Source: an uncultured Candidatus Saccharibacteria bacterium
Lineage (GTDB): Bacteria; Patescibacteriota; WWE3; 2-01-FULL-39-13
DNA length: 64,000 nucleotides
Reading direction: 5' to 3'
Assembly (NCBI GenBank): GCA_965230915.1
Contig: OZ246395.1
Span: forward strand, 792,935-856,934
In this document: positions 1 through 64,000 of the stretch, piece after piece
Layout of the letters: the number at the start of each line of letters is the position of its first letter
Numbering within the stretch: position 1 is the first letter of the stretch
Position numbers and translations under genes: made by a program
Notes under the pieces: model-generated
Seen by the model: the letters and a program-made list of their open reading frames with translations, nothing else
The model's database searches: none
Told to the model about the DNA's origin: nothing

Positions 1-68
1 TTTCTGTCAAGCAGCAAAAGGCGAAATTATAAGACTTTTAGAACTTTTAGACTAAACTCGCGTCCTTT

Positions 69-1166
69 CTATAAAACGGCCAATGCAAGGCCAATTAAGC
101 CCGAAATTATCGTAAAAAGCCAAAGTCTTTGAGTAACTTTGGTCTCGGGCCAACCTAATTTTTCAAAATGGTGGTGAATCGGCGCTATCAAGAATATACG
201 TTTACCGGTTAATTTTACTGACCACTGCTGAGATACACTCGAGACGATTTCGATTATAAAAATTGCCCCTATAAATAAAACCGAGACTTCTTCATGTAAA
301 AGTAATGGCAACAAGGCAAAAATTATACCAATAGGCATAGTTCCAACATCAGACATTTCTACTCTAGCCGGATTTATATTGAAATATAAAAAGGCTAATT
401 CAGCCCCTAATAAAATGAAGGCCAAATAGGCGACTTCGTCATAACCCAGGTAGGCGGCTAAAATCCCATAGAAGGCGAAGGCAATGCTATGAGTTCCAGC
501 TGATAGACCATCTAGTCCATCTGTTATTCCAAATGCATTTAAAAAGCCTATGAAATAAACAATCGCAAGTGGGATGTAGATATAAGCGTTTAATTCAAAA
601 GTTCCATATATTGGAAAAGTAATAGTTGCTCCATTATTGTTTGCCATTAGGTAATATACCGGGATTATTGCTAAAACCAGCTGCATTAAAAATTTATAAT
701 GTGCTTTCATTCCTCGTTGTTCGCTTCCCATTACGCGAATGGCCTCTTCGAAGGCCCTCCAAGGAACTAAAATAACATTTTTTACCTTATCAATAGGGCT
801 TGGAACTGGAAAAAGGCTTATTTTGAAACCTCCACTTATTCGAATTGCTTTAAATGTTCGACCTAAGGTGTTGGTGTATTCATCTATTGCTCCAAATATA
901 GCGCCAAATATTGTGATTAAAATAACTGCAGGGTAGTATTCCCAATCGCGCAATATAAGAGTAGCCAAAAGCAAAATTGTGATAACAATTATGGCCCCTC
1001 CCATTATTGGAGTTCCGAACTTTACTTGTTTACCGGGTAATAATGCATCAAGCTCGGCCTTGGAAACTCGACGTATATTGAATTTGTACAAAAATCTAAT
1101 AATAGGGAAAGCTATCAAAAAGGTTACAAAAAATGAAACTAAGGTTATCAGTATATATGACAGCAT
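69..1166 (-). CDS. mraY: Phospho-N-acetylmuramoyl-pentapeptide transferase MraY
   Basis: 365 aa polytopic membrane protein with the MraY signature motifs GLDGL and APIHHHFE. It follows SecF directly on the same strand. Confidence 0.9.
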   Translation of the reverse strand: MLSYILITLVSFFVTFLIAFPIIRFLYKFNIRRVSKAELDALLPGKQVKFGTPIMGGAIIVITILLLATLILRDWEYYPAVILITIFGAIFGAIDEYTNTLGRTFKAIRISGGFKISLFPVPSPIDKVKNVILVPWRAFEEAIRVMGSEQRGMKAHYKFLMQLVLAIIPVYYLMANNNGATITFPIYGTFELNAYIYIPLAIVYFIGFLNAFGITDGLDGLSAGTHSIAFAFYGILAAYLGYDEVAYLAFILLGAELAFLYFNINPARVEMSDVGTMPIGIIFALLPLLLHEEVSVLFIGAIFIIEIVSSVSQQWSVKLTGKRIFLIAPIHHHFEKLGWPETKVTQRLWLFTIISGLIGLALAVL

Positions 1167-1181
1167 AGGATTAAATTAATT

Positions 1182-2060
1182 TTACTTCTTTTTTCGTTTT
1201 GTGAGCAGTAACAAAATCGGAGTAGCAACAAACGGTGACGAATATGTTCCTAAAACTGTACCTATTAACAATGCAACAGCAAACCATTTTATAGTTATTC
1301 CGCCTAAGAGAGCTAAAGCCGTTAACATAAATATAATAGTCATTGAATTATTAAGTGACCTTGGCAAAGTTTCGGTAATAGCTAAATCGATGTTATCTTC
1401 GAATTTTGCACCTGGGAATTGTTTGTTATTTTCACGGATTCTGTCAAAAACAACAATTGTATCGTGCACACTAAAACTTAGTGTTGTTAACACCGCCGTC
1501 ACAAATAATGTATCGACCTCTACATTCATGAAGTGGCCAAAAAGGGAAAATGACCCGATTAATATAAACGTATCGTGGAACATGGCCAAAACAGCGGCAA
1601 GCCCGTATGTTCTATCTTTAAATTGGTATGTAACATACAAAGTAATTAATATAGCGGCAATAATCATCGCGGTTAATGTTTTTATTAAAAGTTCTTTACC
1701 CAAAGTTGGTCCAACGGTTTCAAACCTAACTTCTTCTGATTTAGATAGATCCTCATCAAAAGCAGCTAAAACTTCAGACTTTTTTGCTTCATTAATTGAA
1801 TTGGTCCTTATTATGTATGCGCTATTTTCATTAGAGCGTACAACCGAATAAACGGCAACATCTGAAACAGAAACGGCTGTTTTTTCTATTTTTTCGTTGT
1901 CTAAATTACTTTCATCGGCAAATTTAACTTCTAATAAAGCTCCGCCAACAAAATCAATTGATGGATTTAGTCGCCATAATACAAGTGAAATTGCGGCAAT
2001 TATAATCATTGCTACTGACAATCCTAAAAAATAACTTTTATATTTCATGAAATGAATCAT
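1182..2060 (-). CDS. secF: Protein-export membrane protein SecF
   Basis: 292 aa with a 6-TM SecDF topology and an FDRIREN motif. It lies immediately downstream of secD. Confidence 0.85.
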   Translation of the reverse strand: MIHFMKYKSYFLGLSVAMIIIAAISLVLWRLNPSIDFVGGALLEVKFADESNLDNEKIEKTAVSVSDVAVYSVVRSNENSAYIIRTNSINEAKKSEVLAAFDEDLSKSEEVRFETVGPTLGKELLIKTLTAMIIAAILITLYVTYQFKDRTYGLAAVLAMFHDTFILIGSFSLFGHFMNVEVDTLFVTAVLTTLSFSVHDTIVVFDRIRENNKQFPGAKFEDNIDLAITETLPRSLNNSMTIIFMLTALALLGGITIKWFAVALLIGTVLGTYSSPFVATPILLLLTKRKKK

Positions 2061-2086
2061 ATTTTTATTACGAAAATATCAGCGAA

Positions 2087-3556
2087 TTACTTACTCGCAT
2101 CTATTCGTGCACTCCTTTTTGTATAGAAAACCCTAACTAAGTTTCTCGTTATAAAAACTCCAGTGAATAAGCTAATAAAAATTCCGAGTGCCAATGTAAG
2201 AGCAAATCCGCGAACCGGCCCGGATGTTGGTAAAAATCCCCAATCAAATGGATTGAATAATATAAATGCAGTCATCAAAGTTGCAAAGTTAGCATCGCGA
2301 ATTGAGTCCCATGAACGTCCAAAACCATTTTCTAATGCCAAGCTAAATGGCTTACCTAAACGCAACTCTTCTTTTATACGCTCAAATATAAGAATGTTCG
2401 CATCGACGGCCATACCAATAGAAAGTATGAATCCCGCCAAACCTGGCAAGGTTAAAACAACTGGAATTAGTTTGTATAAAGCTAACGTTAAAAGTCCATA
2501 TATTACTAGTGCGATACTTGCTAGAAAACCTAAACGTCCATAATAAAAGATCATGAATAGAATAACCAAGAATAATCCAACTGCACCAGCAAAAATACTT
2601 TTTTGCACCGATTCCTGACCTAAAGTCGGGCCGATTGTTCGTTGTTCTAAGACTTTAACCGAAACAGGTAAAGCTCCAGCATTTAACTGTGCGGCAATTG
2701 TTTTTGCTTCTTCTGGAGTAAATTGCCCTGTGATTACAGCAACACCATCATTAATAGTTGTCTGAACAGTAGGAGCAATCAATAAATCTTCATCTAAATA
2801 GATTGCCAACTGTTTGCCTATATTGTTTTTAGTAAGTTCTCTGAATTTTTGTGTTCCTTCATTATTAAATTGAAGCTGAATTTCCGGAGCATTTGGAGTT
2901 TGTGAAGTCGACTGTCCAAAAACTACTGCTGCTTTTCTGAGGTCCGCTCCTGTTAAATCGGTTTTATTGTATTGAGGAACTGTAACGGTTTGCTCTTCTT
3001 GATCGCCATTTGCAGGAATCTTGATATCCTGAGGTTCACCCTGGGTTCTAAATTCCAGTTGTGCAACTTGGCCGATTGTTTCTAAAGCTTGCTGAGTATC
3101 GAAAGTTCCAGCTAATTCAACGATTACACGATAATTGGAACCAGTTTGAGATGTCTGAACATTAGCTTCGGAAATTCCCAATAAGTTTACACGGCGTTCA
3201 ATAACATCTTTCAGAGAGTTTAATGCTTGTGGGCGATCGGCTTCAGCAACTTTTGACATGTCGGCGTCTAATAGAATGCTAACTCCGCCGGCGATATCTA
3301 AACCTTGTTTGACTTCAAGATCACGCTGGACTAGTCCTCCAAATAAATTTAGAGAATAACCACCGATATCTTGTTTAAATTGGATTTTTTTGCCTTGTAT
3401 CCAAGATGAAGGTAAAACTTTTGCAATAGAAGAATTTTCTAGATCGTAATTAACGTCTATTGTTTTTCTAGGTAAATCTACAAATATGCAAAAAATGCTT
3501 ATCGAGAGTACCAATAGAAGAACGTATCTTGGATTTGAAAAAAATTCTTTAAACAT
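2087..3556 (-). CDS. secD: Protein-export membrane protein SecD
   Basis: 489 aa with an N-terminal TM segment, a large periplasmic domain and a C-terminal RND-like TM bundle carrying an FERIKEE motif. It is adjacent to secF. Confidence 0.85.
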   Translation of the reverse strand: MFKEFFSNPRYVLLLVLSISIFCIFVDLPRKTIDVNYDLENSSIAKVLPSSWIQGKKIQFKQDIGGYSLNLFGGLVQRDLEVKQGLDIAGGVSILLDADMSKVAEADRPQALNSLKDVIERRVNLLGISEANVQTSQTGSNYRVIVELAGTFDTQQALETIGQVAQLEFRTQGEPQDIKIPANGDQEEQTVTVPQYNKTDLTGADLRKAAVVFGQSTSQTPNAPEIQLQFNNEGTQKFRELTKNNIGKQLAIYLDEDLLIAPTVQTTINDGVAVITGQFTPEEAKTIAAQLNAGALPVSVKVLEQRTIGPTLGQESVQKSIFAGAVGLFLVILFMIFYYGRLGFLASIALVIYGLLTLALYKLIPVVLTLPGLAGFILSIGMAVDANILIFERIKEELRLGKPFSLALENGFGRSWDSIRDANFATLMTAFILFNPFDWGFLPTSGPVRGFALTLALGIFISLFTGVFITRNLVRVFYTKRSARIDASK

Positions 3557-3570
3557 GCTTTAGCTCTTTA

Positions 3571-4155
3571 TTAATGAAAAGAGAGATATTTAGATGTATC
3601 TCCTAAAAGGACTATAGTTGGTGCTATCAAAAATGCAAGAAGAAAAGTATCTCTTCTGCTTTTTAGGTATTCGAACTCTTCTTCGCCTAAAACTGTATAG
3701 TTAATATCGCGCTTTAATTCCTGCTGTGCTGTTTTCACAATTTCATCTAGCACTTCTAAGTTAGCCTGACCAACTACTAATAAATCAAGTTCAGTTTTTT
3801 CTGATTCGCGGCCTTCGGCAAATTCTGTAGAAAGCAATACCAATCTAATTTTGCCTAACTGGTTTTCTTTTGAAACTATACCTTTTCCAACTCCAACCTC
3901 TTTAGAAACCATAGATACTAAATCGTAGTAAAGTGGATAGTCTTTTCTTACTAAATAGTAAAGACGATTTCCACGTTTTTCCTTTTTGATGATCCCGGCT
4001 GATGTTAAACGTTTTAATTCACGACGAACTGCATTTATTTCAGTTCCGACACGGCGGGTAAGCTCGCGAACGTATAAATGCTTTTGTGTTTCGGAGAAAA
4101 GCTCCATTAATATCTTCACACGAACTTCAGAAGTTATTATGTCTTGTAGGTACAT
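3571..4155 (-). CDS. Winged-helix (ArsR/MarR-like) DNA-binding protein with a C-terminal domain of unknown function
   Basis: The N-terminus (VRVKILMELF...YVRELTRRVG...NAVRRELKRL) has a wHTH pattern. The gene is packed tightly with secDF on the same strand. Confidence 0.45.
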   Translation of the reverse strand: MYLQDIITSEVRVKILMELFSETQKHLYVRELTRRVGTEINAVRRELKRLTSAGIIKKEKRGNRLYYLVRKDYPLYYDLVSMVSKEVGVGKGIVSKENQLGKIRLVLLSTEFAEGRESEKTELDLLVVGQANLEVLDEIVKTAQQELKRDINYTVLGEEEFEYLKSRRDTFLLAFLIAPTIVLLGDTSKYLSFH

Positions 4156-4178
4156 GCTCTTAATAGGCAGAAACTAAT

Positions 4179-4370
4179 TTATTTAATTTCGGCAGCAACT
4201 AACTCTATTTTATTACACTGAGGGCAGCGGAAGGCTTTAACAATGAACTTACTCCATAGGAGTTTCATAAGCCATTTATCGGCAGAAGTTGGTTGACTAG
4301 GAATCCATAGTCCACCATGAGCTGCTAATCTTCCTTCTAACATTTCTACATTACATTTTGGACATGTCAT
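4179..4370 (-). CDS. Small zinc-ribbon protein
   Basis: 63 aa with a CPKC...CPQC four-cysteine ribbon pattern. The gap to each neighbouring gene is only 2 nt, which suggests co-transcription. Confidence 0.4.
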   Translation of the reverse strand: MTCPKCNVEMLEGRLAAHGGLWIPSQPTSADKWLMKLLWSKFIVKAFRCPQCNKIELVAAEIK

Positions 4371-4371
4371 T

Positions 4372-5871
4372 TTAATTTCCTCCAGTTGTTGCAGCAGGTG
4401 AGGCAGATTGGTAATTAACTTTATTTTCTGGTTTTACTAATTGAACCCAAATCTGTCCGCGTACAAATTCTACCTCATTTCCTTGTAAATCGGTATACTT
4501 ATCTAGTGTTTCTGCATCTGGTCGTGACCATTTTGCCTGAATAACTTTTCCGTCCTGAAAAATTAATGCGTCACCAGTTCCAAGTAACTGCTGGTACAAA
4601 TGATGTTTGCCATCATTAACAGGAGTTTCTTTCGTGAATCGTACAATAATACTTTTTGCACGGAGTTCCTGATTATTTCCTGCATCAATTTGTTTTACAT
4701 CTCCTTGATATCTTATGTATTCATTCTTATCTTTGTCATAAACCCATTTAACATTAAATCCCGCCATAGTATCCCAGAAGTTATATGTAATTGGAGTTGC
4801 AGCACCAATATCACCGCGGTCTTCTGGCTTCGCATCGTCTTTGAACTTCCATTTATATTTAAGTGGAATATTTTTGTGCCAGCTTTCCTCGACACGAATT
4901 TCTTTTGCCTTATCGTAAATCTTTGGAAGCGCAACATAAGATGTATGTTCAATGGCTAAACCAGCAGCACGGCGAGCGCTATCACGACCGAAAACGCATG
5001 ACGGTGCATCGTCCTGGCAAGCATAATTCCCACCATCAATATTTGGAAGCCCAAGGCTCACAATTCTCGCATAAGCATCTACATCTGGCTCAGTGTCTTT
5101 GGCGCAAGTTCCAGCTGTTTGACATGCAGGGACATGAGCAGCACCCCAGTGCACAAAGTGAGGAAAGTAAGCAGAGGCTAATTCGGCATTGTAATACCTA
5201 GCAGATCTTACAGACATTACTTTGTCCGGAATCTTCGACCAAAAAACTGGCATCATACGTGTGATTCCGCCTTCTTCAACAGCTTCGTAAATGACATCTG
5301 CCTGGGATAATCCGGCGCTCGGCCTGGCATCAACGTAGTTGTTTACCATTACAGTTATTGGTTTTTTATCTTTAAATTTTGCGGCATCTTCGTTGGATAC
5401 ATATGCTCCATTAAGTGGATTTTCCCAACGGTTATTGTCGGTTACAGGAACACTGCCTGTCTCAGTTGGTTCCTCTTTTCCTGGAATTGGAGTTACAAAA
5501 TTCACATTTTCAAAAATATATTTGTAAGCGAAAATCCCTATAAGAAGTGCCAATACAACTGAAAGGACAATAACGATCCATCTATTTTTTGGGTTTTGCA
5601 TAATTTTTTTCGTTGGCTGCATTCGAATTACATCAGCTCTTTGACGTGATGGAAATGGTGCATGCAATGATTTAGCTGGAGTAGGGGATTCTTTAGAATT
5701 TTTTGGTTCTTCATTATTTTCAATAGATTTATCCTCTGGCACACTCCTTACAGATTTTGCAGGTTCATTCGAAGCTAAGTGGCCAAATCCTGATATACCC
5801 ATAGGGCTTGCTGGTTTCGCTGCACCTTCTTCATTTTCACGGGAATAGTTTTTTACGGTTGCCGAGGTCAT
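4372..5871 (-). CDS. Membrane-anchored DUF3048 (YerB-like) domain protein
   Basis: 499 aa with a low-complexity cytoplasmic N-terminus, one TM segment and an extracytoplasmic region. The segment ITVMVNNYVDARP...ITRMMPVF resembles the DUF3048 core from memory. Confidence 0.45.
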   Translation of the reverse strand: MTSATVKNYSRENEEGAAKPASPMGISGFGHLASNEPAKSVRSVPEDKSIENNEEPKNSKESPTPAKSLHAPFPSRQRADVIRMQPTKKIMQNPKNRWIVIVLSVVLALLIGIFAYKYIFENVNFVTPIPGKEEPTETGSVPVTDNNRWENPLNGAYVSNEDAAKFKDKKPITVMVNNYVDARPSAGLSQADVIYEAVEEGGITRMMPVFWSKIPDKVMSVRSARYYNAELASAYFPHFVHWGAAHVPACQTAGTCAKDTEPDVDAYARIVSLGLPNIDGGNYACQDDAPSCVFGRDSARRAAGLAIEHTSYVALPKIYDKAKEIRVEESWHKNIPLKYKWKFKDDAKPEDRGDIGAATPITYNFWDTMAGFNVKWVYDKDKNEYIRYQGDVKQIDAGNNQELRAKSIIVRFTKETPVNDGKHHLYQQLLGTGDALIFQDGKVIQAKWSRPDAETLDKYTDLQGNEVEFVRGQIWVQLVKPENKVNYQSASPAATTGGN

Positions 5872-5885
5872 TCAGTATATTCTAT

Positions 5886-5901
5886 AATCGACTCGTCGAT
5901 T
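5886..5901. promoter_or_regulatory. Perfect 7-bp inverted repeat AATCGAC-TC-GTCGATT, an operator-like site in a divergent promoter region
   Basis: Read directly from the sequence. It overlaps a TATAAT box between the divergent genes 4372..5871(-) and 5928..6218(+). Confidence 0.4.
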
Positions 5902-5927
5902 AAGTCAAAATATTAAACGAGCAAATT

Positions 5928-6218
5928 ATGTCGAAAAATAAAGACAAAAGAAAAGATAAAAAACTCAGACAATCAATTGAAATATTAAAAGCTCAATTAA
6001 AAGATAATATTCAGATTGAAATTAAAACTGATAATTCGGCTGGCTCTATCAAAACTGTAACTAAAGCTAAACCTTCTGATGTTAAGTCAAATTTGGCAAA
6101 GATAAATTTTGTCGAAGATAAATACATAAAACAAGATTTGGTAAAGACAGTTATTTTATCGGCAGGAGCATTCGCTGCAATAATTATTCTTTGGGTTCTT
6201 AACATTACCAGCTTCTAA
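5928..6218 (+). CDS. Small lysine-rich protein with a C-terminal TM anchor
   Basis: 96 aa ORF with a hydrophobic C-terminus and no recognisable family. Confidence 0.3.
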   Translation: MSKNKDKRKDKKLRQSIEILKAQLKDNIQIEIKTDNSAGSIKTVTKAKPSDVKSNLAKINFVEDKYIKQDLVKTVILSAGAFAAIIILWVLNITSF

Positions 6219-7720
6219 TTTTGCAAATAAGACTTATATTGGATCGCCTCTAATAAATGTTCGTTCTTAATTTCTTCTGAACTTTCTATATCAGCTATTG
6301 TTCTAGAAACTTTCAAAATTTTATGCACGCTTCGAGATGAATATTTTTTGTGCAACGTATTTAGCGTTTCAATCGCGTCTTTTTCTAGTGTGCAAACTAA
6401 TTTTATTTCCTCGATAGAAAGGTCAGCATTGTATTTAAATTCTTTATTTAGACTTTTGAATCTTGAGATTTGCTTGTCACGAAGTTTTGTAATTTTATTT
6501 TTAATATTTTGCGACGTCTCGTACAATTCGTTTTTGATTAATTCGCCAGCACTTACGGAATATATATTCAAAAAGATATCTATGCGATCCATAAGTGGAG
6601 TTTTCAATTTATCGAGATATTTTTTGATTTGTTGGTCTGAGCAAACACAATTCATATCAGGGTCACCATAATTTCCACAAGGACAGGGATTCGCACAAAT
6701 AACTAGCAAAAAATCACATGGCAAAGTAGTATTATATTTTTTGCCGAATATTTGAATTGTCTTATCTTCAACTGGTTTTCTTAAGGCATTTACCAATTGG
6801 TTATTAAATTCGGTAAACTCATCTATAAATAAAATTCCCTTATGAGCGAGCGTAATTTCGCCAAGTTTTAAGGGAGTCCCTCCACCCAAAAGCGAGCGGG
6901 CAGATATTGGGTGGTTTACAGTTCTGAAATTTGGAATAAGCGAAAATTTATTTTCTGTTAACGAACTTATCCTCATTACATCTAATAAATCATCCTTCAA
7001 TAGATTAGGAAGAATTGACTGCAAAGCTTGTGCAAGAATAGTCTTACCCGAACCAGCTGATCCGATTAAACAGATATTGTGACGTCCAGTCGCCGCAACT
7101 TCTAAAGCTCGCTTTGCGATTTGCTGGCCACTAATATTTTCAAACAAGGTTTTAAAATGAATTTTACTATTATAATTTTGCACCAGATTATGAAACCTAA
7201 AATTTCTAGTCTGCAAGGCCATAACTAAATCTTTAAGATTTTTGTATGACAGGATTTTTAGATCATCAATAAAACTAATGTCAGATAAATTAGATTCTGG
7301 AACGACAAAAATTTTTTTATTAGATTTTGCTTCAAGTGCTAAAAGAACCGATCCGGAAATTTTATTTATTTCGCCATTAAGTGACAGTTCTCCTGCAAAC
7401 AAAAAATCATTTAATTCGCTCTTAATTATGCCAGCTGCAGCTAAAATCCCAATGGCGACCGGAACGTCGTAAAGTGTACCGCGTTTAGAAATATCAGCAG
7501 GTGCTAAATTTACAACAATTTTTTTACTTGGGAAGTTAAATCCTGAATTCCTAATCGCCGATTTAATACGTTCTCGCGATTCGTTTATCTCTTTAGCAGG
7601 TAACCCGACAATCTCAAACTTAGGGAATCCCCTACTATCTATATTCACTTCTATATTTACCTTTGTTGTTTCAAAACCAGTTATAACCGCAGAATTAATA
7701 TTTTTGAACGACATATTCAA
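6215..7720 (-). CDS. comM: YifB/ComM family Mg-chelatase-like AAA+ ATPase
   Basis: 501 aa with an N-terminal Lon-like/ChlI domain, Walker A (GSAGSGKT), an ATPase core and a C-terminal Cys cluster. Strong family resemblance. Confidence 0.9.
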   Translation of the reverse strand: MNMSFKNINSAVITGFETTKVNIEVNIDSRGFPKFEIVGLPAKEINESRERIKSAIRNSGFNFPSKKIVVNLAPADISKRGTLYDVPVAIGILAAAGIIKSELNDFLFAGELSLNGEINKISGSVLLALEAKSNKKIFVVPESNLSDISFIDDLKILSYKNLKDLVMALQTRNFRFHNLVQNYNSKIHFKTLFENISGQQIAKRALEVAATGRHNICLIGSAGSGKTILAQALQSILPNLLKDDLLDVMRISSLTENKFSLIPNFRTVNHPISARSLLGGGTPLKLGEITLAHKGILFIDEFTEFNNQLVNALRKPVEDKTIQIFGKKYNTTLPCDFLLVICANPCPCGNYGDPDMNCVCSDQQIKKYLDKLKTPLMDRIDIFLNIYSVSAGELIKNELYETSQNIKNKITKLRDKQISRFKSLNKEFKYNADLSIEEIKLVCTLEKDAIETLNTLHKKYSSRSVHKILKVSRTIADIESSEEIKNEHLLEAIQYKSYLQN

Positions 7721-7770
7721 ATAATAAATCTACAAGATTAAATATTTATTAAATTTTAATTAAGGAATGA

Positions 7771-8754
7771 TTACAAATATTTAGCAACGTTGGCGTTATG
7801 TTGATCCAGTGTTTCAGCATAATGAGTTGTACCGTCTTTTCCTGTTATATAAAACCAATATGGGGTTTCTTCGTAGTTGATTACAGCCTGAATCGAATCA
7901 AGTGATGGATTACTTATAGGAGCTGGAGGCAATTCTTTATGAGAGTAAGTATTATATGGAGAATCAATATTCTGCAAGTCATTCCTAGTTACTGTAGGCC
8001 ACCAATCCGCTTCGGTGCCCTTTGCATATTGAACAGTTGCATCGGCTTGCATAGGCCAGCCATTTTGCCATCGTTTAACCAAAATTCCAGCAACTTTAGG
8101 TCGGTCTTTCTTAATATTCATTTCCCTTTCTAAAATTGATGCAATGATTATAGTTTGATCTAAAGTTAGCCCTCGTGATTGTGCTTTCGCAACTAAATCT
8201 GAAGTAACTCTTTTGTCAAAAGTATTTCGCATCCAGGACGCTAAATTATTAGCTGGATAATCTTCTTCGATAATATATGTGTCTGGGAACATGTAGCCTT
8301 CTTTCAGATAAGAACTTTTTGCAAATTCATCTGCAAATTCATCTCCGACCTGTTCGCGAAGATAATCAACGTATTCTTCTGTTCTCCATCCTTCAATAAA
8401 AGTTAGTTTAGTTTCGAATGTTCCATTTTGTAATTCGTCGACCAACTTTACTAAAGTCAGACTTTCATTTGGTATCCGATAGTATCCGGCTTGAATGCTT
8501 TTTTGCTTATTCAAGAATAAGTAGGCTTTTAAAATTAATGGGTTAGAAATAATACCTTCTTTTGTAAAGTAACTAGAAATTTCTTCAACACCCATCCCCC
8601 TTTCGATAGTTATGGTTAGTTGTTTTTCATCTTCACCTAAGGCAATCTGTTTGTGAATTTCACTGTTATAATAAGAGTATCCGATCAGTCCTGCAAAAAC
8701 TAAAATAGCAGCGACAATTGAGAAGATAATCAACAGTAATTTACCGAATTTCAT
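7771..8754 (-). CDS. mltG: Endolytic murein transglycosylase MltG (YceG-like)
   Basis: 327 aa with an N-terminal TM anchor and a YceG-like domain that includes an ASILEREM-type motif. Confidence 0.8.
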   Translation of the reverse strand: MKFGKLLLIIFSIVAAILVFAGLIGYSYYNSEIHKQIALGEDEKQLTITIERGMGVEEISSYFTKEGIISNPLILKAYLFLNKQKSIQAGYYRIPNESLTLVKLVDELQNGTFETKLTFIEGWRTEEYVDYLREQVGDEFADEFAKSSYLKEGYMFPDTYIIEEDYPANNLASWMRNTFDKRVTSDLVAKAQSRGLTLDQTIIIASILEREMNIKKDRPKVAGILVKRWQNGWPMQADATVQYAKGTEADWWPTVTRNDLQNIDSPYNTYSHKELPPAPISNPSLDSIQAVINYEETPYWFYITGKDGTTHYAETLDQHNANVAKYL

Positions 8755-9553
8755 GTCTATGAATGATAGTACCAGAAGCCCTCAAGATGATCTACGTTTT
8801 TTATTAAAAGATAAATATCACTTTTCCGAAATTGATATTGAAAAAATAATACATCACACAGATGAAAACTTATTAACAGAAGAATTAAAAAAAGATATAC
8901 AACTACTAAACTCCGGATATCCTCTTGATTATATTATCGGATTCACAGAATTCTTAGGATTAAAGATAAATTTAAACCACCGGCCACTAATTCCACGACC
9001 TGAAACTGAATATTGGACAGAAAAAATAATCAAATCATTAAGTCATGACAGCCAATTGAATATACTAGATATGTTTTGCGGGTCCGGGTGTATAGGCTTA
9101 ACTTTAATCAAAAATTTCCCAAATTCTAATTGCACCTTTGCAGACGTAAACCCGGATTTCTTATCGCAAACACAACAAAACGCGGAAATAAATAAAATTG
9201 ATACAAGCCGAATTCAACTGATCGAAAGCAATATATTCAGCAGCATATTCGGAACATTCGATTTAATTGTTGCGAATCCCCCCTATGTTTCAAAACACGA
9301 CCAAGTTGGGGAAGGTATAGAGCACGAACCACAAAGTGCGATATTTGCACAAAAAGATGGATTTGAATTAATCGAAAAATTTTTACAAGATGCCTCAAAA
9401 TATATAAATTCGGAAGGCCGCATTTTTATGGAATTTGGAGAAACTCAGAAAGATAAAGTGGAAGAATTATTGCGACTATATAAGTATACGCAATGGGATT
9501 TTCATAAGGATCAATTTGATAAATGGAGATGGGTTGAGATTAAAAGCGGCTAG
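8753..9553 (+). CDS. prmC: Release-factor glutamine N5-methyltransferase PrmC/HemK
   Basis: 266 aa with the NPPY motif (IVANPPYV) and a SAM-binding GxGxG (DMFCGSGCIG). Confidence 0.85.
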   Translation: MSMNDSTRSPQDDLRFLLKDKYHFSEIDIEKIIHHTDENLLTEELKKDIQLLNSGYPLDYIIGFTEFLGLKINLNHRPLIPRPETEYWTEKIIKSLSHDSQLNILDMFCGSGCIGLTLIKNFPNSNCTFADVNPDFLSQTQQNAEINKIDTSRIQLIESNIFSSIFGTFDLIVANPPYVSKHDQVGEGIEHEPQSAIFAQKDGFELIEKFLQDASKYINSEGRIFMEFGETQKDKVEELLRLYKYTQWDFHKDQFDKWRWVEIKSG

Positions 9554-9844
9554 TTATTTTAGATTTTCGGGAAGTTCGGACGCAGAAAAATTCTGGCTCA
9601 AAGTTTTTACAGCTTCTTTCGCTACTTCAATAGACGCCCTACCAAAAACCGTCGCGTATTGATCGACCAACTCACCTAAAACATCAACAGGATTTGCGGC
9701 TGTATCTATTACGGGATTACCATCTGCCCCAAGTCTTAAATGATCAACACTCTGAACTAACTGCATTGATAAGTTTTTTCCTATTATTTTCTCCTGTTCT
9801 TTTGTAATAATAATAACAGCTTGTTGGTACTTTTCAGGAATCAT
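9554..9844 (-). CDS. Hypothetical small soluble protein
   Basis: 96 aa ORF tightly linked to the downstream membrane protein. No family recognised. Confidence 0.3.
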   Translation of the reverse strand: MIPEKYQQAVIIITKEQEKIIGKNLSMQLVQSVDHLRLGADGNPVIDTAANPVDVLGELVDQYATVFGRASIEVAKEAVKTLSQNFSASELPENLK

Positions 9845-9854
9845 ATCTTCTCAA

Positions 9855-10703
9855 TTAATTTGCCTCAGTTAACTTAGCAGGCGCAACACCTAGATTAAAT
9901 AACCCTATTCCCATTATCATGTATGCCAAAATATATAAGTAATCACTAGGGCCACCTGAATAAAATGTTTCCTTATATATATCGTATGTGTAAAAAACAT
10001 CAGCTATATACTGTACAACTAGAGCTAGTAACAACAAAAGCACTTTAGACTTCATTCGACCTCCTAAGATATTTCGGGACAAAAAGAAAGCGAGAATTGC
10101 AAAAGCTAATGAAACAGACTGACCTATTGGGTAACCAATTTCAAGCAAAATAACTACTGGGTCTGGGTGCGAAAAGTCATATGTACTTATAAAGATTCCA
10201 TAGGATACAGCGAACCCAATTGCAACCATTAAAGTTATAAAAAGTAAAGAATAGATTTTAGCACTCGTATCTCTAAGCTTAACTTTGATACCCGCGGCTA
10301 CACTTATAAACCACGTACCTATTATGTAAATAGGTATACTGCCAAAATAGAAAATTTCTCCGAATGAAGGATATGCGACTTCAATATTATATGTATATCT
10401 AAAGAAGGCATAGCTTAGCTGACCTAGAAATTGAAATAGCAAACCCACTGACAAAAAAATTAGAGCTTTCCCAACAATACTGCGGAATCCATCCCACTGC
10501 CGATAAAATGAAAGTCCAAGTAATCCACCTAGCAAAGCAATAATCCCATATGAGTCTGTGTATATACTAAACAAATAGTTATCTTTATCGGGATATTCAA
10601 TATGGAGATAAATGATTGCTAAAGAATAAACAAAAAATAGAAGTACTAATATCCCAAAAGTGACTCTTCTCAATATCATTATCGAATTAGACATTAATTC
10701 CAT
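9855..10703 (-). CDS. Polytopic membrane protein (about 8 TM), unknown function
   Basis: 282 aa, strongly hydrophobic, with periodic TM segments. Confidence 0.4.
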   Translation of the reverse strand: MELMSNSIMILRRVTFGILVLLFFVYSLAIIYLHIEYPDKDNYLFSIYTDSYGIIALLGGLLGLSFYRQWDGFRSIVGKALIFLSVGLLFQFLGQLSYAFFRYTYNIEVAYPSFGEIFYFGSIPIYIIGTWFISVAAGIKVKLRDTSAKIYSLLFITLMVAIGFAVSYGIFISTYDFSHPDPVVILLEIGYPIGQSVSLAFAILAFFLSRNILGGRMKSKVLLLLLALVVQYIADVFYTYDIYKETFYSGGPSDYLYILAYMIMGIGLFNLGVAPAKLTEAN

Positions 10704-10783
10704 TCTATAATCGAAAATTTATTTGTGCAAGAAATCTATTTTTAGGTAGAATTAGGAAAGCAGTTATAGGTTTATTTATAATA

Positions 10784-11701
10784 TTGAAAGATAAAGACCG
10801 ATCCGAAATACCAGATTATCCAATTTTCAAAAAGATTAAATGGGAACATAAGTCCTATATAGAAAAATTTAACACACAATTACTCCCCTATTGTGACTTC
10901 TCCTTCTCGAATTTATATATATGGAAACCGGATGAATTTGAGACAGAGTTATCGACCCTTAATGAAAATTTAATTATTAAAACTAAAAATATACAGACAA
11001 ATAAAATAAATATATCCCTTTTAGGTACTAATTTAATAGTTGAAACTATTAAAATACTACTCGAAGACTTCGGAGAAATATCACTATTCCCGGATGAATT
11101 ACTTAAATTCATACCAAATGAACATTTCAGAATACTAGAAGATCCCAATAATCATGATTACATACTTTCTACTGAAAGAATATCTGCTCTAGAGGGTAAA
11201 CGTTTTTTGAGCAAAAGAAAGCGTATTAATAAATTTCAGAGAGAATATCCTAATAGTAAGGTTATGATTCTTGATAATTCCGATAAAAATAAACTAACTG
11301 AGACTGTATTAGGTGTATTTCAGAAATGGAAATCATCAAAAAAAAACTTCTTAAATTACAATGAACAAACTGAGGTTACTGCCATAAAAAGGCTAATGGA
11401 TATAGCAAATTACAGCGACATTGAAATATGGACACTTGAAATTGATGGTGAAACTAAAGCATTTACAACAATAGAGTATGTGAACAAGGAATACGCTATA
11501 TCTAGTTTCGCTAAATCAGATTTATCCTATCCGGATGCTAATGTATATTTAACATATAAAACAGCTGAATATTTACATAACGTAAAAAACGTAGAGTTTT
11601 TAAACCATGAACAAGATCTAGGCATTATTAATCTTAGGTCGGAGAAATTATCTTGGAGACCAGTTAATTTGTTAAAAAAATATATTATTAAAAATGTCTG
11701 A
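10784..11701 (+). CDS. DUF2156 (MprF C-terminal, FemAB/GNAT-like) domain protein, with a TTG start
   Basis: 305 aa. The motif YCDFSFSNLYIWK resembles the conserved SFxNLYxW of the aminoacyl-tRNA-dependent transferase domain. The start codon reads as TTG. Confidence 0.4.
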   Translation: MKDKDRSEIPDYPIFKKIKWEHKSYIEKFNTQLLPYCDFSFSNLYIWKPDEFETELSTLNENLIIKTKNIQTNKINISLLGTNLIVETIKILLEDFGEISLFPDELLKFIPNEHFRILEDPNNHDYILSTERISALEGKRFLSKRKRINKFQREYPNSKVMILDNSDKNKLTETVLGVFQKWKSSKKNFLNYNEQTEVTAIKRLMDIANYSDIEIWTLEIDGETKAFTTIEYVNKEYAISSFAKSDLSYPDANVYLTYKTAEYLHNVKNVEFLNHEQDLGIINLRSEKLSWRPVNLLKKYIIKNV

Positions 11702-12620
11702 TTGGTTAATATATCCAGCTGTAGCTGCATTTTTATGGGCTTCGGTAAACCACCTTGATAAATATATACTTTCTAAATATTGTAAGGAGAGGGAGGTCGG
11801 AGGGTTAGTAATATTTTCCGGACTTATTGCGGTTCCAATCTTATTACTCCTACTATTAATTGATCCGAATATTATTTTAGGGAAAAGTATTGAATCTATT
11901 ATCTTCGTGGTATTAAGCGGCGCATGTTATATTGCGGCTATAATTCCTTACTTATATGCACTCGATACTGATGATGTATCAACAGTAGCACCACAAATGA
12001 TACTAATACCTGTTATATCTGCGATCTTCGCATATATTTTCCTTAGTGAAACATTAACTTTTATACAATTGCTAGGAACATGTATCACTATTATTGGTTC
12101 TATCCTCATATCCTTAGACATAAGAGATGTACTAAAGACTAGATTTAAATCTAGAGTATTCTTTTTAATGCTTATCTCATCAGTGTTTATGTCTTTAAAT
12201 GTATTTTTCTTTAGGTATGCAGCAGTAGCCGAAGATTTCATTTCTGAAGTTTTTTGGCTTCATTTAGGTTATCTTTTGATAACAATAATTATTTTTATTT
12301 TTATAAAATCGTATCGACAACAATTTATTAAGCTTATAAAAATCAATCCAAAAGGGATAATCTCTATTAATTTTATCAGTGAAGTTACTACAATTGGAGG
12401 AAATCTCTTAGTTCACTATGCAACTTTATTAGCCCCTATAGCGTTAGTAGAAGTAGCTGTTGAGGGTATACAACCCTTTTTTGTTCTAGCAATAAGTATA
12501 ATCATTACAGTTTTTCATCCGAGTTTAGGAAAAGAACACCTCAACTACAAAGAAACATTTTTGAAATTAGGAGCAATCACCTTAATGGCAATCGGAATCA
12601 TCCTAATCAACATATCCTAG
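11694..12620 (+). CDS. EamA/DMT superfamily transporter
   Basis: 308 aa with about 10 TM segments in two repeated halves. Confidence 0.65.
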   Translation: MSDWLIYPAVAAFLWASVNHLDKYILSKYCKEREVGGLVIFSGLIAVPILLLLLLIDPNIILGKSIESIIFVVLSGACYIAAIIPYLYALDTDDVSTVAPQMILIPVISAIFAYIFLSETLTFIQLLGTCITIIGSILISLDIRDVLKTRFKSRVFFLMLISSVFMSLNVFFFRYAAVAEDFISEVFWLHLGYLLITIIIFIFIKSYRQQFIKLIKINPKGIISINFISEVTTIGGNLLVHYATLLAPIALVEVAVEGIQPFFVLAISIIITVFHPSLGKEHLNYKETFLKLGAITLMAIGIILINIS

Positions 12621-12636
12621 TCCTCCATTAGCCAAT

Positions 12637-12678
12637 AAAAAAAGGGCGGTGCAGGTTACCCTGCGACCACCCTTTTTG
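12637..12678. terminator. Bidirectional rho-independent terminator between convergent genes
   Basis: Stem GGGCGGTGCAGG / CCTGCGACCACCC with a ttac loop, flanked by an A-tract and a T-tract. Confidence 0.7.
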
Positions 12679-12693
12679 GATGAATCCTTTAAA

Positions 12694-13422
12694 TTAGTTA
12701 GAGATCTTTTTAAGACCAAATCCTACTAAAATTAATCCTAATGATATAGATCCGGCAAGAATCAAGTTTGCCTTTTCTTTCTGGCTGACTTCTAATGATC
12801 CTCCAGTTACTGGCAATCTCTTTGGAGATTCTTTACCTTTTACCTTTGGTAGTTCGAGACAGAAATTTGCATAGTCTGAATCGTCTACTTTTTCATCGCT
12901 ATTTTCTAACTCACCTTTTGCTTTCGCAATGTTTGTTAAACAGATACGATCGTTTTTTGGAAGATCGCTAGATACTTTAGCTGTAAATTCAAATTCTTTT
13001 GATTCTCCAGCATCTAAAGTGAATTCGTCGAATTCTACTTTAGTGTTGTTATCTTTTCCGTCTCCATCTCCGTTTCTGTATTTAACGAATGAAGGTAATA
13101 TATCTTCTAATTTAATGTTCTCGATTGTAATATCGCCTACGTTTTTTACGACGATACTAAAAGTTATAGTTTCGCCTGCTCTAAATGTATAAGGATGTGA
13201 TCCTCCGCTAGCTTTAATATGATCTTCAAAATCTCCTGTTTCAGGATTTTTGATCTTTTTGTTAACTTCTAGATCTCCTTCTTTATCTTCGATACAAGTT
13301 TCACCACCACCGTACTGATCTACACAAACCTTCTTTGCGTAAGAATTAACGGTACTTATTTGTAGAGCTCCGATGCTTAAGATTAATGCACCAAGAACTT
13401 GCAAGACTTTAATAGTATTCAT
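12694..13422 (-). CDS. Sortase-anchored surface protein (DUF11 repeat, LPVTG sorting signal)
   Basis: Signal peptide, then a DUF11-like segment (ITFSIVVKNVGDITIENIKLEDILP). The C-terminus has LPVTGG followed by a hydrophobic stretch and a KK tail. Confidence 0.7.
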   Translation of the reverse strand: MNTIKVLQVLGALILSIGALQISTVNSYAKKVCVDQYGGGETCIEDKEGDLEVNKKIKNPETGDFEDHIKASGGSHPYTFRAGETITFSIVVKNVGDITIENIKLEDILPSFVKYRNGDGDGKDNNTKVEFDEFTLDAGESKEFEFTAKVSSDLPKNDRICLTNIAKAKGELENSDEKVDDSDYANFCLELPKVKGKESPKRLPVTGGSLEVSQKEKANLILAGSISLGLILVGFGLKKISN

Positions 13423-13465
13423 GGCAGTCTTAGTTTTGGGGCAGAAACTAACAATTAAATATTAA

Positions 13466-13501
13466 TGGGCGTATTATAAACCCTATAGTAGCAGATGTCA
13501 A
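13466..13501 (-). promoter_or_regulatory. Consensus sigma70-like promoter (TTGACA-17-TATAAT) for the LPVTG protein gene
   Basis: On the minus strand the -35 is at 13496-13501 and the -10 at 13473-13478. A CCCTATAG motif sits in the spacer. Confidence 0.55.
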
Positions 13502-16500
13502 GTCTTATAGCGCCTTGACCCATAGAAGCTCAGTATACCATAAATCGTCGACAAAACCGCAAGGAATAGGGCAAATACGAGGTATCCCCCTATTTGCAAT
13601 AACTGCGGCCAGAAAATTATAGCGTAATTTGATATATCCTCTTGATTATCTATATGCCAACCGTTAGCCCAGTTATTATACAAAAAATGGCTTGATTTAG
13701 GCGTTTTACAGAAGCCGGGGGAAACTATCCCTAAAAAACAGCTATTTAGGTCCAATAGTACCCACCCATTATCAAATGATTGATTTAGCACTAAATTAAG
13801 GCCTTTTTCGAGGTTTGCGCCAGTTAGGTCAATATTATATTGATATAAAGCCTTTTTCGTTACGGTAATTTGGTCGGCACTTGTAACTAGGTTATTGCCT
13901 AGATCTTTTATTGCAACCTCTTTAAACCATGCATATGGAAGATACTTAACATCAACGCCATATAGGTTGTTTTGGGTCGGAATTCGCCCAATTGAAGAGT
14001 TATTTAAGCTTATATTTACGCCCCCAGCACTTGTGTACGAAGGCAGTAAATAAGATTCTTTGCCTCCATTTAACCTTTCTTGTAAAAGACATTTACCTAT
14101 ATTTATCCCCCAGAAACAGACGTCGAAGCCCTGGCCGCTCAATTTTTCGGTGTCAAAAGTTACCATATAGCTGGCGTTTGTATTTATAATCGATGATTCT
14201 AAGGTGTCGCAAGAAATAGCGTCTTCTGCATAATATTGATAAGCGTCACGTCCTCCTAAATTGATCAAATCGCGTTTGTAGCTTTTTTCGCTAAATTCGT
14301 CGCAACTTCCTACCTGGGAATTGTATTTTTTACTTCCAGCCAAGTAATTAGATGAAAGTTCATCATACTCGGGTAATTTCACCTTTAGTGGAAAATCCGA
14401 CGCTTTTATTGAAATATTCTTTTCTAATCCCCTTAAGGCTGGATTTAATAATTTACGGACACTTTTAACATCAAATCTTTCGATTTTTATATTTTTGAAT
14501 TGTCCAGATACTGCTGCGTTTTGATCAGTAGAAGCCAGAACCAAAACAAACCTGACAACCTCGGGATGATCTATCAAAACATAATCTTCATATGAGTTAA
14601 ATCCTTCAACCGATAATTCTGGACGACTTTTATATTGTTGGTTATGACACTCACCGGTCTGTGTATCACTTAAACAATACATCGGAACTGCCGCATCGGA
14701 ATTTTTATAATCAAATGAAATTTTATATATTACAGAAGACGAATTACTAATTCGATCTTCGAAATTTAGACACCCTGTTAAGCCATCTTCGGTTTCGAGG
14801 CCGACACTTTTTTCGGATTCATTATAAATTTTGCCGACTCCGCCTTCCCCGCCACTACAGTCAGTTGCAACTGCAGAATATGATGTGTCGCTATAATCAA
14901 AAATTCCGGAATTAGTTTGGCTGAATTCTACAATATCAGATGACTCATCAATTAATCCCTGAAATTTCAAATCATTAGATTTTAATAAAACATTATTTAT
15001 TAGAATTTGGTTTGCTCCGGTTGAAATCGCAGGAAATAAATCTTGCGGAACATTGGTGAAGATTGCATCGCCCTTATTATTGTAAATTTCCGGATATATA
15101 TACTTAACCTGCAATTGAGAGTTCTGCAAACTAAATTCAACCGGAATGGCTTCTCTTCTAGATGCAAATGGAATACTTACCGCATAAGTTTTGTTAGGAT
15201 CACTTTTTGCATCATTTTGTATATTTATTTCAAATTCTTTTGAATCATTTAATTTATTTAAATCGACTGAATCAAAAATATTATTTTGATAATAATCGAC
15301 GACCTTCGCTACATAGTTAGTGTCGTAGTATGAATAATCATCTTCATAATTAATTTCACGAGTGGGAACAATATCTTTTGGAATTTCTATATAATTTTCT
15401 GAAATAGTTGGGTTTCTAAAATCATAAACCTCGATATTTCCGAATGTACTTGAAAGTTTTAGATCTTTAGTTTTGCTTAATAATTGTGAAGTCTCTTTAT
15501 AAAATAAAGATTGAGGAGTATTCGGAGAAATTATGTTTTTATCCAAAATCACATAAGACACATCATATTTCTTTAGCAAATACTGAAGTAACTCTTGATC
15601 TTCGTTATAAATCGCATATTGCAGCTCTGTATAAAATTGCTCATTCGCCGGATGCCATCTATCAAAATCGCGGGTAACAAATGATTGAGCTAAACCAAAC
15701 CACGCAAAACCGGCACCCTGATAGCCTTCGCTCCCCCAATCATAATATTGCCACCCGTATAAACTGTTTGCGGGTAAATATACAATTCTTTTGTTCGGAT
15801 TTTCCTTTTCGAATTTATCAAATAGATTTCGATATTCGATCGGAAACTTAATTTGCATTTCTTTTGAAATTAAATTTCCCGTAAAAAATGGATACATATA
15901 TAAGATTGGCAATGCAATCAAAACCCATAAAATTGTCTTTTTAATTTGCGGAGTTATTTTATTTGTAAGGTCCAGTAAGAAAATAATCCCAACGACAAAG
16001 AATAAGCTGTAGCCGAATTGTAATAAGATAGAAAATTTCGAATATGGAAATCTAAGTCCTTCTCTAAATAGTTCAAAGTGTTCTCGTAAGTAATACCAAA
16101 TCGGAGCCAAAATTCCGTTTGCACCAATAACCATAAAAAGCCATAAACCGAAAACTGGAATTAGCGAGATCAAAACTTTTTTATTTTTTAAAATTGATGC
16201 AACTATCCCAACTATAATAATCGCGAAAAATAAAAGTCCGATAAATAGCACTAACGGATTCGCCATATAACCGCGCCAAAAATCCATTAGGTATCCGTTT
16301 TGTCCTGTTGTGTATTTATAGTCGAGCCACCCAAATAAAAATCCTCTTAAAATCGGAAAATCCAACCATGTTCCCCATTTGGTGCTGTATAAAAATGCTT
16401 CTTCGGAAAATAAACTGTTAATTTTTGATGCCGAGACCGAATCGGAATAGTTTTTTATGTAATATAGATTTGGAAGAATCCAATAGAGATTTAGTAAAAT

Positions 16501-17196
16501 GAATGCTGCTCCAATATATATAGATCGCAACAAAACTTTTATTCGATCATTACTTATTAGTAAGTAAACAAATAAAAACCCTGCAACCGAGCCAATTAGG
16601 GCATAATATAAAACCGGTGCATAACCTTGTGGAGTTCCCAAGAATATAAACAAACACAGCAATAAATAATCTTTTAATTTGGCTTTTCGGATAAATTTTA
16701 AAACATACAAAAATATCCAAGGAAGCACCATGAACTGAGCATTAAACATTTCAAATGGGACAAAGAAGATTTGAAGTGTACCCAGATTAAAGATGTAAAA
16801 AGATGTGGCCAAAAGCGCCAACAAATTTTTATGCGGACGATGTTTAAATAGATATTTACCCAAAAAGTACATTCCCAGCGAACCTATTAAAAGGGTCAAA
16901 AAAAAGTATGAATATCGCAAAATCGAAACCGGCATTACAAAAGAAGCAAGCCATAGATAAATAAATCGTGGAATGTCTGACGCATGAGCGTGTCCACCGG
17001 CTGTACCTAATCCCTGGTATTCGTTCCAAACGCCGAAAAATTGTCTTTGGAAATTTATGCCGAAATTGAATTCATCGCTTAAGCTATCCCAGCCTAAAAG
17101 CCATGTACCAGAAATATGGTTGGCAAAGGCTAATATTAATACGACCACAGAAATGGCAATAGGATATAAAAACCGACGTGGAAGATCCGCCTTCAT
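13498..17196 (-). CDS. Giant GT-C-fold membrane glycosyltransferase-like protein (YfhO/PMT-like N-terminal TM domain plus an ~800-aa extracytoplasmic domain)
   Basis: 1232 aa. The N-terminal ~450 aa carry 12 or more TM helices. The gene is directly downstream of a DPM-synthase-like GT2 gene. Confidence 0.55.
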   Translation of the reverse strand: MKADLPRRFLYPIAISVVVLILAFANHISGTWLLGWDSLSDEFNFGINFQRQFFGVWNEYQGLGTAGGHAHASDIPRFIYLWLASFVMPVSILRYSYFFLTLLIGSLGMYFLGKYLFKHRPHKNLLALLATSFYIFNLGTLQIFFVPFEMFNAQFMVLPWIFLYVLKFIRKAKLKDYLLLCLFIFLGTPQGYAPVLYYALIGSVAGFLFVYLLISNDRIKVLLRSIYIGAAFILLNLYWILPNLYYIKNYSDSVSASKINSLFSEEAFLYSTKWGTWLDFPILRGFLFGWLDYKYTTGQNGYLMDFWRGYMANPLVLFIGLLFFAIIIVGIVASILKNKKVLISLIPVFGLWLFMVIGANGILAPIWYYLREHFELFREGLRFPYSKFSILLQFGYSLFFVVGIIFLLDLTNKITPQIKKTILWVLIALPILYMYPFFTGNLISKEMQIKFPIEYRNLFDKFEKENPNKRIVYLPANSLYGWQYYDWGSEGYQGAGFAWFGLAQSFVTRDFDRWHPANEQFYTELQYAIYNEDQELLQYLLKKYDVSYVILDKNIISPNTPQSLFYKETSQLLSKTKDLKLSSTFGNIEVYDFRNPTISENYIEIPKDIVPTREINYEDDYSYYDTNYVAKVVDYYQNNIFDSVDLNKLNDSKEFEINIQNDAKSDPNKTYAVSIPFASRREAIPVEFSLQNSQLQVKYIYPEIYNNKGDAIFTNVPQDLFPAISTGANQILINNVLLKSNDLKFQGLIDESSDIVEFSQTNSGIFDYSDTSYSAVATDCSGGEGGVGKIYNESEKSVGLETEDGLTGCLNFEDRISNSSSVIYKISFDYKNSDAAVPMYCLSDTQTGECHNQQYKSRPELSVEGFNSYEDYVLIDHPEVVRFVLVLASTDQNAAVSGQFKNIKIERFDVKSVRKLLNPALRGLEKNISIKASDFPLKVKLPEYDELSSNYLAGSKKYNSQVGSCDEFSEKSYKRDLINLGGRDAYQYYAEDAISCDTLESSIINTNASYMVTFDTEKLSGQGFDVCFWGINIGKCLLQERLNGGKESYLLPSYTSAGGVNISLNNSSIGRIPTQNNLYGVDVKYLPYAWFKEVAIKDLGNNLVTSADQITVTKKALYQYNIDLTGANLEKGLNLVLNQSFDNGWVLLDLNSCFLGIVSPGFCKTPKSSHFLYNNWANGWHIDNQEDISNYAIIFWPQLLQIGGYLVFALFLAVLSTIYGILSFYGSRRYKT

Positions 17197-17230
17197 TACT
17201 AAAGTGTACTTTAATTATGGAGATTAGACA

Positions 17231-17265
17231 CGAATCAATCCCTACCAAGCAGGGATTGAAATTCG
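17231..17265. terminator. Stem-loop (CAATCCCT/AGGGATTG, extendable to 13 bp) between the GT2 and GT-C genes; possible attenuator
   Basis: Seen in the sequence. There is no strong U-tract, so read-through is likely. Confidence 0.35.
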
Positions 17266-17269
17266 TTAC

Positions 17270-18046
17270 TTAAGGAAGTACTGCTAATTTAGCTTGTTTT
17301 GTAAGCCCAAATTTAGGCATACTTTCTTTAGCTAATAAGTAACTTAATATGAAAGTGTCTCTGACAGCTTTAAAAATAACTTTTAGATTACTTCCGGTAG
17401 AAGATCCAAATTGTCTTTTATAGTGGTTAACTCCGATTTGTTTAAATTTGTAACCGTTTCTATATGACTTTAATAAAAATTCAGTTGTGACCATAGCCCC
17501 ATCACTAACTAATGGGCTGGCAGCAACAATAACTTCTTTTCTTATTAATTTAAAAGCACAATCAATATCTCTTATTGATCTTGGGAATCCTAAAAAGATT
17601 CTATTCCAGACTTTTAGAGTATCGGCTAACAATTTTCTTTTGAACCCTTCCGCTCTGACTTTTCTATAACCAATAACAAGGTCATTATTTTTAGCAAAAG
17701 GAATGAATTTTGTGATTTCGTTTAAATCAAATTGTAAATCTCCGTCGCTAAAAAATACCCAATCATATTTGGCTTCTTTAAAACCTCTTTTTACGGCTCC
17801 TCCGTATCCTTTGTTTCTTTGAGATACTAATCTCACAGAAGGATATTTCGCCTCTAATTTTTTAGCAATTTCTCTTGTTTTGTCTTTACTACCATCGTTT
17901 ACTAAAACGATCTCGAATTTTTCAGCTACTTTTGGGAAAACTTTTAATGATTCGGCGACTAGTTTTTCTACATTTGCTTCCTCGTTGTATAGAGGAAAGA
18001 AGACTGAAAGTCCTTTAAGTTTTAGGGTAGGTTTACTTACTTTCAT
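17270..18046 (-). CDS. GT2 polyprenol-phosphate sugar synthase (dolichol-phosphate mannosyltransferase-like)
   Basis: 258 aa with the motifs LYNEE, VLVNDGSKDKT and FSDGDLQ typical of the DPM1/Ppm1 family. A -10-like TACCAT box lies 6 nt before the ATG, so the transcript may be leaderless. Confidence 0.8.
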   Translation of the reverse strand: MKVSKPTLKLKGLSVFFPLYNEEANVEKLVAESLKVFPKVAEKFEIVLVNDGSKDKTREIAKKLEAKYPSVRLVSQRNKGYGGAVKRGFKEAKYDWVFFSDGDLQFDLNEITKFIPFAKNNDLVIGYRKVRAEGFKRKLLADTLKVWNRIFLGFPRSIRDIDCAFKLIRKEVIVAASPLVSDGAMVTTEFLLKSYRNGYKFKQIGVNHYKRQFGSSTGSNLKVIFKAVRDTFILSYLLAKESMPKFGLTKQAKLAVLP

Positions 18047-18128
18047 AGACCTATGGTAACAAGCTATAGGGTATGTGTCAAGCCCAAAAGTGGACTTAAA
18101 AATAGCCTATAAATTGAGTGAAATAAGT

Positions 18129-18593
18129 TTATTCTGTGTAGCCTAAGGTACATCCCCACGGACATTTAACGATAACCGGGTAGTAGGCTCCTAGTTCAGT
18201 ATCATTAGGCCTTATAATTGTTGGGATGGCTGCGTCGCCTGTACCAACTGGTTCAATATATTTATTTTCGCTGTAGCTCCAAACAAGAATGTCAGAGTTT
18301 GTTAAAACGTCCCTGTCTCCATCGTAGAAACAGACATCATTTTCAGCTAAAGGTATATTTGTGCCTATCCATTCTCGGCATGGCTTTGTATTTTCTGGCC
18401 CTCTAGTTGTAACTACTGAGCGAGCTGAAGCTTCTAATTTTGAAGCCTTTTCTGTAAGAGCAGAAACTTCTAATTTAAGCTTGTTATTTAGATTGAAATA
18501 ATCGTAAGCAACATACCCTACACCTACTAAAAATAGTGTTACGACGATCGAATAGTATAAATAATAATTTGTATTTATTTTTAGATTAAACAT
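18129..18593 (-). CDS. Small N-terminally anchored extracytoplasmic protein
   Basis: 154 aa with one TM segment and a Cys-containing C-terminal domain. Unknown function. Confidence 0.35.
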   Translation of the reverse strand: MFNLKINTNYYLYYSIVVTLFLVGVGYVAYDYFNLNNKLKLEVSALTEKASKLEASARSVVTTRGPENTKPCREWIGTNIPLAENDVCFYDGDRDVLTNSDILVWSYSENKYIEPVGTGDAAIPTIIRPNDTELGAYYPVIVKCPWGCTLGYTE

Positions 18594-18650
18594 ATTTTTG
18601 AATCCTTCTTAAATTCAACAAATTGCTTTTTTGATTTTAAGAAAAACTGT

Positions 18651-18753
18651 GAAGACGGCGAGAAGAAAGAAGAAGGGGTGTATTTTTTATAGTCGATGTG
18701 ACTGTAAAAAAGTGTCTATTTACACCTCCTTTCTCTTTTTCTCTGCCGTCTTC
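18651..18753. terminator. About 103-bp imperfect inverted repeat (32-nt arms) with a U-tract on the minus strand; terminator of gene A and the left edge of the high-GC block
   Basis: The arms GAAGACGGCGAGAAGAAAGAAGAAGGGGTGTA and TACACCTCCTTTCTCTTTTTCTCTGCCGTCTTC were read directly. Minus-strand CAGTTTTTCTT follows. Confidence 0.55.
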
Positions 18754-18771
18754 GAACGAACACAAACATGA

Positions 18772-19905
18772 CTACCTCACGACATCGGTTGTGGCGATTG
18801 CCAACACCTCGTTGCCGGAGATAACCGCGATGCGCACATGCACGACGTTGCATCCCATGGGGACGGAACAATTCGCGCCAGCGTTCGCTGCGGTTGGTTT
18901 GTTAAGGACTGTATCCCGATTGAGCATATTGCCCGTAACGTGAGACATTCCCGCCCAAATGGCCTGAGGGAGATATTCACCCCACCAGTACCGACCCCAA
19001 ACCGTAAACCCGCTGTCAACGTGTTGATCTTCATACGAAGACGTAACGTTGCCAACGTTAATGATCATGAGCGCGCAACCGTCGCCGGTGTCCTGCTCGC
19101 CGTCACCATCTGTGTCTTTGGTGCTACCAATACAAGTCCCTAACGGGGCGATGTTGTAGTCACCGGTGATGATACGGTAATGCTGCGCCGGAGTGACAAT
19201 GTCACACAACTCTTCCTGCTGGCAAAACGATGATTCGGCCATGCCGTATTCCAAACCTTGAGAGGCTGGGTACGTCAAGTTCGGGTTCACCACGTTGTCA
19301 ACATTCGGAAACTGCTTCCAGATCCCCAAATCCAGGTTATACCAAGGCCAGGCCTTGATATGCTCAGGAGCGAGGTTGGTGTAAGACACCGCCCATTGCC
19401 CTTGTGGCAAATTCGGTAAAACAACTGCTGCTTGCGCTGATGGCGATTGCGGCATCGACGCTTGGGTTAAACCTCCAACTGCTGCGGCACTTACTTCGCC
19501 TGTCGGGCTAGACAGATTAAAAGCATCTGTCGTAGGCACGGCGGCTACCGTCTGCGGCGTTGCTGTCGGAACCAAGATCACCTCGCTCGTAGGCGCGGCT
19601 GCAACTGCTTGCGCGGTTGCCGTTGGAACCAAAACTGGCGCTGCACCATTCGCTAGAGGAGCTTGTTGCGACACACTCGTCGGTGCACTGACTGACGGCA
19701 CTGATCCCCCAGGCTGGTTAGCCGGATTCACAATTGTCGTCGGCGTCGGCGCGACCTCAAGAGTCATAACGCTGCCAAGCTTGGCTTCGGGCTGGTTGGG
19801 CGCTGCTGTCTGGTTAATACTCCATATGGCAAGCCCTCCAATCACGAAGACCAAAATCCCTGTTAACACGATTGTTGCCAATCGGCGTTGCTCAGGTGTA
19901 CTCAT
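18772..19905 (-). CDS. Membrane-anchored exported protein with a Pro/Ala/Thr/Val-rich repeat linker and a Cys-containing C-terminal domain (DTDGDGEQDTGDGC calcium-binding-like motif)
   Basis: 377 aa, GC-rich. The terminal codons have GC-rich third positions. Confidence 0.5.
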   Translation of the reverse strand: MSTPEQRRLATIVLTGILVFVIGGLAIWSINQTAAPNQPEAKLGSVMTLEVAPTPTTIVNPANQPGGSVPSVSAPTSVSQQAPLANGAAPVLVPTATAQAVAAAPTSEVILVPTATPQTVAAVPTTDAFNLSSPTGEVSAAAVGGLTQASMPQSPSAQAAVVLPNLPQGQWAVSYTNLAPEHIKAWPWYNLDLGIWKQFPNVDNVVNPNLTYPASQGLEYGMAESSFCQQEELCDIVTPAQHYRIITGDYNIAPLGTCIGSTKDTDGDGEQDTGDGCALMIINVGNVTSSYEDQHVDSGFTVWGRYWWGEYLPQAIWAGMSHVTGNMLNRDTVLNKPTAANAGANCSVPMGCNVVHVRIAVISGNEVLAIATTDVVR

Positions 19906-19962
19906 TTGTACTTACCTTTCTAAGGGTCTCCCCTTCATACCACTCTCTCGATAAAAAACGGG

Positions 19963-20053
19963 TTAGTTCTTGATAATAGACACATCCAAAAAGCCTAAAT
20001 TAGCCCGATATGATAGGCCTATAAGCTTCCTCGATGTGTCCATCAAGAACTAA
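19963..20053. repeat. Composite hairpin (12-bp perfect outer stem plus an 8-bp inner stem) enclosing a GATATGATAGGCCTATA core
   Basis: 5' arm TTAGTTCTTGAT...GACACATC, 3' arm GATGTGTC...ATCAAGAACTAA. It lies 58 nt upstream of gene A's start. Confidence 0.45.
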
Positions 20054-20289
20054 TATTTTTGTTTGTGTTCGTCATATGAAATCTGCCTTTTCTCAAGAGC
20101 CGTAGCTAAGAGAGTAACAGCGTCATATTATTTGAAAGTGCTTCCTTAAAAGCTAATTTTAAGGAGCTTTAGGCCAACAAGTTAAACTTCTTGGCTCTTT
20201 AGGAATGCCCTTTTTAGACCTCCCGAAAGATGCTCGAATTATACTATAGGACTCGTAAATTGTCAATGGGGGCAAGGGTTTTCTAGCTT

Positions 20290-21594
20290 TTAGGACTTTA
20301 GCTTACCATTAATAGCAGTCATGGTATGTCGGCTATTGTGGCCAATTCCTTTGGCTTGAACCATCGATATTTTTTCGCCAGTAAAGGAGTCATTTGGCTG
20401 ATCTAAAGACATGGCTGTTGGGTAGCTATGTCCAGTTAAGCCAGGATTACTCCATACTGCAGACAGGGGTTGCGGATATTTTATAACAAGTTCACCTTCA
20501 CTCCAAGAGATTCCGTCAGCAGATTTAGAAGCGCAAACTCCTACGTTGGTTTGGAAGGTAGAAATAAACTCACCACGCTTAGTGTTGTAACTAATTCCCG
20601 GCAAGGCGGCATAACCTGCGCCAGGTATAGATGCGGGAGGAGTTATTACTGGCTGCAGATCTGGGGTTTCCCCGGGCTGCATAACTTTAAATCCATCTTT
20701 TGTGTAATGTTCTAATGCTCCAATCGTGTTTCCAATTAATGGCAACCTGGCCATGAAAATTTGATCAACAGTGTTAAATTTAGCTTTTGATTCTTGAGGA
20801 ATCCACTCGATGTAATAAAGCAAAATTTGTTCTTGGCCTGTATTTGAATCTTGAACTTTTATTGCGTGCGGCTGACCCGCTCCTGTAACTTCTCGACCTG
20901 GTTGTGAATGTTCACGTCCAGTAATTAATTGGCCCATCGGCTGGAATGTTTTTCCGTTTTGAGATTGGGCTAGACCAACTGAAGCAGTGAACCCAGCTCC
21001 GTTGCCAGGATTGATATGCTGCTCGTTGTGAGTAAAGCCAAGGTAGCCTCCATTAAACTCAACAACTGAAGTTACTGCACAATATCCGTTTCGATAAGTT
21101 TCGTTTGGATCTCTAGTAATTGCAGGTACAATTGCATTTTGTTCATTAGTTTCTGGTCTAAAACCTTTTTTTGAGTCCCATAGATATGGGAACGATCCTT
21201 GAATGCCAGACATAATTCCTGAAACAAACATGCGTTTTGTTTCGCCATCTTCTGCTGTTATAAATGGAACATGACCATCGGGGGTCCATTCCATTCCGGG
21301 CGTGGCTAGTGCGCGTTCACCGTGTTCAAATTCAAAAAAACTATTTTCGGGAAATTCCAATTCTGTTTCTTGTGCAAGAAATTGTTCGAAAGGTTGTTGT
21401 GGTTCAATCGCGACTTCGGCATCTTGCACAGCCGCTTCTGGTTGATTTTGAGATGACCCAAGCGTAGCTGCTGCCAACGTTGCAACAGCGGTTCTTCCGG
21501 CAAGTTTTAAGAAATCACGTCGTGAATAATTTGGCTCTGGATTTGGGTTTATGGTGTTTATCTGATTATTTTCGTTTTCGTTAGGTTCAACCAT
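20290..21594 (-). CDS. Tat-signal exported protein, paralog 1 of 2 (possible beta-propeller glycosidase-like, unverified)
   Basis: 434 aa with an RRDFLK twin-arginine motif. It is clearly paralogous to 21608..22870 (shared VSGI..G.QGS.PY.W, TGAGQP.AIKV and E..G..WS). Codon usage is native-like. Confidence 0.5.
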   Translation of the reverse strand: MVEPNENENNQINTINPNPEPNYSRRDFLKLAGRTAVATLAAATLGSSQNQPEAAVQDAEVAIEPQQPFEQFLAQETELEFPENSFFEFEHGERALATPGMEWTPDGHVPFITAEDGETKRMFVSGIMSGIQGSFPYLWDSKKGFRPETNEQNAIVPAITRDPNETYRNGYCAVTSVVEFNGGYLGFTHNEQHINPGNGAGFTASVGLAQSQNGKTFQPMGQLITGREHSQPGREVTGAGQPHAIKVQDSNTGQEQILLYYIEWIPQESKAKFNTVDQIFMARLPLIGNTIGALEHYTKDGFKVMQPGETPDLQPVITPPASIPGAGYAALPGISYNTKRGEFISTFQTNVGVCASKSADGISWSEGELVIKYPQPLSAVWSNPGLTGHSYPTAMSLDQPNDSFTGEKISMVQAKGIGHNSRHTMTAINGKLKS

Positions 21595-21607
21595 CTTAAG
21601 AATTATA

Positions 21608-22870
21608 CTAGCCTTTTGTTTTTAGTTTTAGAGCAACCATAGAATGTTGTCTGGCTTGGCCTATTCCGCGAGCCATAAGCATTGTTAAATTTTCACCGGT
21701 AAAATTATCATTAACCTTTGAAAAATCTACTAACGAAGGGTAGCTATAACTTGAGTTCGCAGGGTTTTGCCATACTTCTGAAAGTGGAACTGGATATTTG
21801 ATAATAAGTTCAGCTGAACTCCAATCAAGACCATTTTCAGATTCCGTAGCACAAACTCCAAGATCTGTTTCAAATATAGCTAAAAGTTTTTGACGTTTAG
21901 TGTTGAATGTAACTCCAGCTAAAGCTGAATAATTTGCATTCGCAAGATTTCTTGGATAAATTAAGACCGGCTTAAGATTAGGCATGGCTTTCGCATTTAT
22001 TGTGTTTTTAAATCCACTTTGTGTCCAGCTTTCAACTGCACCTAGTCCATTATTTTGTAATTCTAATTTCGTTAAGTAAATTTCATTTGGAGTAAATTGA
22101 TCTCTCGGGAGCCATTCAGTGTAATAAATATATGCATAGTTTTTGCCAGTATTACGATCTGTAACTTTAATTGCACAAGGCTGACCTGCCCCAGTAACCT
22201 GTCCACCTGGGTAAAGAGTTCGTCTACCTAAAATAGGTGACCCAGCTGCGCGCTCAAATGTTAAACCTCCATCTTTTGAAACGACAATACCAACCGATGC
22301 CCGAAAACCTGCGCCATTTTGAGAAGCCACCCATTCTTCGTCATGAGTAAATCCGAGCAAACCATAATTAGTTTTAATAACTGAAGTTAGCCCCGAATAT
22401 CCATTTCGATAATATTGAGTGTAATCTGATTGATTTCTAGACACACTTGGAGCAAAGCCATTCGGTCCGATATATCTATTAAGACCTTCTGATGGCGACC
22501 AAGTATATGGATAAGAACCTTGAACTCCATTAACAATTCCGGAAACCCACATTAATTTTGAGCCATCGCTTTGTGTAATAAATGGAATTCGCCCATCTGG
22601 GTACCATCCCATTTGTGGCAAATCGACACGGTATTCGGTTTGTTCAAAATCAAAGTAGCTGTTTTCTTGAAATTCTAATTGGGTTTCTTGTTGGGGATAA
22701 AGCTCAAATGGAAATTGAGTTATTTCTTCTTCGTATGACTGTTGCTTATCTAAACCAAATGGAGCAATTAAAGCTGCCCTATGGGACTGATCGGTTAAAG
22801 CTCGAAATGTGTGGCCTAGAAATTCTCGTCTTGATAATTTTATTTCGTTTAAATCGGGTAGTTCTTCCAT
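21608..22870 (-). CDS. Tat-signal exported protein, paralog 2 of 2
   Basis: 420 aa with an SRREFLG motif, colinear with 20290..21594. Confidence 0.5.
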   Translation of the reverse strand: MEELPDLNEIKLSRREFLGHTFRALTDQSHRAALIAPFGLDKQQSYEEEITQFPFELYPQQETQLEFQENSYFDFEQTEYRVDLPQMGWYPDGRIPFITQSDGSKLMWVSGIVNGVQGSYPYTWSPSEGLNRYIGPNGFAPSVSRNQSDYTQYYRNGYSGLTSVIKTNYGLLGFTHDEEWVASQNGAGFRASVGIVVSKDGGLTFERAAGSPILGRRTLYPGGQVTGAGQPCAIKVTDRNTGKNYAYIYYTEWLPRDQFTPNEIYLTKLELQNNGLGAVESWTQSGFKNTINAKAMPNLKPVLIYPRNLANANYSALAGVTFNTKRQKLLAIFETDLGVCATESENGLDWSSAELIIKYPVPLSEVWQNPANSSYSYPSLVDFSKVNDNFTGENLTMLMARGIGQARQHSMVALKLKTKG

Positions 22871-22954
22871 ATTTATGGTTTAGCAGGGTTTTATTTAGAA
22901 TTCTAATTTTAAGGTTTCGATTATTTTTGAAATCCAAATCTTAAAGATAGAATG

Positions 22955-23030
22955 CCCGGGCGGAGAAAGTTGAAAAAGTTTTGATATGCTAAAAAACGCA
23001 TGTCTAGTTTTTCCAAAATTCTCGCCCGGA
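22955..23030. terminator. Composite hairpin (CCCGGGCGGAGAA / TTCTCGCCCGG) enclosing GATATGCT-A6-CGCATGTC, 23 nt after the stop of the 23053 gene
   Basis: Seen in the sequence. The minus strand is U-rich after the stem. Confidence 0.45.
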
Positions 23031-23052
23031 CGGCATCTATGGTTGTACTACG

Positions 23053-23730
23053 TTATGGGTGAGGGATGACGACTATCGTCGAGATCACTTGGACGGATCC
23101 GTCTTGCAACGCAACCGTTGTCGTGATCGGGAAAGTCCCACCCTTCCAATCGAAATCGTGAGGCACGTAGCGATCGTTCGCCGCATAGTCAAACAAATAC
23201 GGATCTGATCCATCACCCCAATCAATCGAATGGCCTTGCAGAGCAACATCGTTCGTCTGAATGTGCAGGACAACCTGGTTATAGGTCGCACCAACAGTCG
23301 GCGTAACGGTGAAGCTGGGATACACTTCGTACGGCTCATCGACAACGATGTTAGATGTGCCGTTAGCGGTCATGGTGTAGTAGCGAACGCTGCCACAGCC
23401 CTTTTCACCCACACAACCGGTTGCCAACATCTTGTTGATCGCCGCCTTGATATTCGACTTCTGCAAGTCGTACGGAAGCCAGCTAAAGCCATAGGTTTTT
23501 TGACCAATGGTTGGCGCCGATGGGCAAGCAAGCACCTCGATAACCTGGCCCGTATTGGCGTCGTCATCTAGGGTCACAGTTTGAGCACCGTTCGCATAGG
23601 CACACGAAAGACTTACGTCTCCCGCGTAAAAATGCGAGGCGGTTTGCGCCTTGACGGGATAAGCCGAAAACAAGACTGCAACCAACGCAACGACTGCAAA
23701 ACCGAACTGCGAAATCAATTTGCGAAACAT
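23053..23730 (-). CDS. Secreted protein with a PKD-like C-terminal domain (WGDGS...HDFDW..G.F.ITTTV)
   Basis: 225 aa with a signal peptide. The region looks GC-rich (~50% by eye) and the 13 terminal codons have 8 G/C third positions. Confidence 0.5.
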   Translation of the reverse strand: MFRKLISQFGFAVVALVAVLFSAYPVKAQTASHFYAGDVSLSCAYANGAQTVTLDDDANTGQVIEVLACPSAPTIGQKTYGFSWLPYDLQKSNIKAAINKMLATGCVGEKGCGSVRYYTMTANGTSNIVVDEPYEVYPSFTVTPTVGATYNQVVLHIQTNDVALQGHSIDWGDGSDPYLFDYAANDRYVPHDFDWKGGTFPITTTVALQDGSVQVISTIVVIPHP

Positions 23731-23926
23731 TGTAGTAAATCCTCTCTTGAAATGGTTTTAGACAAAACAGTACTGCATAAAAACCTCCATATAATGAAGC
23801 TCTTAACGCAGACTGCTTTGACCCACTTAAAAAAGTATCCATAGATATTTAATGTGCGAATATCCAATGAACGATTTGCTCTTTGGATAGTTTAAATTTC
23901 CCTGATATACAGCGAAACTTGAACTA

Positions 23927-24000
23927 CTACCTCAGGATTGTTGTTTTTTCTTATGCTCGCGCATATGAGAAGCTTTAGGCTTCCAACAACCCTGAGGGTA
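23927..24000. terminator. Composite hairpin (CCTCAGGATTGTTG / CAACAACCCTGAGG) enclosing a TTATGCTCGCGCATATGAG inner palindrome and a GAAGC-TTTAG-GCTTC mini-hairpin
   Basis: 11 nt after the stop of gene 24009..25715. Seen in the sequence. Confidence 0.45.
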
Positions 24001-24008
24001 AACCATAT

Positions 24009-25715
24009 TTAGTTGTTAACTACAGCCAAAGGCAGAAAGACGTAGTCTTTCGGCTGATTGGGCTTGAAATTCGGATCGACAACCTGCAGCATAACGCCGC
24101 ATTGCACGTCTCCTGCGGGAGATGTGATTGTGATGTTTGGCGCGTAAGCGGCCTTGCCAGTGTTCGTATCCCACGAGTAATCATGCGTGACGACTCCGTA
24201 ATCAATGCTGCCATTGATGGTCTCGATACGATACGGATCGCCCTGTCCGAAGTTGAGATAATGACTCACTTTCGAACCCTGCATAAGCTGATAGGCGTTG
24301 GCCCATTCGAGCTTGAACTGGAACCGATTAAACGGGTCACCTTCAAGGTGGCGGGCTTCCAACTTGCAAGTCGGCTCAGGCAACTCTTCGTCCATAACGA
24401 CTGCGACTTCACAATTGCGACCCGTGGTCTCGGCGACGATAAACAGCGTCGAGGTATAAACCTTGCCAGGTTCATACGGGTAGGTAAATGTGAAGCTACC
24501 TGTGCCACTGATGGCCGAGGTGATCGTGATGAACTTTGGATCGATCATGCTCTGACCGGAATACAGACTGTGATAATCGGCATCGGGCGAAGCGCCATCC
24601 CAAGAGTAGTCGAAGCGATACGTGACCGGGTCGATCTTTTGGGAAGTCATCGTGCATGTCGCGGGGCTTTCGGTGTCGACGCTTACGACAACCGACTCAT
24701 TCGATTCAACCGGATAAGGGCTGAACCAACTACGCGAAAACACTGTTACTGTTTGGACATCCTGCTTGTTAATACGGAAAGAGACATTGCGTGTTCCAGG
24801 CGTACAAGACAAACCTGTGACCGGCGCGCTCATCGGTTGGGGCTGGCACTCTGATGGATAATCGCTGAATGGCATTCCGCCTGCTGTTATCAGCATTGAG
24901 TTTGCGCCTTCAGGGGCCATCACGGTGACATTGACCAAATCCATGTAGCGGTAAGAACCGGCTTGAACCTGAATGACTGGCTTCGGCACTCGGCACTTTG
25001 GCGCGAGAATGTCTTGCGTCCAAACCACTGTGTTCGTTGAGTCCGAAATCGTTAAGGTGGTTGTTACTAACCCCGTCTCGATAAAATAGGCCTCAACATA
25101 GTTGCCAAACATATTCCCTTCTTCGGGTCCGTCCAACTGCCACTGAAAAATGCCTTGGTGGTTGCCCGCCAGGCCGTTGCAATTGGTGTTGACGAAAGCC
25201 GTATACACGCCAGTGTCGCGAATCTGATATTCCCAGTCCCATTGTGTGGAACTGTTCTGGATCGGATTCACGCCGACGTAAAACGGGGGCCGCACGTCGA
25301 TAGTCACGGGGAAGGTGTAATCCAATCCACCGAAATTATCGTAGTTTAGCCCAGCCTGATATAACGTAAGACCCGCGCCGTAAGCATAGCCGTGAGTAAA
25401 CTGCGGGCTGTCGCCATCGGTGTTCAGATACACGTCAAAAAAGGCTCCATCGCCGAACTCAAAGTTGTGGTATCCAGCTTCAGGAATGGGAGGACAATCC
25501 AATTCCCAACGGAAAACGTTGGGTTCTTGAATGACCTCTTGGTTGTTCACGCATTCGACCCCAGCGGCCTTAGCCGCAAACGGAATGCAAAAAGCGCCAA
25601 ACAAACCTGCTGCAAAAACCAACATCTTGATCAAATTGCGATACATCAGAATCTCTCTTTCTTCATACATTGTTAACAAAATTGGCCGAGCTAAATCTTC
25701 AATATAAAGATCCAA
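24009..25715 (-). CDS. Secreted multi-domain protein with PKD-like repeats
   Basis: The true start is probably the internal Met near 25643 (MYRNLIKMLVFAAG..., a signal peptide preceded by AAAGAGAGA). Its C-terminal domain (CKLEARHLEGDPFN...FGQGD...THDYSWD) is homologous to the C-terminal domain of 27825..28937. Confidence 0.5.
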   Translation of the reverse strand: MDLYIEDLARPILLTMYEEREILMYRNLIKMLVFAAGLFGAFCIPFAAKAAGVECVNNQEVIQEPNVFRWELDCPPIPEAGYHNFEFGDGAFFDVYLNTDGDSPQFTHGYAYGAGLTLYQAGLNYDNFGGLDYTFPVTIDVRPPFYVGVNPIQNSSTQWDWEYQIRDTGVYTAFVNTNCNGLAGNHQGIFQWQLDGPEEGNMFGNYVEAYFIETGLVTTTLTISDSTNTVVWTQDILAPKCRVPKPVIQVQAGSYRYMDLVNVTVMAPEGANSMLITAGGMPFSDYPSECQPQPMSAPVTGLSCTPGTRNVSFRINKQDVQTVTVFSRSWFSPYPVESNESVVVSVDTESPATCTMTSQKIDPVTYRFDYSWDGASPDADYHSLYSGQSMIDPKFITITSAISGTGSFTFTYPYEPGKVYTSTLFIVAETTGRNCEVAVVMDEELPEPTCKLEARHLEGDPFNRFQFKLEWANAYQLMQGSKVSHYLNFGQGDPYRIETINGSIDYGVVTHDYSWDTNTGKAAYAPNITITSPAGDVQCGVMLQVVDPNFKPNQPKDYVFLPLAVVNN

Positions 25716-25875
25716 GTCTTATTTCGACCAATTTTAAATATGGTGCATGTCAAAAACTGAACGCTAGTTTCTGCAAAAGAAAATTTGTTCTAGTTTTCGA
25801 TCATTATTTAAATGTTCTTTTCTATTCAACTTTTATAGATCACCTGATTGTTAACCTGTAAAAATTGAAAAGCTT

Positions 25876-25948
25876 GTCCGGTGGAGTTGATTGTGTTTGA
25901 TATGCTTGCGCATAAAAGTCGAAAATCGACCAATCAACCCCTCCGGAC
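25876..25948. terminator. Long-stem terminator (18-bp arms GTCCGGTGGAGTTGATTG / CAATCAACCCCTCCGGAC) enclosing TTGATATGCTTGCGCATAAAAG and a GTCGA-AAA-TCGAC mini-hairpin
   Basis: 10 nt after the stop of 25962..27185. Minus-strand AAGCUUUUCAAUUUUU follows. Confidence 0.55.
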
Positions 25949-25961
25949 TGTGTGCATTTAG

Positions 25962-27185
25962 CTAGTTGCGCTTGAACGTTGCTCCATACGGGGCGTAAAT
26001 TAGCTGCCCTGTCGGAACTGCAACATTCAGGTCTCCACCATGGTGGAACTCGTTTTCGGTAAAGATCCCGTCGGCGCTGACATACAAGTCAGAATTCGAA
26101 AGAAGATTCTCATTCGTCTTGCATACCGTTCCGGCTGCCATGAACGGACCGCCAATGAAATCGGCACAGTTCAAAGGGTTCCCTTCGAAAGTGAAGATCA
26201 CGGCGGGGCCGGATTCTACCGCTGCTTGCGGAATGAACGTCTTTACCTTTGGCGCGGTTGGCGTCGCACTTGGTGTCGGCGTCGCGCTCGGGGCGGGAGT
26301 CTGCGTAGCAGGCTCATGCTCGATAACGAAGCTTGCACCATATGGCGCGTAAACCCAAACCGGACCTGAGAATTCTCCACCCTTCGAGTGAAATTCGTCT
26401 TCGAAGAAAATCTTGTCATCACTGACGTATACATCACTGTCAGTGCTGACTGTGACCCCTTCGGGAACGAAACAAACCTTACCAACCTCAAGCTGAGTCG
26501 AAACATACAAACGGCAATCGGAAGCGCCTTCCCCTTCGAACGTATAGATCGGAGTTGGCGTTGGCTCAACTGTGTTTGTAGGTTCAACCGTGCTGGTCGG
26601 TTCGACAGTCTGTGTGACGGTCGATGTCGGCTCGGGCGTCGTGCTCGGAGTAGCCGTAACAGTAACCGTTGCGGTCGCTGTCATTGTCGGAGACTCTGTC
26701 GGTACAGGCGTAGAACTCGGCGTCGGACTTTGTGTCGGGGTTTCTGTTACGGGAGGAATGTCAGTCGGTGTTACCGATGAAGTTGCTGTCGGCGTTGGCG
26801 TCGACTTGCGGTCATCAATAACAATCTGAAATGTATCCTCTAGAACAACATTCCCAGGCACCCAATCCAAACCAATGGTGTATGTAATTACCCCATTAGG
26901 CACGTAGGCGTATGCATGCTGAACGCTTGCATCACCTTCCGCATTGAATCGTAAATCCACCTTCTGACCGTCCCCAAAATATAACGTGCGGTAGTGGTCT
27001 TCTTCCTTTGTGGGGGTTGGGACCAAATTCGAACAATTAAAATTGAAGCGATACTGATTAGGTGGGACTTCCACCGGCTTTTGAACCTGACAGTCAGGGG
27101 TATTGTCCGCGGCGGATGCCGTGGCATAACCACCAAATACTGCAGATAAAACCAATGCGCTTGTAATCAAAGCCTTGCGTAACAT
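25962..27185 (-). CDS. Secreted protein with a PKD-like N-domain, a Thr/Pro-rich linker and two tandem ~80-aa C-terminal repeats
   Basis: 407 aa with a signal peptide and YFGDG...HAYAY. Internal repeat: IYTFEGEG...VYAPYGASF versus IFTFEGNP...IYAPYGATF. SD GAAGGAGAG. Confidence 0.55.
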   Translation of the reverse strand: MLRKALITSALVLSAVFGGYATASAADNTPDCQVQKPVEVPPNQYRFNFNCSNLVPTPTKEEDHYRTLYFGDGQKVDLRFNAEGDASVQHAYAYVPNGVITYTIGLDWVPGNVVLEDTFQIVIDDRKSTPTPTATSSVTPTDIPPVTETPTQSPTPSSTPVPTESPTMTATATVTVTATPSTTPEPTSTVTQTVEPTSTVEPTNTVEPTPTPIYTFEGEGASDCRLYVSTQLEVGKVCFVPEGVTVSTDSDVYVSDDKIFFEDEFHSKGGEFSGPVWVYAPYGASFVIEHEPATQTPAPSATPTPSATPTAPKVKTFIPQAAVESGPAVIFTFEGNPLNCADFIGGPFMAAGTVCKTNENLLSNSDLYVSADGIFTENEFHHGGDLNVAVPTGQLIYAPYGATFKRN

Positions 27186-27440
27186 GATTTCTCTCCTTCA
27201 TACGATAGGCCCAAGTCGGGCATAATACATAGATAACAAAATTAGCCAAATAGAGCCTTCGCCCCGTGGACATTTGGGGATAAAAATCAAAGGCTCAACA
27301 TGGCTAACTTTGCCGTGGAGAGAATGTAGCTAAATGCACGTATGACGTGTACTTGGAAAAAGAAATCCCGCGAAGGGAAATGATTTCGCTGTACTTTCAT
27401 ACTATATTAAGGAACTCTATCTCGGGTTAATTCCTTTGAT

Positions 27441-27550
27441 AGTTGAAGAGATTCCCATCCTGCCCAGTTGGAAATCTGCTTCAATCAGCAAACGAATCAA
27501 CGAATAGTTGAAGGGTTTCTCGTCCTGCCCAGTCGAGAAACCGCTTCAAG
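27441..27550. ncRNA. Tandem pair of hairpins with an identical 11-nt loop (TCCTGCCCAGT) and covarying stems; candidate structured RNA or leader element
   Basis: Hairpin 1 (27441-27485): AGTTGAAGAGATTCC...GGAAATCTGCTTCAAT. Hairpin 2 (27506-27550): AGTTGAAGGGTTTCTCG...CGAGAAACCGCTTCAAG. The outer helix is identical, the inner helix differs with compensatory changes, and both have a bulged G at the same position. Confidence 0.5.
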
Positions 27551-27685
27551 CATCCGTCGAACGAACTGCATATTATATATTAAAAAGGAGATTTTTGGCA
27601 GGAAACATTACTGCCTATAGTTAAAAGTTAGGCAAGTAAAGAGAGTGATTAACTCGGGATCCTGTCCATGTATCCCTTTCTTAAT

Positions 27686-27735
27686 CTGGCGATATTATAC
27701 AATTTTCAAACCCCAATGTCAATTGCTATAGGGTA
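27686..27735 (-). promoter_or_regulatory. Consensus promoter TTGACA-17-TATAAT on the minus strand, with an ATACCCTATAG motif directly upstream of the -35
   Basis: -35 at 27716-27721, -10 at 27693-27698, CTATAG at 27725-27730. Transcription from here would run through the tandem hairpins toward gene 25962..27185. Confidence 0.55.
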
Positions 27736-27753
27736 TTGGTAAGCCAAAAGAAA

Positions 27754-27812
27754 AGCCCGGGCTGTTTTTGATCTTTGAGATCTAGAAGCTTTTTGGCTTC
27801 AAACAGTCCGGG
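27754..27812. terminator. Terminator of gene 27825..28937 (stem GCCCGGGCTGTTTTTG / CAAACAGTCCGGGC with a large structured loop and a minus-strand U-tract)
   Basis: 15 nt after the stop codon. Seen in the sequence. Confidence 0.55.
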
Positions 27813-27824
27813 CTAAAACATAAG

Positions 27825-28937
27825 CTAGTTGCGAGAAACTACTCTGGGAACCCACAATTCGAGCTTAGGCCTGTTGGCGGGATGATTCGGGTCAACAATG
27901 TCGACGATTGCCGTACAAACCTTTGGCCCGAAGTCGGAATCGGATGGAACCGTTAATCTCGCCGTATACTGCGCTTTACCGGTTTCTACGTCCCAGGCAT
28001 ATTCGTGCCAAAGCGGCCCGAAATCGATAGCACCTTTGGGGCCGACGTGAAGGTTTTGATCTTCTCCTCCATCGCCGTAGTTAATGGTCGCCATATCAGT
28101 CGCGGCAAACCACGTAACCTGAAATTCCCAATAATTAAATGGAGCGCCTTCTGGATGCCGCGCTTCGAGTGTGCATTCAGGTTCATCACCAGGCTGCCCA
28201 CCCCACGACGGGTCAAGAACGGTAATCTGCTTTTGGCAAATTGCTGGGTCCTGCCCTTGCCGCCCAGGAACCACAACCGTTGCGGTATATACCGAATACC
28301 CACGGAAAACATCCCACGGATAATCGTGGTAGTACTCGCCCCATTCATAATCCGCATTTGGATAACGGATTCCCTCTGCCAGATTCGGACCAGGAGTGTC
28401 ATCTCCCAAATCAAGAAATGGGACACTCCCGTAGGCATTTGTCCAACCAATCTTAAAATCAAAGTGGTTGAACTTATCGCCCTCTCGAACTTCAAATTTG
28501 CAAGTTGGCTCACCGAACGACTTCTGGGTAGTGACTATGGCCTGGCAGGTCGCCGTTTCATTCTCGCCGTACACATACATAGTCGCCGTATAAAGCGTGT
28601 TTGTGATGTACGGGTACGTGTAAGTTACGACGCCGTTCCCAGAGACCCCTGGAACCTCGTACCACGGATAGTAGTCATAAGGGTTTCCAAAGTCGATCGA
28701 GTTGTTATTGTCGGCTTTACCCCCGCTCCACGTATAGGTAAACTGGAAGCGAAAATCCTGAACATCCTTAGCGACAAGCGTGCACTTCGTTTCACTCGCC
28801 CCTGTTGATTGGGCCGCAACATCGGGCTTTTGCACACTAGCATGACTCGGGACTTGGACACAGGCAACAAGCAAAAACAGATAGCCGATTGCTGTAAACA
28901 TGCTGAACAAAAATAACCTAGCAGCACGTCTCTTCAT
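27825..28937 (-). CDS. Secreted protein with tandem PKD-like domains
   Basis: 370 aa with a signal peptide. Motifs YGDGGEDQ...HEYAWDVETGKAQYTARLTV match the PKD consensus. Paralogous to 24009..25715. Confidence 0.55.
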   Translation of the reverse strand: MKRRAARLFLFSMFTAIGYLFLLVACVQVPSHASVQKPDVAAQSTGASETKCTLVAKDVQDFRFQFTYTWSGGKADNNNSIDFGNPYDYYPWYEVPGVSGNGVVTYTYPYITNTLYTATMYVYGENETATCQAIVTTQKSFGEPTCKFEVREGDKFNHFDFKIGWTNAYGSVPFLDLGDDTPGPNLAEGIRYPNADYEWGEYYHDYPWDVFRGYSVYTATVVVPGRQGQDPAICQKQITVLDPSWGGQPGDEPECTLEARHPEGAPFNYWEFQVTWFAATDMATINYGDGGEDQNLHVGPKGAIDFGPLWHEYAWDVETGKAQYTARLTVPSDSDFGPKVCTAIVDIVDPNHPANRPKLELWVPRVVSRN

Positions 28938-29136
28938 CGAAATCCTCTCTTTCTACGAGAAATTTAAGGGAAACAGTTATTTATTGATTTATTCAATGTA
29001 CAAGCATTTAGCTTATAAGCGCATATCATATATCAACCTATAGAAATAATCTATATTTTTATAGGATATCTAAGTTATTTTCTTTAATCTTTTTATAGAT
29101 CATATCGCATTAAAGATCGCCCACTATCCCATAGCG

Positions 29137-29165
29137 TTGACGACTACCCGGTTGAGTTGTAAAAT
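29137..29165 (+). promoter_or_regulatory. Sigma70-like promoter TTGACG-17-TAAAAT for gene 29202
   Basis: Seen in the sequence, and preceded by CCCATAGCG. Confidence 0.5.
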
Positions 29166-29201
29166 AGTAATAATTATTTTTCCTGCTCAGAAACTAAAAA
29201 T

Positions 29202-29963
29202 ATGCAACTTTCTAACATTCTAAAAGTAGGTGCCATAGTAATAAGTGGAATCGCTCTAGCCTTTTTGGCAGGATATGTTATTTTCTCTTATTTCAATAGA
29301 GACGCAGGAATTCAACAAAGCACAACCGTAGCTAATACTCCAGTTAATGTAGAAAGCGATAGTGAAGGCATTTCAGACCAACAAGGCGAAGTTGCAGGAG
29401 TATCTACAGACGATACGAATGGCATAACCACAACTGGAAACACCAATCAGACAACATCTAAACCAGCAGTTTCTGACCCAGATGGAGACGGCATAACTCC
29501 CAGTACCACTGCACCAGCAGCGATTACAGTAACAGAAGAAGACCGCAGAATTTATAGAGACACACACAGAAACGATGAAATTACCTATGTTGAGGCCGAT
29601 GACGGTAACGACGACTCAGAAATAACTTTGAGCCCTACTCCAGAGGTAAATGAAGAAGACGATTACTTCGAATACGTATATACCTTCGAATTTAACAACG
29701 ACGCACAAGATAGATATGAAGATGGATTCACCTATTCTATCGACGGCCAAAGCTGTGATGATTCAGATTTCTTTACTAGCGATAAATACGATTTTAAAGG
29801 AAAAATCGAAGCTGACGATATAGACGATGAAGTTACTATCAAAGTAAGAATCAAAGACGAATATATTGATGATTCTAACGATTTCGAAGATTCATCGTAT
29901 AAATTTGATGGAAAAAACTACACTGTTAAAGGCGATATAAATGTGCCTCAGTGCGAGAATTAA
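29202..29963 (+). CDS. N-terminally anchored, highly acidic surface or extracytoplasmic protein
   Basis: 253 aa with a TM anchor and D/E-rich low-complexity sequence. No family recognised. Confidence 0.45.
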   Translation: MQLSNILKVGAIVISGIALAFLAGYVIFSYFNRDAGIQQSTTVANTPVNVESDSEGISDQQGEVAGVSTDDTNGITTTGNTNQTTSKPAVSDPDGDGITPSTTAPAAITVTEEDRRIYRDTHRNDEITYVEADDGNDDSEITLSPTPEVNEEDDYFEYVYTFEFNNDAQDRYEDGFTYSIDGQSCDDSDFFTSDKYDFKGKIEADDIDDEVTIKVRIKDEYIDDSNDFEDSSYKFDGKNYTVKGDINVPQCEN

Positions 29964-30136
29964 TCAAACCATTTCAAACTTTTCTCGAAGCTAATAAGTT
30001 CCTCGGCACAACCTTTACTGGGAAATTATATGTTTTCAGCCTGCGAAAGCTTCTATAAAAGTTTGAAATTTGTTTAAATAAATCAATAATAACCCACCCA
30101 CCGTATACCCTATAGTATTGACTATTCCGACGAAAA

Positions 30137-30517
30137 ATGCTAATATCATGCGCATATATAACTATCGCAGTTATTAATCGCACACTACGGAGAACTAAAA
30201 TGAGTTTCCCACACAACCCACATCTGGAATTTGCGGCAATTCTGCTGATGACCATTTCAGGTCTGATGGACGGGGTAGCCCTTTTTCAAATAAAAAGGTT
30301 AATATCGCCATTTGGCCTGATAAGCAGAGGTTTGCTAGGTTGTATTGTAGCGGTCCTATATTTGATTTCCGGGGGAAGCCTTCTCGGTACAGTAGTCTGG
30401 GCTATGCTAGGGCTAACTAAATTTGTTGCCTATCTAGCAATTTATGCGAAATTGTTTTACTTCAAAAAGCCGATCATATACCAGATTAGCGACCAAGAAA
30501 CGCTGATCGAACTATAA
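30137..30517 (+). CDS. Small 3-TM membrane protein (the real start may be the internal Met near 30200)
   Basis: ORF with hydrophobic segments, followed by a terminator. Confidence 0.35.
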   Translation: MLISCAYITIAVINRTLRRTKMSFPHNPHLEFAAILLMTISGLMDGVALFQIKRLISPFGLISRGLLGCIVAVLYLISGGSLLGTVVWAMLGLTKFVAYLAIYAKLFYFKKPIIYQISDQETLIEL

Positions 30518-30539
30518 GATAACCAGTTTTAGATGCTTT

Positions 30540-30590
30540 AAGCCGGGAGGCATTGAATCTATCAAGATACAATGTCGCCCGGCTTTTTTT
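30540..30590 (+). terminator. Rho-independent terminator (AGCCGGG...CCCGGCT plus a T7 run)
   Basis: Its T-tract overlaps the annotated recJ ATG at 30591, which suggests recJ actually starts at 30615. Confidence 0.5.
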
Positions 30591-32279
30591 ATGCTGTGCT
30601 ACTATTCCACTAGTATGTCTTCTTATAGTTGGAATCTTCTTCACAAATCTAAAATCGAAAACATTTCGGAACTCGAAAGTATCCTGTTAAAAAATCGTGA
30701 AATCGAAGATACTGAAAAATTCCTTAATCCTACTCCACCGAATAAATTATTAGACGAAAATCCGCAATTAAAAGAAAAATTCCTGATCGCAAAAAAAATA
30801 ATTTTGGACGCAATTGAAAAAGAGCTTCCAATAATTATTCACGGTGATTATGATGTAGATGGCCAAACGGCGACTGCGATTTTATGGCGAACAATTTACA
30901 ACGACTTGCAGTATAAAAATGTTTTTCCGTATATTCCAAATCGTTTTGATGAAGGTTATGGAGTTTCACTCGAAAGTTTGAAAGGCATTCGCAAATTACT
31001 GCAAGAAAAAAATTTTGCAGAGAATTGTGAGGCGCTTTTAATAACTGTTGATTGTGGAATTACTTCGAATAAAGAAATTGCATATGCACGCGAAAATAAT
31101 TTTCAAGTTGTGTTAACCGATCATCACCATGCATCAGAAAATTTGCCAGATGCAAATATTGTTGTTCACACCGACAAAGCAACTGGTGCTGGAATTTCAT
31201 GGTTATTATCAAACCAATTAAATGAAACAGAAGATAAATATTTAGAACTTGCGGCACTCGGAACAATTTGTGATTTACAACCTCTCGTTGGTATTAATCG
31301 TTCAATTGCAAAATATGGAATTAACAAACTAAATAATTCCGATTTAGCATTTGTTGAAGCAATAAAAGAGTCAGCTGCAATTACTACACGATTAGATACT
31401 TATGAAATTGGTTGGGTAATTGGCCCGCGTTTGAATGCAACGGGCCGTTTAGAAAGTGCAATGGATTCATTGCGTTTGCTTTGTAGCGATTCCCCTACTC
31501 AAGCAAAAGATTTAGCAAATCAGTTAACTGAAATAAATAAAACGCGTCAAAATCAAACTGAAGCGAATTTATTAAACGCAATTTCAGAGTTTAAAGATGT
31601 CGAGGCAACAGCGATTCCAAATTTTATTGTTACTTCTAACGAGAATTATCACGAAGGAGTTATAGGTTTGGTTGCTGGAAAATTAGTACAAACTTATTAC
31701 CGCCCTGCTATTGCGATTTCAATTTCAAAAGATGGCAAAGCCAAAGGTTCCGCACGTTCAATTAAAGGAATTTCAATCGTCGAAACTTTAAAACAACTTG
31801 AGCATTTATTTATAAATGTTGGCGGACACGACATGGCCGCAGGATTTTCGATTGAAACACAAAATATAGAAAAATTAAAAGATGAACTTGCAAAAGTTGA
31901 AGTTGTAAAATCCGATGAAGTTTTTACAAAACAAATTGATATCGATGCAGAAATTTCGCACAATTTAATTTCATTTGAAACTTTTGATGAACTTCAAAAT
32001 TTAAAACCATTTGGAATGGGAAACGCCGAACCAGTTTTTCTGATAAAGAATATGAAAGTTTTTAATATAAGTATTTTTGGTAAAGAAAATTCACACATTA
32101 AATTTTTTGTTACAGATGAAAATGGCGAAGAGTATTCTGCTTTGGCGTTTAGTCGTCGTGATTTACAGGAAGCTGCAAATATCGGAGACAAGATTGATGT
32201 TGTTGCAACACTTTCGAAAAATGTTTGGAATGGAAAGACTTCGTTGGAACTTAAAGTGAAGGATGTGAAAGAAAGTTAA
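30591..32279 (+). CDS. recJ: Single-stranded-DNA-specific exonuclease RecJ (the start is probably at 30615)
   Basis: DHH motifs (IIIHGDYDVDGQTA, VVLTDHHH) and a DHHA1 GGH motif (NVGGHDMAAG). Confidence 0.85.
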   Translation: MLCYYSTSMSSYSWNLLHKSKIENISELESILLKNREIEDTEKFLNPTPPNKLLDENPQLKEKFLIAKKIILDAIEKELPIIIHGDYDVDGQTATAILWRTIYNDLQYKNVFPYIPNRFDEGYGVSLESLKGIRKLLQEKNFAENCEALLITVDCGITSNKEIAYARENNFQVVLTDHHHASENLPDANIVVHTDKATGAGISWLLSNQLNETEDKYLELAALGTICDLQPLVGINRSIAKYGINKLNNSDLAFVEAIKESAAITTRLDTYEIGWVIGPRLNATGRLESAMDSLRLLCSDSPTQAKDLANQLTEINKTRQNQTEANLLNAISEFKDVEATAIPNFIVTSNENYHEGVIGLVAGKLVQTYYRPAIAISISKDGKAKGSARSIKGISIVETLKQLEHLFINVGGHDMAAGFSIETQNIEKLKDELAKVEVVKSDEVFTKQIDIDAEISHNLISFETFDELQNLKPFGMGNAEPVFLIKNMKVFNISIFGKENSHIKFFVTDENGEEYSALAFSRRDLQEAANIGDKIDVVATLSKNVWNGKTSLELKVKDVKES

Positions 32280-32353
32280 AAAAGCACCCTACGAAAGTAG
32301 AAAATAAATTCCTAAATTCGTAGGGTTCGACACTGCGCTTTAGCGTTTACTTA

Positions 32354-32494
32354 TGCGTGCTTTATGAGCACATAGACAAGCATGCCTGCGACAATCACCA
32401 ACTCGGCAATGCAAAACCACAAGCCAACGTTGGTCTCAACCTCAATTTCGTGAATCTGGTTGAGAGCTTTGCGTCTCATCCACTGATACATGTG
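32354..32494 (-). CDS. Possible 46-aa single-TM micro-protein (MYQWMRRKALNQIHEIEVETNVGLWFCIAELVIVAGMLVYVLIKHA)
   Basis: I translated this from the minus strand by hand. It is not in the ORF track because it is under 60 aa. It lies 25 nt downstream of 32520..32963 in the same high-GC patch. Confidence 0.25.
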
Positions 32495-32519
32495 GCAGCT
32501 CCCTTTCCTTATGGCTGCT

Positions 32520-32963
32520 TTACTTTCGTAAATTACTCAGATAAAGCTCGGGCGCTTCACCTGCCTCCACGCGAAATGGTTTTTCACCATCCCAGCCGCA
32601 ATGCCATGCACCGCCTTCGTCCGGAAGCTCATACAACACTACGGGCCAATAGTTGCTGAACCCCTCCTTCTGGCTGGGCCAATATTTGTGCATGATGCGC
32701 AAAGTTTCGTCGTCCGGAATCGCAAAGACAGGAGTACCGTCGCCTGGGTCAAACCATGCGTGGGCGACGTCTTTAGTCTGGATTAGAAACTCAACTTCGC
32801 TCGGGTCTTCCAAGCTTGGCTCTATGACTTCTTCGAGCACGGCAACAAGACAGTGATCATCATTGCCCGCCAGCGCAGTCGCAGTCTGAGCAAAAAATGG
32901 TGTTACTACCAAACTCACGGCTGTAGCAATTCCAAAAACAGCGTTCAAAATACCCTTAGACAT
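32520..32963 (-). CDS. Small secreted protein in a high-GC patch
   Basis: 147 aa with a signal peptide. The promoter TTGACT-17-TACAAT is on the minus strand (-35 at 33038-33043, -10 at 33015-33020). Confidence 0.45.
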   Translation of the reverse strand: MSKGILNAVFGIATAVSLVVTPFFAQTATALAGNDDHCLVAVLEEVIEPSLEDPSEVEFLIQTKDVAHAWFDPGDGTPVFAIPDDETLRIMHKYWPSQKEGFSNYWPVVLYELPDEGGAWHCGWDGEKPFRVEAGEAPELYLSNLRK

Positions 32964-33073
32964 TTCTTAATCCTCTCTTCATACAGTTTATTGGGTTGGT
33001 ATAGAACGGGCGTAATTGTAGGGTTTAAAATACTATAAGTCAACCGCTAACGGGCTTTTTGTAGATTGCTCTA

Positions 33074-33700
33074 TTAGTCGATAAAGTGAATCGACTTTCT
33101 TATGTTCTCGGCATTTTCATTTTCAGCATATTCAACCACGATCCATTTATCGGTCGATGGAGACTGCATTAAATAAATTTTATTTACCCCAGTTGTCGGA
33201 CCAGATTTAACTTCATATGCTGCCATATAAGCATCTTTTGTACCTTCAATTTTAACTTTCTCTGGTTCATTCACAAAATCGCCACCCATACTTGGATCCA
33301 TTTCATCTAATTTTAATTGGATAAACTGAATCGGATTATCAATTTCAACTGGCTTATAAATTACCAAAGCAGAAAATTCCTGACCTACCCGAGGTTCAAC
33401 GGCCATAATATAGTGGTCGCCATTATCTTGAATAAAATAACCAGGATGCATAAAGTAATAACCTTCACCATCGACTTGTTCCCAATCTTTGTAAACTGCG
33501 AGGTCGGCTGGAAGTTCTTCGCCCTCTGCAAGTTCGATTTCTTCTTCGTTATTTGTATTTTGAGATTCTGTTTCTTGCATCGATCCGCCAAATTCAGAAT
33601 CGATTGGTTGCTGCATTTTGTTGCGAGCATTCATGTAATATAAGATGCCGGAGATTCCAGCTATTAGGACTATTATGAGGAGCAGGTTAATTGTTTTCAT
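33074..33700 (-). CDS. N-terminally anchored extracytoplasmic protein, unknown function
   Basis: 208 aa with one TM segment and native low-GC composition. Confidence 0.45.
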   Translation of the reverse strand: MKTINLLLIIVLIAGISGILYYMNARNKMQQPIDSEFGGSMQETESQNTNNEEEIELAEGEELPADLAVYKDWEQVDGEGYYFMHPGYFIQDNGDHYIMAVEPRVGQEFSALVIYKPVEIDNPIQFIQLKLDEMDPSMGGDFVNEPEKVKIEGTKDAYMAAYEVKSGPTTGVNKIYLMQSPSTDKWIVVEYAENENAENIRKSIHFID

Positions 33701-33792
33701 GCCCTCATCCTACATGGATAATTTGAATGAGTAAACCCTAAAACTAAACCATATATACAAGTACAAATATTTTAACTATTATTAAATTTAAG

Positions 33793-34203
33793 ATGAGTGC
33801 TGATCTGGCTGAACATGAACTCCCCTTTCTAGCAAAATGGCCTAAATGGCTTCGATGGCTTTTATTCCTACCATTAGGAATTATTTCTGGTATGTTAGGA
33901 TCAGCCTTTATTCATCTAACACAATGGTTTATGGGCTTTGGTAGCGAGACTCCATATGTAGTTTTTCTAAGTAATGGAGCTTTTGGATATGTCTTCTTAT
34001 ATGTCTCTTCTATAATGGCTCCTAAAAATCATTTTACCGTATCAATAATTTTATTTGCGTTATCTTGCATACTATATGGGATATCATTCCTAAGCATATT
34101 AAATGGTAACTACGCAGTTAGTATTATAGTTGACTCATTAGGTCTTATAGGAGCCCTTTTAGGCTCAGGCATTGTAGTTTATTCTTTAAAAGAAAGTGAA
34201 TAA
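33793..34203 (+). CDS. Small 4-TM membrane protein
   Basis: 136 aa hydrophobic ORF. Confidence 0.4.
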   Translation: MSADLAEHELPFLAKWPKWLRWLLFLPLGIISGMLGSAFIHLTQWFMGFGSETPYVVFLSNGAFGYVFLYVSSIMAPKNHFTVSIILFALSCILYGISFLSILNGNYAVSIIVDSLGLIGALLGSGIVVYSLKESE

Positions 34204-34220
34204 ACTTTTATCATACCTGC

Positions 34221-34345
34221 TATAATTTCCCTATAGCAATGATCCTTATGACACGGGGGAGCTAGTTCGAAAACTGAGACATAAGCTGCTTCGGGCTAAC
34301 AGCCGAAGAAGCGAGGTGGCACCGCGCAATTTAGCGTCCTCGCAA
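34221..34345 (+). promoter_or_regulatory. Candidate T-box leader (Asp specifier) upstream of aspS
   Basis: A TATAAT box at 34221-34226. A Stem-I-like helix CTTATG...CATAAG has GAC-A at the specifier position (34278-34281). A strong hairpin at 34286-34313 follows, then the T-box sequence AGCGAGGTGGCACCGCG at 34310-34326. This folds as a canonical antiterminator: A1 GAGG/CCUC, 7-nt bulge UGGCACC, A2 GCGC-AAUUUA-GCGU. I could not find a clear downstream terminator or SD sequestrator. Confidence 0.45.
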
Positions 34346-34432
34346 GTTTATCAATTTACTTGATAATCATGCGAAGAAAGGCTTGGCCACAACCTATTCC
34401 ACTTCTCAGAGATTATCCAAAACAAGTTATTT

Positions 34433-35722
34433 ATGGAACGAACACACATAAAAGATGTTCCAACAATGGTCGGTGAGACCGTAAAAATATCTGGCTTCGT
34501 ACACGCCATTCGAAACCAGGGCAGTATCAAGTTTATTATTTTGCGCGATGTGACCGGGCTTATACAGTCGGTCATTTTAAAGAGCTCCCCTGCTTTTGCA
34601 GTGGTCGATGAACTTTCGCTAGAATCAGTCATCGAAATTGAAGGCTTGGCTAAAGCTGAAAAACAGGCTCCTGGAGGGTTCGAAATTGAAGCTCAGAATA
34701 TAAATATTCTTTCAAAAGCTGCGCCCGAACTCCCTATTCCAGTTGTTACTGAAAAAGGTGGAGAGGAAACCAACCAGCCACAAAGATTAGATTATCGCTG
34801 GATCGATTTGCGAAAACCTGAAAATACAAAGATTTTTAAAGTTTGGACTGCGCTTGAAAGAGGAGCACGCGATTATTTTTTGAACAATGGATTCATTCAA
34901 TTTTATTCTCCGGCATTAATGAATGCGGCATCCGAAGGTGGATCTGAATTTTTTACTGTAAATTATTTTGATAGAAAAGCATATCTATCTCAGTCTCCAC
35001 AATTTTACAAACAAATGGCGATGGCTGCCGGCTTTGAAAAAGTTTTTGCAGTAGGGCCAGTTTTTAGAGCTGAACCATCTTTTACTACTCGTCATATGAC
35101 TGAATTTACCGGCTGGGACTTTGAAATCAGCTATGTAAATTCTCATCACGATGTTATGGATGCCGAAGAAGGAATGTTAGTCGAAGGTTTTAAAGCATTA
35201 AAAGAAACTGAAATGCCAGATTTGGAAATTCCTAGTCGTCCTTTTCCGAGATTAACAATGGTCGAAGCTAAAAAGAAATTAGCCGAAGCTGGAATTAAAT
35301 CTGAAAAAGAACACGACCTTTCACCAGAAGAAGAAAGAGAAATTTGCCGAATCGTAAAAGAAGAAACAGCTAGTGATTTTGTTTTTGTAACCGATTACCA
35401 TATTTCGATTCGACCTTTCTATCATATGCGACACGCTGATATGCCTGATCGTACAAAGAGCTTTGACCTTTTATATAAAGGTATTGAAATTACAACCGGT
35501 GCTCAACGAGAACATCGCGTTGGAATTTTAGAAAAACAGGCGGTTGAAAAAGGCGTCGAACTTGAAAGTATCAAAGAGTACATTAACTTCTTTAGATTTG
35601 GAATGCCTCCACATGGAGGTGGTGGTATAGGACCTGGAAGAATTGTTATGCAGCTTTTAGATTTGGCGAATATTCGCGAAGCGACTTTCTTGCCAAGAGA
35701 TGTTAAGAGATTGACACCTTGA
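34433..35722 (+). CDS. aspS: Aspartyl-tRNA synthetase, archaeal/eukaryal short type (possibly non-discriminating)
   Basis: 429 aa with an N-terminal OB anticodon-binding domain. Class II motif 2 (FRAEPSFTTRHMTEF) and motif 3 (GGGGIGPGRIVM) are present. The bacterial GAD insertion is absent. Confidence 0.85.
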   Translation: MERTHIKDVPTMVGETVKISGFVHAIRNQGSIKFIILRDVTGLIQSVILKSSPAFAVVDELSLESVIEIEGLAKAEKQAPGGFEIEAQNINILSKAAPELPIPVVTEKGGEETNQPQRLDYRWIDLRKPENTKIFKVWTALERGARDYFLNNGFIQFYSPALMNAASEGGSEFFTVNYFDRKAYLSQSPQFYKQMAMAAGFEKVFAVGPVFRAEPSFTTRHMTEFTGWDFEISYVNSHHDVMDAEEGMLVEGFKALKETEMPDLEIPSRPFPRLTMVEAKKKLAEAGIKSEKEHDLSPEEEREICRIVKEETASDFVFVTDYHISIRPFYHMRHADMPDRTKSFDLLYKGIEITTGAQREHRVGILEKQAVEKGVELESIKEYINFFRFGMPPHGGGGIGPGRIVMQLLDLANIREATFLPRDVKRLTP

Positions 35723-35729
35723 TTTTTGA

Positions 35730-35784
35730 GCAAGGATTTTTTATGCGGTTAGCCATGCTGCTAACAAGCGTAAAAAATCCTTGC
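35730..35784. terminator. Nested bidirectional terminator (14-bp outer stem GCAAGGATTTTTTA/TAAAAAATCCTTGC enclosing a TTAGC/GCTAA inner hairpin)
   Basis: Between convergent aspS and the cupredoxin gene. Seen in the sequence. Confidence 0.6.
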
Positions 35785-35825
35785 GAAAACCCTGGCTAAC
35801 CACGCAAAAAACTTTGTTCAAAGAA

Positions 35826-36218
35826 TTATTTGTCTGTAACGATCACACTCCCCTTCATATTTGGATGAAGGCTACAAGTGTAAGTAAAAGATCCAACCTT
35901 ATTAAAAGTTAATATTTTTGATTCACCGGGATTTAATATTCCTGTATACCAACTGCTATCATCAGAAGTCGCACTATGCTGAACCGAATCATTGTTTGTC
36001 CATTTTATAGTTTGTCCAACCTTAATTGTTACCACCGATGGGCCAAAAGCAAAATTTTGAATGTTTACGTCAGCGTCAGCTTTTTGCTCGACCTGCTCTG
36101 ACTGCGAATTATTTTGTTCTACATTACTCGAAGACATTTGAGGCCTCATTTTAAAATACCAATATCCTGCTCCACCTAAAACTATTAACAAAATTAGAAC
36201 AATAAGCAATTTATTCAT
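35826..36218 (-). CDS. Membrane-anchored type-1 blue copper protein (amicyanin/plastocyanin-like cupredoxin)
   Basis: 130 aa. The C-terminal copper site CSLHPNM matches the amicyanin C-x2-H-x2-M spacing, with an upstream His at VQHSAT. Confidence 0.7.
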   Translation of the reverse strand: MNKLLIVLILLIVLGGAGYWYFKMRPQMSSSNVEQNNSQSEQVEQKADADVNIQNFAFGPSVVTIKVGQTIKWTNNDSVQHSATSDDSSWYTGILNPGESKILTFNKVGSFTYTCSLHPNMKGSVIVTDK

Positions 36219-36304
36219 AGTTTCATTTTATGCATTCATTCACAAAGGTCAAATGAACTTGCAATTTATTTCGGTTCAAATATACTTAACTAAGTTAAAT
36301 AACT

Positions 36305-36778
36305 TTGTTAATGAATTATATGGATCAAGATCAGACCTTAAGAATGCATAATTTAGGAATAATTCAAGGATACTCATATCGAGTTCTAGAAAATCATTTA
36401 GGCATCTTACTTAAAAAATATAATTTGCTAATTCCTGAATGGAAATTACTCGGGCTCATATTCGAAAACCCCAATTTAAAAATCACCCAACTCGCAAGCC
36501 AACTAAAAGTAGAAATTCCATTTATAACCCGTCTTGTAAATTCACTTACAAAAAAGCAAATGGTAAAAAAAGTGACACGCAACAAAGATTTACGAATACA
36601 GCTAGTTGAACTTACAGAAGAAACAAAAGTATTATTGCCTAAACTAGAAATCGAAGTCGGGATATTAATGAGAAATTTATTAGAAGGAATAACTTCGGAA
36701 GAACGAAGCGCATACATGAATGTATTACAAACTGTTATTAATAATGCAAAAAAAATAGAAAGATCAGAAGAACTTTAA
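36305..36778 (+). CDS. MarR-family transcriptional regulator
   Basis: 157 aa with a central wHTH ([28 protein letters not shown]). Confidence 0.7.
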
Positions 36779-36824
36779 AGCCATACTAAGTGTAATAAAT
36801 TTTATTTTAGGAGGTGATATACAA

Positions 36825-37502
36825 GTGAAAAAAGGAAACACAACAATGTACATTGTAATCGGAGTTGTTGCAGTTGCAGTTATAGCTCTTCTATTTATGA
36901 GAAACAATAATTCAGCAATGAAAGATAATTCAGATTCAATGAAGTCAGATGATTCAGCAATGATGAACGACGACTCTATGAATGATGATTCAATGATGGA
37001 TGATTCAATGATGGACGATTCGAGTTCAGATAATTCAAATAATAATATGGAAAATGGCGTAATGGTTGGAGGAGCAATGATGACTCCAGATAAAGATATA
37101 GTCGATAATGCTGTAAATTCTAATGACCATACAACTTTAGTTGCAGCTGTTAAGGCCGCAGGTTTAGTTGATACATTAAAGGGAGATGGACCATTTACGG
37201 TTTTTGCTCCAACAAATGATGCGTTTAACAAACTTCCTGCTGGTACTGTAGAAGATTTAGTTAAGCCAGAAAATAAAGATATGTTAACTAAAATTCTTAC
37301 TTACCATGTAGTATCTGGAAGATATACATCAGATATGTTGAAAGATGGAATGCAGTTAAAAACTGTTGAAGGAGAAATGCTAACTTTCAATGAGAAAGAT
37401 GGCCAGTGGTGGATTAATGGATCAGCAATGATCACAACCGCTGATGTAATTTCTAGCAATGGAGTTACATACGTAATAGATACTGTTTTGATGCCTAAGT
37501 AA
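36825..37502 (+). CDS. Membrane-anchored fasciclin (FAS1) domain protein with an N-terminal DDSMM low-complexity repeat
   Basis: FAS1 core [21 protein letters not shown]...LTYHVVSG. Confidence 0.8.
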
Positions 37503-37673
37503 CGCCTTCGCTAACGCTACGGCTATCTTTTTTGACTATATCCTTCAGATAAATCAAAAAAGTAATTCCTTGGCTAACGCGAAATAAGTTAGGTAATACA
37601 GCTGGCTCTTCTGCAGGAGAGCTGGCTAAGTGCGTGATTAAAATTCCCAAACTAACGTTATAATCTATTAGTT

Positions 37674-38141
37674 ATGAACCTCACTGAAAGAATTGTTGAT
37701 TTTTTAACCAAAAATAAAGTTGAATACAAACTTTCTCACCATGAAGCCGTTCGCACAAGCGAAGAGGCGGCAAGGGTACGCGGGAATAAACCTGAAGAAG
37801 GCGCAAAGGCGTTGGTTTTTTGGGCCGATAGCTCACCTGTTCAAATTGTTATTCAAGGAAATTTAAAAGTCGACAAAGAAAAATTCAAAAATTTATTCGG
37901 TTTTAGTAAATTAAAAATGGTTTCTGCCGAAGAATTAAAACAAGTTAGTTCTGTTGAACCGGGGGCTGTTCCTCCATTTGGAAATCTTTTCGAGCCACCG
38001 ATAAAAGTGTTCTGCAACGAAGGATTTAGTGATACCATTGAATTTAATGCCGGTGACCACCGCATAAGTATCCAGATGAAATATAAAGATTGGCTGGATC
38101 TAGTAAATCCTAGTATTGGTGACTATGGAGAAAGAGCATAA
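37674..38141 (+). CDS. YbaK/ProX-type aminoacyl-tRNA deacylase domain protein
   Basis: 155 aa with the GAVPPFG motif. A TATAAT box lies 9-11 nt before the ATG, so the leader is short. Confidence 0.65.
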   Translation: MNLTERIVDFLTKNKVEYKLSHHEAVRTSEEAARVRGNKPEEGAKALVFWADSSPVQIVIQGNLKVDKEKFKNLFGFSKLKMVSAEELKQVSSVEPGAVPPFGNLFEPPIKVFCNEGFSDTIEFNAGDHRISIQMKYKDWLDLVNPSIGDYGERA

Positions 38142-39402
38142 AAGCAAACATAAAGTCCACAAAGTAAAAAAAGAAAATCAATTTTCTGAAGCTTCTACCG
38201 AACAACCGCATGAGAAACCTGTACCCGAGGTAACCCCGCAAATTCAAGAAGTTCATACTGAAAGAATCATAAAGGAGAAAAGCTCTACTGTTCCGATTTC
38301 TGCAACCGAAACTAAAACAGAGACTTTAAGTGTTAAAGAAGAAACAAGCACAGTTCACCATTCACCTAATACTTCGGAACTGGGGCAATTTCCTAAAAAG
38401 TCAAAAGATAAGATAAAGAAAAAAGATCAATTTGTAATACCTTTTTATATTTTTGTACTAGTACTTTTTACTCTATCTTTTGCTATTGGAGGACTGGCAG
38501 CAAAATTTATTCCCAATAATGCATTTGATGCGCTAAAAAGCTTGAATAAGATTTATAAAAACGAACCGGTAGCTGAAGTAGTTGAAGAAGCTACAGTTTC
38601 ATCCATACCAGTTGAACCAATAAATGAAATTGAACCACCTAGAATTTTACAAACTCAACCGCCAGAAATAAGCGCTAAGGCATATGGAATTTACACCTTC
38701 GAAAAAGGCGAATATAAAAAAATGACAGACAAGAATCCTGACGTTATGCTGCCAATGGCATCAGTAACAAAAGTTATGACTGCACTTGTTGCATTAGAAA
38801 ATTATGATTTAGATAAACCGGTTGTAATTCCGGCAAATTGCGTTGGTATAAACGCGAGTAGCGTTGGATTCAGACCAAACGATGTTCTGTCACTTCAAGA
38901 CGTTTTATATGGACTTCTAGTTAAATCAGGTGCAGATGCAGCCTGTGCAATTGCAAACATTGATAACGAAGCTGACTTTATTACAAAAATGAATCAAAAA
39001 GCTGCTGAACTTGGAATGACCAACACCAAATTTACAAATGCGATTGGGTTAGATAATAGTGATGCACATGTTTCAGATATTAACGATTTGAAAATTTTAG
39101 TTACGGCGGCACTAAAATATGGGTCGTTCAGAAAAATTGTTGGAACCGAAGACATTACAATAACTTCTAAATCGACCGGCGCCAGATACAATGTCCGTAA
39201 TACAAATGATTTATTATTCTCGATTCCAGGGACTGTCGGTATTAAAACTGGCTTCACGGACAGTGCAGGAGAATGCCTCGCCTATTTATATCAGAACAAA
39301 GATCAGGAAATATTAATTATTGTTTTGGGGTCGGCTGACCGATTCGGAGATACTTCGAAACTTTTGAATTGGGCTAAAGCTGAACTTTCAGAACAGAATT
39401 AG
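38116..39402 (+). CDS. D-alanyl-D-alanine carboxypeptidase (S11/PBP5 family) with a long disordered N-terminal region and a TM anchor
   Basis: SxxK (ASVTK), an SxN-like motif (KSGAD) and KTG (IKTGFT). Confidence 0.75.
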   Translation: MVTMEKEHKSKHKVHKVKKENQFSEASTEQPHEKPVPEVTPQIQEVHTERIIKEKSSTVPISATETKTETLSVKEETSTVHHSPNTSELGQFPKKSKDKIKKKDQFVIPFYIFVLVLFTLSFAIGGLAAKFIPNNAFDALKSLNKIYKNEPVAEVVEEATVSSIPVEPINEIEPPRILQTQPPEISAKAYGIYTFEKGEYKKMTDKNPDVMLPMASVTKVMTALVALENYDLDKPVVIPANCVGINASSVGFRPNDVLSLQDVLYGLLVKSGADAACAIANIDNEADFITKMNQKAAELGMTNTKFTNAIGLDNSDAHVSDINDLKILVTAALKYGSFRKIVGTEDITITSKSTGARYNVRNTNDLLFSIPGTVGIKTGFTDSAGECLAYLYQNKDQEILIIVLGSADRFGDTSKLLNWAKAELSEQN

Positions 39403-40720
39403 AATTTGAAATTGCCGAACGAATTATTTTATAAATATCGTAATCAAATTTGTTCATTTTTCCGTCATTAACTAAGCACCATTTATCAACTATAAATGTA
39501 CTTTGTCCATTTTCATTCTGTTCTCGAATTTCGATTGAAGTCTCAAAAGGCCAGTCTTCGATCGCGGATTTTTTGAAGGCTTTAGCAAAACGTTTATTAT
39601 ATTCAGCAGGATTTTCTTTGTTTACACACGCCCCATTGCACCGACCCAAGTGATATCTAAAACATGAAGTTACGGCTTTTTCGGTTCCTAAAAGTTTGTT
39701 ACACAAATTATTTTCTGCAGAAACATAATCAAGATTTTCTTTGCATTCTTTGATCGACGAAAAAATTCCCAATAACTTTTCGTTTTTATTAATCTTTATA
39801 CTTTTTACACGTTCAAAATTTGTAGTTAAGTATCCGTTTTCATTTTCTATTTGCTTTAATAAAACCATTTCAGTTTTTCGACGGAGTTTTCTATTATATA
39901 TAGGCATTAATTCTTTTACTAGATCAGATTCAAGAATTAGTGCCGAAATTTCACCTGCTGTTGGAATAGCTTTAATATCATTTATCTGATTGTTGATTCT
40001 CAATTCTTTTGAAGAATCTTTATCGTATAAGTGGCTCTTTACTCGCTTTTTTATATTTTTGCTTTTGCCAACGTAAAGTGGATTTGAATTTTTATCATAG
40101 AAAATATAAACACCAGGACATTCTGGTAAATCACTGATTGTTGATTCATCTAAATCATATGGAATATTCGAATTTTCGATACATCTTAAAATTGCATCGT
40201 TAACGGCTTCTTCTCCTAAATCTTTTTTGGCGTGATCTATAAACTGGTGTAGTACAAAAGCATCATCATAAGCGCGATGGCGGTTTTCACACTCGAACCC
40301 AAAATACTCGATAACTCTAGATAAATTATGCTTTCCCATTTTGGGATACAAGATTCTCGATAGTCTAACAGTACAAAAATACGGATTACTAAATGGTCTA
40401 TCTATTCTGCGAAATTCTGCGCGTATATGTGAAAGGTCAAACGCAACATTGTGTGCAACAAAAACAGCATCACGCAGTATTTCCTCTACTCTATCGGCAA
40501 TTTCATAAAATTCAGGAGCAAATTCTAGTTCATCCGGATTTATGTTCGTGTAATTTTGAATAAAAGGTGAAACGTAAGTATTTGGATTAAGCAGTGACTT
40601 AAATTCATCAACAATTTTCCCATTTTCTACACGTATTATTGCGATTTCAATGATTCTGTCTTTACCTGGATGATACCCAGTGGTTTCAGTGTCCACAAAG
40701 GCATAAGTATTAGGCAGCAT
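39374..40720 (-). CDS. DnaQ-like 3'-5' exonuclease fused to a GIY-YIG nuclease domain with a UvrC-like Cys cluster (Cho-like)
   Basis: Exo motifs FVDTETTG, HNVAFD and HRAYDDA. GIY-YIG: PGVYIFYDKNSNPLYVGKS. The C-terminal cluster has 4 Cys. Confidence 0.75.
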   Translation of the reverse strand: MLPNTYAFVDTETTGYHPGKDRIIEIAIIRVENGKIVDEFKSLLNPNTYVSPFIQNYTNINPDELEFAPEFYEIADRVEEILRDAVFVAHNVAFDLSHIRAEFRRIDRPFSNPYFCTVRLSRILYPKMGKHNLSRVIEYFGFECENRHRAYDDAFVLHQFIDHAKKDLGEEAVNDAILRCIENSNIPYDLDESTISDLPECPGVYIFYDKNSNPLYVGKSKNIKKRVKSHLYDKDSSKELRINNQINDIKAIPTAGEISALILESDLVKELMPIYNRKLRRKTEMVLLKQIENENGYLTTNFERVKSIKINKNEKLLGIFSSIKECKENLDYVSAENNLCNKLLGTEKAVTSCFRYHLGRCNGACVNKENPAEYNKRFAKAFKKSAIEDWPFETSIEIREQNENGQSTFIVDKWCLVNDGKMNKFDYDIYKIIRSAISNSNSVLKVQL

Positions 40721-40793
40721 ATTTTGGAATATATCACGTATGTGCTAAGTAGCCAAACTTTTACCGAAGATACATAAATTGATTGAAACGAAG

Positions 40794-40839
40794 GGGCCGG
40801 ACGCAACTTGTGAAAATTATAAAAAGTTGCGTCCGGCCC
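40794..40839 (-). terminator. Perfect 16-bp stem terminator (GGGCCGGACGCAACTT / AAGTTGCGTCCGGCCC)
   Basis: A U-rich run follows on the minus strand. It terminates transcripts coming from the 41.1-kb region. Confidence 0.7.
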
Positions 40840-41100
40840 AACTGCTAGCGGCGAAGGAGCATAATCAACCTTGCCAGCCAGGGAGGTGAACTTACAAACC
40901 TGGGAAGCGTGGCTTCAGAAACAAATAACGTCGGAACAATCCTTACGCTGGTCTTTCGCGCAAGAATCTTGTTATGCCGTGAGTCAACACGGGGACGACT
41001 CGTTCTTTGAACCATATTAGTCGGCATATCCGCAAAACCTTTCCGCCTTATCGAAGGCTTACAAAAAATCCCAACGCATGTTGAGAATTAGAAATATTTT
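40840..41100 (-). ncRNA. Candidate ~300-nt GC-rich small RNA, or a 3'UTR, of unknown family
   Basis: The region looks about 50% GC by eye in a low-GC genome. The minus-strand promoter TTGATT-17-AAAATA (approximately 41095-41125) and the strong terminator at 40794-40839 delimit it. The only ORF here is a 60-aa Arg-rich frame (40845..41027) of doubtful reality. Confidence 0.3.
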
Positions 41101-41128
41101 AAATTTATTTACAGGAAAATCAATAAGA

Positions 41129-42697
41129 TTACGGCAGACTATAAATTATATAGTTTGAATTCTCAAACAAATTTGTTTTAGGTGAATTGTGAATATCGAA
41201 GTCATTTGATTCATAATCACGATCATCTTTTACATCTATATAATAGTCTTTTTCTGGCAATCCTGACTCGTGTATTGAATTAATATAAAACATCAAACGC
41301 GGATATTTTATGTTTGTATTAAATGTTGGAGTTGTTGATTTATCTATAACTGAATTTAAGTCGCTATCTAGCATGTCTAGTGAACGATAATAAGGAAAGC
41401 CAAAAATCCCACGTACTACCTCCCCTTGTGAAATACCTTGATACATTTTGCCAAAAATATAATTTCCCAACTGCCAAGGATATTCAAGTTTATTTTCAAT
41501 ATAAGCATGATAATTAAAAGAAATTGAAGATACTACTAAAATAGCCAGTAAGCCCAATTTAATATATTTACTTTTGATTCTATTTAATTGCAAAGCAGCT
41601 ATAAAAGTTAAAGGAAGATATGCATTATAAATATGAGTTAGCGGTTTTCCGATAACTAAAACGTAAATTGTAAAAGAAATTAGGAACCACAAATGGATAT
41701 ATTTTTTAATTGTGCGTATATCTTTATTAATAAATATTAAATACATTAAATAGCTTGAAACTAAAGTCGAAAGTAAAATTAGTGGTTTATATGGATGTTC
41801 AACAAAATACCTCGAAATAACCAGTAAAATTAAGACTACCAATGCAGATCTATAACAAAGCAAATTTTTACTTTGTAATTTCCAAAACGAGACAATTGCT
41901 AAAACCCCAACGATTACTAGATATTCCTTTGAAAAGTATATCGAAGATAATTTCTCGCTGTAAAAAACTGAGTCATAACTAAATTCGGCTATGGTCCTAT
42001 CGTGCAATATATATGAAAGTGTATATTTAAAGTTCTCATTAAATGTATATGGAATATAAAAAATCAGCGCAATCGAAAAACTAGCAAAATAAATCAAATA
42101 GTTCTTTATTTTGTCCGATTTTGAAAACAAAATTATTGACTGAACAATTAACAAAGTTAACGCATCATAGTGAAAAAGGAATGCAGCAGCAATTGAAATT
42201 CCACTGAGGACTAAATATTTTCTATCTAGTTTCTTCAAAAAATATAAAAAGAAGTAAGTCGAGACGAGTACTAAAAGCAGCTTAAAAGATTGATATTGAA
42301 CTATTCTAGAAAAGGCAATAAAAAAGCCATTTAGCGCTGCGATTGTTAGAGCGTAAAATCCAACTTTGGAATTAAAATATTTTTTCGCAATAATATAGAA
42401 AAAAAATACAGAGAAAAAACCGGCAACTGCAAATGGTAGGCGATAGTGAAACTCCATATCATTATTAGCCTTATCGAAAAATTCACTAGTCCATACAACT
42501 AAATATTGACCTGGTCCTTTGGAATTACCCAACAAAAAATTTATAAAACTGGGAGCGTCTCTATACGCAAATGGCTTTACTTCATCACCCTGTAGATCTG
42601 AATATCCTAAAGAAGTGAATCTAAAGTATGCCGCAACAATTAAGAATAAAGTTACGGTAACAAAATTGAAATTAATTTTTTTTAAATTAATAAACAT
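41129..42697 (-). CDS. GT-C family membrane glycosyltransferase (PMT/ArnT-like)
   Basis: 522 aa with more than 10 TM segments. A DE motif (QGDEVKP) in the first extracytoplasmic loop is characteristic of PMT/ArnT families. Confidence 0.6.
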   Translation of the reverse strand: MFINLKKINFNFVTVTLFLIVAAYFRFTSLGYSDLQGDEVKPFAYRDAPSFINFLLGNSKGPGQYLVVWTSEFFDKANNDMEFHYRLPFAVAGFFSVFFFYIIAKKYFNSKVGFYALTIAALNGFFIAFSRIVQYQSFKLLLVLVSTYFFLYFLKKLDRKYLVLSGISIAAAFLFHYDALTLLIVQSIILFSKSDKIKNYLIYFASFSIALIFYIPYTFNENFKYTLSYILHDRTIAEFSYDSVFYSEKLSSIYFSKEYLVIVGVLAIVSFWKLQSKNLLCYRSALVVLILLVISRYFVEHPYKPLILLSTLVSSYLMYLIFINKDIRTIKKYIHLWFLISFTIYVLVIGKPLTHIYNAYLPLTFIAALQLNRIKSKYIKLGLLAILVVSSISFNYHAYIENKLEYPWQLGNYIFGKMYQGISQGEVVRGIFGFPYYRSLDMLDSDLNSVIDKSTTPTFNTNIKYPRLMFYINSIHESGLPEKDYYIDVKDDRDYESNDFDIHNSPKTNLFENSNYIIYSLP

Positions 42698-42702
42698 AAA
42701 CC

Positions 42703-44244
42703 TTGTATTTGTGTATTCACTGTTTTACATTTGTTTTACAAATGTTTCTTGCAAAACAAACTCAATTTATTAAATACCCGTTAATATTAGCAGCAATCTT
42801 TATTTCAATATATATAGGACAGTATATTAATTTCTTTAATAATGATGACTGGGTTCATTATAAAACTGTAGAAAACTTCTTAAATGGAGATTTTAATTTA
42901 CATCCATATATTGGTTCTACTTTTTATACACAAGGCTTAATGGCTTTTATTTTTGCAAAGCTATTTGGCGAAAACAATATACCTGTTCTTACTTTAATTA
43001 TTTCTGCATTAAATATTTTCGTTTTCTGGGAAATCTTAAACTTATTGTCTGCCAAAAATATTAAATTAAAAATACTTTCGATTATACTTTTAGTTCTTAA
43101 TCCTTTATATTTATATTCTTCTGTAGGATTCATGACTGAAAATTTTGTGATTTTCTTTTTGTTGCTCGCAATTTACTTTCACATTAAGTTCAGGCATACA
43201 AACTTGATTCATTCATATTTGTTTACTGTTCTTGGGTTTTTTGTAAAACAGTACAGTATTTTTCTTGGTGCGGCCACAATAGTACATGCAATATTTAGAA
43301 AAAAATGGCATCTTGTAGTTCTACATTTTACTTTAGCTGTTAGCTTACTTTTATTTTATTATTTTTTATTTCCGAAAAACGAAATTTTGTCCGGACAATC
43401 AGTTCAAATTGCTAAATTACTAGACATAAAATCTATCATTTCATCAGCCCTAAATATATTTTTGTACTTAAATTTTTTTACAATTCCATTAGCAGTAATT
43501 TTTGGAATGCGAACAAAAGCAAATAAAGTTTATACATTCATTTTATCTTTAGTAATTTTTGTGACATATATATATTTACTACCAATACATGACTTTCCAT
43601 CAATTGGAAATGTATTCACTCAAAAGGGATTATTTCCAGACATAGTCGGAAACAAAAGCCAGTGGGCCGGGTACTATAAATTTTTTACATTTACGTTTTA
43701 CCTATCTGCTCTTACCGCGTCGATTGTAATTTCACGACTGGTTTTAGATTTAAAAAATGTATTCTTTAAGAATAGATTTTTATTTATCGGATTTTTCATT
43801 TATTTTGGCCTATGTCTAATACTTCCGAATTTCTATGATCGATATATTCTTCCACTACTAATTTTGTGGATTCCACTTATGTTTTCGTCTAGCTTCAACT
43901 TCAAAATTAAATTGCCTGTATTAGCGATTATTACGGCATGGCTTTTTATATATGGTTTTTTTAACTATTTATATATTGTTGAATACATTGCCAGAAATAT
44001 TGAAATAGAAAATGCCACACAAGAATTGGTTTTAAAAGGAGTTCCACGAGCAAACATAGTAGCAAACCGGGCACACAATAATTATTACGGTAATTCTCCG
44101 GACAGGACCGAATATTTTTTTAATTTCGATAACCCAAAAACTCTTGGCCAGGAATCTGCAACACTCGAAAAAACTTTACAGATTAATTTTCCGTTAAATA
44201 TTTTTATTTCGAAAGAAATTTACTTGTATAAAATTCAAAAATGA
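42703..44244 (+). CDS. GT-C-like polytopic membrane protein (putative glycosyltransferase); the start is probably the internal Met near 42742
   Basis: 513 aa with many TM segments and an NDDW motif in loop 1. It sits in a cluster with two other GT-C-like genes. Confidence 0.45.
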   Translation: MYLCIHCFTFVLQMFLAKQTQFIKYPLILAAIFISIYIGQYINFFNNDDWVHYKTVENFLNGDFNLHPYIGSTFYTQGLMAFIFAKLFGENNIPVLTLIISALNIFVFWEILNLLSAKNIKLKILSIILLVLNPLYLYSSVGFMTENFVIFFLLLAIYFHIKFRHTNLIHSYLFTVLGFFVKQYSIFLGAATIVHAIFRKKWHLVVLHFTLAVSLLLFYYFLFPKNEILSGQSVQIAKLLDIKSIISSALNIFLYLNFFTIPLAVIFGMRTKANKVYTFILSLVIFVTYIYLLPIHDFPSIGNVFTQKGLFPDIVGNKSQWAGYYKFFTFTFYLSALTASIVISRLVLDLKNVFFKNRFLFIGFFIYFGLCLILPNFYDRYILPLLILWIPLMFSSSFNFKIKLPVLAIITAWLFIYGFFNYLYIVEYIARNIEIENATQELVLKGVPRANIVANRAHNNYYGNSPDRTEYFFNFDNPKTLGQESATLEKTLQINFPLNIFISKEIYLYKIQK

Positions 44245-45503
44245 GACTTGATCATTTAAGCCGGAATCTAATTTTAATAGTAACAATATTATTCTTCTTT
44301 TTTGCTGTAGGAGTAGCCACACACCCGGCTTCGGACAACGACGCATCACGTTTAGCTGGAATAATTTCTGTAGCACAAAAAAATATGTTATCGATTGATA
44401 AAACTCCATATAGCAAAGTTGGCGATCGCGTAGTTTATGAAGATATAAGTTATTCCTCAAAACCTCCGGTTCTACATGTAATTACTGGCCTTATTATTAA
44501 AGCAGCGTTTGAAATAAAACCTGCACTTCTTGAAAATAATGTAGCAATATACCGCGCATCTACAATGCTAATAAATACATTTCCGATTGTATTAATATAT
44601 GTATGTTTTTACTTTTTGATGCGTAATTTGAAAATACGAACATTATATGCACATTTGACTTCGTTATTTCTAATATTTGGGACACTTATATTCACATATT
44701 CAAAATACTTAACAAACCATATTTTCGAAGCTTTATTACAAATTACTTTGTTTTTTATTTTAGTAAAGTTCAAAACGACAAAACTAAATTGTGTGTTGAT
44801 TGGAATTTTTATTTCTGCTCTTTTTGCAATTGATATAACAAATGGTGTTATTGTTGTCCCTGCAACAATTTTATGGTTAATGTATTACCACAAAATCAAA
44901 TTTATAGATTTAGTGTGGATATTTTTGGGTGCAGTTCCATTTTTAATAACACATTTTTATTTAAGCTATGTTCAGTTTGAAAATTTTTTGCCTCCACAAT
45001 TATTTCCGGAAACTTACTTATCGTATCCTGGGTCAAAATGGGTCGGTGAATTAAAAGGTTTTGAAGCCCTAGATCAACCATTAATTATCAGATTTTTTAA
45101 TTACACATTCGGAACTCACGGATTATTTTTATATCACCCAATTCTTTTAATTCCATTTTTTATTAAAAAAAACTGGAAAGACCCACTTTGGCTTTATACG
45201 TTTGCCGTAGTCTTGGGATATATATTATTTAATACTGTAATGCAGAAAAATTATGCAGGATCGGCATTTGGACCAAGAAGATTCTTACCTTTGATTCCGA
45301 TTCTTTATTATTTTGTGATTAAAAATTTGGGTGAGTACCGACAAACATTTAGCAGAGAAATTAGGATTTTAATATTAATTGCATTTGCTTCGACGGCCTT
45401 TATTTCTTTTATTGGCTATAAAAACCCATGGAATAATTATTCTGTGAAAATTAACTCGCATGAAGTTTACTTCCCTATTCTCTACACTATAGAGCATCAC
45501 TAA
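44241..45503 (+). CDS. GT-C-like polytopic membrane protein (putative glycosyltransferase)
   Basis: 420 aa with many TM segments. It overlaps the upstream gene by 4 nt, as expected for an operon. Confidence 0.45.
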   Translation: MRLDHLSRNLILIVTILFFFFAVGVATHPASDNDASRLAGIISVAQKNMLSIDKTPYSKVGDRVVYEDISYSSKPPVLHVITGLIIKAAFEIKPALLENNVAIYRASTMLINTFPIVLIYVCFYFLMRNLKIRTLYAHLTSLFLIFGTLIFTYSKYLTNHIFEALLQITLFFILVKFKTTKLNCVLIGIFISALFAIDITNGVIVVPATILWLMYYHKIKFIDLVWIFLGAVPFLITHFYLSYVQFENFLPPQLFPETYLSYPGSKWVGELKGFEALDQPLIIRFFNYTFGTHGLFLYHPILLIPFFIKKNWKDPLWLYTFAVVLGYILFNTVMQKNYAGSAFGPRRFLPLIPILYYFVIKNLGEYRQTFSREIRILILIAFASTAFISFIGYKNPWNNYSVKINSHEVYFPILYTIEHH

Positions 45504-45509
45504 AAGGCC

Positions 45510-45561
45510 GAGGTTTCGAATTAGCTTTTATTAATGAACTATTTGGCTAATTCGAAACCTC
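45510..45561. terminator. Perfect 16-bp bidirectional terminator (GAGGTTTCGAATTAGC / GCTAATTCGAAACCTC)
   Basis: Seen between convergent genes. Confidence 0.7.
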
Positions 45562-45571
45562 AATTTGGTCT

Positions 45572-45783
45572 TTACGAATATCTTTGCATCGAATATGGAT
45601 GCCGCGGGCACATGTGGCAATCCATTGCGCGAATGCAAATTGTTCCAGGTTGATGCAAGCACTCTTCAACTTTGACACTATCAGGGCTGATAATTCCGAT
45701 AGGTATACCCGATGGTCGTGTTGCATATGGCGCATCTTCAGCATCTAAAACAGCTTCCTTAGGCAAATTTATCGTCAACAACA
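45572..45783 (-). CDS. 70-aa Cys/His-rich putative metal-binding protein in a high-GC patch
   Basis: The true start is a minus-strand ATG preceded by AAGGAGG (MLLTINLPKE...). The pattern C-x7-C-x5-C-x2-C plus three His is present. It has its own promoter and terminator. Confidence 0.4.
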
Positions 45784-45876
45784 TGAGATCCTCCTTCGAG
45801 GGGTGAAAAAAGGAAACGGATAGTGTAAGTGTAAAGACCCACAAATATTCTAGCAAAAATGTTATAAAATTTAGAA

Positions 45877-46707
45877 GTGGGAAAATTTCAAATTATCATT
45901 TTAATTTTAATAGTTTTTGTTTTAGTAGCTTTTATTGCAACATATGCTCGCAAACCAACAAACATTCGCGACTGGGAAGTCGGAATGGGAAAATTTCCTG
46001 AAATACAAATTTCGGGAGATGGAAAAAATATCACAATAAAAAATCTTCGCAATTATAACTACTCAAAAGAAGGCATAATATCACAAGATTATTTAGAAAA
46101 AACTTACAATTTAGATAACTTAGAAAAAGTCTGGTTCTTAATAGAGCCCTTCTCTTTTTGGGACGGCATAGCTCATACATACTTTATTTTTGATTTTACC
46201 GACCAAGAGCCTATCGCTTTTTCGGTTGAAGCACGTCGCGTAAAAGGCTCAAAATATAATGCATTTGCTGGAATATTTAATCAATACGAATTAATTTATA
46301 CATGGGGAACCGAACACGATTTTACTGGTCGGAGAATTTATAAAGATAATGGAAATGTTTATATGTATCCGTTAAAAGTTAACAAGGATTTTGCTCAAAA
46401 ATTATTTTTAGAAAGTGCAAAATCTACGGAGGAACTTCGAAACAACCCACGTTTTTACAATACGATTACAAGTAACTGCACAAATAATTTGGCAAAAATC
46501 GCAAACGAAGTAAAACCTGGATCAATTCCATTTCACTATGCGTTATATTTTCCGGGATATTCTCCCAAACTTTTATATAACTTAGGATATTTTGATAGCA
46601 ATTTGAGTTTTGATGAGCTAAAGGAAAAATCTTATATTTCGAATATCGTTAACAAAATTTATAATGATCCAAATTTCACACAAGAATTAAGGGAAAATTT
46701 AAATTAA
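45877..46707 (+). CDS. N-terminally anchored protein, unknown function (possible DUF4105-like)
   Basis: 276 aa with one TM segment and an SNCTNN motif. Family assignment is uncertain. Confidence 0.4.
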   Translation: MGKFQIIILILIVFVLVAFIATYARKPTNIRDWEVGMGKFPEIQISGDGKNITIKNLRNYNYSKEGIISQDYLEKTYNLDNLEKVWFLIEPFSFWDGIAHTYFIFDFTDQEPIAFSVEARRVKGSKYNAFAGIFNQYELIYTWGTEHDFTGRRIYKDNGNVYMYPLKVNKDFAQKLFLESAKSTEELRNNPRFYNTITSNCTNNLAKIANEVKPGSIPFHYALYFPGYSPKLLYNLGYFDSNLSFDELKEKSYISNIVNKIYNDPNFTQELRENLN

Positions 46708-46794
46708 AAAGCTTGGGAACAGAAAGTGATCTGAAAAAATGGCGAAATAAATCTCGCGAAAATTTCAGGACTTTCTGTTCCCGTTATCAAACTT

Positions 46795-47583
46795 CTAGTC
46801 TGTGTTCTCCAGCGCCGGCAAGTACAACTTGGACTGCACGACTCGCGTGTAGCTGAAGTAACCTCCCATCGGGCTGTAGCTCTGTTCGAGCACGCGGATC
46901 GTAACTGTGTACAATCCATCATCCTCGAAAATCAAAAGCATCGGGTCGGTCGCCACACTGCCACCTACTGGAACCGTAACATCCTTCAAATCAAAATGGA
47001 TGTCATTATCGGCCCCCGGGGGGTCAACAGTAACGACGACTTCTTCGGTGAATGGCTTGGGTCCCTGATTTGTGAGCCAAACTTCAAAGGTCATGGCCTC
47101 GTTGGTGCGGTCGATCTCGTGAACCAAAAAAGGCGTAACGCCTTCTTTCTTAACCAAAGGAACCTCGCGCGCCAACAAGGTGGACTCACCTGCACGCAGG
47201 GTAAAACCTACGTAAACATCGTCCATAATAAACTCCGGATAAACCGTCGCCGTATATGCGCCGGTCGGGCACACAATACCCTGTTCATCCTTGGCGTCGT
47301 ACTGGCATTCCTCGGGCCAATCCAAAAAGGAAAGATCGGTCTGCAATACGATTGGGTCACCTGCATCGTTCCCGCCACTAAAGGCAATGACCGCGGGTTG
47401 CCCCTCGACCATGTAGGCCTTGCCGTTGGCAAGATTAATCGAAGATGGCCCAGGGCCTACAACTTGTGCAGCAACCCCCTTACACCAGCAGATATACAAA
47501 AATCCGCCGGCCAGAAAGGCAATTAGGACACAAGCTCGGATAAATCGGTAACGCATTTCCATCGTTCTCTCCTTCATACACAT
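46795..47583 (-). CDS. Secreted protein with very high GC3 (foreign codon usage), unknown function
   Basis: 262 aa with a signal peptide. The terminal codons almost all end in G or C. The minus-strand promoter CCTATAGTGTTGACT-18-TAATTAT is near 47650-47690. Confidence 0.5.
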   Translation of the reverse strand: MCMKERTMEMRYRFIRACVLIAFLAGGFLYICWCKGVAAQVVGPGPSSINLANGKAYMVEGQPAVIAFSGGNDAGDPIVLQTDLSFLDWPEECQYDAKDEQGIVCPTGAYTATVYPEFIMDDVYVGFTLRAGESTLLAREVPLVKKEGVTPFLVHEIDRTNEAMTFEVWLTNQGPKPFTEEVVVTVDPPGADNDIHFDLKDVTVPVGGSVATDPMLLIFEDDGLYTVTIRVLEQSYSPMGGYFSYTRVVQSKLYLPALENTD

Positions 47584-47691
47584 GAACCGCTAGATATTTG
47601 AATATAACTGTACAAAATGAAAAAGCTGAATTAGCCCTTTCTGGGGCATAATTATGTCAGAAAATCGCGGGAAGTCAACACTATAGGCTGA

Positions 47692-48414
47692 CTATTCTTC
47701 CGGGTGAGGCTCAATAATTTCTGATTTTATCTTATGCATAAGTTCGCGAGTACGTATATCACCCAAATCATTTACTACAAATTTAATCGTGAAAATTGCC
47801 CCTAAAATTGACCCTATAAAATCTGCTAAAAGATCGTTCATAGTGTCGTGATAAGCGTCTTCGACCAAAGATCCCTGATATACAACCCAATCTGGAAAGT
47901 AATTTATTCGCAAAAATTCAAGGCCATATTCTATAATCTCCCAAATTCCACCAATCCCCATGGCAATTAATATAGTAAGAAGAAAAAGGGTTCGTTTAGA
48001 AGCCAATAGTCGACCCGTTCGATTCATTGTAAAAATAACTGTATAAGAAATAGCTGCTATTAGGAGCACCATTGTAAAATGGGCGAATTTATCGAAATAT
48101 GGCGTGGTGTAATATAAGTCGAGAATCTCACCCAAATAGTATTGAATAAAAACAATAAAAAATAGCATTAATTCAATCTCAATAGGGAAGTCTTTAATAC
48201 GGTCTTTAGTAAAAACTGCAGGTGCAGCAATTACAAGTGCTGCGACCAAGGTCATAAAACCAATTTCCCAATCGCCTGAAATAATTGTGATAACGGAGAC
48301 TACAAATACGAAAACTCGCATAAACCACAATAATATGATTTTCCAGGTTTCCACATTTTTGGATTCATTTGGCTTTATAAATATCTTTTTTATCGGCTCT
48401 ATAATGATTTTCAT
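47692..48414 (-). CDS. Polytopic membrane protein, unknown function
   Basis: 240 aa with 6-7 TM segments. Confidence 0.45.
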   Translation of the reverse strand: MKIIIEPIKKIFIKPNESKNVETWKIILLWFMRVFVFVVSVITIISGDWEIGFMTLVAALVIAAPAVFTKDRIKDFPIEIELMLFFIVFIQYYLGEILDLYYTTPYFDKFAHFTMVLLIAAISYTVIFTMNRTGRLLASKRTLFLLTILIAMGIGGIWEIIEYGLEFLRINYFPDWVVYQGSLVEDAYHDTMNDLLADFIGSILGAIFTIKFVVNDLGDIRTRELMHKIKSEIIEPHPEE

Positions 48415-48453
48415 AGCGACTTAATTATATATAGGTAATGAAATTTCTCAAAT

Positions 48454-48972
48454 TTGACTTGTGGTAGATTTCGTATCACAATTATTATAAATATGAAAAA
48501 TTTCCTGTCCAAAGTCCTGTTAGCAACTCTTGTAATTTTTTCTTTATCAGCAGGTTCTGCATTAGCAGCTTCCCTTACATTAACAAAAATCGGGTCACTA
48601 GATGTAGGTGGAAAGAAAATCTCAGGCCAATGGACATATGTATCCACAAATCCAACACTATATGGAACCGCTCCAGCTGGAGCTAGAGTTACCATCGTAA
48701 TCGACGGTACCGAAGCTCGCGAAGTAGCTGACGAAGAAGGTAATTGGCACCACTATTCAGAAAAGCTTACAAAAGGTAATCATGATATTAATATTTCCAT
48801 CGACGGCGAATCATTTGCGTTTAAGCTAAATACAGGCGGAGAAGCAGTCGAAACTACAGCTTCAGCAAATGGAGTTCCAGTTACTGGATCCTCTGATGTA
48901 TTTTTATACATGGCAATTTCTTCCGTGCTACTAATCGCAGGAGGATCACTCTTCTTACATAAAAGAAGATAA
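48454..48972 (+). CDS. Secreted protein with a sortase-like sorting signal (VPVTG, hydrophobic stretch, KRR)
   Basis: 172 aa with a signal peptide. The C-terminus is NGVPVTGSS...LLIAGGSLFLHKRR. Confidence 0.5.
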   Translation: MTCGRFRITIIINMKNFLSKVLLATLVIFSLSAGSALAASLTLTKIGSLDVGGKKISGQWTYVSTNPTLYGTAPAGARVTIVIDGTEAREVADEEGNWHHYSEKLTKGNHDINISIDGESFAFKLNTGGEAVETTASANGVPVTGSSDVFLYMAISSVLLIAGGSLFLHKRR

Positions 48973-48981
48973 TCTCAGATT

Positions 48982-49938
48982 TTAATTGGCTAATATATAT
49001 TTGTTAACTTCCCAAACTATAAATAGTGCGTAAATAGAAAGTAATACTATTCCTTCTGCTCGTGATAAGTTATTTTTCGATTTAGTAAATATAAAAAAAA
49101 GCCCCAAGCCAGTTAAGGTAAATATAAATGTTGGAATAAAATTCGTAGTAGTTAGAATTTCCCCGGTATTTAGTAATGTGAAAATTCCAAATAATAATGT
49201 ATTTGTGGCAGCGGAGCCCAAATAGTCTCCAAATGCGACTTCTTTCTTTTTAAGGATTACTGACTTTACCGCTAAAGTAAGCTCGGGCAGATTAGTTCCC
49301 AATGATAGAGCCATAAGGCTAATCAAATATGGGGAAATATCTAAAAGTTCTGCAAATATTACGGTTTTATTAACGATTATATTACTAGATATAAAAACGA
49401 GAATTATTCCCCCAATGATTCTAAAAATATCGTTAAGTGAATATGAATTTAAATTAAAAAGTTTTGTATTTCCTAGGTTTAGTATCCCTTCCCGTTTTAG
49501 AACGAAGAATATCAAAATAAAATATATACCTAAAAGTAATAGACCTTCTTCGTAAGTGACTTTTTTATCGAGTATCAAAATAGATGGAGCAAGTATTACA
49601 AAAAGGCAAAATAAGATTGTAAATTGGTCGAGATTATGATCAATTCGAATTCCATTGCCCAATGCGGCTAAAAGCGGAATTACCAACAAAAACAGCAAGA
49701 TTATTCCACCAAGTAAGTTTCCTACAAAAATTTCAGCCCTACCTTCAGCAATTGATGCTAAACCAACCGCAAATTCAGGTGTTGAAGTTAAGATTCCCAG
49801 AACAATAAACGAAACGGCGAATGATGATACTTTGATATTTTTGGATATTTTATCGATGGATTTAACAATGAGCCCTGTCCCAAGCCATATAAGGACAAAA
49901 GCAAAAATATAAATGGACAGGTCTAATATTAAGAGCAT
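48982..49938 (-). CDS. CaCA-family sodium/calcium antiporter (YrbG-like)
   Basis: 318 aa with two alpha-repeat motifs (GNGIRIDHN / GTNLPELT). Confidence 0.8.
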   Translation of the reverse strand: MLLILDLSIYIFAFVLIWLGTGLIVKSIDKISKNIKVSSFAVSFIVLGILTSTPEFAVGLASIAEGRAEIFVGNLLGGIILLFLLVIPLLAALGNGIRIDHNLDQFTILFCLFVILAPSILILDKKVTYEEGLLLLGIYFILIFFVLKREGILNLGNTKLFNLNSYSLNDIFRIIGGIILVFISSNIIVNKTVIFAELLDISPYLISLMALSLGTNLPELTLAVKSVILKKKEVAFGDYLGSAATNTLLFGIFTLLNTGEILTTTNFIPTFIFTLTGLGLFFIFTKSKNNLSRAEGIVLLSIYALFIVWEVNKYILAN

Positions 49939-50039
49939 TATATAAATTATAACTGGAAAAATTTATTTAGGGAGTAAAAATTTGCTAGCAGGAAAACTGG
50001 ATAGAAAGAAACACTTTCCAGTTTTCCTGCTACTGCGGG

Positions 50040-50225
50040 TTAGGTTGCCTTACCGGCCTTAGCTGTAGCTAACGGATACCAAATATCCCCGGTAGGACCT
50101 CTGCCCCATCTGGAGTTAAGAACATACGGGCCTTGGGCAGCTTGTGCCACAGGCTTATCCCTTGCTTCCTTTGCCTCATCAGACACATTCCGATCACTGT
50201 CTTTTCCATTTGTCGCCGTTGACAC
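50040..50225 (-). CDS. Small basic protein (about 61 aa, GTG start after AAGGAGA) in a high-GC patch
   Basis: I chose the GTG start from the SD position. The region looks GC-richer than its flanks by eye. Confidence 0.25.
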   Translation of the reverse strand: MSTATNGKDSDRNVSDEAKEARDKPVAQAAQGPYVLNSRWGRGPTGDIWYPLATAKAGKAT

Positions 50226-50321
50226 TTGTTTCTCTCCTTCGAGAATTGATCGACTCAAACCCACTGGTTTAAGTTTGTATATTTTAGCACAATTAAATAC
50301 CTCCGCCACACCATACTATAG

Positions 50322-50349
50322 GTTGACATCCTGGGTTTTTGTCTTATAC
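50322..50349 (+). promoter_or_regulatory. Promoter TTGACA-16-TATACT preceded by CATACTATAGG
   Basis: Seen in the sequence. It drives the small ORF at 50377. Confidence 0.5.
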
Positions 50350-50376
50350 TTATGCGCAATTGGATTGGGACGGAAA

Positions 50377-50574
50377 GGAATGACCATGAACGCCTTGCTT
50401 CGTTTGCTTGGGAAACCTCAGACGGATAAAGTAGGCAATGAATTTCCGTACCATATTATCGACCACCAAGGCCAGACCTGCGTGGTCAACTCAAAAACGG
50501 GCGAAATATTAAGGCCAAAAAAAGGCGAATCGCTAAACGAACTAATTGCCCGTTTTGAAGCCAAGACAAAATAG
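50377..50574 (+). CDS. Small 65-aa protein (MTMNALLRLLGKPQ...)
   Basis: Internal Met of ORF 50275..50574. It lies downstream of the promoter. Confidence 0.3.
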   Translation, partial: GMTMNALLRLLGKPQTDKVGNEFPYHIIDHQGQTCVVNSKTGEILRPKKGESLNELIARFEAKTK

Positions 50575-50676
50575 ACGGAACCTATCCTGTTCCCCCATTT
50601 GTCCCAATCCAAGGCTTCTTTAAAACAACAAGGCCTATAATCTTTTTAAACTTTTTTGTATAATTCTCAATAATAA

Positions 50677-51975
50677 ATGGGCAATATCAACAAAAACCAA
50701 CTGATTACAATTTCTAACAAAATTCTAAAAAACGATCCTATAAATCCGGAAGAAATTTCAGATATTTTAAATTTCGAGTTAAGTGAAAAAGACAGCTCAT
50801 TTATTTCATTTTTAAAAAGATATGCAGTACCCCTATCTTTAACTGCCGGAGCAATTATTGCGATTTTTCACCCCGAATTTGAAGTTGTTACAACAAACTT
50901 GCCGGAATGGACCAACCTTCACCCTAGGCTTCAGGATGGGCTAAATTATTTATGGAGCATAATTGGTGACCCGGTTGAAGAAAATAATATTTTATACCAT
51001 CTGCCTAATGTATTTTTATACGGATTCGGAATTCTTGGAATTAAAACCCTTGTAGACAAGATAAACCACAAAACCTGGATCGAAAAAATTCTAAAAGCTC
51101 AAACAATACTTCAAGAAAATATTTCGTATGGGAATTTAAAACTCAATATGAAAAAAGGGCACTCACTTTTATTTATTGGGAATGGTGACTTTATCGGTGC
51201 ACAATTTGCAATGGATAACCTAAAAAATACAATTACAATTTCGTCAATAAAACCAAGATATACAAATATCTGGAATAAATATGATATCGCAACTCAATAC
51301 GAAGAATTAAAAGCAACAATAGAAAGATGTGATATTGAAAGTGTAGGCGAATATATTTTCTTTCCGGTTAAAGATGATCAGGTATTTTTGCCAAATGAAA
51401 CAGCATATGATTTGTCTCCACATAAACTTGATATTATTTGTCAAAATATTCGGAATATAGAAAAAGATTTTAGTCTTACAGAACGACGAATAATTATAAT
51501 CGGAGACAAATTTCATAAAAGTCTAGTTCAATCAGAAGACCAAGAAAATGAAATTGAAAATAGCCAAGATATTATTTCATTAGAATCAATCAGCAAAAGA
51601 TATAAGAATATTACACTGCTTGACCCTTCTGATATCGCATTAGAAAAGATAATCAAACTGGCAAACGGAAGAAAAATTATATTTCGTGCAACAAAAGATG
51701 GAATTAAGGAATACAAAAGAAGATTTTACGATCGCTTACACGAGCTAGGTTACAAACAGAATGCATCAAAAAAAGGAATTTTAACGATCGGTTACGATTT
51801 ATTTGAAGACCAAACCGAACAACAGACATTAAGTCACAAAGATGATTACCTTCCCGTAGTACTTTCTAAAGATGTAAAAGATGGGCTTATAAGAAATGGA
51901 TATAAAAATGAAGAATTCTTGTATGTCCCCGAAGTTGTTTTAGAAAAACTCTCCCAAATAGCCGACGAACAATAA
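50677..51975 (+). CDS. Hypothetical 432-aa soluble protein
   Basis: Long ORF with native composition. No family recognised. Confidence 0.45.
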   Translation: MGNINKNQLITISNKILKNDPINPEEISDILNFELSEKDSSFISFLKRYAVPLSLTAGAIIAIFHPEFEVVTTNLPEWTNLHPRLQDGLNYLWSIIGDPVEENNILYHLPNVFLYGFGILGIKTLVDKINHKTWIEKILKAQTILQENISYGNLKLNMKKGHSLLFIGNGDFIGAQFAMDNLKNTITISSIKPRYTNIWNKYDIATQYEELKATIERCDIESVGEYIFFPVKDDQVFLPNETAYDLSPHKLDIICQNIRNIEKDFSLTERRIIIIGDKFHKSLVQSEDQENEIENSQDIISLESISKRYKNITLLDPSDIALEKIIKLANGRKIIFRATKDGIKEYKRRFYDRLHELGYKQNASKKGILTIGYDLFEDQTEQQTLSHKDDYLPVVLSKDVKDGLIRNGYKNEEFLYVPEVVLEKLSQIADEQ

Positions 51976-51981
51976 AAGGAG

Positions 51982-52027
51982 AGGCAGGTAAGGTTTCTTT
52001 TTTTGGAAGAAATGATCTTACCTGCCT
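51982..52027 (+). terminator. Terminator AGGCAGGTAAG...CTTACCTGCCT
   Basis: Seen directly after the 50677 gene. Confidence 0.6.
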
Positions 52028-52176
52028 TTCTACATACGGGAATCATAACGGCTACCGATCGGAATCTGGCTTGTTGTAAAGCATCTTGGATCTCCTTTGC
52101 GTTAAAGGACCGAACGTTTGCGGCGATGTATGCGCGTACAAATCGGATTATACAAAAATAGGGATATAATGCAAAC

Positions 52177-52869
52177 ATGTGGAAAAAATTTGTCTACGAC
52201 GACATAACATCAGAATTAATCACAAAATTTAATCACGAACAGAAGGCTCTCCAAAAAAATATAATTCTTAAAAAGCCTGATCATTCGCCTAAAATTATCG
52301 CTGGCTGCGATAGTGCATTTTTAGAAGACTATATAATTTCTATTTTTGTAATGTTCGAATACCCTTCTCTTAAAGAAGTTGAAATTAAATTTCACTACTC
52401 GAAAGTGGAATTTCCATATATTCCAGGATACCTATCCTTTCGCGAACTTCCCAATTTAATAGAGACTTACAAAAAAATAGAAAATAAACCTGATTTGGTA
52501 ATGGTCGATGGAAATGGAATTATGCATCCACGAAGACTTGGCATTGCAACTCATTTAGGAATTACACTAAATGTTCCAACTTTCGGCGTTGCAAAAAATA
52601 AATTATTTGGAAAATGTGAAATACCAAACGAAATAAAAGGTTCGTATACATTTGTGAAAGATAAAGATGAGATTATTGGCCTTGCCCTAAGATCAAAAGA
52701 TAAAGTAAAACCAATTTATATTTCACCCGGACATTTATGCGATTTAGAAACTTCATTAGAAATAACTATGGAAACTTTAAGAAAGTATAAATTACCAGAA
52801 CCTACAAGAATTGCTGATAAGTATTCAAAAGAATACAAAAAGTTTATTGACTCAAAAAAATTTGATTAG
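52177..52869 (+). CDS. nfi: Endonuclease V
   Basis: 230 aa with DGNGIMHPRRLGIATHLGI and PTFGVAKN motifs. A TATAAT box lies 6 nt before the ATG, so the transcript may be leaderless. Confidence 0.85.
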   Translation: MWKKFVYDDITSELITKFNHEQKALQKNIILKKPDHSPKIIAGCDSAFLEDYIISIFVMFEYPSLKEVEIKFHYSKVEFPYIPGYLSFRELPNLIETYKKIENKPDLVMVDGNGIMHPRRLGIATHLGITLNVPTFGVAKNKLFGKCEIPNEIKGSYTFVKDKDEIIGLALRSKDKVKPIYISPGHLCDLETSLEITMETLRKYKLPEPTRIADKYSKEYKKFIDSKKFD

Positions 52870-52975
52870 TTTATTTGAAACAATAAAAATAAAAACCGAC
52901 GCTTTCTTTTTTGTGTTAACCAGTAAACTGGTAAGAAAGCGCCGGGGACTTCTTGTCGCGGCATAGAAGCTAGGC

Positions 52976-53359
52976 TTATTCCCTGATTTCTTTTTGCAGC
53001 CAAAAAGCCAATCGGGTAATGCTATCACGCACTCCTGATAACAGATTGAAAGTGACCGATCTTGTCACTAGCCTAGGCAGAAAAATGCCGGCAAATGGCA
53101 CGATGCTAAACATTATCAGCAGACCGCTGATTATCACCCCAAACCCTTGCATTCTGCTTACGTTAGGCAAACCGAAGTTCACCGTAACATCGTAAATGCG
53201 CTCATATATTTCATACGAATTAAGCGTATAAATTTTGCAAGCGACCCATACGGCAGCAGCCAAACCAGTCATGTAAAACCATGTGGCAAAGTATAAAAAC
53301 CTCACCTTTACCATCCAATTGTGCCGAAAAACCGCATAAAACATAGTAAAGCTAAGCAT
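52976..53359 (-). CDS. Small 4-TM membrane protein
   Basis: 127 aa hydrophobic ORF. Confidence 0.4.
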   Translation of the reverse strand: MLSFTMFYAVFRHNWMVKVRFLYFATWFYMTGLAAAVWVACKIYTLNSYEIYERIYDVTVNFGLPNVSRMQGFGVIISGLLIMFSIVPFAGIFLPRLVTRSVTFNLLSGVRDSITRLAFWLQKEIRE

Positions 53360-53449
53360 TCCTACTCACTTTCTATTACATGATTTGAATTGATTGGTGG
53401 GCAGATTATACATTATATTGGGGTAAATTCAAAACTATGGGATGTGGGG

Positions 53450-54892
53450 TTATATTTCTCTTAATGTTCCGTCTATCAAATTCACAACCTTAGTCATACC
53501 TACTCTTTCAACAAAAAAGCGGTCATGTGAAACCAAGAAAAGGGTGCCTTTAAAATTGCGCAAACTTTCTTCGATAACTTCAGTTGTATCGATATCTAAG
53601 TGGTTTGTAGGCTCGTCTAAAATTAATAGATCGTAATCGTTGTAAGCAAAGATTGCGAAAGCATATCGTGCACGCTGTCCAGGGCTCAAAAACTTAATCG
53701 GACGAGCGAGGTCATCTTTGGTAAACATATATTTTCGTAAAAAGCCAAATGCTTTATCGTAATCGCTACCGGTAGCTTCTAAAAAGTTATTTAAAAGATT
53801 TTTGTTAGAATCGAGAGCATGCTGAGTTTGCGCAAAATATCCGACTTTGATATTTGCGCCTAAAGTTATTTGACCCGCCGTAATTGGAACTTCCTGCATG
53901 ATCAGTTTAACCATAGTAGATTTACCTGCACCGTTTGGTCCAAATAACCAAACTTTTTCTCCGCCGCGAACTTCGAATGATAAATTTCTGAAAACTTCTT
54001 TTTTACCATAAGATTTCGAAACATTATCAAAGCGAATCATTAATTTATGTTCACTTACTTTTGTATCGAAATTAACCTTTACCATTTTCTTATTTACGTA
54101 TTTTTCTTTGGCAACAGAAGTAACTTCACGATCCATACGTTTTTTGGCGCTACTTATAGCTCGACCACGCTTTTTTCCATCTTTAATTTTGTGGACATTT
54201 TCGATTAATTTTTCGAGTTGTGCCTTTTTCTTTAAAAACTCAATATATTCCTGATTCCATTTGCCGATTAATTTTAATTTTTCTTCGCGGTAATAATCGT
54301 AATTGCCGACAAATCGAATCAATTTTTTATTTTCGATTTCCCAAATTTCATCGACGGTATTATTTAAAAATTCGCGGTCATGTGAAATCATTACAACAGT
54401 TTTTGGAAGATGCTTAATATATTTTTCAAACCACAAAATTCCCTCTATATCTAAATGGTTTGTCGGCTCGTCTATTAACAGGATTGTCGGCTCTTGCAAT
54501 AAAACTTCGATCAACTTCAGTTTCATTTTTTGCCCTTCACTCATAGTTTTAATTTCCTGATATGGATCGTAGTTATCAAATTTTAATTGATTTATTAAAA
54601 TTTCGGCCCGGTACATTTCCCAGTCATTGTCTAGAAGTGATTCGACAAATTCTCCGGCCATTACATTTGGAAAAGAAAATTCTTGAGGAATATAACCAAT
54701 AGTTTCATCTTCGACGACAATTAAGCCGGATGTAATTTCTTCTTGCTGGGCGATTAACTTGAGCAAGGTGGTTTTACCGCAACCATTGCGGCCAACAATT
54801 CCGATTTTTTTGTTCTCACCCATGGTGAACTCGAGCCCGTCTAAGACGGGCTCTCCTATGTATGTTTTGACGATTTTTCGTCCAGATATCAT
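53450..54892 (-). CDS. ABC-F family ATPase (two tandem NBDs, no TMD)
   Basis: Two Walker A motifs (GRNGCGKTT, GPNGAGKST) and two ABC signatures (LSEGQKMKL, LSPGQRARY). Confidence 0.8.
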   Translation of the reverse strand: MISGRKIVKTYIGEPVLDGLEFTMGENKKIGIVGRNGCGKTTLLKLIAQQEEITSGLIVVEDETIGYIPQEFSFPNVMAGEFVESLLDNDWEMYRAEILINQLKFDNYDPYQEIKTMSEGQKMKLKLIEVLLQEPTILLIDEPTNHLDIEGILWFEKYIKHLPKTVVMISHDREFLNNTVDEIWEIENKKLIRFVGNYDYYREEKLKLIGKWNQEYIEFLKKKAQLEKLIENVHKIKDGKKRGRAISSAKKRMDREVTSVAKEKYVNKKMVKVNFDTKVSEHKLMIRFDNVSKSYGKKEVFRNLSFEVRGGEKVWLFGPNGAGKSTMVKLIMQEVPITAGQITLGANIKVGYFAQTQHALDSNKNLLNNFLEATGSDYDKAFGFLRKYMFTKDDLARPIKFLSPGQRARYAFAIFAYNDYDLLILDEPTNHLDIDTTEVIEESLRNFKGTLFLVSHDRFFVERVGMTKVVNLIDGTLREI

Positions 54893-54930
54893 TCCGCCTA
54901 TTATATATCAGGCGCAATATCAATGGAATT

Positions 54931-55335
54931 TTATACTTCGGGTTCGTTGGAGACGATCGCTATCAGTTTTACAATTCCCCAAGCTATAAGTGGATACACC
55001 AATAGAGCTACCAAAGTAGATGGCTCTAAAATAGAGGTTGTTTCAACACCTTGTGTTGTTGCAGTGCGAAATATTCCTGCGAATGGCAACATAAAGGGAT
55101 ATGTTAATGAATAGATCAAGCTAACAAATCCACTTGCAGGATTTGCTCCGACTAATTTAAATAGAAATCGGAAAATTAGCATAAACTCCAATACTCCAAA
55201 AATGAAATAAATTAAATTTTGGAGAGAATAAGAACTTTTTACATTTGTTTTTGTTGTTTGGTTAACAACTCTCTCGTGTGTTGGTGCTACATCACTACTT
55301 ACTGAAGTGACGGTTTGTTTTTGTACTTCTGCCAT
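54931..55335 (-). CDS. YggT/Ycf19-family membrane protein
   Basis: 134 aa. The segment FRFLFKLVGANPASGFVSLIYSLTYPFMLPF resembles the YggT core. Confidence 0.45.
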   Translation of the reverse strand: MAEVQKQTVTSVSSDVAPTHERVVNQTTKTNVKSSYSLQNLIYFIFGVLEFMLIFRFLFKLVGANPASGFVSLIYSLTYPFMLPFAGIFRTATTQGVETTSILEPSTLVALLVYPLIAWGIVKLIAIVSNEPEV

Positions 55336-55399
55336 ATTTGTTCTTTTGCATTAGCAAAGCTAGTGATTTTATATAAAGTCGCGTCAAAAATTAATTAAA

Positions 55400-55717
55400 C
55401 TAATCGTCTGTTTTCATTTTTATTGTTTCTTCTATTTCGTGGTCTATATCTGACATATTCGAATCAAGCTTTTCTATATCACCTTTTGTATTATTTTCAT
55501 CTGCTTGAAGCTGTTTATCTTTAGAATTTAAATCATCAAGTATGGCTTGCGATGTTCTAATTTGATCATTAATTGTACTTCTGCTTGATTGAATTTGCTC
55601 GAAATCCTTGGAAAGCTTTGACCTTTGTGTGTAAAGATCAGATTTTCTTTCTTCGAGTTCTGCAAGCTTTGTATCCTTTTCTGCTCTTGTCATGAGTATA
55701 TTGTGGCTTAAAACCAA
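55400..55717 (-). CDS. Coiled-coil protein
   Basis: 105 aa with a heptad-like charged repeat. Confidence 0.35.
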   Translation of the reverse strand: MVLSHNILMTRAEKDTKLAELEERKSDLYTQRSKLSKDFEQIQSSRSTINDQIRTSQAILDDLNSKDKQLQADENNTKGDIEKLDSNMSDIDHEIEETIKMKTDD

Positions 55718-55798
55718 TAAAATTCAGTTAAAAATTTGTAAGAAGGGTGTAAGAGAAAAGAGGCTAGATTAAACTAGCCTCTACGAATTTCTAAAAAA

Positions 55799-56161
55799 TT
55801 AGCTTTCTTTCCAGGGGGTCATTAGTTGGAAATAATTTCCATCTAGGTCAGCAAAGGTTGCGATCCACATGTCATTTCCCATTTCATAAGGTTCCTTAAC
55901 GACAGTCGCGCCAGCGGACTTAATTCTTTCGAATTCACCTTTAACATCATCAGTATCTAAATTAAACATTATTCGACCTGGTTCTTTTGCCATTCCATTT
56001 ACTTCTGAATGTCGCATTATTCCAAGGAATGTGTTTCCAACCATCCAACCTTTCGAATCGCCGTCAGACATAGTTGGCTCAACATTCACAACTTTTTGAT
56101 AAAACTCCCCCAGTTCTTTTGGCTGACTTGTTCCGATTACAATTGAACTTAGATTTAACAT
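55799..56161 (-). CDS. VOC (glyoxalase/bleomycin-resistance) family protein
   Basis: 120 aa with a single beta-alpha-beta-beta-beta module pattern. Confidence 0.6.
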   Translation of the reverse strand: MLNLSSIVIGTSQPKELGEFYQKVVNVEPTMSDGDSKGWMVGNTFLGIMRHSEVNGMAKEPGRIMFNLDTDDVKGEFERIKSAGATVVKEPYEMGNDMWIATFADLDGNYFQLMTPWKES

Positions 56162-56183
56162 ATTATTTTTCCTTATAAATTAT

Positions 56184-56600
56184 TTAACTTGAACTAATAT
56201 TAAACATCCAATGGATTCCATATTTATCTTTAAGCATTCCAAATTTATCGCCCCATGGAGCTGGCGCCAGTTGAACGTAAACTTCTCCGCCTTCTGAAAG
56301 TTTATTATAAATTCCAGTAATTTTTTCTGAGTCGTCTCCAGCGATGCTCAATTTTACGTTGTCACCAACTATTGGAGGATTGGCAGGCATAGGGTTGTGA
56401 TCCATTTCGTCGCTAGCCATGAATGATAGAGTTCCATTCTCTAACGAAGCATGCATAACCTTGTCAGGGGCATCTTGATATGGAGTTGTTTTGAGTTCTC
56501 CTCCCATAACTGACTTGTAAAATTCCATGGCTTCTTTGCAATTACCATTGAACATAAGGTAGGGTGATAGTACTGATGTCATATGTCCCGAGTATAGCAC
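56184..56600 (-). CDS. PhnB-like VOC family protein
   Basis: 138 aa with the motif SPYLMFNGNCKEAMEFY. Confidence 0.65.
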   Translation of the reverse strand: MLYSGHMTSVLSPYLMFNGNCKEAMEFYKSVMGGELKTTPYQDAPDKVMHASLENGTLSFMASDEMDHNPMPANPPIVGDNVKLSIAGDDSEKITGIYNKLSEGGEVYVQLAPAPWGDKFGMLKDKYGIHWMFNISSS

Positions 56601-56623
56601 CTAAATTCTATTGGATAATGGAC

Positions 56624-57316
56624 CTATTGAATGAATTGATGGTTTTTTACTTTAGCAGTAATTCTTGAATCAATAGATGGAGCATCTCCAGGTTCTGCAC
56701 CTTCAGCCAATTTTACAATTTCCGCAACTACAAGATAGTCTGCACCGGTGTCACCGGGATCCTTAACTCCTACCTGCCTTACATTAACCCCATTACCTAA
56801 CATTAAGGCATCTTTTTGTGTAAGATTTCCGTCTTTATACTGGAACAATAGTACATAAGTACTTCTCAACCCGTTTTGATCCGAAACATTTAATATACCT
56901 AATAAGTCCTTTCCATCACCGGTTTCACGCTCGGCATAATACGAATTGGAAAGATAAACTCCTGCAGATTCACCGCCTTCGACCGGGAACCCATTGACCA
57001 AAGTTATATTTACATCATCCTGACCAGGAATCCAAATAGTTGCATTTGGGAGCTGAGCTATTGCAAGTTCTGACCCTGTTGAATACCCATTCTCACCTAC
57101 GACGCTTAAGTCGGGAGCGACATTTTCGTTATCAGTAATCTCTTCAGTTATAGCTTTACTATACTGACTCATTTGATTATTTGCATTTTGGTTAGGCATG
57201 CCTAGGTAGTTTTGAAAAGGAAGATTTGGAATATTTCCCTGCATTTTTTGATATGCCAGGAAACCACTAAAAACTATCACGATCAGAATAATCCATAGGG
57301 TGAGTTTTTTATTCAT
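56624..57316 (-). CDS. N-terminally anchored extracytoplasmic protein
   Basis: 230 aa with one TM segment. Confidence 0.45.
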   Translation of the reverse strand: MNKKLTLWIILIVIVFSGFLAYQKMQGNIPNLPFQNYLGMPNQNANNQMSQYSKAITEEITDNENVAPDLSVVGENGYSTGSELAIAQLPNATIWIPGQDDVNITLVNGFPVEGGESAGVYLSNSYYAERETGDGKDLLGILNVSDQNGLRSTYVLLFQYKDGNLTQKDALMLGNGVNVRQVGVKDPGDTGADYLVVAEIVKLAEGAEPGDAPSIDSRITAKVKNHQFIQ

Positions 57317-57363
57317 AAATTTATGCTATCTCATATAGATTCTCTTGACAATACTAGGTAGCT

Positions 57364-57391
57364 TGACTTTAGATTTGCACACTCTATGATC
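57364..57391 (+). promoter_or_regulatory. Promoter TTGACT-16-TATGAT
   Basis: Seen 20 nt upstream of the 57411 ATG. Confidence 0.5.
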
Positions 57392-57410
57392 AATCTAATA
57401 TTTAATTCCC

Positions 57411-58532
57411 TTGAGTATGAATGGCTTTGAGGTTGAATTAGGAAAATATTATAGGCAAACCCCTGGAAAGATCATCTTTAACAATGGATCCACGCTGAAT
57501 CAGCTCGCTAATGACATATGGGAAGACCTCGGTTATAAAAATATGGATCCAAGTTCCCTTTCGAGAATACTTAAAGGCGAACGACTTTTTACATTCGAAC
57601 AGCTATCATCATTTTGCAAAATATTAAAACTTACTGATAGCGAATCAAAGCAGCTCCACGAAAAACTAACACTAGAAAAGAATGCCAGACTAAAAATCCC
57701 TATTTTAAAAGATACTCCATATATCGATATTGAGTTCGCGAATAATTATATAAATCAGATACATTCTGTCACGCGTACGGGTAACCCTAAAATTGCAATG
57801 GCCATGTCAGAAAATCTAAACGAGTGGCTTTCACGGAGAATTAATTCCACAGAAACCATTGAATTAATCCTCAAATCAAGCCTCGAAGAATCCATCGCAA
57901 AAAACATCATATTTAAACCAAAAGAATATCTAAAATTCGCAAAGAATAAATCTAACTTCTTATTTAAAATCTCTCATAAAAAGGTTGATAAAAAATATAC
58001 ATCATATATTTATTTTTTACTTGCGATTGCAAATTATATAAATAAAAACCATAAAGCTTCGATTCATAATTATAAAAAGGCTTTAGAATTAATGGAGGAT
58101 CCAAATCTTAGAATCCACTCTCTTAGGGATATCTGTATTGAATACACCAATCTTGGTGAGTTTTCAGAATTCAAAAAGGCTGAGAAGCTTTTATTAGCCG
58201 AAATTGAAAAAGGTCAATTTACAGATATTAATGAAGTTTGCTGTGCATATGAAGGAATCGCAAGATCCGAACGGTTTATGAATGAAAGTAAAGCGACTGC
58301 CTTATTACATAAGGCTAACAAAATTTATGAAGACAAAATAAAAGGGAGTAACAATCTGGAAAGCGTAATTAAAATTCAACTATTAAAATCAGAATCTGAA
58401 ATATACAAAGCGACAAATCCGAATGATAAAAATTTAATAAGAAGGCCTGCACTTCAGGCTCTGGAGGTTTCAAAAGCAAACCAATATGAAAGGTACACTA
58501 AAAACCTAATTGATTTGATTAATTCTATTTAG
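57411..58532 (+). CDS. HTH (XRE-like) plus helical-repeat regulator, RNPP/Rgg-like architecture
   Basis: 373 aa. The N-terminal segment LNQLANDIWEDLG...SRILKGER.FTFEQLSSFCKILKLT resembles HTH_XRE. The rest is predicted helical and TPR-like. Confidence 0.4.
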   Translation: MSMNGFEVELGKYYRQTPGKIIFNNGSTLNQLANDIWEDLGYKNMDPSSLSRILKGERLFTFEQLSSFCKILKLTDSESKQLHEKLTLEKNARLKIPILKDTPYIDIEFANNYINQIHSVTRTGNPKIAMAMSENLNEWLSRRINSTETIELILKSSLEESIAKNIIFKPKEYLKFAKNKSNFLFKISHKKVDKKYTSYIYFLLAIANYINKNHKASIHNYKKALELMEDPNLRIHSLRDICIEYTNLGEFSEFKKAEKLLLAEIEKGQFTDINEVCCAYEGIARSERFMNESKATALLHKANKIYEDKIKGSNNLESVIKIQLLKSESEIYKATNPNDKNLIRRPALQALEVSKANQYERYTKNLIDLINSI

Positions 58533-59349
58533 TTGCTGTTAATAGCAAATTGCATGTTTGTTCTCGAAGATCTCTGTTATTTGATCCCCATATCTGATAG
58601 TCAGCATATATGTCCCTTAAATTATCTACTTCTGGGTATTTTGTAATATCAATATTTTGAAACCCAGATGAATGAAGGCTTAATAAATAAGAATCTATAG
58701 ATATTGGATAATAATTTTCGCGTACTTCGTGTTCCCAATTTTCTAAGTAATAACTTTTATGTATAAATTCAAAAATTGAAGTTAAATTTGAGATGTATCT
58801 ATTATTTCCTGTTCGAAAAAATTCGTGGTCAGGCCGAAGTTTGCAAAAATCTCTGAATAAAATATTTTTAATAGGATTATTAATTGTAAGATAACCCAAA
58901 GTCGAATCATTTTTAAATCCGTCACTTATGACTAAACGACCTCCGGGTTTTAATGTGGAATAAATTCGATTAAATAAAACCCCCATGCTGCCAATTCCAC
59001 AAAAAGAAATTATTTCATGCAAAGTAGAGCACATAACTACATTGTCAAAAGTTTCATATGGAAAATTAAATTGCATTAAATCTTCGTTAACGAATGTTGC
59101 ATTTGGAATTCTTTTATCAACTGCAACCTGAAAAAGCTGTTCAGATAATTCAACTCCGACTAAATCGGTAGCGCTTATACTAGATTGTCTGATTTCTTCG
59201 AATAAAGTTCCCGAGGCCGAGCCTAAATCCAGAACGCTTCCGTCTTGAAGATTTGAAACGATTCGGTCACGAAGATAATCGCGATGTTCTTCTGATTCTA
59301 AATAATCATTTATATAGTGTTGTACTTGGTCTTGTGATCTGCCTTCCAT
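58525..59349 (-). CDS. Class I SAM-dependent methyltransferase
   Basis: Motif I VLDLGSASGTL. Confidence 0.7.
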   Translation of the reverse strand: MEGRSQDQVQHYINDYLESEEHRDYLRDRIVSNLQDGSVLDLGSASGTLFEEIRQSSISATDLVGVELSEQLFQVAVDKRIPNATFVNEDLMQFNFPYETFDNVVMCSTLHEIISFCGIGSMGVLFNRIYSTLKPGGRLVISDGFKNDSTLGYLTINNPIKNILFRDFCKLRPDHEFFRTGNNRYISNLTSIFEFIHKSYYLENWEHEVRENYYPISIDSYLLSLHSSGFQNIDITKYPEVDNLRDIYADYQIWGSNNRDLREQTCNLLLTATK

Positions 59350-59429
59350 ATTGGAATGAAGGATATATTATTCTAAGGGAAAGTCTTTGACAGTCGTGTC
59401 AATAAAAAAGTGTTCCAAGCTCAGTTTTT

Positions 59430-60680
59430 TTAACGCAACAATAAAGTTGCGAGTCCTAAAAATACCAAAAATCCCAGCACATCGGTCGCGGTCGTAATAA
59501 AAATAGTCGCCGACGAAGCGGGATCTTTACCTATAGATTTCATAACAAGAGGAATAAGCGTTCCAAAAAAGGCTGCAACTAATAAATTAGCTATCATAGC
59601 AACTGCCAGCACCAGTCCAATCATAAAATCACGATTGAGAACCATAACAACAGTAAATACTAATAAACCGTTTATTACACCATTTGCCAAGCCCGAAGTT
59701 AGTTCAGCAAGAAGAGGTTTTAGGAAATTTTGAAAGGTAATCTGCTTAAGAGAAATTCCCCTTACCATTACAGCAAGTGTCTGAGTTGCAGCATTTCCAC
59801 CCATGCCGGCCACAATAGGCATATAAACAGCCAAAAGTACATATTTGTCTAAAGTAGACTGAAACAAACCAACTGTAAAAGAGGCTAAAAAGGCTGTTCC
59901 TAAGTTAATAATTAGCCATTTGTATCGTGATTTGAATTTCAGCCGAGCTGGGTCAGTAATGTCTTCCTCATCTCTAATACCGGCAAAATCATAAAGCGAA
60001 GCGCTTTCCTGCTCTTTAAGGACTTTTAAAACATCATCAGAATATATAATTCCGAGCGCATTACTTTTGTCATCGAGTACTACTAATTTGCTATGTGGAT
60101 GGCTACGGAATTTTTCTATGACTTCGTCACTACTAATTCCATGATGAATAGTTTTGATTGGTTTAATATATTTCCCTATTTTTTCGCTAGGTCTTGCAAA
60201 ACCGAGTTCGTATCCCGGAACGTACCCTGCGACTTTACCTTGAGATAACACAACAATCTCGGGAGGTTTTCCTGTTCGCTTTTCATGAAGCTTAAATTTA
60301 TTAGCGATATCTTCTACCGTTTCATCAACATCGACTTGTATATAATTTAGCGACATTAAGCCGCCGGCAGTTTTTTCATCAAACTTTAAGAGAATTTCAA
60401 TTTCACTTTGTATATTTACTGACATTTCTTTAAGGAGTCGTTCTTGGGTTCTAGAATCGAAAAGTTGAAGGACATCAGTAGCGTCATCAGGATCTAAAGC
60501 TTCTAAAAGAGATATAACCTGATCTTTTGGAAGCCCACGCAGAATCTGATATTGTAATGGCTTTCTTAATTGCAAAAAAACTTCAGTACGTTTGTCTTGG
60601 GGAATATTTAAAAAGATTTGGGAACGCTCATCGCGATTTCGACGGAGTGAGCTAACATATTGAGAAATAACATTATCCAT
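59430..60680 (-). CDS. mgtE: Magnesium transporter MgtE
   Basis: 416 aa with an N-domain, tandem CBS domains and a C-terminal 5-TM domain carrying GGNAATQTLAV. Confidence 0.85.
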   Translation of the reverse strand: MDNVISQYVSSLRRNRDERSQIFLNIPQDKRTEVFLQLRKPLQYQILRGLPKDQVISLLEALDPDDATDVLQLFDSRTQERLLKEMSVNIQSEIEILLKFDEKTAGGLMSLNYIQVDVDETVEDIANKFKLHEKRTGKPPEIVVLSQGKVAGYVPGYELGFARPSEKIGKYIKPIKTIHHGISSDEVIEKFRSHPHSKLVVLDDKSNALGIIYSDDVLKVLKEQESASLYDFAGIRDEEDITDPARLKFKSRYKWLIINLGTAFLASFTVGLFQSTLDKYVLLAVYMPIVAGMGGNAATQTLAVMVRGISLKQITFQNFLKPLLAELTSGLANGVINGLLVFTVVMVLNRDFMIGLVLAVAMIANLLVAAFFGTLIPLVMKSIGKDPASSATIFITTATDVLGFLVFLGLATLLLR

Positions 60681-60908
60681 AATTATAGCTTTATCAAAGT
60701 AGTGCTGTAGTTAAAATTTTATCAATTTTTAACAAATAAAACATGTATTAATGTATAGATTAAGCAAATTAGAAAATTGACTAGCGTATCGGCTAAGGCT
60801 CACAAGGTTCTCGTTTCAAGTCTACCGTAAATTATTTTGGGGCAAAATACTTTATGATAAACTGCCTATATAGTCACCAAAACAGATAGCCTCCAACTTA
60901 TTTTTATA

Positions 60909-61298
60909 TTGTTGCTTGTTTCGCTTATTGCGCCCCTACTTTTAATTCCAATAGAAAGAGCCTTAAATTATCCTTATATATTGGAGGAATTAGTTAAAAC
61001 CTTTATTGTTTTTTATGTATTAAAAATACCAACAAAACCGCTACAAACTACAATCGCATTATTATCTGGATTTCTGTTCGCATTTTCCGAAAGCATATTC
61101 TATATATCAAATTCTTTTGGCCAGTGGGATATTTCTAGTTTTGCAATTAGGTTTATACTTCCCACGGCTCTGCATATGGCAACCGTATACATAATTTTAG
61201 TATTCGGAAGAATAAGTTCAAAAATTCTGATTTGCGGATTATTCCTTGCTATCATTATCCATTATGGATATAACTATTTTGTATTATCCACATTATGA
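60909..61298 (+). CDS. Small 4-TM membrane protein
   Basis: 129 aa. It overlaps the downstream gene by 4 nt. Confidence 0.4.
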   Translation: MLLVSLIAPLLLIPIERALNYPYILEELVKTFIVFYVLKIPTKPLQTTIALLSGFLFAFSESIFYISNSFGQWDISSFAIRFILPTALHMATVYIILVFGRISSKILICGLFLAIIIHYGYNYFVLSTL

Positions 61299-62245
61299 TC
61301 AATAAGAAGACACTAATACTTATAGCTTTGCTCGCTACATCGGTCGGTATTAACATTTATCAATATTTCTATTTCCCAAACAAAACCGACAGCGACACAC
61401 CAAAGAATAATAAACCTATTTATAAACTTATCGACCCAATAAACCAACCAATCATAGATTCAAATATTGATAACCAAACTATTATTCTTCATTTTAACGA
61501 ACTAAAGCCACAAGTAGAAAGCGAGATAGAAAAATACAACGAAAAATCCCACACCGGCATTTTTCTACAAGATATAAAAACGGGCGCATGGCTTGGAATC
61601 AATGAACGGGAAGGCTTCTTTCCTGCAAGCCTTCTTAAAGTCCCAATTATGTTAGCTATACTAAAGAAAGTAGATAGAAATGAAATTACCCTAGAAGACA
61701 CAATAATTCTAGAAGAATCTGATATAGACCAAAATGCCGGGGATCTATATGAAATAGGTGTCGGAGCAGAACTAACCGTCTGGGATCTTATAAAAGCTAT
61801 GATACTTTCTTCTGATAACACGGCTAAAAATGCCCTTAAGCGTCAGCTAACAGAGGCGGAGCTAAACGCCGTTTTCACACATGTAGGTATTCCCAATCCA
61901 TACCTACCCGAAAATGATCAAACTGTGACCCCCCGAGGTTATACACGATTACTAAAGAGCATATATTATGCGTCCTTTCTTTCTCCAGAATTATCCGAAA
62001 AAGCTATGGATATTATGACCGACACCGAAATGGAAAACCTCATATCAGCACGTATTCCCTCAGAAGTTCAAGTCGCACACAAGTTTTCTGAAAGACCTGA
62101 TGGACTTGGTGATTGCGGAATAATTTATCATCCTAAAAACCCATATTTGATTTGTATTTTGACTAAAGAGATGGAAGTTCCAAAAGCGAAAGCTCTAATT
62201 AGCAGCCTTTCTGAAATAGTCTACAATTACGTATCTTCCCAGTAG
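61295..62245 (+). CDS. Class A beta-lactamase-like serine hydrolase (membrane-anchored)
   Basis: SxxK (ASLLK) and SDN (SSDNTA) are present. The KTG motif is not canonical. Confidence 0.5.
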   Translation: MINKKTLILIALLATSVGINIYQYFYFPNKTDSDTPKNNKPIYKLIDPINQPIIDSNIDNQTIILHFNELKPQVESEIEKYNEKSHTGIFLQDIKTGAWLGINEREGFFPASLLKVPIMLAILKKVDRNEITLEDTIILEESDIDQNAGDLYEIGVGAELTVWDLIKAMILSSDNTAKNALKRQLTEAELNAVFTHVGIPNPYLPENDQTVTPRGYTRLLKSIYYASFLSPELSEKAMDIMTDTEMENLISARIPSEVQVAHKFSERPDGLGDCGIIYHPKNPYLICILTKEMEVPKAKALISSLSEIVYNYVSSQ

Positions 62246-62247
62246 AA

Positions 62248-63969
62248 TTATTCTGTGGGATTAACGTATTCTTTATAAACCCACCCTTGAACACTATTAG
62301 GCAATAATATTTGAGCCCAATCTCCCTGTTCAAAAATAAGAGGATATTCGGCAGTCACGTACAGCGTTTTTATTATTCTTGAATTTGCGTCACCACTTTC
62401 TCTTATATTTAAACCGGAATCCGAAGGAGGAACAAGCTGAACTTTCTGCATGGTCCCGGAAACACTCTTAAGAGGCGTTACATAGCTCGAAGAAACCCAT
62501 CCTTCGGTTAGGTCTTTAAGAAGAATCTTATACCATCCTGCTTGAACTTCAGAAAACGGATAAGTTTCACCGGGATAAACTTTTGTAATAACATTTCCAC
62601 CTAGTGCGGGCTTATCCCTAACGTTTAGCCATTCAGTAGGAGTCTGCTTAATAAGAAGCAATTTCTGATATTCGGTGTGTGCACCTAAAACAATTGATCT
62701 TTCTTCCGGATCAGTATTTTTTTCAGTTTTGACAATTTCATCTGTAGAATCTTTTGATTCAGTCGACTCCGTAGACTCCCTTAATTCGGCCGAGGCAGTA
62801 GAATCAGACGGTAATGTTTTAGCCATTTCTTGTTCAGTACGTATAATATCTTCTGCTGTCTTTTTGGCTGATTCATTCATTTTTTCAACTTCCATAGCAA
62901 GTTTTTCTTCCGACGTTAATTCTTGAGATTGAGGTGCCTCGTGATCGACAATAATCGAAGAATCCTTTTCATGCGTAAAATAGATCTTCATTATTAAAGC
63001 CGCCCCTGCAATAGACAAAATAGATGTAGAAATAACAAGAATTACCAGTAATGTTTTCTTTGAAACTCCTCTTATACTATTAAAAATTGTGACGAAAGGC
63101 GATAAAACTTTACTAATTATTAATTTGAGAGAACTGATAACAAATACTAATACAGCAGTAAACCTCTTTATTAATCCTGATAGGATAGAGGATATTATAT
63201 GATGAGGCATTGGTGTTGGAATCTCGATTGTTTTTTCAACAAGATTGCTGGCCTGTTTGGACTTACTTGTTTTAACAGTTTTAGCTGTAGAAAGTTTAAG
63301 AACTTTAACTTTCCAAAGTTGATAATAGAATGTCCCAAGGGCACCCATACCAAAAATTAAAACCAAAACGATTCCCCAAGTTGCAAAGGTCTGAATTCCA
63401 CCGACAGATGCTATAAAATTGTTGCTCGCACCGGAATTCATGACAAGGTCTTTCATTCCTAATATATTTGCCTGAACGGCTTTCATATCTTCGACATTCT
63501 CACGATAAGCCATAATATGGTCTTGAGGAGTTGCATTATTGTCTTTCTGTTTTCTTGCAATTTTGTCTAAGCGGGTATTTACATCTGTTTTTAAGGTCAA
63601 GCCTTGTGCAAAATATGGAGTATCCTTTAGACCACTAGACATTTCTTCAGCCTGCTGCTTTAATGATGCAATCTCATCTTCAGAAATCACCCAAATATCT
63701 TTTATCTCAACCGATCTTGAAACCGATTCTCCAACCTGCAATGTAATATCTGCTGTAACATAGTACTGTTCGGTTGTAGTATCGTAATTTAGATCAAGTC
63801 CTCCTAAATCCATAATGTATTCCTGCTTAACTTCTTTAGGCAGAAATGCTTTGAATGGAATCGTTTGCGTAGTTGAGTCAGAAGGATTAACTAGGACGAA
63901 TTTTATTATGACTGAACCCCATTCCATAACAACTTTAACAATCGGCTCGTTAACGGTTTTTTCCAACAA
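62248..63969 (-). CDS. Membrane protein with two C-terminal bacterial SH3 (SH3b) domains
   Basis: 573 aa with central TM segments. The C-terminal GWVSSSYV and GWVYKEYV modules are typical of SH3_3. Confidence 0.5.
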   Translation of the reverse strand: MLEKTVNEPIVKVVMEWGSVIIKFVLVNPSDSTTQTIPFKAFLPKEVKQEYIMDLGGLDLNYDTTTEQYYVTADITLQVGESVSRSVEIKDIWVISEDEIASLKQQAEEMSSGLKDTPYFAQGLTLKTDVNTRLDKIARKQKDNNATPQDHIMAYRENVEDMKAVQANILGMKDLVMNSGASNNFIASVGGIQTFATWGIVLVLIFGMGALGTFYYQLWKVKVLKLSTAKTVKTSKSKQASNLVEKTIEIPTPMPHHIISSILSGLIKRFTAVLVFVISSLKLIISKVLSPFVTIFNSIRGVSKKTLLVILVISTSILSIAGAALIMKIYFTHEKDSSIIVDHEAPQSQELTSEEKLAMEVEKMNESAKKTAEDIIRTEQEMAKTLPSDSTASAELRESTESTESKDSTDEIVKTEKNTDPEERSIVLGAHTEYQKLLLIKQTPTEWLNVRDKPALGGNVITKVYPGETYPFSEVQAGWYKILLKDLTEGWVSSSYVTPLKSVSGTMQKVQLVPPSDSGLNIRESGDANSRIIKTLYVTAEYPLIFEQGDWAQILLPNSVQGWVYKEYVNPTE

Positions 63970-64000
63970 TTGACGATTTATATCCGAGACAGCTTGAAGT

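Follow-up and report, generated by a model that had tools for sequence, protein, structure and literature searches.

A conserved hairpin module with an invariant GGCAGGA loop in the predicted leader RNA of a patescibacterial secreted-protein gene cluster

Organization of the locus

The window, by which we mean the whole 64-kb stretch of DNA analysed here, contains a spacer of 639 bp (27186-27824), in agreement with the length of about 640 bp given in an earlier note made from the sequence alone. It lies between genes 27825..28937 and 25962..27185. The product of the latter is a protein of 407 aa with a signal peptide and Pro/Thr-rich linkers and without any Pfam family, and the gene opens a run of secreted-protein genes on the same strand that extends to ~18.7 kb. 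The features of the spacer, all on the minus strand and given in 5' to 3' order of that strand, are as follows.

27743..27815, minus: terminator-like hairpin AGCCCGGACUGUUU..AAACAGCCCGGGCU followed by UUUUCUUUU (inverted repeat I3, 14 nt, 93% complementary)
27694..27722, minus: promoter TTGACA-17-TATAAT (12/12 consensus match)
27686-27688 (near), minus: predicted transcription start, from the promoter position
27647..27686, minus: 5' hairpin GAUUAA..GGGAU, loop ACAUGGACAGG, AUCCC..UUAAUC (RNAalifold consensus)
27596..27636, minus: mutually complementary segments CUUGCCUA, UAGGCAG and UCCUGCC (alignment A2)
27500..27557, minus: hairpin H2, first on the RNA, loop at 27523-27533; P1 ACGGAUG/UAUUCGU, P2 UUGAAG/CUUCAA, bulged C, P3 GGUUUCUCG/CGAGAAACC, loop ACUGGGCAGGA
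27435..27492, minus: hairpin H1, second on the RNA, loop at 27458-27468; P1 UUUGCUG/UAUCAAA, P2 UUGAAG/CUUCAA, bulged C, P3 AGAUUUCCA/UGGGAAUCU (one G-U), loop ACUGGGCAGGA
27394..27436, minus: small hairpin AAGGAAU..GUUCCUU, then the conserved block AAUAUAGUAUGAAAG
27237..27312, minus: long-range stem CAAAGUUAGCCA/UGGCUAAUUUUG (inverted repeat I1), just upstream of the ribosome-binding site
25962..27200, minus: ribosome-binding site GAAGGAGAG and first downstream gene (25962..27185)

Structure of the two hairpins

The earlier note had described H1 and H2 as 45-nt hairpins whose inner helices differ by fully compensatory changes. The pair is present with the sequence described, and comparison of the two copies bears out the compensatory changes; the hairpins had been drawn too short, as an extra basal helix of 7 to 10 bp brings each of them to at least 58 nt. 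The gap between the 44-mers is 21 nt rather than 19 nt, and the shared bulge, noted as a G, is a C on the RNA. Since it is C, U, UA or missing in relatives, this bulge is not a conserved feature. The pattern AGTTGAAG-N-GCTTCAA occurs exactly twice in the 64 kb (27441-27484 and 27506-27549; 0.03 expected), as does the 11-mer TCCTGCCCAGT (0.33 expected), and a repeat search of the window returned a tandem repeat with a unit of 63 nt, a spacing of 65 nt and 75% identity.

Folding of the 141-nt hairpin region gave -58.4 kcal/mol (z = -6.0) for the minus strand and -43.0 kcal/mol (z = -4.1) for the plus strand, and C-A mismatches of the plus strand correspond to G-U pairs on the minus strand. These G-U pairs, together with the lower folding energy, indicate that the minus strand is the folded one. 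The covariance model R2 scored 68.5 bits for each of H1 and H2 on the minus strand, and 18.2 bits for H1 on the plus strand. Two identities could be set aside. The hairpins are not intrinsic terminators or attenuators, as no U-tract is found directly 3' of them on the transcribed strand (H2 is followed by CUAUUCGUUGA and H1 by CUAUCAAAGGA), and protein coding across them was rejected on the grounds of 1-nt indels and compensatory changes.

A switch had also been proposed, in which the 3' arm of one hairpin would pair with the 5' arm of the other. It is not retained: the cross duplex reaches -6.7 kcal/mol compared to -58.4 kcal/mol for the native fold, and a single hairpin is present in six of the eight lineages described below. 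Complementarity between the hairpins is explained by their duplication, which produces it automatically.

Conservation of the module in related lineages

Seven lineages besides the window have the same module at the syntenic position next to RecJ. It is divergent from recJ in L023 and L025 (RecJ 79% and 70% identical to that of the window, respectively) and likewise in L010/L032, L026 and L028 (RecJ identity ~50%); the modules of L040 and L048 were reached via an adjacent NYN gene. The resulting data set comprises 10 hairpins from 8 lineages, the window included, which were aligned manually, with the structure as the register and indels padded with N. The common architecture consists of a variable basal helix P1, a P2 of 6 bp, an optional bulge of 1 to 2 nt, a P3 of 9 bp and a loop of 10 to 11 nt.

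All base-pair cells of P2 and P3 pair in this alignment (148/148), and 12 of the 15 pairs have changed on both sides, a value reached by none of 500 shuffles; slid control alignments gave 37 to 63% pairing. When P1 is added, the paired fraction of cells is 91.8%, with compensatory changes at 15 of 22 pairs. Read on the sense strand, the hairpins contain 23 G-U pairs and 13 non-pairs, compared to 4 and 32 on the antisense strand, and covariance-model scores are 41 to 72 bits against 14 to 22 bits. The seven 3'-terminal bases of the loop, GGCAGGA, are identical in all 10 hairpins. Thus, the helices drift by compensatory changes alone while the loop core stays constant, and with orthologues in seven lineages the earlier claim that selection acts on structure is supported.

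Two hairpins are found in the window and in L025 only. H1 is closer to the second hairpin of L025, L025b (49/58 positions identical), than to H2 (40/58); H1 is the orthologue of L025b, and H2 the positional orthologue of L025a and of the L023 hairpin. Judged from these comparisons, the duplication took place before the lineages of the window and of L025 separated. The variable bases of the loop match within a genome: H1 and H2 both have ACU, and L025a and L025b both have CAU. Taken alone, the two window copies would be compatible with selection as well as with a chance pair of mutations, and the earlier note had itself considered a local duplication without covariation in homologues. Homologues exist, however, they covary around an invariant loop, and the duplication is common to two lineages, so that a recent, functionless duplication of a chance palindrome is refuted, with a probability next to nil. 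We conclude that the hairpins are tandem copies of one conserved, previously undescribed structured RNA stem-loop module.

The predicted leader transcript

The consensus promoter announced for the minus strand is present, one base off the position first given (27722..27694 instead of 27693-27721). Its equivalent TTGAC(A/T)-17-TAT(A/T)AT was found 90 to 192 nt upstream of the hairpin in 7/7 lineages scanned, and that of L028 reads TTGACA-17-TATACT; this conservation supports the proposal that the hairpins are transcribed from it. A second promoter at 27601..27572 was rejected, not being conserved. On the 5' side, the terminator-like hairpin at 27743..27815 closes the upstream gene 27825..28937, and the leader is therefore isolated as its own transcription unit. 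A terminator scan of the minus strand over 27000-28000 returned none, and in every lineage the sequence 3' of the hairpin is free of intrinsic terminators. Conservation of the distal leader extends as far as the ribosome-binding site, and the nucleotide identity of the leader (70 to 74%) is about that of recJ (69 to 76%). Folding of the 505-nt leader gave z = -8.

These sequence features describe a predicted leader of ~500 nt, highly structured, which would run from a conserved promoter, with no U-tract terminator in between, into the first gene of the secreted-protein cluster. This agrees with the leader toward 25962..27185 that had been suggested earlier, and a signal-peptide gene follows in 8/8 lineages. 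Both ends of the transcript are placed by inference, from the promoter consensus and the absence of a terminator.

Several other elements of the leader are shared between lineages. The 5' hairpin was obtained as an RNAalifold consensus from the window, L023 and L025, with compensatory pairs, and its loop, ACAUGGACAGG|A, resembles the main loop (UGGRCAGG|A); in L026 and L032, further loops also end in GRCAGG. Within 27596..27636, the segment UCCUGCC is complementary to the loop GGCAGGA over all 7 nt, which makes a pseudoknot between the two a candidate. Such a complement (UCCUGCC or UCCUGUU) exists in the window, L023, L025 and L032-type leaders. The pseudoknot is unproven because the partner is not kept in L026 or L028, and since the loop never varies, covariation is uninformative on this pairing. 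In L025, the equivalent of the 27596..27636 hairpin is followed by U7.

The small hairpin downstream of H1 covaries (AAGGAAU/GUUCCUU in the window, AGAGAGC/GCUCUUU in L025). A boxA-like string, GYUCYUUAA, is unlikely to be a NusB/E site because it is the 3' arm of this hairpin. The block AAUAUAGUAUGAAAG that follows is kept in the window, L025, L032, L040, L048, L026 and L028, and its GUAUGA pairs with UCAUAC ~70 nt downstream; reading frames starting at its AUG are either tiny or not conserved. A leader peptide at the conserved AUAGUAUGA was rejected, as the reading frames have 2 to 37 codons, the frame is not conserved and there is no Shine-Dalgarno sequence. Finally, the long-range stem covaries with L025 (CAAAAUUGGCC/GGUCAAUUUUG) and has a second copy at ~25650-25760, before the next gene.

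Such a leader could be read as a purely structural element, with no sequence-specific partner, which would stabilise the 5' end of highly expressed surface-protein mRNAs, shield them from Rho or serve for their processing by RNase III. The long (15 to 25 bp), near-perfect helices, the extreme structure of the entire leader, the strong promoter and the secreted, probably abundant surface proteins encoded downstream would all suit this reading, and S-layer genes are known to have long, structured, stabilising 5' UTRs. It does not account, however, for stems that drift around seven loop bases held constant down to ~50% RecJ identity, or for the concerted change of the remaining loop bases in the two copies of the window and of L025. 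We regard it as rather improbable.

A riboswitch aptamer that senses a ligand and occurs in tandem in some genomes, as in the glycine, NAD+-I and guanidine-II classes, would likewise be located in a 5' leader, with invariant unpaired nucleotides held by covarying helices, and the tandem arrangement is seen in two lineages. But the module, a simple hairpin, has neither a junction nor a conserved internal loop, its copy number is 1 or 2, and no expression platform (terminator or helix sequestering the ribosome-binding site) overlaps it. The genes downstream encode orphan secreted proteins, not transporters or enzymes, and no Rfam riboswitch matched even at E <= 10. This makes an aptamer very unlikely.

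Genes surrounding the leader

In all eight lineages, the gene that follows the leader encodes a protein with a signal peptide and Pro/Thr linkers, and its GC content is 49 to 58%. In L040 and L048, an NYN gene is placed between the hairpin and the remaining leader, accompanied in L048 by hicB; the promoter and hairpin part is intact in 8 independent contigs. It follows that the hairpin need not be contiguous with the distal leader, and that an autonomous 5' RNA domain fits these insertions as well as a cis-regulator does.

An autonomous non-coding RNA, for example a protein-titrating sponge with its own strong promoter, would sequester a regulator in trans through its loops, and the genes downstream would be incidental. 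It could draw on these same insertions right behind an intact promoter and hairpin, on the position of the consensus promoter directly after a terminator-like hairpin, and on the RCAGG(A) motif found in several loops, as in CsrB/RsmZ-type sponges. However, no lineage has an intrinsic terminator 3' of the hairpin, the distal leader is kept down to the ribosome-binding site, and a secreted-protein gene on the same strand is downstream in 8/8 lineages. We therefore consider a sponge unlikely.

The NYN gene flanks the RNA at varying positions in L010/L032, L026, L040 and L048, with no NYN gene near it in the window, L023, L025 or L028; the NYN gene of other Microgenomates adjoins hisS, and there is no hairpin. 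Given this variable position and its absence in four lineages, the NYN (LabA) nuclease was rejected as a dedicated partner and looks like a lineage-specific insertion. The locus as a whole is a gene-insertion hot spot with duplicated leader modules. The repeats that bound inserted genes belong to a different leader module, not to the GGCAGGA hairpin.

A search for candidate partners gave no csrA, Nop/Tas, NusG paralogue or KH/S1 regulator among the ~45 proteins of the window, which is less than 10% of the genome, or among the neighbours in relatives. Pfam and NCBIfam models returned no RNA-binding regulator among ~60 neighbouring proteins.

Searches for known families and further copies

With gathering thresholds, no Rfam 15 family matched anywhere in the window. 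Relaxing the cut-off to E <= 10 gave chance matches alone in the spacer, for example a wrong-strand miRNA precursor (23 bits against a threshold of 63), and the homologous leaders of L008, L036, L046, L048, L039 and L025 were likewise without family. A pattern scan demanding TGAAG/CTTCA plus the entire 11-nt loop gave just 7 chance matches in the genome collection, none with stem complementarity, no match in viral contigs, and 1 true match among 14 in metagenomes. The L025, L026, L028 and L040 types, later found via synteny, were missed because this pattern was too strict. An exact look-up of the downstream protein returned a single identical Logan contig of 2.7 kb.

Discussion

The best reading of these results is that the GGCAGGA hairpin is a new orphan RNA motif in a Patescibacteria/WWE3-like group of ultra-small bacteria. 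As to its role, our preferred explanation, to which we give about an even chance (probability of roughly 0.5), is that of a hairpin displayed to a trans-acting factor within a cis-regulatory leader. The covarying helix would be a scaffold presenting the invariant loop GGCAGGA to this factor, most likely an RNA-binding protein common to all these lineages. Through this contact, the downstream mRNA would be controlled at the level of translation, stability or read-through; having two copies, and a similar loop, UGGACAGGA, in the 5' hairpin, would make the binding multivalent.

A broader and distinctly more tentative proposal, which we hold to be improbable as a whole, combines two statements: the hairpin would be recognised by a Patescibacteria-specific RNA-binding regulator of the secreted or surface proteome, and the leader would be a landing pad for genes, duplicating a leader module. 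The genes seen inserted are secreted-protein genes, the NYN nuclease gene and hicB. If the first statement is true, the controlled proteins are those that an episymbiont would use for host contact; if the second is, the locus is an integron-like expression platform without a known integrase. Should insertions prove targeted, the locus would show reduced genomes acquiring and expressing new surface genes.

A large part of bacterial diversity belongs to the Patescibacteria (CPR). To our knowledge, almost nothing is known of their gene regulation, and very few RNA motifs particular to them have been described. The element joins clean covariation (12 of 15 pairs compensatory in 10 sequences) to an invariant 7-nt loop and a strict association with secreted-protein genes. 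These genes are compositionally odd (high GC) and fast-evolving, and are the likeliest mediators of host attachment. The 58-nt RNA offers a bait with which to fish for a regulator in these hard-to-culture organisms, and the covariance model a means to map such loci in metagenomes.

Comparison with known systems

The resemblance to TIGR-Tas arrays, which occur in Patescibacteria (Faure et al. 2025, PMC12045711), lies in the tandem succession of edge, 9-nt variable segment, conserved loop (here 11 nt) and second 9-nt variable segment. TIGR arrays have edge and loop repeats of 8 to 12 nt, 9-nt spacers, usually 5 to 15 units and a period of ~36 to 42 nt, and their two spacers, A and B, act as separate guides, for the two strands of a target (PMC12045711). 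In the module, by contrast, the 9-mers pair with each other in 10/10 hairpins and evolve by compensatory change, orthologues keeping related sequences; there are 1 to 2 units, a 65-nt period, a 21-nt linker between the arms and no box C/D motifs. Pfam detected no Nop-domain (Tas) gene among the window proteins or the neighbours in relatives, where a very divergent Tas might escape. A TIGR array is ruled out by the mutual pairing, the unit number, the period and the lack of a Nop-domain gene nearby.

Integron attC sites share with the module an imperfect hairpin, a conservation of structure greater than that of sequence, GTTRRR/YYYAAC-like arms (GTTGAAG/CTTCAAC resembles integron core sites) and a neighbourhood of gene insertion. 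An attC site has arms in the order 5'-R''(RYYYAAC)...R'(GTTRRRY)-3', with one site per cassette and intI nearby. The arms of the module read 5'-GTTGAAG...CTTCAAC-3' on both strands, that is 5'-GTTRRR..YYYAAC-3', the reverse order; the module occupies a single fixed locus, not one per cassette, and window scans found no integrase. On these three points attC identity is ruled out. More generally, an element acting as DNA or as a guide RNA (attC-like recombination site, transposon end or degenerate TIGR-type array) has in its favour the superficial TIGR-like format in a CPR genome, the integron-like arms and the insertion hot spot with its duplicated leader modules. Besides the mutually paired 9-mers, the unit number and period, and the arm order, the fixed syntenic position, the different module bounding the cassettes and the lack of an adjoining Nop/Tas, integrase or transposase gene in the window speak against it, and we judge it extremely unlikely.

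Guanidine-II (mini-ykkC) and ANTAR targets require two short hairpins, closed by ACGR tetraloops or AxxGxx hexaloops, the second hairpin overlapping the expression platform. Like them, H1 and H2 lie next to each other in a 5' leader and share one conserved loop. The module differs by its loops of 10 to 11 nt ending in GGCAGGA, by being mostly a single hairpin and by having no overlapping terminator, and the Rfam mini-ykkC model did not match the window.

Anti-termination recruiters include lambda nut boxB, HK022 put, the LoaP-binding hairpin and the EAR element. As in these systems, one or more loop-specific hairpins come soon after a strong promoter and before a long same-strand operon of surface or secreted proteins, and the L025 leader contains a boxA-like string, GCUCUUUAAAAU. 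Unlike in these systems, neither an N-like gene nor a NusG paralogue was found, the boxA-like string is paired rather than single-stranded, and the module has no sequence similarity to any of the four. The 5' UTRs of S-layer and surface-protein genes are similar in their strong promoter, very stable leader of several hundred nucleotides and secreted, probably abundant product; we know of no invariant loop motif conserved in them across distant lineages.

The GGA hairpins bound by CsrA/RsmA offer a named parallel for the loop. In a CsrA/RsmA site, the GGA is unpaired in a hairpin loop and lies within A(N)GGA or CAGGA(U/A/C)G (PMC7652899). The earlier note had pointed to a GGA motif there, and a single-stranded GGA is indeed present in the loop of 10/10 hairpins. 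The loop/stem junction reads GCAGGA(C/U)G and contains CAGGA(U/C)G in every hairpin, identical to the CsrB repeat CAGGA(U/A/C)G (PMC7652899); GGA loops repeated on one RNA and the location in a 5' leader are further likenesses. CsrA prefers stems of at most 4 bp and hexaloops, added loop nucleotides reducing affinity, whereas the module has stems of 15 to 22 bp and loops of 10 to 11 nt. Moreover, 9/10 hairpins have G instead of A directly before the motif, the conserved 7-nt core exceeds what CsrA needs, and one related L026 loop reads GACAGGC, without GGA. A tblastn search with three CsrA/RsmE sequences gave no match in the 64-kb window or related loci, a small fraction of the genomes; csrA transcripts have been reported in ultra-small groundwater prokaryotes generally (PMC9938205). 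By this analogy, a CsrA-type reader of GGA is the sole named candidate partner of the loop, and it fits only partly.

The wider class into which the element appears to fall, on sequence criteria, is that of structured cis-regulatory 5' leader RNAs, as it combines a promoter, covarying helices, a terminator-free path to the gene, a consistent class of downstream gene and an intergenic conservation that exceeds the neutral level, being about that of recJ.

Two hairpins in a predicted leader RNA

The spacer at 27186-27824, flanked by two minus-strand secreted-protein genes, was found in a repeat search to hold a 65-nt tandem repeat. Each repeat unit contains a hairpin whose arms AGTTGAAG/CTTCAA enclose an inner helix of 9 bp, capped by the loop TCCTGCCCAGT. 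Both the arm pattern (0.03 occurrences expected by chance) and the loop 11-mer (0.33 expected) occur exactly twice in the 64-kb window. The features are as follows.

27435-27492, minus strand: hairpin H1, second on the RNA
27500-27557, minus strand: hairpin H2, first on the RNA
27722..27694, minus strand: consensus promoter, 12/12 match to consensus
Just upstream of that promoter: terminator-like hairpin, which ends the preceding gene

When the 141-nt hairpin region was folded, the minus strand reached -58.4 kcal/mol (z = -6.0) and the plus strand -43.0 (z = -4.1). Folding thus favours the minus strand as the RNA, because C-A mismatches of the plus strand turn into G-U pairs on it; a further basal helix of 7-10 bp, including G-U pairs, forms on this strand only. 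In the RNA sense, the unit runs from P1 (the basal helix) through UUGAAG and a bulged C into 9 bp, the loop ACUGGGCAGGA and the other 9 bp, and closes with CUUCAA and P1'; the 6-bp helix is called P2 and the 9-bp inner helix P3. The leader measures 505 nt between the predicted start and the AUG at 27185, and folds with z = -8. Across the 64 kb of the window and some 175 kb of DNA from relatives, a covariance-model search returned no further hairpin copies, and no Rfam family matches the hairpins. The window itself (about 35% G+C) encodes an archaeal-type AspRS, SecDF, YceG, ComM, RecJ and many proteins without a Pfam family.

Two readings were rejected: a terminator (the hairpins have no U-tract) and protein coding (1-nt indels, compensatory changes, no conserved ORF).

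Covariation among syntenic loci

A strict pattern scan gave only chance matches among the GTDB representative genomes, which do not include that of the window itself, and one true match in metagenomes, locus L010. Its RecJ is 51% identical to that of the window, and its side of the element and relative orientation agree as well, so syntenic loci were fetched via RecJ homologues; those with a named source are from candidate division WWE3, Levybacteria and the Patescibacteria group. The window is accordingly part of the chromosome of a WWE3-like Patescibacterium. Three more locus sets were reached through the NYN (LabA) nuclease gene adjoining the L010 element.

Loci from relatives, with RecJ identity or route
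L023, 79%: one hairpin
L025, 70%: two hairpins (L025a, L025b)
L026, 53%: one hairpin; different helix in place of P2
L028-30, 51%: one hairpin; both helices replaced; loop ACAGGCAGGA
L032, via NYN: longer version of L010
L040-47, via NYN: further locus set
L048, via NYN: further locus set

Ten hairpins were aligned by manual registration, with indels padded with N. All 148 P2/P3 cells are standard pairs, and 12 of the 15 P2/P3 pairs have changed on both sides; none of 500 shuffles reached any of these pairing measures, and shifting the 3' partner by 1-3 columns brought pairing down to 37-63%. Counting P1 as well, 91.8% of cells are paired, and compensatory change is seen in 15 of 22 pairs. G-U pairs number 23 and non-pairs 13 on the sense strand, compared to 4 and 32 on the antisense strand; covariance-model scores were 41-72 bits versus 14-22. 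The tandem hairpins with one loop and compensatory stems, described in the earlier note, are therefore confirmed, the hairpin (single or tandem) is present in relatives at syntenic loci, and the selection on structure that the note proposed is borne out. GGCAGGA, the last seven loop bases, does not vary among the 10 hairpins; the three or four bases ahead of it do (ACUG, CAUG, GUCG, AAG, ACA), and the bulge may be C, U or UA, or may be missing. It is highly probable that the hairpin is a strand-specific RNA, conserved along with the leader around it. The element is a new orphan motif of structured RNA, strongly backed by the comparison; the organisms that carry it are poorly understood, and it is tied to an unusual gene class.

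A guide element would find a parallel in TIGR arrays, which share the edge / 9-nt / loop / 9-nt format, here in a CPR genome. The 9-mers, however, pair together and have been handed down with compensatory changes, the units number one or two, and a Nop/Tas gene was not found nearby. An attC site was also rejected, as the arms stand in reversed order, the element has a single, fixed locus, and no integrase was found in the window. A DNA-level or guide role is exceedingly unlikely.

H1 matches L025b at 49 of 58 positions and its own neighbour H2 at only 40; closest to H2 is the single L023 hairpin (48/58). The duplication is thus an old one. Both window loops (27458-27468 and 27523-27533) start with ACU, and both L025 loops (~7940-7950 and 8011-8021) with CAU; the two copies of one genome have therefore changed together, despite the positional orthology of the hairpins across the two genomes, whether through gene conversion or because both adapted to a single partner. 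The switch between H1 and H2 suggested earlier is not borne out, since the cross duplex reaches -6.7 kcal/mol and the native fold -58.4, and in most lineages the hairpin is single. We consider a riboswitch very improbable.

Promoter and leader modules

In 7/7 lineages scanned, the hairpin is preceded at a distance of 90-192 nt by a TTGAC(A/T)-17-TAT(A/T)AT promoter; in addition, L028 has TTGACA-17-TATACT. The minus-strand promoter claimed for the window thus holds. So does the leader: among the window, L023 and L025 its nucleotide identity (70-74%) equals that of recJ (69-76%), whereas the flanking secreted proteins are merely 30-45% identical or unalignable, and the next same-strand gene encodes an N-terminal signal peptide and Pro/Thr-rich linkers in 8/8 lineages. 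Blocks recurring across lineages include a 5' hairpin with a loop (ACAUGGACAGG|A) similar to the main one, the stem-loop CCAAGGAG..CUCGUUGG, AAUAUAGUAUGA, and a long stem immediately before the ribosome-binding site.

Extra leader hairpins carrying G(A/G)CAGG at the loop 3' end
Window, 27647-27686, minus strand: GGGAU[ACAUGGACAGG]AUCCC
L032, ~5018-5042: GAU[ACCUAUUAGGACAGG]AUC
L026, ~945-975, minus strand: AUAGG[AAAACCGUCCGACAGG]CCUAU

Each leader thus presents the motif several times. In L025, a terminator-like GGCGGG-AAUUAUA-CCUGCC followed by U7 (~8125-8165, minus strand) separates the 5' hairpin from the main hairpins and could be a lineage-specific attenuator; in the window and L023 the same hairpin is followed by A-rich sequence instead. 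Immediately 3' of the main hairpin, most lineages have a Shine-Dalgarno-like AAGGAG (equivalents in L025, L026, L032 and L040), replaced by AAGGAA in the window (27420-27434, minus strand), with no usable start codon after either. In the clade of about 50% RecJ identity, AAGGAG is the 5' arm of CCAAGGAG..CUCGUUGG, a stem-loop in which a G-G or A-G mismatch is conserved.

Some leaders have received genes. L040 holds the NYN gene between the hairpin and the CACAUAGUAUG block (3829-4920), and L048 has both NYN and a reverse-oriented hicB at the same site (710-2360). A further copy of a leader module of 45-70 nt borders each insertion (in L048, at 772-816, 1547-1591 and 2049-2093). The NYN ORF is flanked by ~20-nt inverted repeats, in which differences between L040 (CUGAAUAU/AUAUUCAG) and L048 (CCGAAUAU/AUAUUCGG) match in both arms. 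In L032 (3440-5216) the same gene lies upstream of the promoter, not within the leader; in other Microgenomates it adjoins hisS, without the hairpin.

Secreted-protein genes behind the leader

The first genes behind the leader belong to no Pfam family and have 49-58% G+C, compared to 35-38% in their loci. High-GC first genes are seen in five relatives (L026:1-520, L028:4956-6206, L032:5216-5587, L040:4911-5804, L048:2359-3102); as the bias is common to lineages, it is no sign of recent transfer. The window cluster (18000-30000) has 41-48% G+C, the rest 28-40%, mostly 31-37%. It includes two adjoining minus-strand tandem paralogues at 20290-22870 (434 and 420 aa, 46% identical), and repeated domains are common to the proteins of 24009..25715, 25962..27185 and 27825..28937. 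These secreted proteins form an orphan paralogous family that evolves fast.

The leader's last stem, AAAAUUGGUC..GGCCAAUUUUG, recurs before the cluster's second gene (25650-25760, minus strand; ORF 24009..25715), whose orthologue in L025 (43% identity) follows the leader directly. This suggests that the 407-aa gene 25962..27185 arose by insertion or duplication and brought a copy of the leader end with it. For 24009..25715, the listed TTG start probably lies too far upstream, and a start at MYRNLIKMLVF is more likely.

A possible reader of the loop

Helices drifting around a frozen loop are the mark of a scaffold that displays its loop to a trans-acting reader. A stabiliser or processing site with a purely structural role would draw on the same stable fold, and next to the frozen loop it seems quite improbable. 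We tentatively propose that a sequence-specific factor, probably a protein common to these lineages, binds the loop and would thereby control the fate of the downstream secreted-protein mRNA, the duplicated hairpins offering two binding sites. Hairpin and reader taken together, we give this reading a probability of about 0.5. An autonomous sponge RNA, which would also present repeated loops, is unlikely for an element that stays ahead of a signal-peptide gene.

A CsrA-type protein, on which the earlier note had speculated, is the only named candidate, because the loop/stem junction CAGGA(U/C)G matches the repeat of CsrB, the CsrA sponge, and loops with a related RCAGG are found again within the same leaders. 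The available sequence, limited to the window and related loci, showed no csrA. Beyond the junction motif the fit to CsrA is poor: the stems are long, the loops have 10-11 nt, and seven loop bases are conserved, compared to the four or so that CsrA requires.

Follow-up and report, generated by a model that had tools for sequence, protein, structure and literature searches.

The window analysed here, a 64-kb stretch from the ultra-small, AT-rich genome of a patescibacterium, with a GC content of 0.37, carries two compositional classes of gene. Its native ORFs have a GC3 of 0.270 ± 0.032 (n=52, per-ORF), against which 14 ORFs are outliers (z = +3.4 to +10.8). The outliers comprise all four GC-rich patches reported in the initial annotation, each at a z of +3.4 or above, five genes of the '10 kb block' and two or three further ORFs that had gone unreported (40845-41027, 52976-53359 and 30137-30517). 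These values bear out the picture of scattered GC-rich patches among uniformly AT-rich housekeeping genes, and the per-gene check of GC3 and codon usage that had been proposed gives an almost clean division of the ORFs into two classes by codon-usage log-likelihood, with values near zero for 30137-30517 and 45572-45784, the outliers that stand out least. All three codon positions are atypical in the GC-rich class and are shifted together (for example 0.58/0.40/0.60), with GC3 at ∼0.5–0.6 and A-ending codons halved. High GC3 extends over the entire coding sequence, and in a 200-nt profile GC steps abruptly from ∼0.30 to ∼0.50. The 80-nt upstream flanks are near native (GC 0.29–0.44), intergenic spacers beside GC-rich genes have a GC of 0.35–0.39 versus 0.31–0.34 for native spacers, and those separating adjacent GC-rich genes reach 0.35–0.41. 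The enrichment is confined to the coding sequence and ends at its boundaries. Most GC-rich genes form their own transcription unit, with an SD-like motif upstream, a long hairpin downstream and, in three units, an upstream promoter-like site; the enriched stretch roughly matches this unit.

For the most part, the outliers code for very small proteins or for exported ones whose signal peptides are of the AXA type. A signal or anchor at the N terminus is present in 8 of 14 GC-rich products versus 11 of 52 of native composition (p=0.017), a moderate association with export. Within the window the earlier statement holds that the product of each GC-rich patch is secreted or small, although 11 proteins of native composition also carry a signal or anchor. 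Orphan status tracks the class better than export does (13/13 GC-rich against 16/48 native genes); the GC-rich genes are all orphans without Pfam families.

The patch adjoining RecJ encodes, on the minus strand, a 147-aa secreted protein (32520-32963; GC 0.51, GC3 0.51, z=+7.4; signal peptide ...ATALA, then G) with one predicted Cys-bracketed beta-sandwich domain bearing the motif FDPGDG...HKY...W.C. A putative ORF for a 46-aa single-TM peptide (32351-32491, minus strand; GC3 0.62, RBS AAGGAAAGGGA) belongs to the same transcription unit, although the spacing in the relatives L011 and L015 leaves no room for it. The unit is closed by a terminator hairpin, convergent with RecJ (32286-32326, minus strand), which has a 10-bp outer stem followed by a U-rich tail, and a promoter-like site, TTGACT-17-TACAAT (33015-33043, minus strand), lies upstream of the 147-aa gene as a 10/12 consensus match only.

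The weakest of the reported patches is a minus-strand gene for a cytoplasmic-looking 70-aa protein with four cysteines in the arrangement C-x7-C-x5-C-x2-CP (45572-45784; GC 0.44, GC3 0.38, z=+3.4), divergent from an Lnb_N/DUF4105 gene. The expression signals ascribed to it were largely recovered: the SD AAGGAGG is at 45790-45796, with the ATG 5 nt on, and a perfect 18-bp hairpin with a 20-nt loop lies downstream (45508-45563, minus strand), but the best promoter is an 8/12 hexamer match, under the scan threshold. The third patch, also on the minus strand (46795-47583; GC 0.52, GC3 0.60, z=+10.3), encodes a 262-aa exported protein, probably 255 aa with a start at 47562, in which an N-terminal signal or anchor is followed by two predicted beta-sandwich domains. 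Its terminal codons had been described as almost all G- or C-ending, and 13 of the last 14 sense codons are so; a nested hairpin terminator follows (46709-46794, minus strand; −33.9 kcal/mol).

We prefer to read the stretch 50040-50574 as a pair of small genes, divergent as originally described. On the minus strand lies a putative 61-aa hydrophilic ORF (50040-50225; GTG start, SD GAAGGAG, GC 0.52, GC3 0.42) beside a 16-bp hairpin (49984-50033), and on the plus strand a putative 64-aa ORF (50380-50574; SD GGAAAGGA, GC3 0.51) with a promoter-like site, TTGACA-16-TATACT, at 50323-50350. Neither has a signal peptide. Among the unreported outliers, a GC-rich (0.50) intergenic element at 40794-41027, minus strand, consists of a putative 60-aa basic ORF (40845-41027, GC 0.50) and, beyond it, a perfect hairpin of 16 bp (40794-40839). 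The interval 40780-41075 folds better than shuffled sequence (z=−3.3), and this element, which had no match in Rfam, may be either coding or RNA. An annotated 127-aa small membrane protein (52976-53359, minus strand; GC3 0.48) lies beside a 13-bp hairpin (52896-52945); AGGA abuts its ATG, and its support as a coding gene is the NCBI annotation; for the putative ORFs at 40845, 50040, 50380 and 32351 that support is an SD-like motif. Upstream of RecJ on the plus strand, a small 3-TM membrane protein (30137-30517; GC3 0.41, z=+4.3) is a weak outlier whose position is filled by an 85-aa gene in the JGI contig.

The '10 kb block' (18772-28937, minus strand) belongs to the same gene class as the smaller patches and is a mosaic. 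Five GC-rich genes for exported proteins (18772-19905, 23053-23730, 24009-25715, 25962-27185 and 27825-28937; GC3 0.51–0.59) are accompanied by two paralogues of native composition with Tat-like signals (20290-21594 and 21608-22870; GC3 0.30 and 0.23). Since these AT-rich genes lie between GC-rich ones, the effect is per gene rather than regional. Paralogue matches occur (E=6e-26), a Cys-bracketed domain with an FGDG...HxY motif is common to the larger products, and a profile of the 147-aa protein family matches the block proteins 24009-25715 and 27825-28937. On the basis of this domain and low-confidence models (pLDDT 57 and 51), whose fold matches generic Ig-like structures only, the larger GC-rich proteins look like adhesin-type beta-sandwich proteins. 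Searches of Pfam and PDB sequences with the domain gave no match.

We compared the window with fragments of only four or five relatives. Three of the four reported patches (those of the 147-aa, 70-aa and 262-aa proteins) occur at the same positions beside neighbours that are 55–86% identical (RecJ 73–80%, AsnRS 86%, Lnb_N 55–62%), which places the origin of the three genes before those splits. The patch genes themselves are 29–39% and 30–54% identical and evolve as fast as their neighbours or faster, keeping invariant Cys and Trp residues and signal peptides. The 147-aa orthologue adjoins RecJ or the homologue of the gene at 33074 in L011 (29% identity), L015/P0131 (39%) and JGI P0132 (33%), and the four family members are approximately equidistant (29–39% identity). 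Their GC3 is 0.57 in L011 (0.53 for a longer ORF call) and 0.46 in L015, where RecJ has 0.31 and 0.37, respectively. Small 4-Cys genes divergent from Lnb_N are found in L013 (GC 0.50), L011/L012 (0.52–0.53) and L017 (0.47), a range in relatives of 0.46–0.53 versus 0.32–0.38 for Lnb_N. Homologues of the 262-aa protein adjoin Lnb_N in JGI P0002 (50–54% identity) and L013 (27–30%, GC3 0.38). Overall, the orthologues still exceed their neighbours in GC, with GC3 of 0.46–0.60 apart from this L013 copy. Relative synonymous codon usage in the GC-rich genes of the window and of L011 is correlated (r=0.69), even though the majority of these genes are non-homologous; the native classes give 0.93 and cross-class comparisons ∼0. 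The GC-rich class thus has one codon regime in two genomes, even for non-homologous genes.

Persistence at the same positions past synonymous saturation, with GC still above that of the neighbours, indicates that at least three patch genes are long-term residents and not recent imports. The GC richness appears to be specific to each gene and to persist, whether by maintenance in place or by repeated renewal. We tentatively read the patches, with just under even confidence, as clade-specific orphan genes of Microgenomates-type Patescibacteria whose GC-rich composition is held in place. Their products would fall into two groups: exported beta-sandwich proteins, which are probably adhesin-like or located at the cell surface, and very small peptides that are Cys-rich or lie in the membrane. 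In such a scheme the codon regime would be a lasting property of each gene, kept there by some force that acts on the mRNA or the coding sequence, candidates being selection on the use of rare codons, on translation speed or on mRNA properties of the exported-protein class. In our view, the regime would be neither leftover donor composition nor a regional mutational or recombinational effect. We infer vertical descent, maintenance in place and the nature of this force; polarised substitutions were too few to show a GC-ward drive.

Renewal could instead occur by recurrent replacement at conserved hot spots, which we regard as possible but on balance unlikely. Alleles or cassettes would come from an unsampled pool of ∼50–55% GC (GC-richer Patescibacteria relatives, their phages or plasmids, or the host organism) by natural transformation and recombination in conserved flanks, so that copies would be young and of donor composition. 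The codon positions do fit a genome of ∼52–54% GC, with little sign of ongoing amelioration, and divergence is disproportionate to that of the flanks (57% for Lnb_N against 30% for the 262-aa homologue in L013; 55% and 54% in the JGI contig), which also fits replacement by distant alleles. The L011 block locus holds wholly different, non-homologous GC-rich genes between conserved flanks; gene turnover therefore occurs. The fall of GC3 from 0.60 to 0.38 across lineages of the 262-aa family is as expected for copies differing in age, and with the lower GC bias in the amino acids of the JGI homologue it makes decay or replacement possible in some lineages. A ComM-like gene (6215-7720, Mg_chelatase/ChlI Pfam domains) may provide a link to competence, and Patescibacteria reportedly often carry genomic islands (PMC12455944). 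Against replacement, searches with the 147-aa and 262-aa proteins (1.8–5.8 billion proteins) gave no clear homologue beyond the syntenic copies, viral contigs and PHROGs had no match, no integrase, transposase, tRNA or flanking repeat was found in the window, and intergenic flanks are native-like up to the ends of the coding sequence. Moreover, recombination in the flanks requires AT-rich donors of the same clade, leaving the GC-rich pool unexplained, and the near-equal distances in the 147-aa family fit vertical descent equally well.

The same observations weigh on the initial proposal of repeated acquisition of effectors or adhesins, in which each patch is an independent, fairly recent import from various GC-richer donors. 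Its descriptive part stands, in that the outliers are mostly exported or small and, by the low-confidence models, adhesin-like. Atypical composition at all three codon positions, the prevalence of export and the lack of Pfam families agree with import, and the comparison with relatives covered the genes at 32520, 45572 and 46795 rather than 50040-50574, 52976 or 40845. However, their conserved loci contradict recent import for those three genes, and the failure to find donor lineages (for the 147-aa and 262-aa proteins), mobility genes, a phage link or insertion scars, together with a single codon regime that speaks against diverse donors, makes this proposal decidedly improbable. A regional rise in GC, through GC-biased gene conversion at recombination hot spots or transcription-linked mutational bias, is improbable too. 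Fast-evolving surface-protein genes are plausible recombination targets, and in bacteria GC3 has been proposed to be linked to recombination (PMC4450053). The joint shift of codon positions and the match to transcription units also agree with such a rise, but the AT-rich genes at 20290-22870, the low GC of spacers between adjoining GC-rich genes and the single-copy patches, which have no paralogue to convert against, do not. A GC3 change from 0.27 to 0.55 far exceeds the recombination-associated shifts reported for bacteria. That the patches are chimeras or GC-rich non-coding RNAs with spurious ORFs is scarcely credible, and is refuted for the larger genes. Long chance ORFs do arise in GC-rich DNA of an AT-rich genome, the smallest ORFs (40845, 50040, 50380 and 32351) have no homologue evidence, and 40780-41075 folds well; against this, Rfam and tRNA searches gave no match, protein-level features are conserved and paralogues match. 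Chimerism, raised in the initial annotation, is ruled out by independent assemblies of three runs, in which the patch junctions recur at 100%, and by the same arrangement in relatives. The patches are real protein-coding genes of a single compositional class, coding being shown for the larger ones. Rather than a string of recent imports, at least three are old residents keeping their own codon usage.

Parallels with known systems are partial. PKD and Ig-like adhesin domains (PKD PF00801, PKD_4 PF18911) share with the proteins described here a predicted all-beta fold of ∼90 residues with (F/W)GDG ... HxY ... Y.V, likewise behind signal peptides and single (147-aa protein) or repeated (block proteins), whereas the bracket of conserved Cys...W.C residues sets this family apart. 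The hypervariable 'metagenomic islands' of streamlined bacteria, SAR11 HVR2 and the Prochlorococcus islands, encode cell-surface structures. Here too, exported-protein genes that vary by lineage and whose products are probably surface-exposed occupy a locus that is conserved and bounded by core genes (GT2 ... RecJ); however, the small patches are constant in presence, as single genes varying in sequence, and those islands are not known to share a GC-rich codon regime. Genomic islands and islets of Patescibacteria (PMC12455944, which cites Hsiao et al. 2005 for the 'novel gene pool' of islands) share atypical composition and codon usage and a bias towards orphan and exported or surface proteins, and some GC-rich genes here likewise lie in a variable block. 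Such islands are multi-gene, whereas the units here are single genes of 0.2–0.8 kb lacking integrase, tRNA or repeat boundaries, and three are syntenic past synonymous saturation yet not ameliorated. Imported DNA tends to have a lower GC content than the genome that receives it, whereas these patches are GC-richer than the host genome. The bldA/TTA-dependent genes of Streptomyces form a rare-codon regulon based on one codon and a known tRNA; the analogy is functional only, a coherent minority of genes using genome-rare codons, and here the entire codon table is shifted. Finally, in the 1997 amelioration model of Lawrence and Ochman, the GC3 of an acquired gene is said to decay towards that of the host at the pace at which synonymous sites turn over. 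A gene with 0.58/0.40/0.60 does resemble one from a ∼52–54% GC genome placed in a 37% GC genome, but orthologues beside neighbours 55–86% identical keep a GC3 of 0.46–0.60.

Per-gene composition was determined from a greedy map of ORFs in the window (37% GC overall), with GC recorded for each codon position. ORFs of ordinary AT-rich composition, referred to here as native, had a GC content at third codon positions (GC3) of 0.270 ± 0.032 (n=52), from which 14 ORFs deviated with z-scores of +3.4 to +10.8. The initial annotation had picked out four GC-rich patches against AT-rich flanks; per-gene GC3 and codon classes confirmed this contrast and extended it, the outliers comprising all four patches and others besides. 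On the minus strand these are 32520-32963 (GC3 0.51, z +7.4), 32351-32491 (0.62, z +10.8), 45572-45784 (0.38, z +3.4), 46795-47583 (0.60, z +10.3) and 50040-50225 (0.42, z +4.7), with 50380-50574 (0.51, z +7.4) on the plus strand; genes are named below by their lower coordinates. Three outliers had escaped earlier notice, 40845-41027 (GC3 0.49), 52976-53359 (0.48) and 30137-30517 (0.41), and five lie in a 10-kb block at 18772-28937: 18772-19905, 23053-23730, 24009-25715, 25962-27185 and 27825-28937 (0.51-0.59). A 200-nt GC profile showed abrupt steps between about 0.30 and about 0.50, and codon log-likelihood ratios separated two classes almost without overlap, the weakest outliers (30137 and 45572) scoring about 0. 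As is expected of genomic islands, the outliers deviate from their host in composition and codon usage. GC enrichment is per gene and restricted to coding sequence: GC3 is raised over the full length of each gene, the GC of upstream flanks and of spacers being close to that of native intergenic DNA. In 46795-47583, the terminal codons of which were said to end almost all in G or C, this is true of 13 of the last 14 sense codons.

Most GC-rich genes are stand-alone units, 32520 and 32351 sharing one. They have the layout of autonomous units, with a Shine-Dalgarno (SD)-like motif upstream of the start of each gene, weakest at 52976 and 40845, and a stable hairpin (−24 to −34 kcal/mol) downstream of the stop in six units, only a weak one following 50380. 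Closing hairpins lie at 32286-32326, 40794-40839, 45508-45563, 46709-46794, 49984-50033 and 52896-52945. Those of GC-rich units are unusually long, with perfect stems of 10-18 bp and some loops of 14-20 nt, and several have no clear U-tract. Good sigma-70-type promoter matches were found at 33015-33043, 47651-47678 and 50323-50350, although the region has no more promoter-like sites than shuffled sequence does (78 versus 72 ± 9). The gene at 45572, which encodes a 70-aa protein, does have the AAGGAGG SD and the perfect terminator attributed to it, the former 5 nt 5′ of the ATG and the latter a perfect 18-bp hairpin. Its supposed promoter fared less well: the hexamer match is just 8/12 and such sites are no commoner than in shuffles. 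For the outlier at 40845-41027, either a 60-aa ORF or a small RNA is possible, closed by a perfect 16-bp hairpin. At 40721-40760, a promoter-like TTGGCT-17-TATATT ends ∼7 nt 5′ of the ATG of an RNase_T/GIY-YIG gene (39374-40720), which suggests a leaderless or near-leaderless transcript.

Named-source homologues of the native genes belong to Candidatus Daviesbacteria, Woesebacteria, Roizmanbacteria and "Patescibacteria group", and the window's proteins are carried on a 945,287-bp NCBI contig, from which we conclude that the source genome is small and of the Microgenomates type within the Patescibacteria (CPR). The native genes include those for SecDF, YceG, a ComM-like ATPase, RecJ, an archaeal-type Asn/Asp-tRNA synthetase, D-Ala-D-Ala carboxypeptidase, PMT-like glycosyltransferases, endonuclease V and MgtE. 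Pfam scans of all but four of the window's ORFs detected neither integrases nor transposases, and no gene for a reverse transcriptase or of phage type; ARAGORN found no tRNA or tmRNA gene in the window, and a repeat search of the window gave no relevant direct repeats or target-site duplications flanking GC-rich genes. Phage origin was rejected after PHROGs and two scans of viral contigs proved negative. Structured RNA was discounted on negative Rfam and ARAGORN results, Rfam giving nothing over the whole window at gathering scores and, at E≤1 over 40-54 kb, one chance-level match outside the patches. Neither a reverse transcriptase domain among the scanned ORFs nor a template/variable repeat pair with adenine-specific mismatches, as expected of a diversity-generating retroelement, was found. 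One stretch of raised GC (0.41-0.45, above its surroundings) at 34204-34700 covers the initial ∼270 nt of the Asn/Asp-tRNA synthetase gene together with the 229-nt spacer 5′ of it; this stretch could be a leader RNA, with no T-box or other Rfam match there.

An N-terminal signal peptide or anchor is predicted in the 147-aa protein (32520), the 262-aa protein (46795) and all five block proteins, and AXA-type cleavage sites are kept in orthologues of the 147-aa and 262-aa families. Scored across the window's ORFs by a crude hydrophobicity rule rather than SignalP, such a signal or anchor was assigned to 8 of the 14 outliers, as against 11 of the 52 natives (odds ratio 5, p=0.017). Having no Pfam family is a better correlate of GC-richness than export (13/13 outliers versus 16/48 natives, p=1e-5), and since DUF11, fasciclin, cupredoxin, beta-lactamase-like and Lnb_N proteins are exported yet of native composition, export alone does not predict GC-richness. 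A 172-aa exported protein at 48454-48972, which matches Big_13 (Ig-like) weakly and carries a hydrophobic anchor at its C terminus, has high GC2 (0.46) and native GC3 (0.25), showing that in native exported proteins the codon regime is not tied to amino-acid composition. The description of the GC-rich products as exported or adhesin-like is reasonable for the larger genes. The hydrophilic ORFs at 50040-50574 (about 61 and 64 aa) have no signal, and nor does the 70-aa protein, which has a conserved four-Cys pattern. The products of 52976-53359 and 30137-30517 are small membrane proteins.

No GC-rich protein matched a Pfam family or a PHROG. The 147-aa family has invariant residues C38, F59, D75 (in FGDG), H92, Y94, Y105, P107, W120 and C122, and in the local ORF set its profile matched repeated domains of 24009-25715 (E=6e-8) and 27825-28937 (E=1e-4), which are paralogous to one another and to 25962-27185. 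On the strength of these profile matches and the block paralogy, one Cys-bracketed domain is common to at least four GC-rich genes. AlphaFold (AF2) models of the 147-aa and 262-aa proteins are all-beta and of low confidence (pLDDT 57 and 51), and the matches that Foldseek returned were weak and generic, of Ig-like or FN3-like type (E>0.01); PDB sequence searches found no relatives.

Useful relatives were found by searching with the Lnb_N/DUF4105 gene, which is divergent from 45572, and by contig look-ups; metagenome and genome scans with native neighbours gave only distant relatives without synteny. The best syntenic relative is a 21.8-kb JGI contig (from 3300050046), compared by gene order and two protein sequences. 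On it lies the single homologue of the 262-aa protein returned by a word-index search (P0002, 50% identical), adjoining the Lnb_N orthologue in a gene order that matches the window's; the contig also carries P0132, homologous to the 147-aa protein and convergent with RecJ. In the fragments L011 and L012 (identities of 80% for RecJ, 86% for AsnRS and 62% for Lnb_N), a 160-aa ORF homologous to the 147-aa protein (29% identity; GC3 0.53 over the full ORF, 0.57 over the 135-codon part used in the codon comparison) adjoins the homologue of 33074-33700, and a 72-aa four-Cys gene (GC 0.52-0.53) is divergent from Lnb_N. L013, with flank identities of 51-63%, carries a 70-aa four-Cys gene (GC 0.50, GC3 0.46) flanked by the two neighbours that it has in the window. 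It also has a homologue of the 262-aa protein, 247 aa long (27-30% identity), with GC3 0.38 versus 0.27-0.28 in the neighbours of that gene. In L015, P0131 (39% identity to the 147-aa protein, GC3 0.46) is convergent on RecJ (73% identity, GC3 0.37), as in the window, and L017 has a four-Cys gene (GC 0.47) upstream of its Lnb_N (GC 0.35). The more distant fragments L016, L018 and L019 (Lnb_N 51-53%) lack the patch genes and show no GC outliers except two spurious-looking ORFs of 43 and 49 aa in L016.

Because 32520, 45572 and 46795 occupy the same loci in relatives, three of the four reported patches are ancestral to a subclade with housekeeping proteins 55-86% identical, a divergence at which, we assume, synonymous sites have been replaced several times over. 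Rather than being patchily absent, as genes of genomic islands are, the three genes recur at these loci among L011/L012, L013, L015, L017 and the JGI contig. The repeated acquisition proposed in the initial annotation is contradicted for these three patches, which sit at the same loci in diverged relatives. Assembly chimerism, which the annotation had named as a possible undoing of its reading, is excluded: relatives carry the same arrangement and independent assemblies match, Logan assemblies from three sequencing runs (L001-L004) being 100% identical to the window across the 45572 and 46795 junctions. The divergent pair of four-Cys gene (67-72 aa) and Lnb_N/DUF4105 recurs at 45572-46707 in the window, 9686-10816 in L011, 4171-5325 in L013 and 77-1218 in L017. 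It is intact despite rearrangement, having in L011 RecJ on one side and the homologue of the 147-aa gene on the other, and its retention in rearranged neighbourhoods suggests a functional or regulatory link between the two genes.

At the block locus L011 has different, non-homologous GC-rich genes (GC3 0.44-0.54), and hence gene turnover has occurred there; the patchy presence typical of genomic islands was found, relative to L011, for block content only. The GC-rich genes particular to L011, at 2960-7086 and 15253-15738, encode a 440-aa SH3_3 protein with an N-terminal anchor, a 375-aa signal-peptide protein with Pro/Thr-rich linkers and repeated Cys-containing domains, a 210-aa cytoplasmic-looking protein and a 161-aa UCP032817-like Cys-rich protein. 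In the window, native-composition paralogues at 20290-21594 (GC3 0.30) and 21608-22870 (0.23) interrupt the GC-rich block. This tandem pair (434 and 420 aa, 43% mutual identity) has Tat-like RRxFL signals and no Pfam family, and no homologue of it was seen in L011. Two GC-rich block genes are separated by an unusually long spacer of 639 nt (27186-27824) containing tandem 63-nt repeats (27439-27501 and 27504-27566, 75% identical) and no Rfam match.

Third-position composition (A, C, G, T) of the GC-rich class is 0.17, 0.28, 0.27, 0.28 in the window and 0.19, 0.23, 0.28, 0.30 in L011, compared with 0.36, 0.15, 0.12, 0.37 in window natives. Relative synonymous codon usage correlated between window and L011 at 0.69 for the GC-rich classes and 0.93 for the native classes, cross-class values being about 0; the GC-rich classes agree even though most L011 GC-rich genes are non-homologous to those of the window. 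The best-supported description is of a class of clade-specific orphan genes that encode exported or small proteins and have a GC-rich codon regime which is persistent and gene-specific. Neutral amelioration would erase a donor-derived GC3 excess at such divergence; yet GC3 in the 147-aa family is 0.51, 0.57 and 0.46 in three lineages, and four-Cys genes are GC-richer than Lnb_N in four. A force on coding sequence or mRNA, that is selection, would keep the regime GC-rich, and we rank it first, with a confidence that falls a little short of even. Translational selection is an unlikely explanation: the increase in G-ending Lys, Glu and Gln codons is as large as that in C-ending codons, which differs from the usual pattern of highly expressed genes in AT-rich bacteria.

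Ranked second, and somewhat unlikely in our estimation, is recurrent replacement, the loci being repeatedly refilled from an unsampled GC-richer pool. It is kept alive by the smaller GC3 excess of the L013 homologue of the 262-aa protein, the less GC-biased amino-acid content of the JGI homologue, patch-gene divergence that does not scale with flank divergence, and the block turnover relative to L011. Between the window and JGI copies of the 262-aa protein, 55 of 82 composition-changing differences are GC-ward in the window (p=0.003), amino-acid changes polarised with L013 as outgroup giving too few sites to show direction. However, for the 147-aa and 262-aa proteins clear homologues were confined to the syntenic copies carried by relatives, with none clear in a donor lineage; viral matches and insertion machinery were not found; flanks are native-like up to the ends of the coding sequences; and donors recombining via shared flanks must belong to the same AT-rich clade. 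A regional cause, such as local mutational bias or a recombination hot spot with biased gene conversion (PMC4450053), is argued against by the AT-rich genes lying between GC-rich ones inside the block. Regional biased conversion, independent recent horizontal transfer and artefact all rank well behind selection and replacement. A further reading, which we consider doubtful, is that the clade may run two codon regimes, a minority of clade-specific genes for exported surface proteins and small peptides being actively held at GC3 ∼0.5-0.6 versus ∼0.27 in the other genes, a state persisting far beyond neutral amelioration. It would mean, if true, that rare-codon content or mRNA composition is under selection, one example being a translational regulon that serves the host- or phage-facing surface proteins of an episymbiont.

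Atypical composition is routinely taken as a sign of recent horizontal transfer, surveys of genomic islands in Patescibacteria being no exception, and in this window it marks genes that have kept fixed loci over a deep divergence. That such composition persists beyond amelioration is surprising, and the basis for this is fragments of four or five relatives; if it holds, composition-based calls of transfer in Patescibacteria genomes would be partly wrong and a gene-specific force would act on base composition outside the amelioration model. The lineage is thought to live on other cells and, to our knowledge, almost none of its surface or attachment proteins are known; the GC-rich class provides a shortlist of candidates, and the conserved divergent four-Cys/Lnb_N (DUF4105) pair a concrete functional lead. 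Compared with known systems, the PKD-like motif of the GC-rich family is a resemblance to PKD domains (PF00801/PF18911) rather than membership, no GC-rich protein matching a PKD HMM at E≤0.1 or E≤0.01. The GC-rich genes themselves are of the kind described as compositionally atypical orphan islets, but at least three of them differ from these in persisting at fixed loci.

Follow-up and report, generated by a model that had tools for sequence, protein, structure and literature searches.

T-boxes are textbook regulators of Firmicutes and Actinobacteria (PMC2494555), and in the published literature we found no report of a T-box or any other riboswitch for Patescibacteria, CPR or Saccharibacteria. 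Among the systems closest to the leader described here are the class II translational T-boxes with an ultrashort Stem I that precede ileS in Mycobacterium and Nocardia (Sherwood et al. 2015, as related in PMC7583486 and PMC7778990). Judged by those accounts, our leader, which lies upstream of an aspS gene, resembles the ileS elements in that the K-turn is kept, the distal part of Stem I (the elbow platform) is absent and the very short Stem I carries the specifier close to its tip; it also has a Stem III and a helix with a 7-nt bulge, and it is probably bistable and not kinetic. Most members of its family (L021, L040, L164, L165 and others) further share with the ileS elements, as portrayed there, a Stem II S-turn and a IIA/B pseudoknot. 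Against the same accounts there are also differences. The present family belongs to Patescibacteria, its gene is aspS and its specifier lies in an anticodon-loop-like terminal loop of 6-9 nt; our leader has no SD sequestrator and, together with L081, lacks the Stem II and IIA/B that are reported to be essential in the ileS type. Most relatives, finally, join the ultrashort Stem I to a canonical intrinsic terminator, a combination held to be atypical (PMC7583486).

With the transcriptional T-boxes of Firmicutes (RF00230; B. subtilis tyrS and glyQS) the leader shares the T-box sequence, the UGGN bulge, a specifier followed by a purine, the K-turn, a Stem III flanked by AA and a competing helix built on the antiterminator's 3' strand. 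Unlike them, it misses about 74 nt of Stem I and reaches 28.5 bits where the gathering score is 93; its competitor has no U-tract, and an extra helix (P2) makes the switch a four-segment relay. In glyQS, Stem II is also missing but the long Stem I is kept, whereas here both are missing. An Asn-specifier T-box was reportedly found by Saad et al. (2012 in JBC, 2013 in PNAS) at genes for tRNA-dependent asparagine formation in Clostridium acetobutylicum; it is of the Firmicute type, with a long Stem I and a terminator. The family described here likewise applies T-box logic to the indirect Asn-tRNA pathway, with nine leaders of non-discriminating AspRS (ND-AspRS) genes reading AAC and 13 reading GAC, but here the specifier changes between Asp and Asn from one close relative to the next, in a unit that consists of aspS alone. 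As to output, the Salmonella mgtA and E. coli ribB leaders are said to act via Rho-dependent termination (Hollands et al. 2012). From polarity and base composition we propose a likeness to them, namely an unstructured C-rich tract bared by one conformer, and the absence of an intrinsic terminator. We know of no T-box that acts via Rho-dependent termination.

The regulated gene and its host

The stretch of DNA analysed here (64 kb, referred to as the window) carries an aspS gene of 429 codons whose product is an archaeal-type ND-AspRS (NF003483, 478 bits with a cutoff of 353; TIGR00458, 402 bits). All AspRS homologues at 59-88% identity belong to Patescibacteria, which identifies the host as a Patescibacteria/CPR bacterium. 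The closest AspRS relative, P0002, is 88% identical; leader DNA was compared with L081, whose AspRS is 86% identical, and a metagenome scan for nearer relatives returned none above 66%. An initial sequence-only reading of this DNA had proposed an Asp T-box ahead of an archaeal-type aspS, and had taken this as a constraint on the lineage. The element and the gene were borne out by covariation, by recurrence in a family and by the NF003483 match, but the lineage argument points the wrong way, the host lying outside the classical T-box phyla (PMC2494555).

No GGAG or GAGG precedes the aspS ATG, in agreement with that reading, which had noted no clear SD. Since only 5 of 55 ORFs in the host carry a Shine-Dalgarno site, its absence at aspS is normal for the organism. 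The putative promoter upstream of the leader (Table 1) is 100% conserved in L081, against 50% identity at 4-fold synonymous sites, and TATAAT stands at the equivalent place in L164, L165, L167 and L168. Transcription from this promoter would start at about 34233-34236. An internal promoter right before aspS was considered and discarded, there being no convincing -10 box at leaderless distance, as was a regulatory uORF at the ATG at 34369, which is out of frame and missing in L081. No tRNA-Asp gene of the host lies in the 64-kb window. Behind the aspS stop codon, at 35731-35786, there is a long hairpin without a U-run.

Table 1. Features of the aspS leader and its gene (window coordinates; segments in 5' to 3' order).
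Feature	Position	Strand	Segments	Basis
Putative extended -10 promoter	34218..34226	+	TGcTATAAT	read from sequence; conservation in relatives
Ultrashort Stem I (K-turn, 4-bp hairpin, specifier in terminal loop)	34236..34262	+	5' side GC (34236-37), AAU, K-turn GA (34241-42), stem UCCU (34243-46); 8-nt terminal loop UAUGACAC (34247-54) with specifier GAC (34250-52), then conserved A (34253); 3' side GGGG (34255-58), GA (34259-60), GC (34261-62)	layout in 19 leaders
Linker of 26 nt in place of Stem II and IIA/B pseudoknot	34263..34288	+		ACAUAAGCUG common to window and L081
Stem III	34289..34310	+	CUUCGG (34289-94), loop GCUAACAG, CCGAAG (34303-08), AA flank (34309-10)	kept in L081; Rfam alignment
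T-box discriminator (antiterminator-type helix)	34311..34343	+	A1 GCGAGG (34311-16)/CCUCGC (34338-43); 7-nt bulge UGGCACC (34317-23); A2 GCGC (34324-27)/GCGU (34334-37); loop AAUUUA	exact core; covariation, 23 leaders
P1, competitor helix (terminator analogue)	34337..34377	+	5' strand U-CCUCGC-AAGUUUAUCAA (34337-54); loop UUUAC; 3' strand UUGAUAAUCAUGCGAAGA (34360-77)	15 pairs over 18 positions; positional conservation
P2, second alternative helix	34360..34419	+	GAUAAUC (34362-68) and GAAG (34373-76) of the P1 3' strand with CUUC (34402-05) and GAUUAUC (34411-17)	duplex energy vs shuffles
C-rich, G-poor tract and A-rich pre-start region	34378..34432	+		14 C, 7 G in 55 nt
aspS	34433..35722	+	ATG at 34433	NF003483, TIGR00458; homologues 59-88%, all Patescibacteria

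A covarying T-box discriminator

An exact T-box core, GGUGGCACCGCG, lies at 34315-34326 inside a helix-bulge-helix, and the slightly longer GAGGUGGCACCGCG (34313-34326) fits the conserved T-box sequence (AGGGUGGNACCGCG-like). The consensus match that had drawn attention to the locus is thus real: the exact core GGTGGNACCGCG occurs a single time in the 64 kb, both strands counted, where shuffled sequences give an expectation of 0.02. When one mismatch is allowed, 0.24 occurrences are expected by chance, and the 12-mer was present in 23 of 100 shuffles. The antiterminator originally drawn around this core also stands as to its bulge and its A2 helix, but A1 is two pairs longer than the GAGG/CCUC then given. 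Across 23 leaders, 92% of the A1/A2 cells are paired, against 41-53% in slid controls; both sides change in 9 of the 11 pairs, and none of 500 shuffles reached the observed score. A clade model, R1, in whose training set the window was included, gives the window discriminator 45.2 bits. Over the discriminator, the window and L081 are 97% identical, and the core is invariant in all eight members of the clade to which the window belongs, down to 72% AspRS identity.

The UGGC of the bulge could pair with a tRNA 3' end reading GCCA. At the variable base of the bulge, the window and the majority of leaders have C, and a few (L031, L083, L127) have U. A C at this position requires G73 in the tRNA, as had been predicted; tRNA-Asp generally has G73, and the Patescibacteria tRNA-Asn(GUU) in L055 was found to have it too. 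We also looked for a downstream GCCA or ACCA as a cis mimic of the tRNA 3' end and rejected this candidate: such a motif is present in the window, L081 and L083, and absent from L082, L164 and L165.

A family of aspS leaders in Patescibacteria

Twenty-nine further aspS leaders of Patescibacteria have the same element, invariably on the coding strand and directly upstream of the gene. Among 168 loci the exact core is found 20 times, in every case in the orientation of the gene that it immediately precedes, aspS in 19 cases and a ThrRS-like gene in one, and model R1 recovered seven more aspS leaders from outside its training set. The family is characterised by an ultrashort Stem I that combines a K-turn and 4-5 bp with a specifier placed in the terminal loop; most members add Stem II, the IIA/B pseudoknot and a canonical terminator. 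The window falls into a terminator-less clade of eight (window, L081, L082, L083, L164, L165, L167, L168), within which the window and L081 have also dispensed with Stem II and IIA/B.

A check against Rfam had been suggested at the outset. RF00230 is the top Rfam match both for the region (E = 1.1e-4) and for the whole window (E = 0.012), but at 28.5-29.4 bits the window stays far under the gathering score of 93, so that Rfam alone does not cleanly dispose of the refuting condition then named, the lack of a significant covariance-model hit. The relatives' leaders score 29-58 bits over the full RF00230 model, and neither the window nor any of 11 relatives gave a match in a scan at the gathering score. 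For this lineage a threshold of 93 bits is set too high, and scans by E-value are needed. Single-sequence folding was equally unremarkable (z = -0.32; z = -2.25) and did not recover Stem I. The comparative evidence, that is, the 29 other leaders and the covarying helices, is decisive for the identity of the leader as a T-box despite its low Rfam score. T-boxes would thereby range into the candidate phyla radiation, in which routine annotation with Rfam overlooks them. Moreover, the pairing of an ultrashort Stem I with canonical terminators in most relatives challenges the need for a long, elbow-binding Stem I in transcriptional T-boxes (PMC7583486).

An ultrashort Stem I with an Asp or Asn specifier

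The layout RGC-NN-UGA-(N)-stem-[..RAC-A..]-stem-(N)GAG-C is found in 19 leaders with 14 distinct stems, and the Stem I helix covaries. UGA and GAG flank the stem in these 19 leaders and are placed by Rfam in K-turn columns, an assignment made at the level of sequence. In Rfam alignments, about 74-80 model positions of distal Stem I are deleted in the window and in all relatives; the window has no long Stem I of the kind that serves as tRNA-elbow platform, with an internal specifier loop, an AG bulge and a distal loop. The Stem I that remains in the window is weak, with two G-C and two G-U pairs only. Its K-turn and specifier architecture can be seen comparatively, in the 19 leaders, and was not recovered by folding the window alone. 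The GAC-A first noted as the specifier is indeed present (34250-34253), but the Stem-I-like helix that single-sequence folding gives is not the conserved one; GAC lies in the terminal loop of a 4-bp hairpin above the K-turn. The helix preferred by minimum free energy (MFE), UCCCU (34228-32) with GGGGA, is not conserved, would precede the likely transcription start, and was rejected.

Across the leaders the specifier is GAC (Asp, n = 13) or AAC (Asn, n = 9), no other codon being found, and it is always followed by A. This restriction fits a non-discriminating AspRS. The specifier flips even among close relatives, being GAC in the window and AAC in L081; the two Stem I sequences are 75% identical and the loop keeps its U-RAC-A context. 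By flipping on one ND-AspRS gene, the specifier offers a natural experiment in the monitoring of the indirect Asn-tRNA pathway.

The 26-nt linker of the window, 69% identical in L081, contains neither the S-turn (AGUAGAA) nor the CGGG..CCCGUAACAGC motif, and both are likewise absent from L081. They are present in L164, L165, L167, L168, L021, L040 and others, and in relatives with Stem II the IIA loop and IIB covary by eye (UAGC/GCUA, GAGC/GCUC, ACGC/GCGU). Stem III of L081 reads UCCCGA-UUCU-UCGGGA, so that pairing is kept at 40% sequence identity and the changes are compensatory. The Stem III and T-box part of the Rfam alignment has a high posterior probability, and the AA flank in the window fits the RRRxG-StemIII-AA rule (PMC11404447).

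Where Stem I is short, T-boxes reportedly depend on Stem II and the pseudoknot to bind tRNA, deletion costing about 1,200-fold (PMC7583486, PMC10651847). Given this reported need, the absence of both from the window counts against sensing. Given the architecture of the window and L081, one may also ask how small an RNA can be and still read tRNA identity and charging, which would be useful for structural work and for engineering small tRNA sensors.

Alternative helices downstream of the discriminator

The sequence-only reading had identified no competing terminator. There is indeed no terminator U-run, with 2 U in the 8 nt that follow P1 in the window, but a competing helix, P1, does exist; its 5' strand takes in the entire 3' strand of A1. 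Folded alone, P1 reaches -15.9 kcal/mol, and it resembles the terminators of L018, L031, L092 and L002. None of the eight clade members has a U-run; of 20 parsed relatives, 17 do. In six of the eight, the outer pairing of P1 keeps a constant position; L167 and L168 do not have it. Both P1 and P2 were assessed by comparing duplexes with shuffles; MAFFT pair counts were unusable, with AU-rich helices out of register between subgroups. By this measure P1 is significant in four of the eight members (L081, L082, L083 and L165, p <= 0.024), the window alone giving p = 0.33.

P2 excludes P1 and is compatible with the antiterminator. The window duplex has -12.6 kcal/mol, against -5.3 +/- 1.5 for shuffled sequences (p = 0.002), and in L081 the helix is formed by different letters (GGUAAUCUA/UAGAUCACC, GAAGG/CCUUC; p = 0.001). 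With p = 0.012-0.035 in L082, L083 and L165, P2 is significant in five of the eight; it is not in L164 (0.25) or L168 (0.11). The 3' strand of P2 ends 9-14 nt ahead of the AUG in seven parsed members (14 nt in the window). Between the window and L081, identity is 71-76% in P1, 72% in the P2 3' strand and 86% in the pre-AUG tract; the spacer at 34378-34401, at 38%, evolves neutrally.

In folding, the C-rich tract is single-stranded when P1 is formed and mostly paired when P2 is formed. With the A1 3' strand kept out of the fold, positions -30..-10 are unpaired with a probability of 0.41 instead of 0.74, and this tract moves from open to paired in four of the eight clade members. The antiterminator fold and its alternatives are nearly iso-energetic (-34.1 vs -35.7 kcal/mol), and with the antiterminator already the MFE structure in L081 and L167, a switch is not thermodynamically evident. 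A long-range pairing of the 5' half of the T-box (GAGGUGG) with a downstream pyrimidine tract (CCACUUC), seen in the MFE structure of the window, was rejected, being significant in none of the eight members (p = 0.11-0.92).

How the leader may act

Taken together, the sequence comparisons make it highly probable that the leader works as a T-box riboswitch, sensing uncharged tRNA-Asp and controlling the ND-AspRS gene of a Patescibacteria bacterium. Sensing of tRNA-Asp by the window leader is well supported by the same comparisons. The leader would start a few bases after the TGnTATAAT promoter. Its K-turn would bear the 4-bp hairpin whose terminal loop offers U-GAC-A to the tRNA anticodon GUC, and the bulge UGGC would pair with the free tRNA 3' end, G73-C-C-A. 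By the established T-box mechanism, uncharged tRNA should stabilise A1/A2 and charged tRNA should be unable to do so. Folding and comparison suggest that the A1 3' strand may alternatively extend P1 and that the P1 3' strand may alternatively pair into P2, so that the RNA would toggle between the antiterminator with P2 and P1 with an open C-rich tract. As polymerase makes the P2 3' strand only once P1 is complete, and P1 is followed by no U-run, the choice is probably made thermodynamically, when polymerase has moved on, and not by a classical intrinsic-termination race. The weakest step is the last: in the P1 state the exposed tract might admit Rho or an RNase, leaving less full-length aspS mRNA, and in the tRNA-bound state P2 would hide it. 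Our best guess for the output is therefore a bistable switch that exposes or hides a C-rich tract for factor-dependent termination or decay. Neither Rho nor a particular RNase is encoded in the 64-kb window or was found in the literature for this organism, and a literature search on Rho or intrinsic terminators in Patescibacteria found nothing relevant.

The broadest proposal is a tentative one, more likely to be wrong than right. The leader could be a natural minimal T-box that recognises tRNA-Asp by an anticodon-loop-like specifier hairpin on a K-turn and a discriminator, lacking elbow platform, S-turn and pseudoknot, and connected by a four-segment relay to a factor-dependent step (Rho or RNase) in place of an intrinsic terminator or SD sequestrator, with an output that evolved where SD sites and U-tract terminators were largely abandoned; Patescibacteria would then hold an unrecognised T-box lineage with an ultrashort Stem I, ordinary terminators and Asp/Asn specifier switching on one ND-AspRS gene. 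Such a terminator-less relay may show how an expression platform is rebuilt in lineages where SD sites and U-tract terminators are few and mRNAs probably leaderless.

The strongest competitor, which we regard as unlikely though by no means far-fetched, is ordinary attenuation, in which P1 is a hairpin-only (I-shaped) or NusA/NusG-assisted intrinsic terminator in a lineage that largely gave up U-tracts, and P2 is incidental. P1 matches the terminator stems of the four relatives named above in position and sequence, minus the U-run, and its polarity is right, P1 being the off state. Sites with a hairpin and a U-run are not enriched in the genome (18 vs 13.7 +/- 4.1 expected; 15 vs 14.3 +/- 4.4), the hairpin behind aspS has no U-run either, and subgroup members show semi-U-rich tails such as AAUUUUAUA. 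Attenuation of this kind is nevertheless difficult to reconcile with the scarcity of U after the window P1, with the absence of the outer P1 pairing from L167 and L168, and with a P2 that is conserved, carries compensatory changes and keeps its spacing to the AUG. P2 can play no part in a kinetic terminator decision, as polymerase reaches its 3' strand only afterwards.

Translational control as in the actinobacterial ileS T-boxes, with the switch altering ribosome access to an SD-less start region, appears improbable to us. The sequence-only reading had offered it as an example of a non-canonical output; the absence of a U-run throughout the clade agrees with such an output, but simple translational occlusion is unsupported. 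An ultrashort Stem I has so far been tied to translational T-boxes, described as bistable (PMC7583486), and the near equality of the two folds and the constant end of the P2 3' strand before the AUG would suit this reading. Against it, there is no SD at aspS to sequester and SDs are rare genome-wide, and constrained folding gives equal accessibility of the AUG and of +4..+16 in both states. Start-codon occlusion by the freed P2 strand (P3) is significant in no member (p = 0.23-0.90). Furthermore, -30..-10 is more paired in the tRNA-bound state, the reverse of the polarity that a synthetase gene calls for.

A decaying or locked-on relic, with the leader transcribed through and regulating nothing, we judge to be quite improbable. 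It would account for the loss of the U-run in the clade and of Stem II and IIA/B in the window and L081, as well as for the weak Stem I. In L081 and L167 the antiterminator is the MFE structure even without ligand; L001, at 70% AspRS identity, has no T-box at all. A relic would not, however, be expected to keep its discriminator 97% identical where 4-fold sites are 50% identical, to preserve Stem III pairing through wholesale compensatory change, to hold the U-RAC-A context while AAC and GAC switch, or to maintain an invariant core in eight clade members and P1 and P2 above neutral conservation.

An accidental likeness to the T-box consensus in AT-rich intergenic DNA, to which the sub-threshold Rfam score, the one-mismatch 12-mers in shuffles and the unexceptional single-sequence folding might have pointed, has a negligible probability and is effectively refuted by the sequence comparisons, the exact 12-mer being expected 0.02 times and the element recurring in 29 other aspS leaders in an identical position and orientation, where its helices covary and its specifier matches.

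The aspS leader and its T-box elements

The elements from which a sequence-only reading had proposed an Asp T-box were all present in the window: the T-box consensus sequence, the antiterminator (with a longer A1 helix) and the GAC-A specifier (Table). The exact 12-mer GGTGGNACCGCG occurs once, versus 0.02 copies expected by chance (0.24 with one mismatch tolerated). In line with that reading, there is no hairpin plus U-run 3' of the antiterminator and no SD, and the AspRS of the downstream ORF is archaeal-type (478 bits against NF003483, cutoff 353; 402 bits against TIGR00458). A family match was sought for the upstream ORF and none was found.

Table. Features of the aspS leader region and their identity to L081, the relative with 86% AspRS identity
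Feature	Positions	Description	Identity to L081
Intergenic region	34204-34432	between 136-aa ORF and 429-aa ORF	
-10 box			100%
Stem I domain			75%
Specifier	34250-53	GAC-A	
Linker			69%
Stem III			40%
Discriminator (antiterminator)		A1 GCGAGG/CCUCGC, 7-nt bulge UGGCACC, A2 GCGC/GCGU	97%
T-box sequence	34313-26	GAGGUGGCACCGCG	
P1 strands	34337-54 and 34360-77	15 pairs, -15.9 kcal/mol	71-76%
Spacer	34378-34401		38%
P2 3' strand			72%
Pre-AUG tract			86%
aspS ORF	34433-35722	429 aa, archaeal-type non-discriminating AspRS	

At gathering thresholds, Rfam made no call anywhere in the 64-kb window. In E-value mode the T-box family RF00230, the model named for this check in the sequence-only reading, came first both for the region (28.5 bits, E = 1.1e-4) and for the whole window (29.4 bits, E = 0.012), yet far under its gathering score of 93 bits. 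High posterior probability was limited to Stem III and the T-box helix, and 18 nt stood in for an 80-position stretch of Stem I. Taken alone, the result for the window is suggestive, not decisive. Relatives scored up to 58.4 bits (E = 4e-10) in full-model alignments that kept the K-turn, Stem II S-turn, IIA, Stem III and T-box helix and deleted ~74 nt of distal Stem I.

Distribution among relatives

The AspRS places the host in the Patescibacteria (CPR), its best genome matches being CPR MAGs (59-70% identity). Loci from genomes (80), metagenomes (80) and close relatives (8) were searched by motif scan and then with R1, a covariance model trained on 23 discriminator domains. The two together located the element 5' of aspS at 12 of the 59 best genome loci, at 10 of the 80 metagenome loci and in each of the 7 distinct close relatives. 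The R1 training set did not include seven of these leaders, which have variant bulges UGGCAAC, UGGCACA and UGGUAUC. The exact core has 20 copies in ~0.9 Mb of loci, on the coding strand every time and directly followed by aspS (19 copies) or a ThrRS-like gene (one). Archaeal, Chloroflexi, Actinobacteria and Bacillota loci (L060-L080) gave no R1 match.

A second T-box type, GGGUGGAACCGCG, with A as the variable bulge base and a canonical terminator, lies upstream of a ThrRS-like ORF in a Patescibacteria MAG (L042 3-140, JBAYNC010000005); T-boxes of Patescibacteria are therefore not confined to aspS. The order of genes at window 30591-39402 (recJ, small ORFs, aspS, ..., YbaK-like tRNA_edit, Peptidase_S11) is syntenic with L082, L083, L164, L165 and the contig of P0002, the closest AspRS relative, apart from window-specific insertions of cupredoxin, MarR and fasciclin genes 3' of aspS.

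Architecture of the predicted sensor

Helices A1 and A2 covary, with 92% of cells paired versus 41-53% when the partners are slid, changes on both sides in 9 of 11 pairs, and a covariation score that none of 500 shuffles reached. Nineteen leaders share a 5' domain, reading RGC-NN-UGA-(N), a 4-5 bp stem closing a 6-9 nt loop with (G/A)AC-A, then (N)-GAG-C, with 14 different stem sequences. Because the search demanded paired stems, its figure of 100% paired is circular; what is informative is how diverse the stems are at an unchanging position, together with the constant context of the loop. The domain is thus predicted to be an ultrashort Stem I, with a K-turn, a short run of base pairs and an anticodon-loop-like terminal loop that holds the specifier. 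Thirteen leaders have GAC as specifier and nine have AAC, with no other codon, which fits an enzyme charging both tRNA-Asp and tRNA-Asn; the window has GAC, and AAC is found in the five relatives nearest to it whose 5' ends are complete (L081, L164, L165/166, L167, L168). Most leaders have C as the variable bulge base and a few (L031, L083, L127) have U, and a Patescibacteria tRNA-Asn(GUU) from L055 has discriminator base G73. Recurrent aspS leaders, covarying A1/A2 and a specifier restricted to GAC or AAC support the proposed Asp T-box upstream of an archaeal-type AspRS.

This tRNA-Asn gene (L055 124-195; U1-A72, no encoded CCA), from a MAG that carries the label Saccharibacteria, precedes aspS by ~210 nt, and its locus has no T-box.

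Most leaders carry a Stem II with S-turn (GGGAAG...AGUAGAACCC) and a IIA/B pseudoknot, in which covariation between the IIA loop and IIB was seen by eye (UAGC/GCUA, GAGC/GCUC, ACGC/GCGU). The window and L081 have a 21-26 nt linker in place of both; L018 also lacks them, through what appears to be an independent loss. Binding of tRNA by short-Stem-I ileS T-boxes requires these modules (PMC7583486, PMC10651847), and the decoding module of the window is therefore smaller than any we found described. By eye, the Stem III hairpin is apparently absent from L164 (1340-1390) and L168 (830-875), where merely ~15 nt (..AAUAAAGACCCAAG..) separate IIA/B from A1.

The leader has the discriminator, specifier, K-turn and Stem III of a T-box; it has no long Stem I, scores below the Rfam gathering cutoff and, in the window, is also devoid of Stem II and IIA/B. 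Its alternative helix cannot be classed as a canonical terminator, nor does it sequester an SD. The label that suits it best is that of a divergent T-box lineage, and it would work like a T-box. Closest in form is the actinobacterial ultrashort-Stem-I class; phylum, target gene, output and the position of the specifier in a terminal loop set the leader apart from that class. T-boxes are listed in published surveys for Firmicutes, Actinobacteria, Chloroflexi, Deinococcus-Thermus and a few Proteobacteria (PMC2494555), and TBDB sought class II T-boxes in Actinobacteria alone (PMC7778990). Our full-text search of an incomplete collection, which may have missed an earlier description, found no literature linking T-boxes with Patescibacteria or CPR.

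Two competing helices

Outside the clade of the window, 17 of 20 parsed leaders have 6-7 U in the 8 nt after the segment competing with the antiterminator, and U-runs were seen by eye in L030, L085, L136 and two unparsed leaders (L050, L127); these competitors are canonical intrinsic terminators. Within the eight-member clade (the window, L081, L082, L083, L164, L165/166, L167 and L168; AspRS identity at least 72%), none reaches 6 U in 8 nt, and the window has 2. The competitor helix P1, which uses the A1 3' strand, is retained. Its outer part, CCUCGC with a GCGAG-like sequence at a constant +25-30 nt, exceeds shuffles in L081, L082, L083 and L165 (p <= 0.024); p is 0.33 in the window alone, and the pairing is absent in L167 and L168.

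The P1 3' strand has an alternative partner, giving a helix, P2, whose own 3' strand stops 9-14 nt short of the AUG in the seven parsed clade members (L167 left out). P2 is GAUAAUC/GAUUAUC plus GAAG/CUUC in the window (p = 0.002) and GGUAAUCUA/UAGAUCACC plus GAAGG/CCUUC in L081 (p = 0.001); p is 0.012-0.035 in L082, L083 and L165 (CUAGCGAGAAUU/AAUUCUUCUAG), and P2 is weaker in L164 (p = 0.25) and L168 (p = 0.11). Since the antiterminator (segments 1:2) and P2 (3:4) are compatible and P1 (2:3) excludes both, the leader forms a four-segment relay. Segment 4 is made after P1 and there is no U-run, so P2 is relevant only if the decision follows passage of the polymerase. This organization points to a thermodynamic, bistable switch. 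The two folds of the window are nearly iso-energetic (-34.1 and -35.7 kcal/mol).

Possible outputs of the switch

We tentatively favor factor-dependent termination or decay. In the P1 state an unstructured tract of ~55 nt, rich in C and poor in G (14 C, 7 G by count), would be open to Rho or an RNase, and the tRNA-bound state would hide this tract; such an output would have the right polarity and also use P2. The 64-kb window contains no rho, nus or RNase genes, and we found no literature on Rho in Patescibacteria.

Termination at P1 itself is a somewhat less likely output. Hairpin plus U-run sites, counted in the window, are not enriched in the host genome, which leaves room for a hairpin-only or factor-assisted terminator at P1; P2, however, would go unexplained. 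Between the convergent aspS and cupredoxin genes lies a long near-perfect hairpin (35731-35786, GCAAGGAUUUUUUAUGCGG...CGUAAAAAAUCCUUGC) with a U-run on neither strand, which may be a bidirectional hairpin-only terminator.

Translational control, floated by the sequence-only reading, gains from the missing U-run terminator but appears unlikely. GGAG or GAGG precedes just 5 of 55 window ORFs, versus a 4.4% background, and SD masking is excluded as the output. Start-codon accessibility is equal in both states, and the -30..-10 region is more paired in the tRNA-bound state in 4 of 8 clade members, the wrong polarity for translational activation. A TATAAT-like box lies 5-12 nt ahead of the start codon of many window ORFs (e.g. 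37674-38141, 50677-51975, 52177-52869, 20290-21594), which suggests that leaderless mRNAs may be widespread in the host. A fourth pairing, to the start region, was not significant. Throughout the eight-member clade the AUG is able to base-pair with the codon for His in a conserved HIKD motif (window 34427-34459, UUUAUG/CAUAAA; AUAUGAA/UUCAUAU in L164 and L165); this weak hairpin is unchanged between states and may result from AU-rich sequence together with a conserved peptide.

That the leader is a relic seems less likely still: 4-fold synonymous sites of aspS are just 50% identical between the window and L081, and by this neutral yardstick the conservation pattern of the leader (Table) argues against a relic, as does the Stem III hairpin, perfect in both (CUUCGG/CCGAAG in the window, UCCCGA/UCGGGA in L081) despite its low identity.

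Other features of the window

Seven consecutive minus-strand ORFs (225-568 aa) and one plus-strand ORF at 18772-29963 had no Pfam match at E <= 1e-5. GC in this block is 41-48% versus ~35% elsewhere, and it could be foreign or lineage-specific DNA. An SD-like GAGAGGA precedes three of its ORFs (starts 23730, 27185, 28937) and ORF 32520-32963 just outside, among very few such ORFs in the window. A 1232-aa ORF at 13498-17196 (-) likewise had no Pfam match at E <= 1e-5. A sub-threshold Rfam CsrC match at 12630-12841 (-) (21.4 bits, gathering score 61, E = 0.025) is most likely due to chance.
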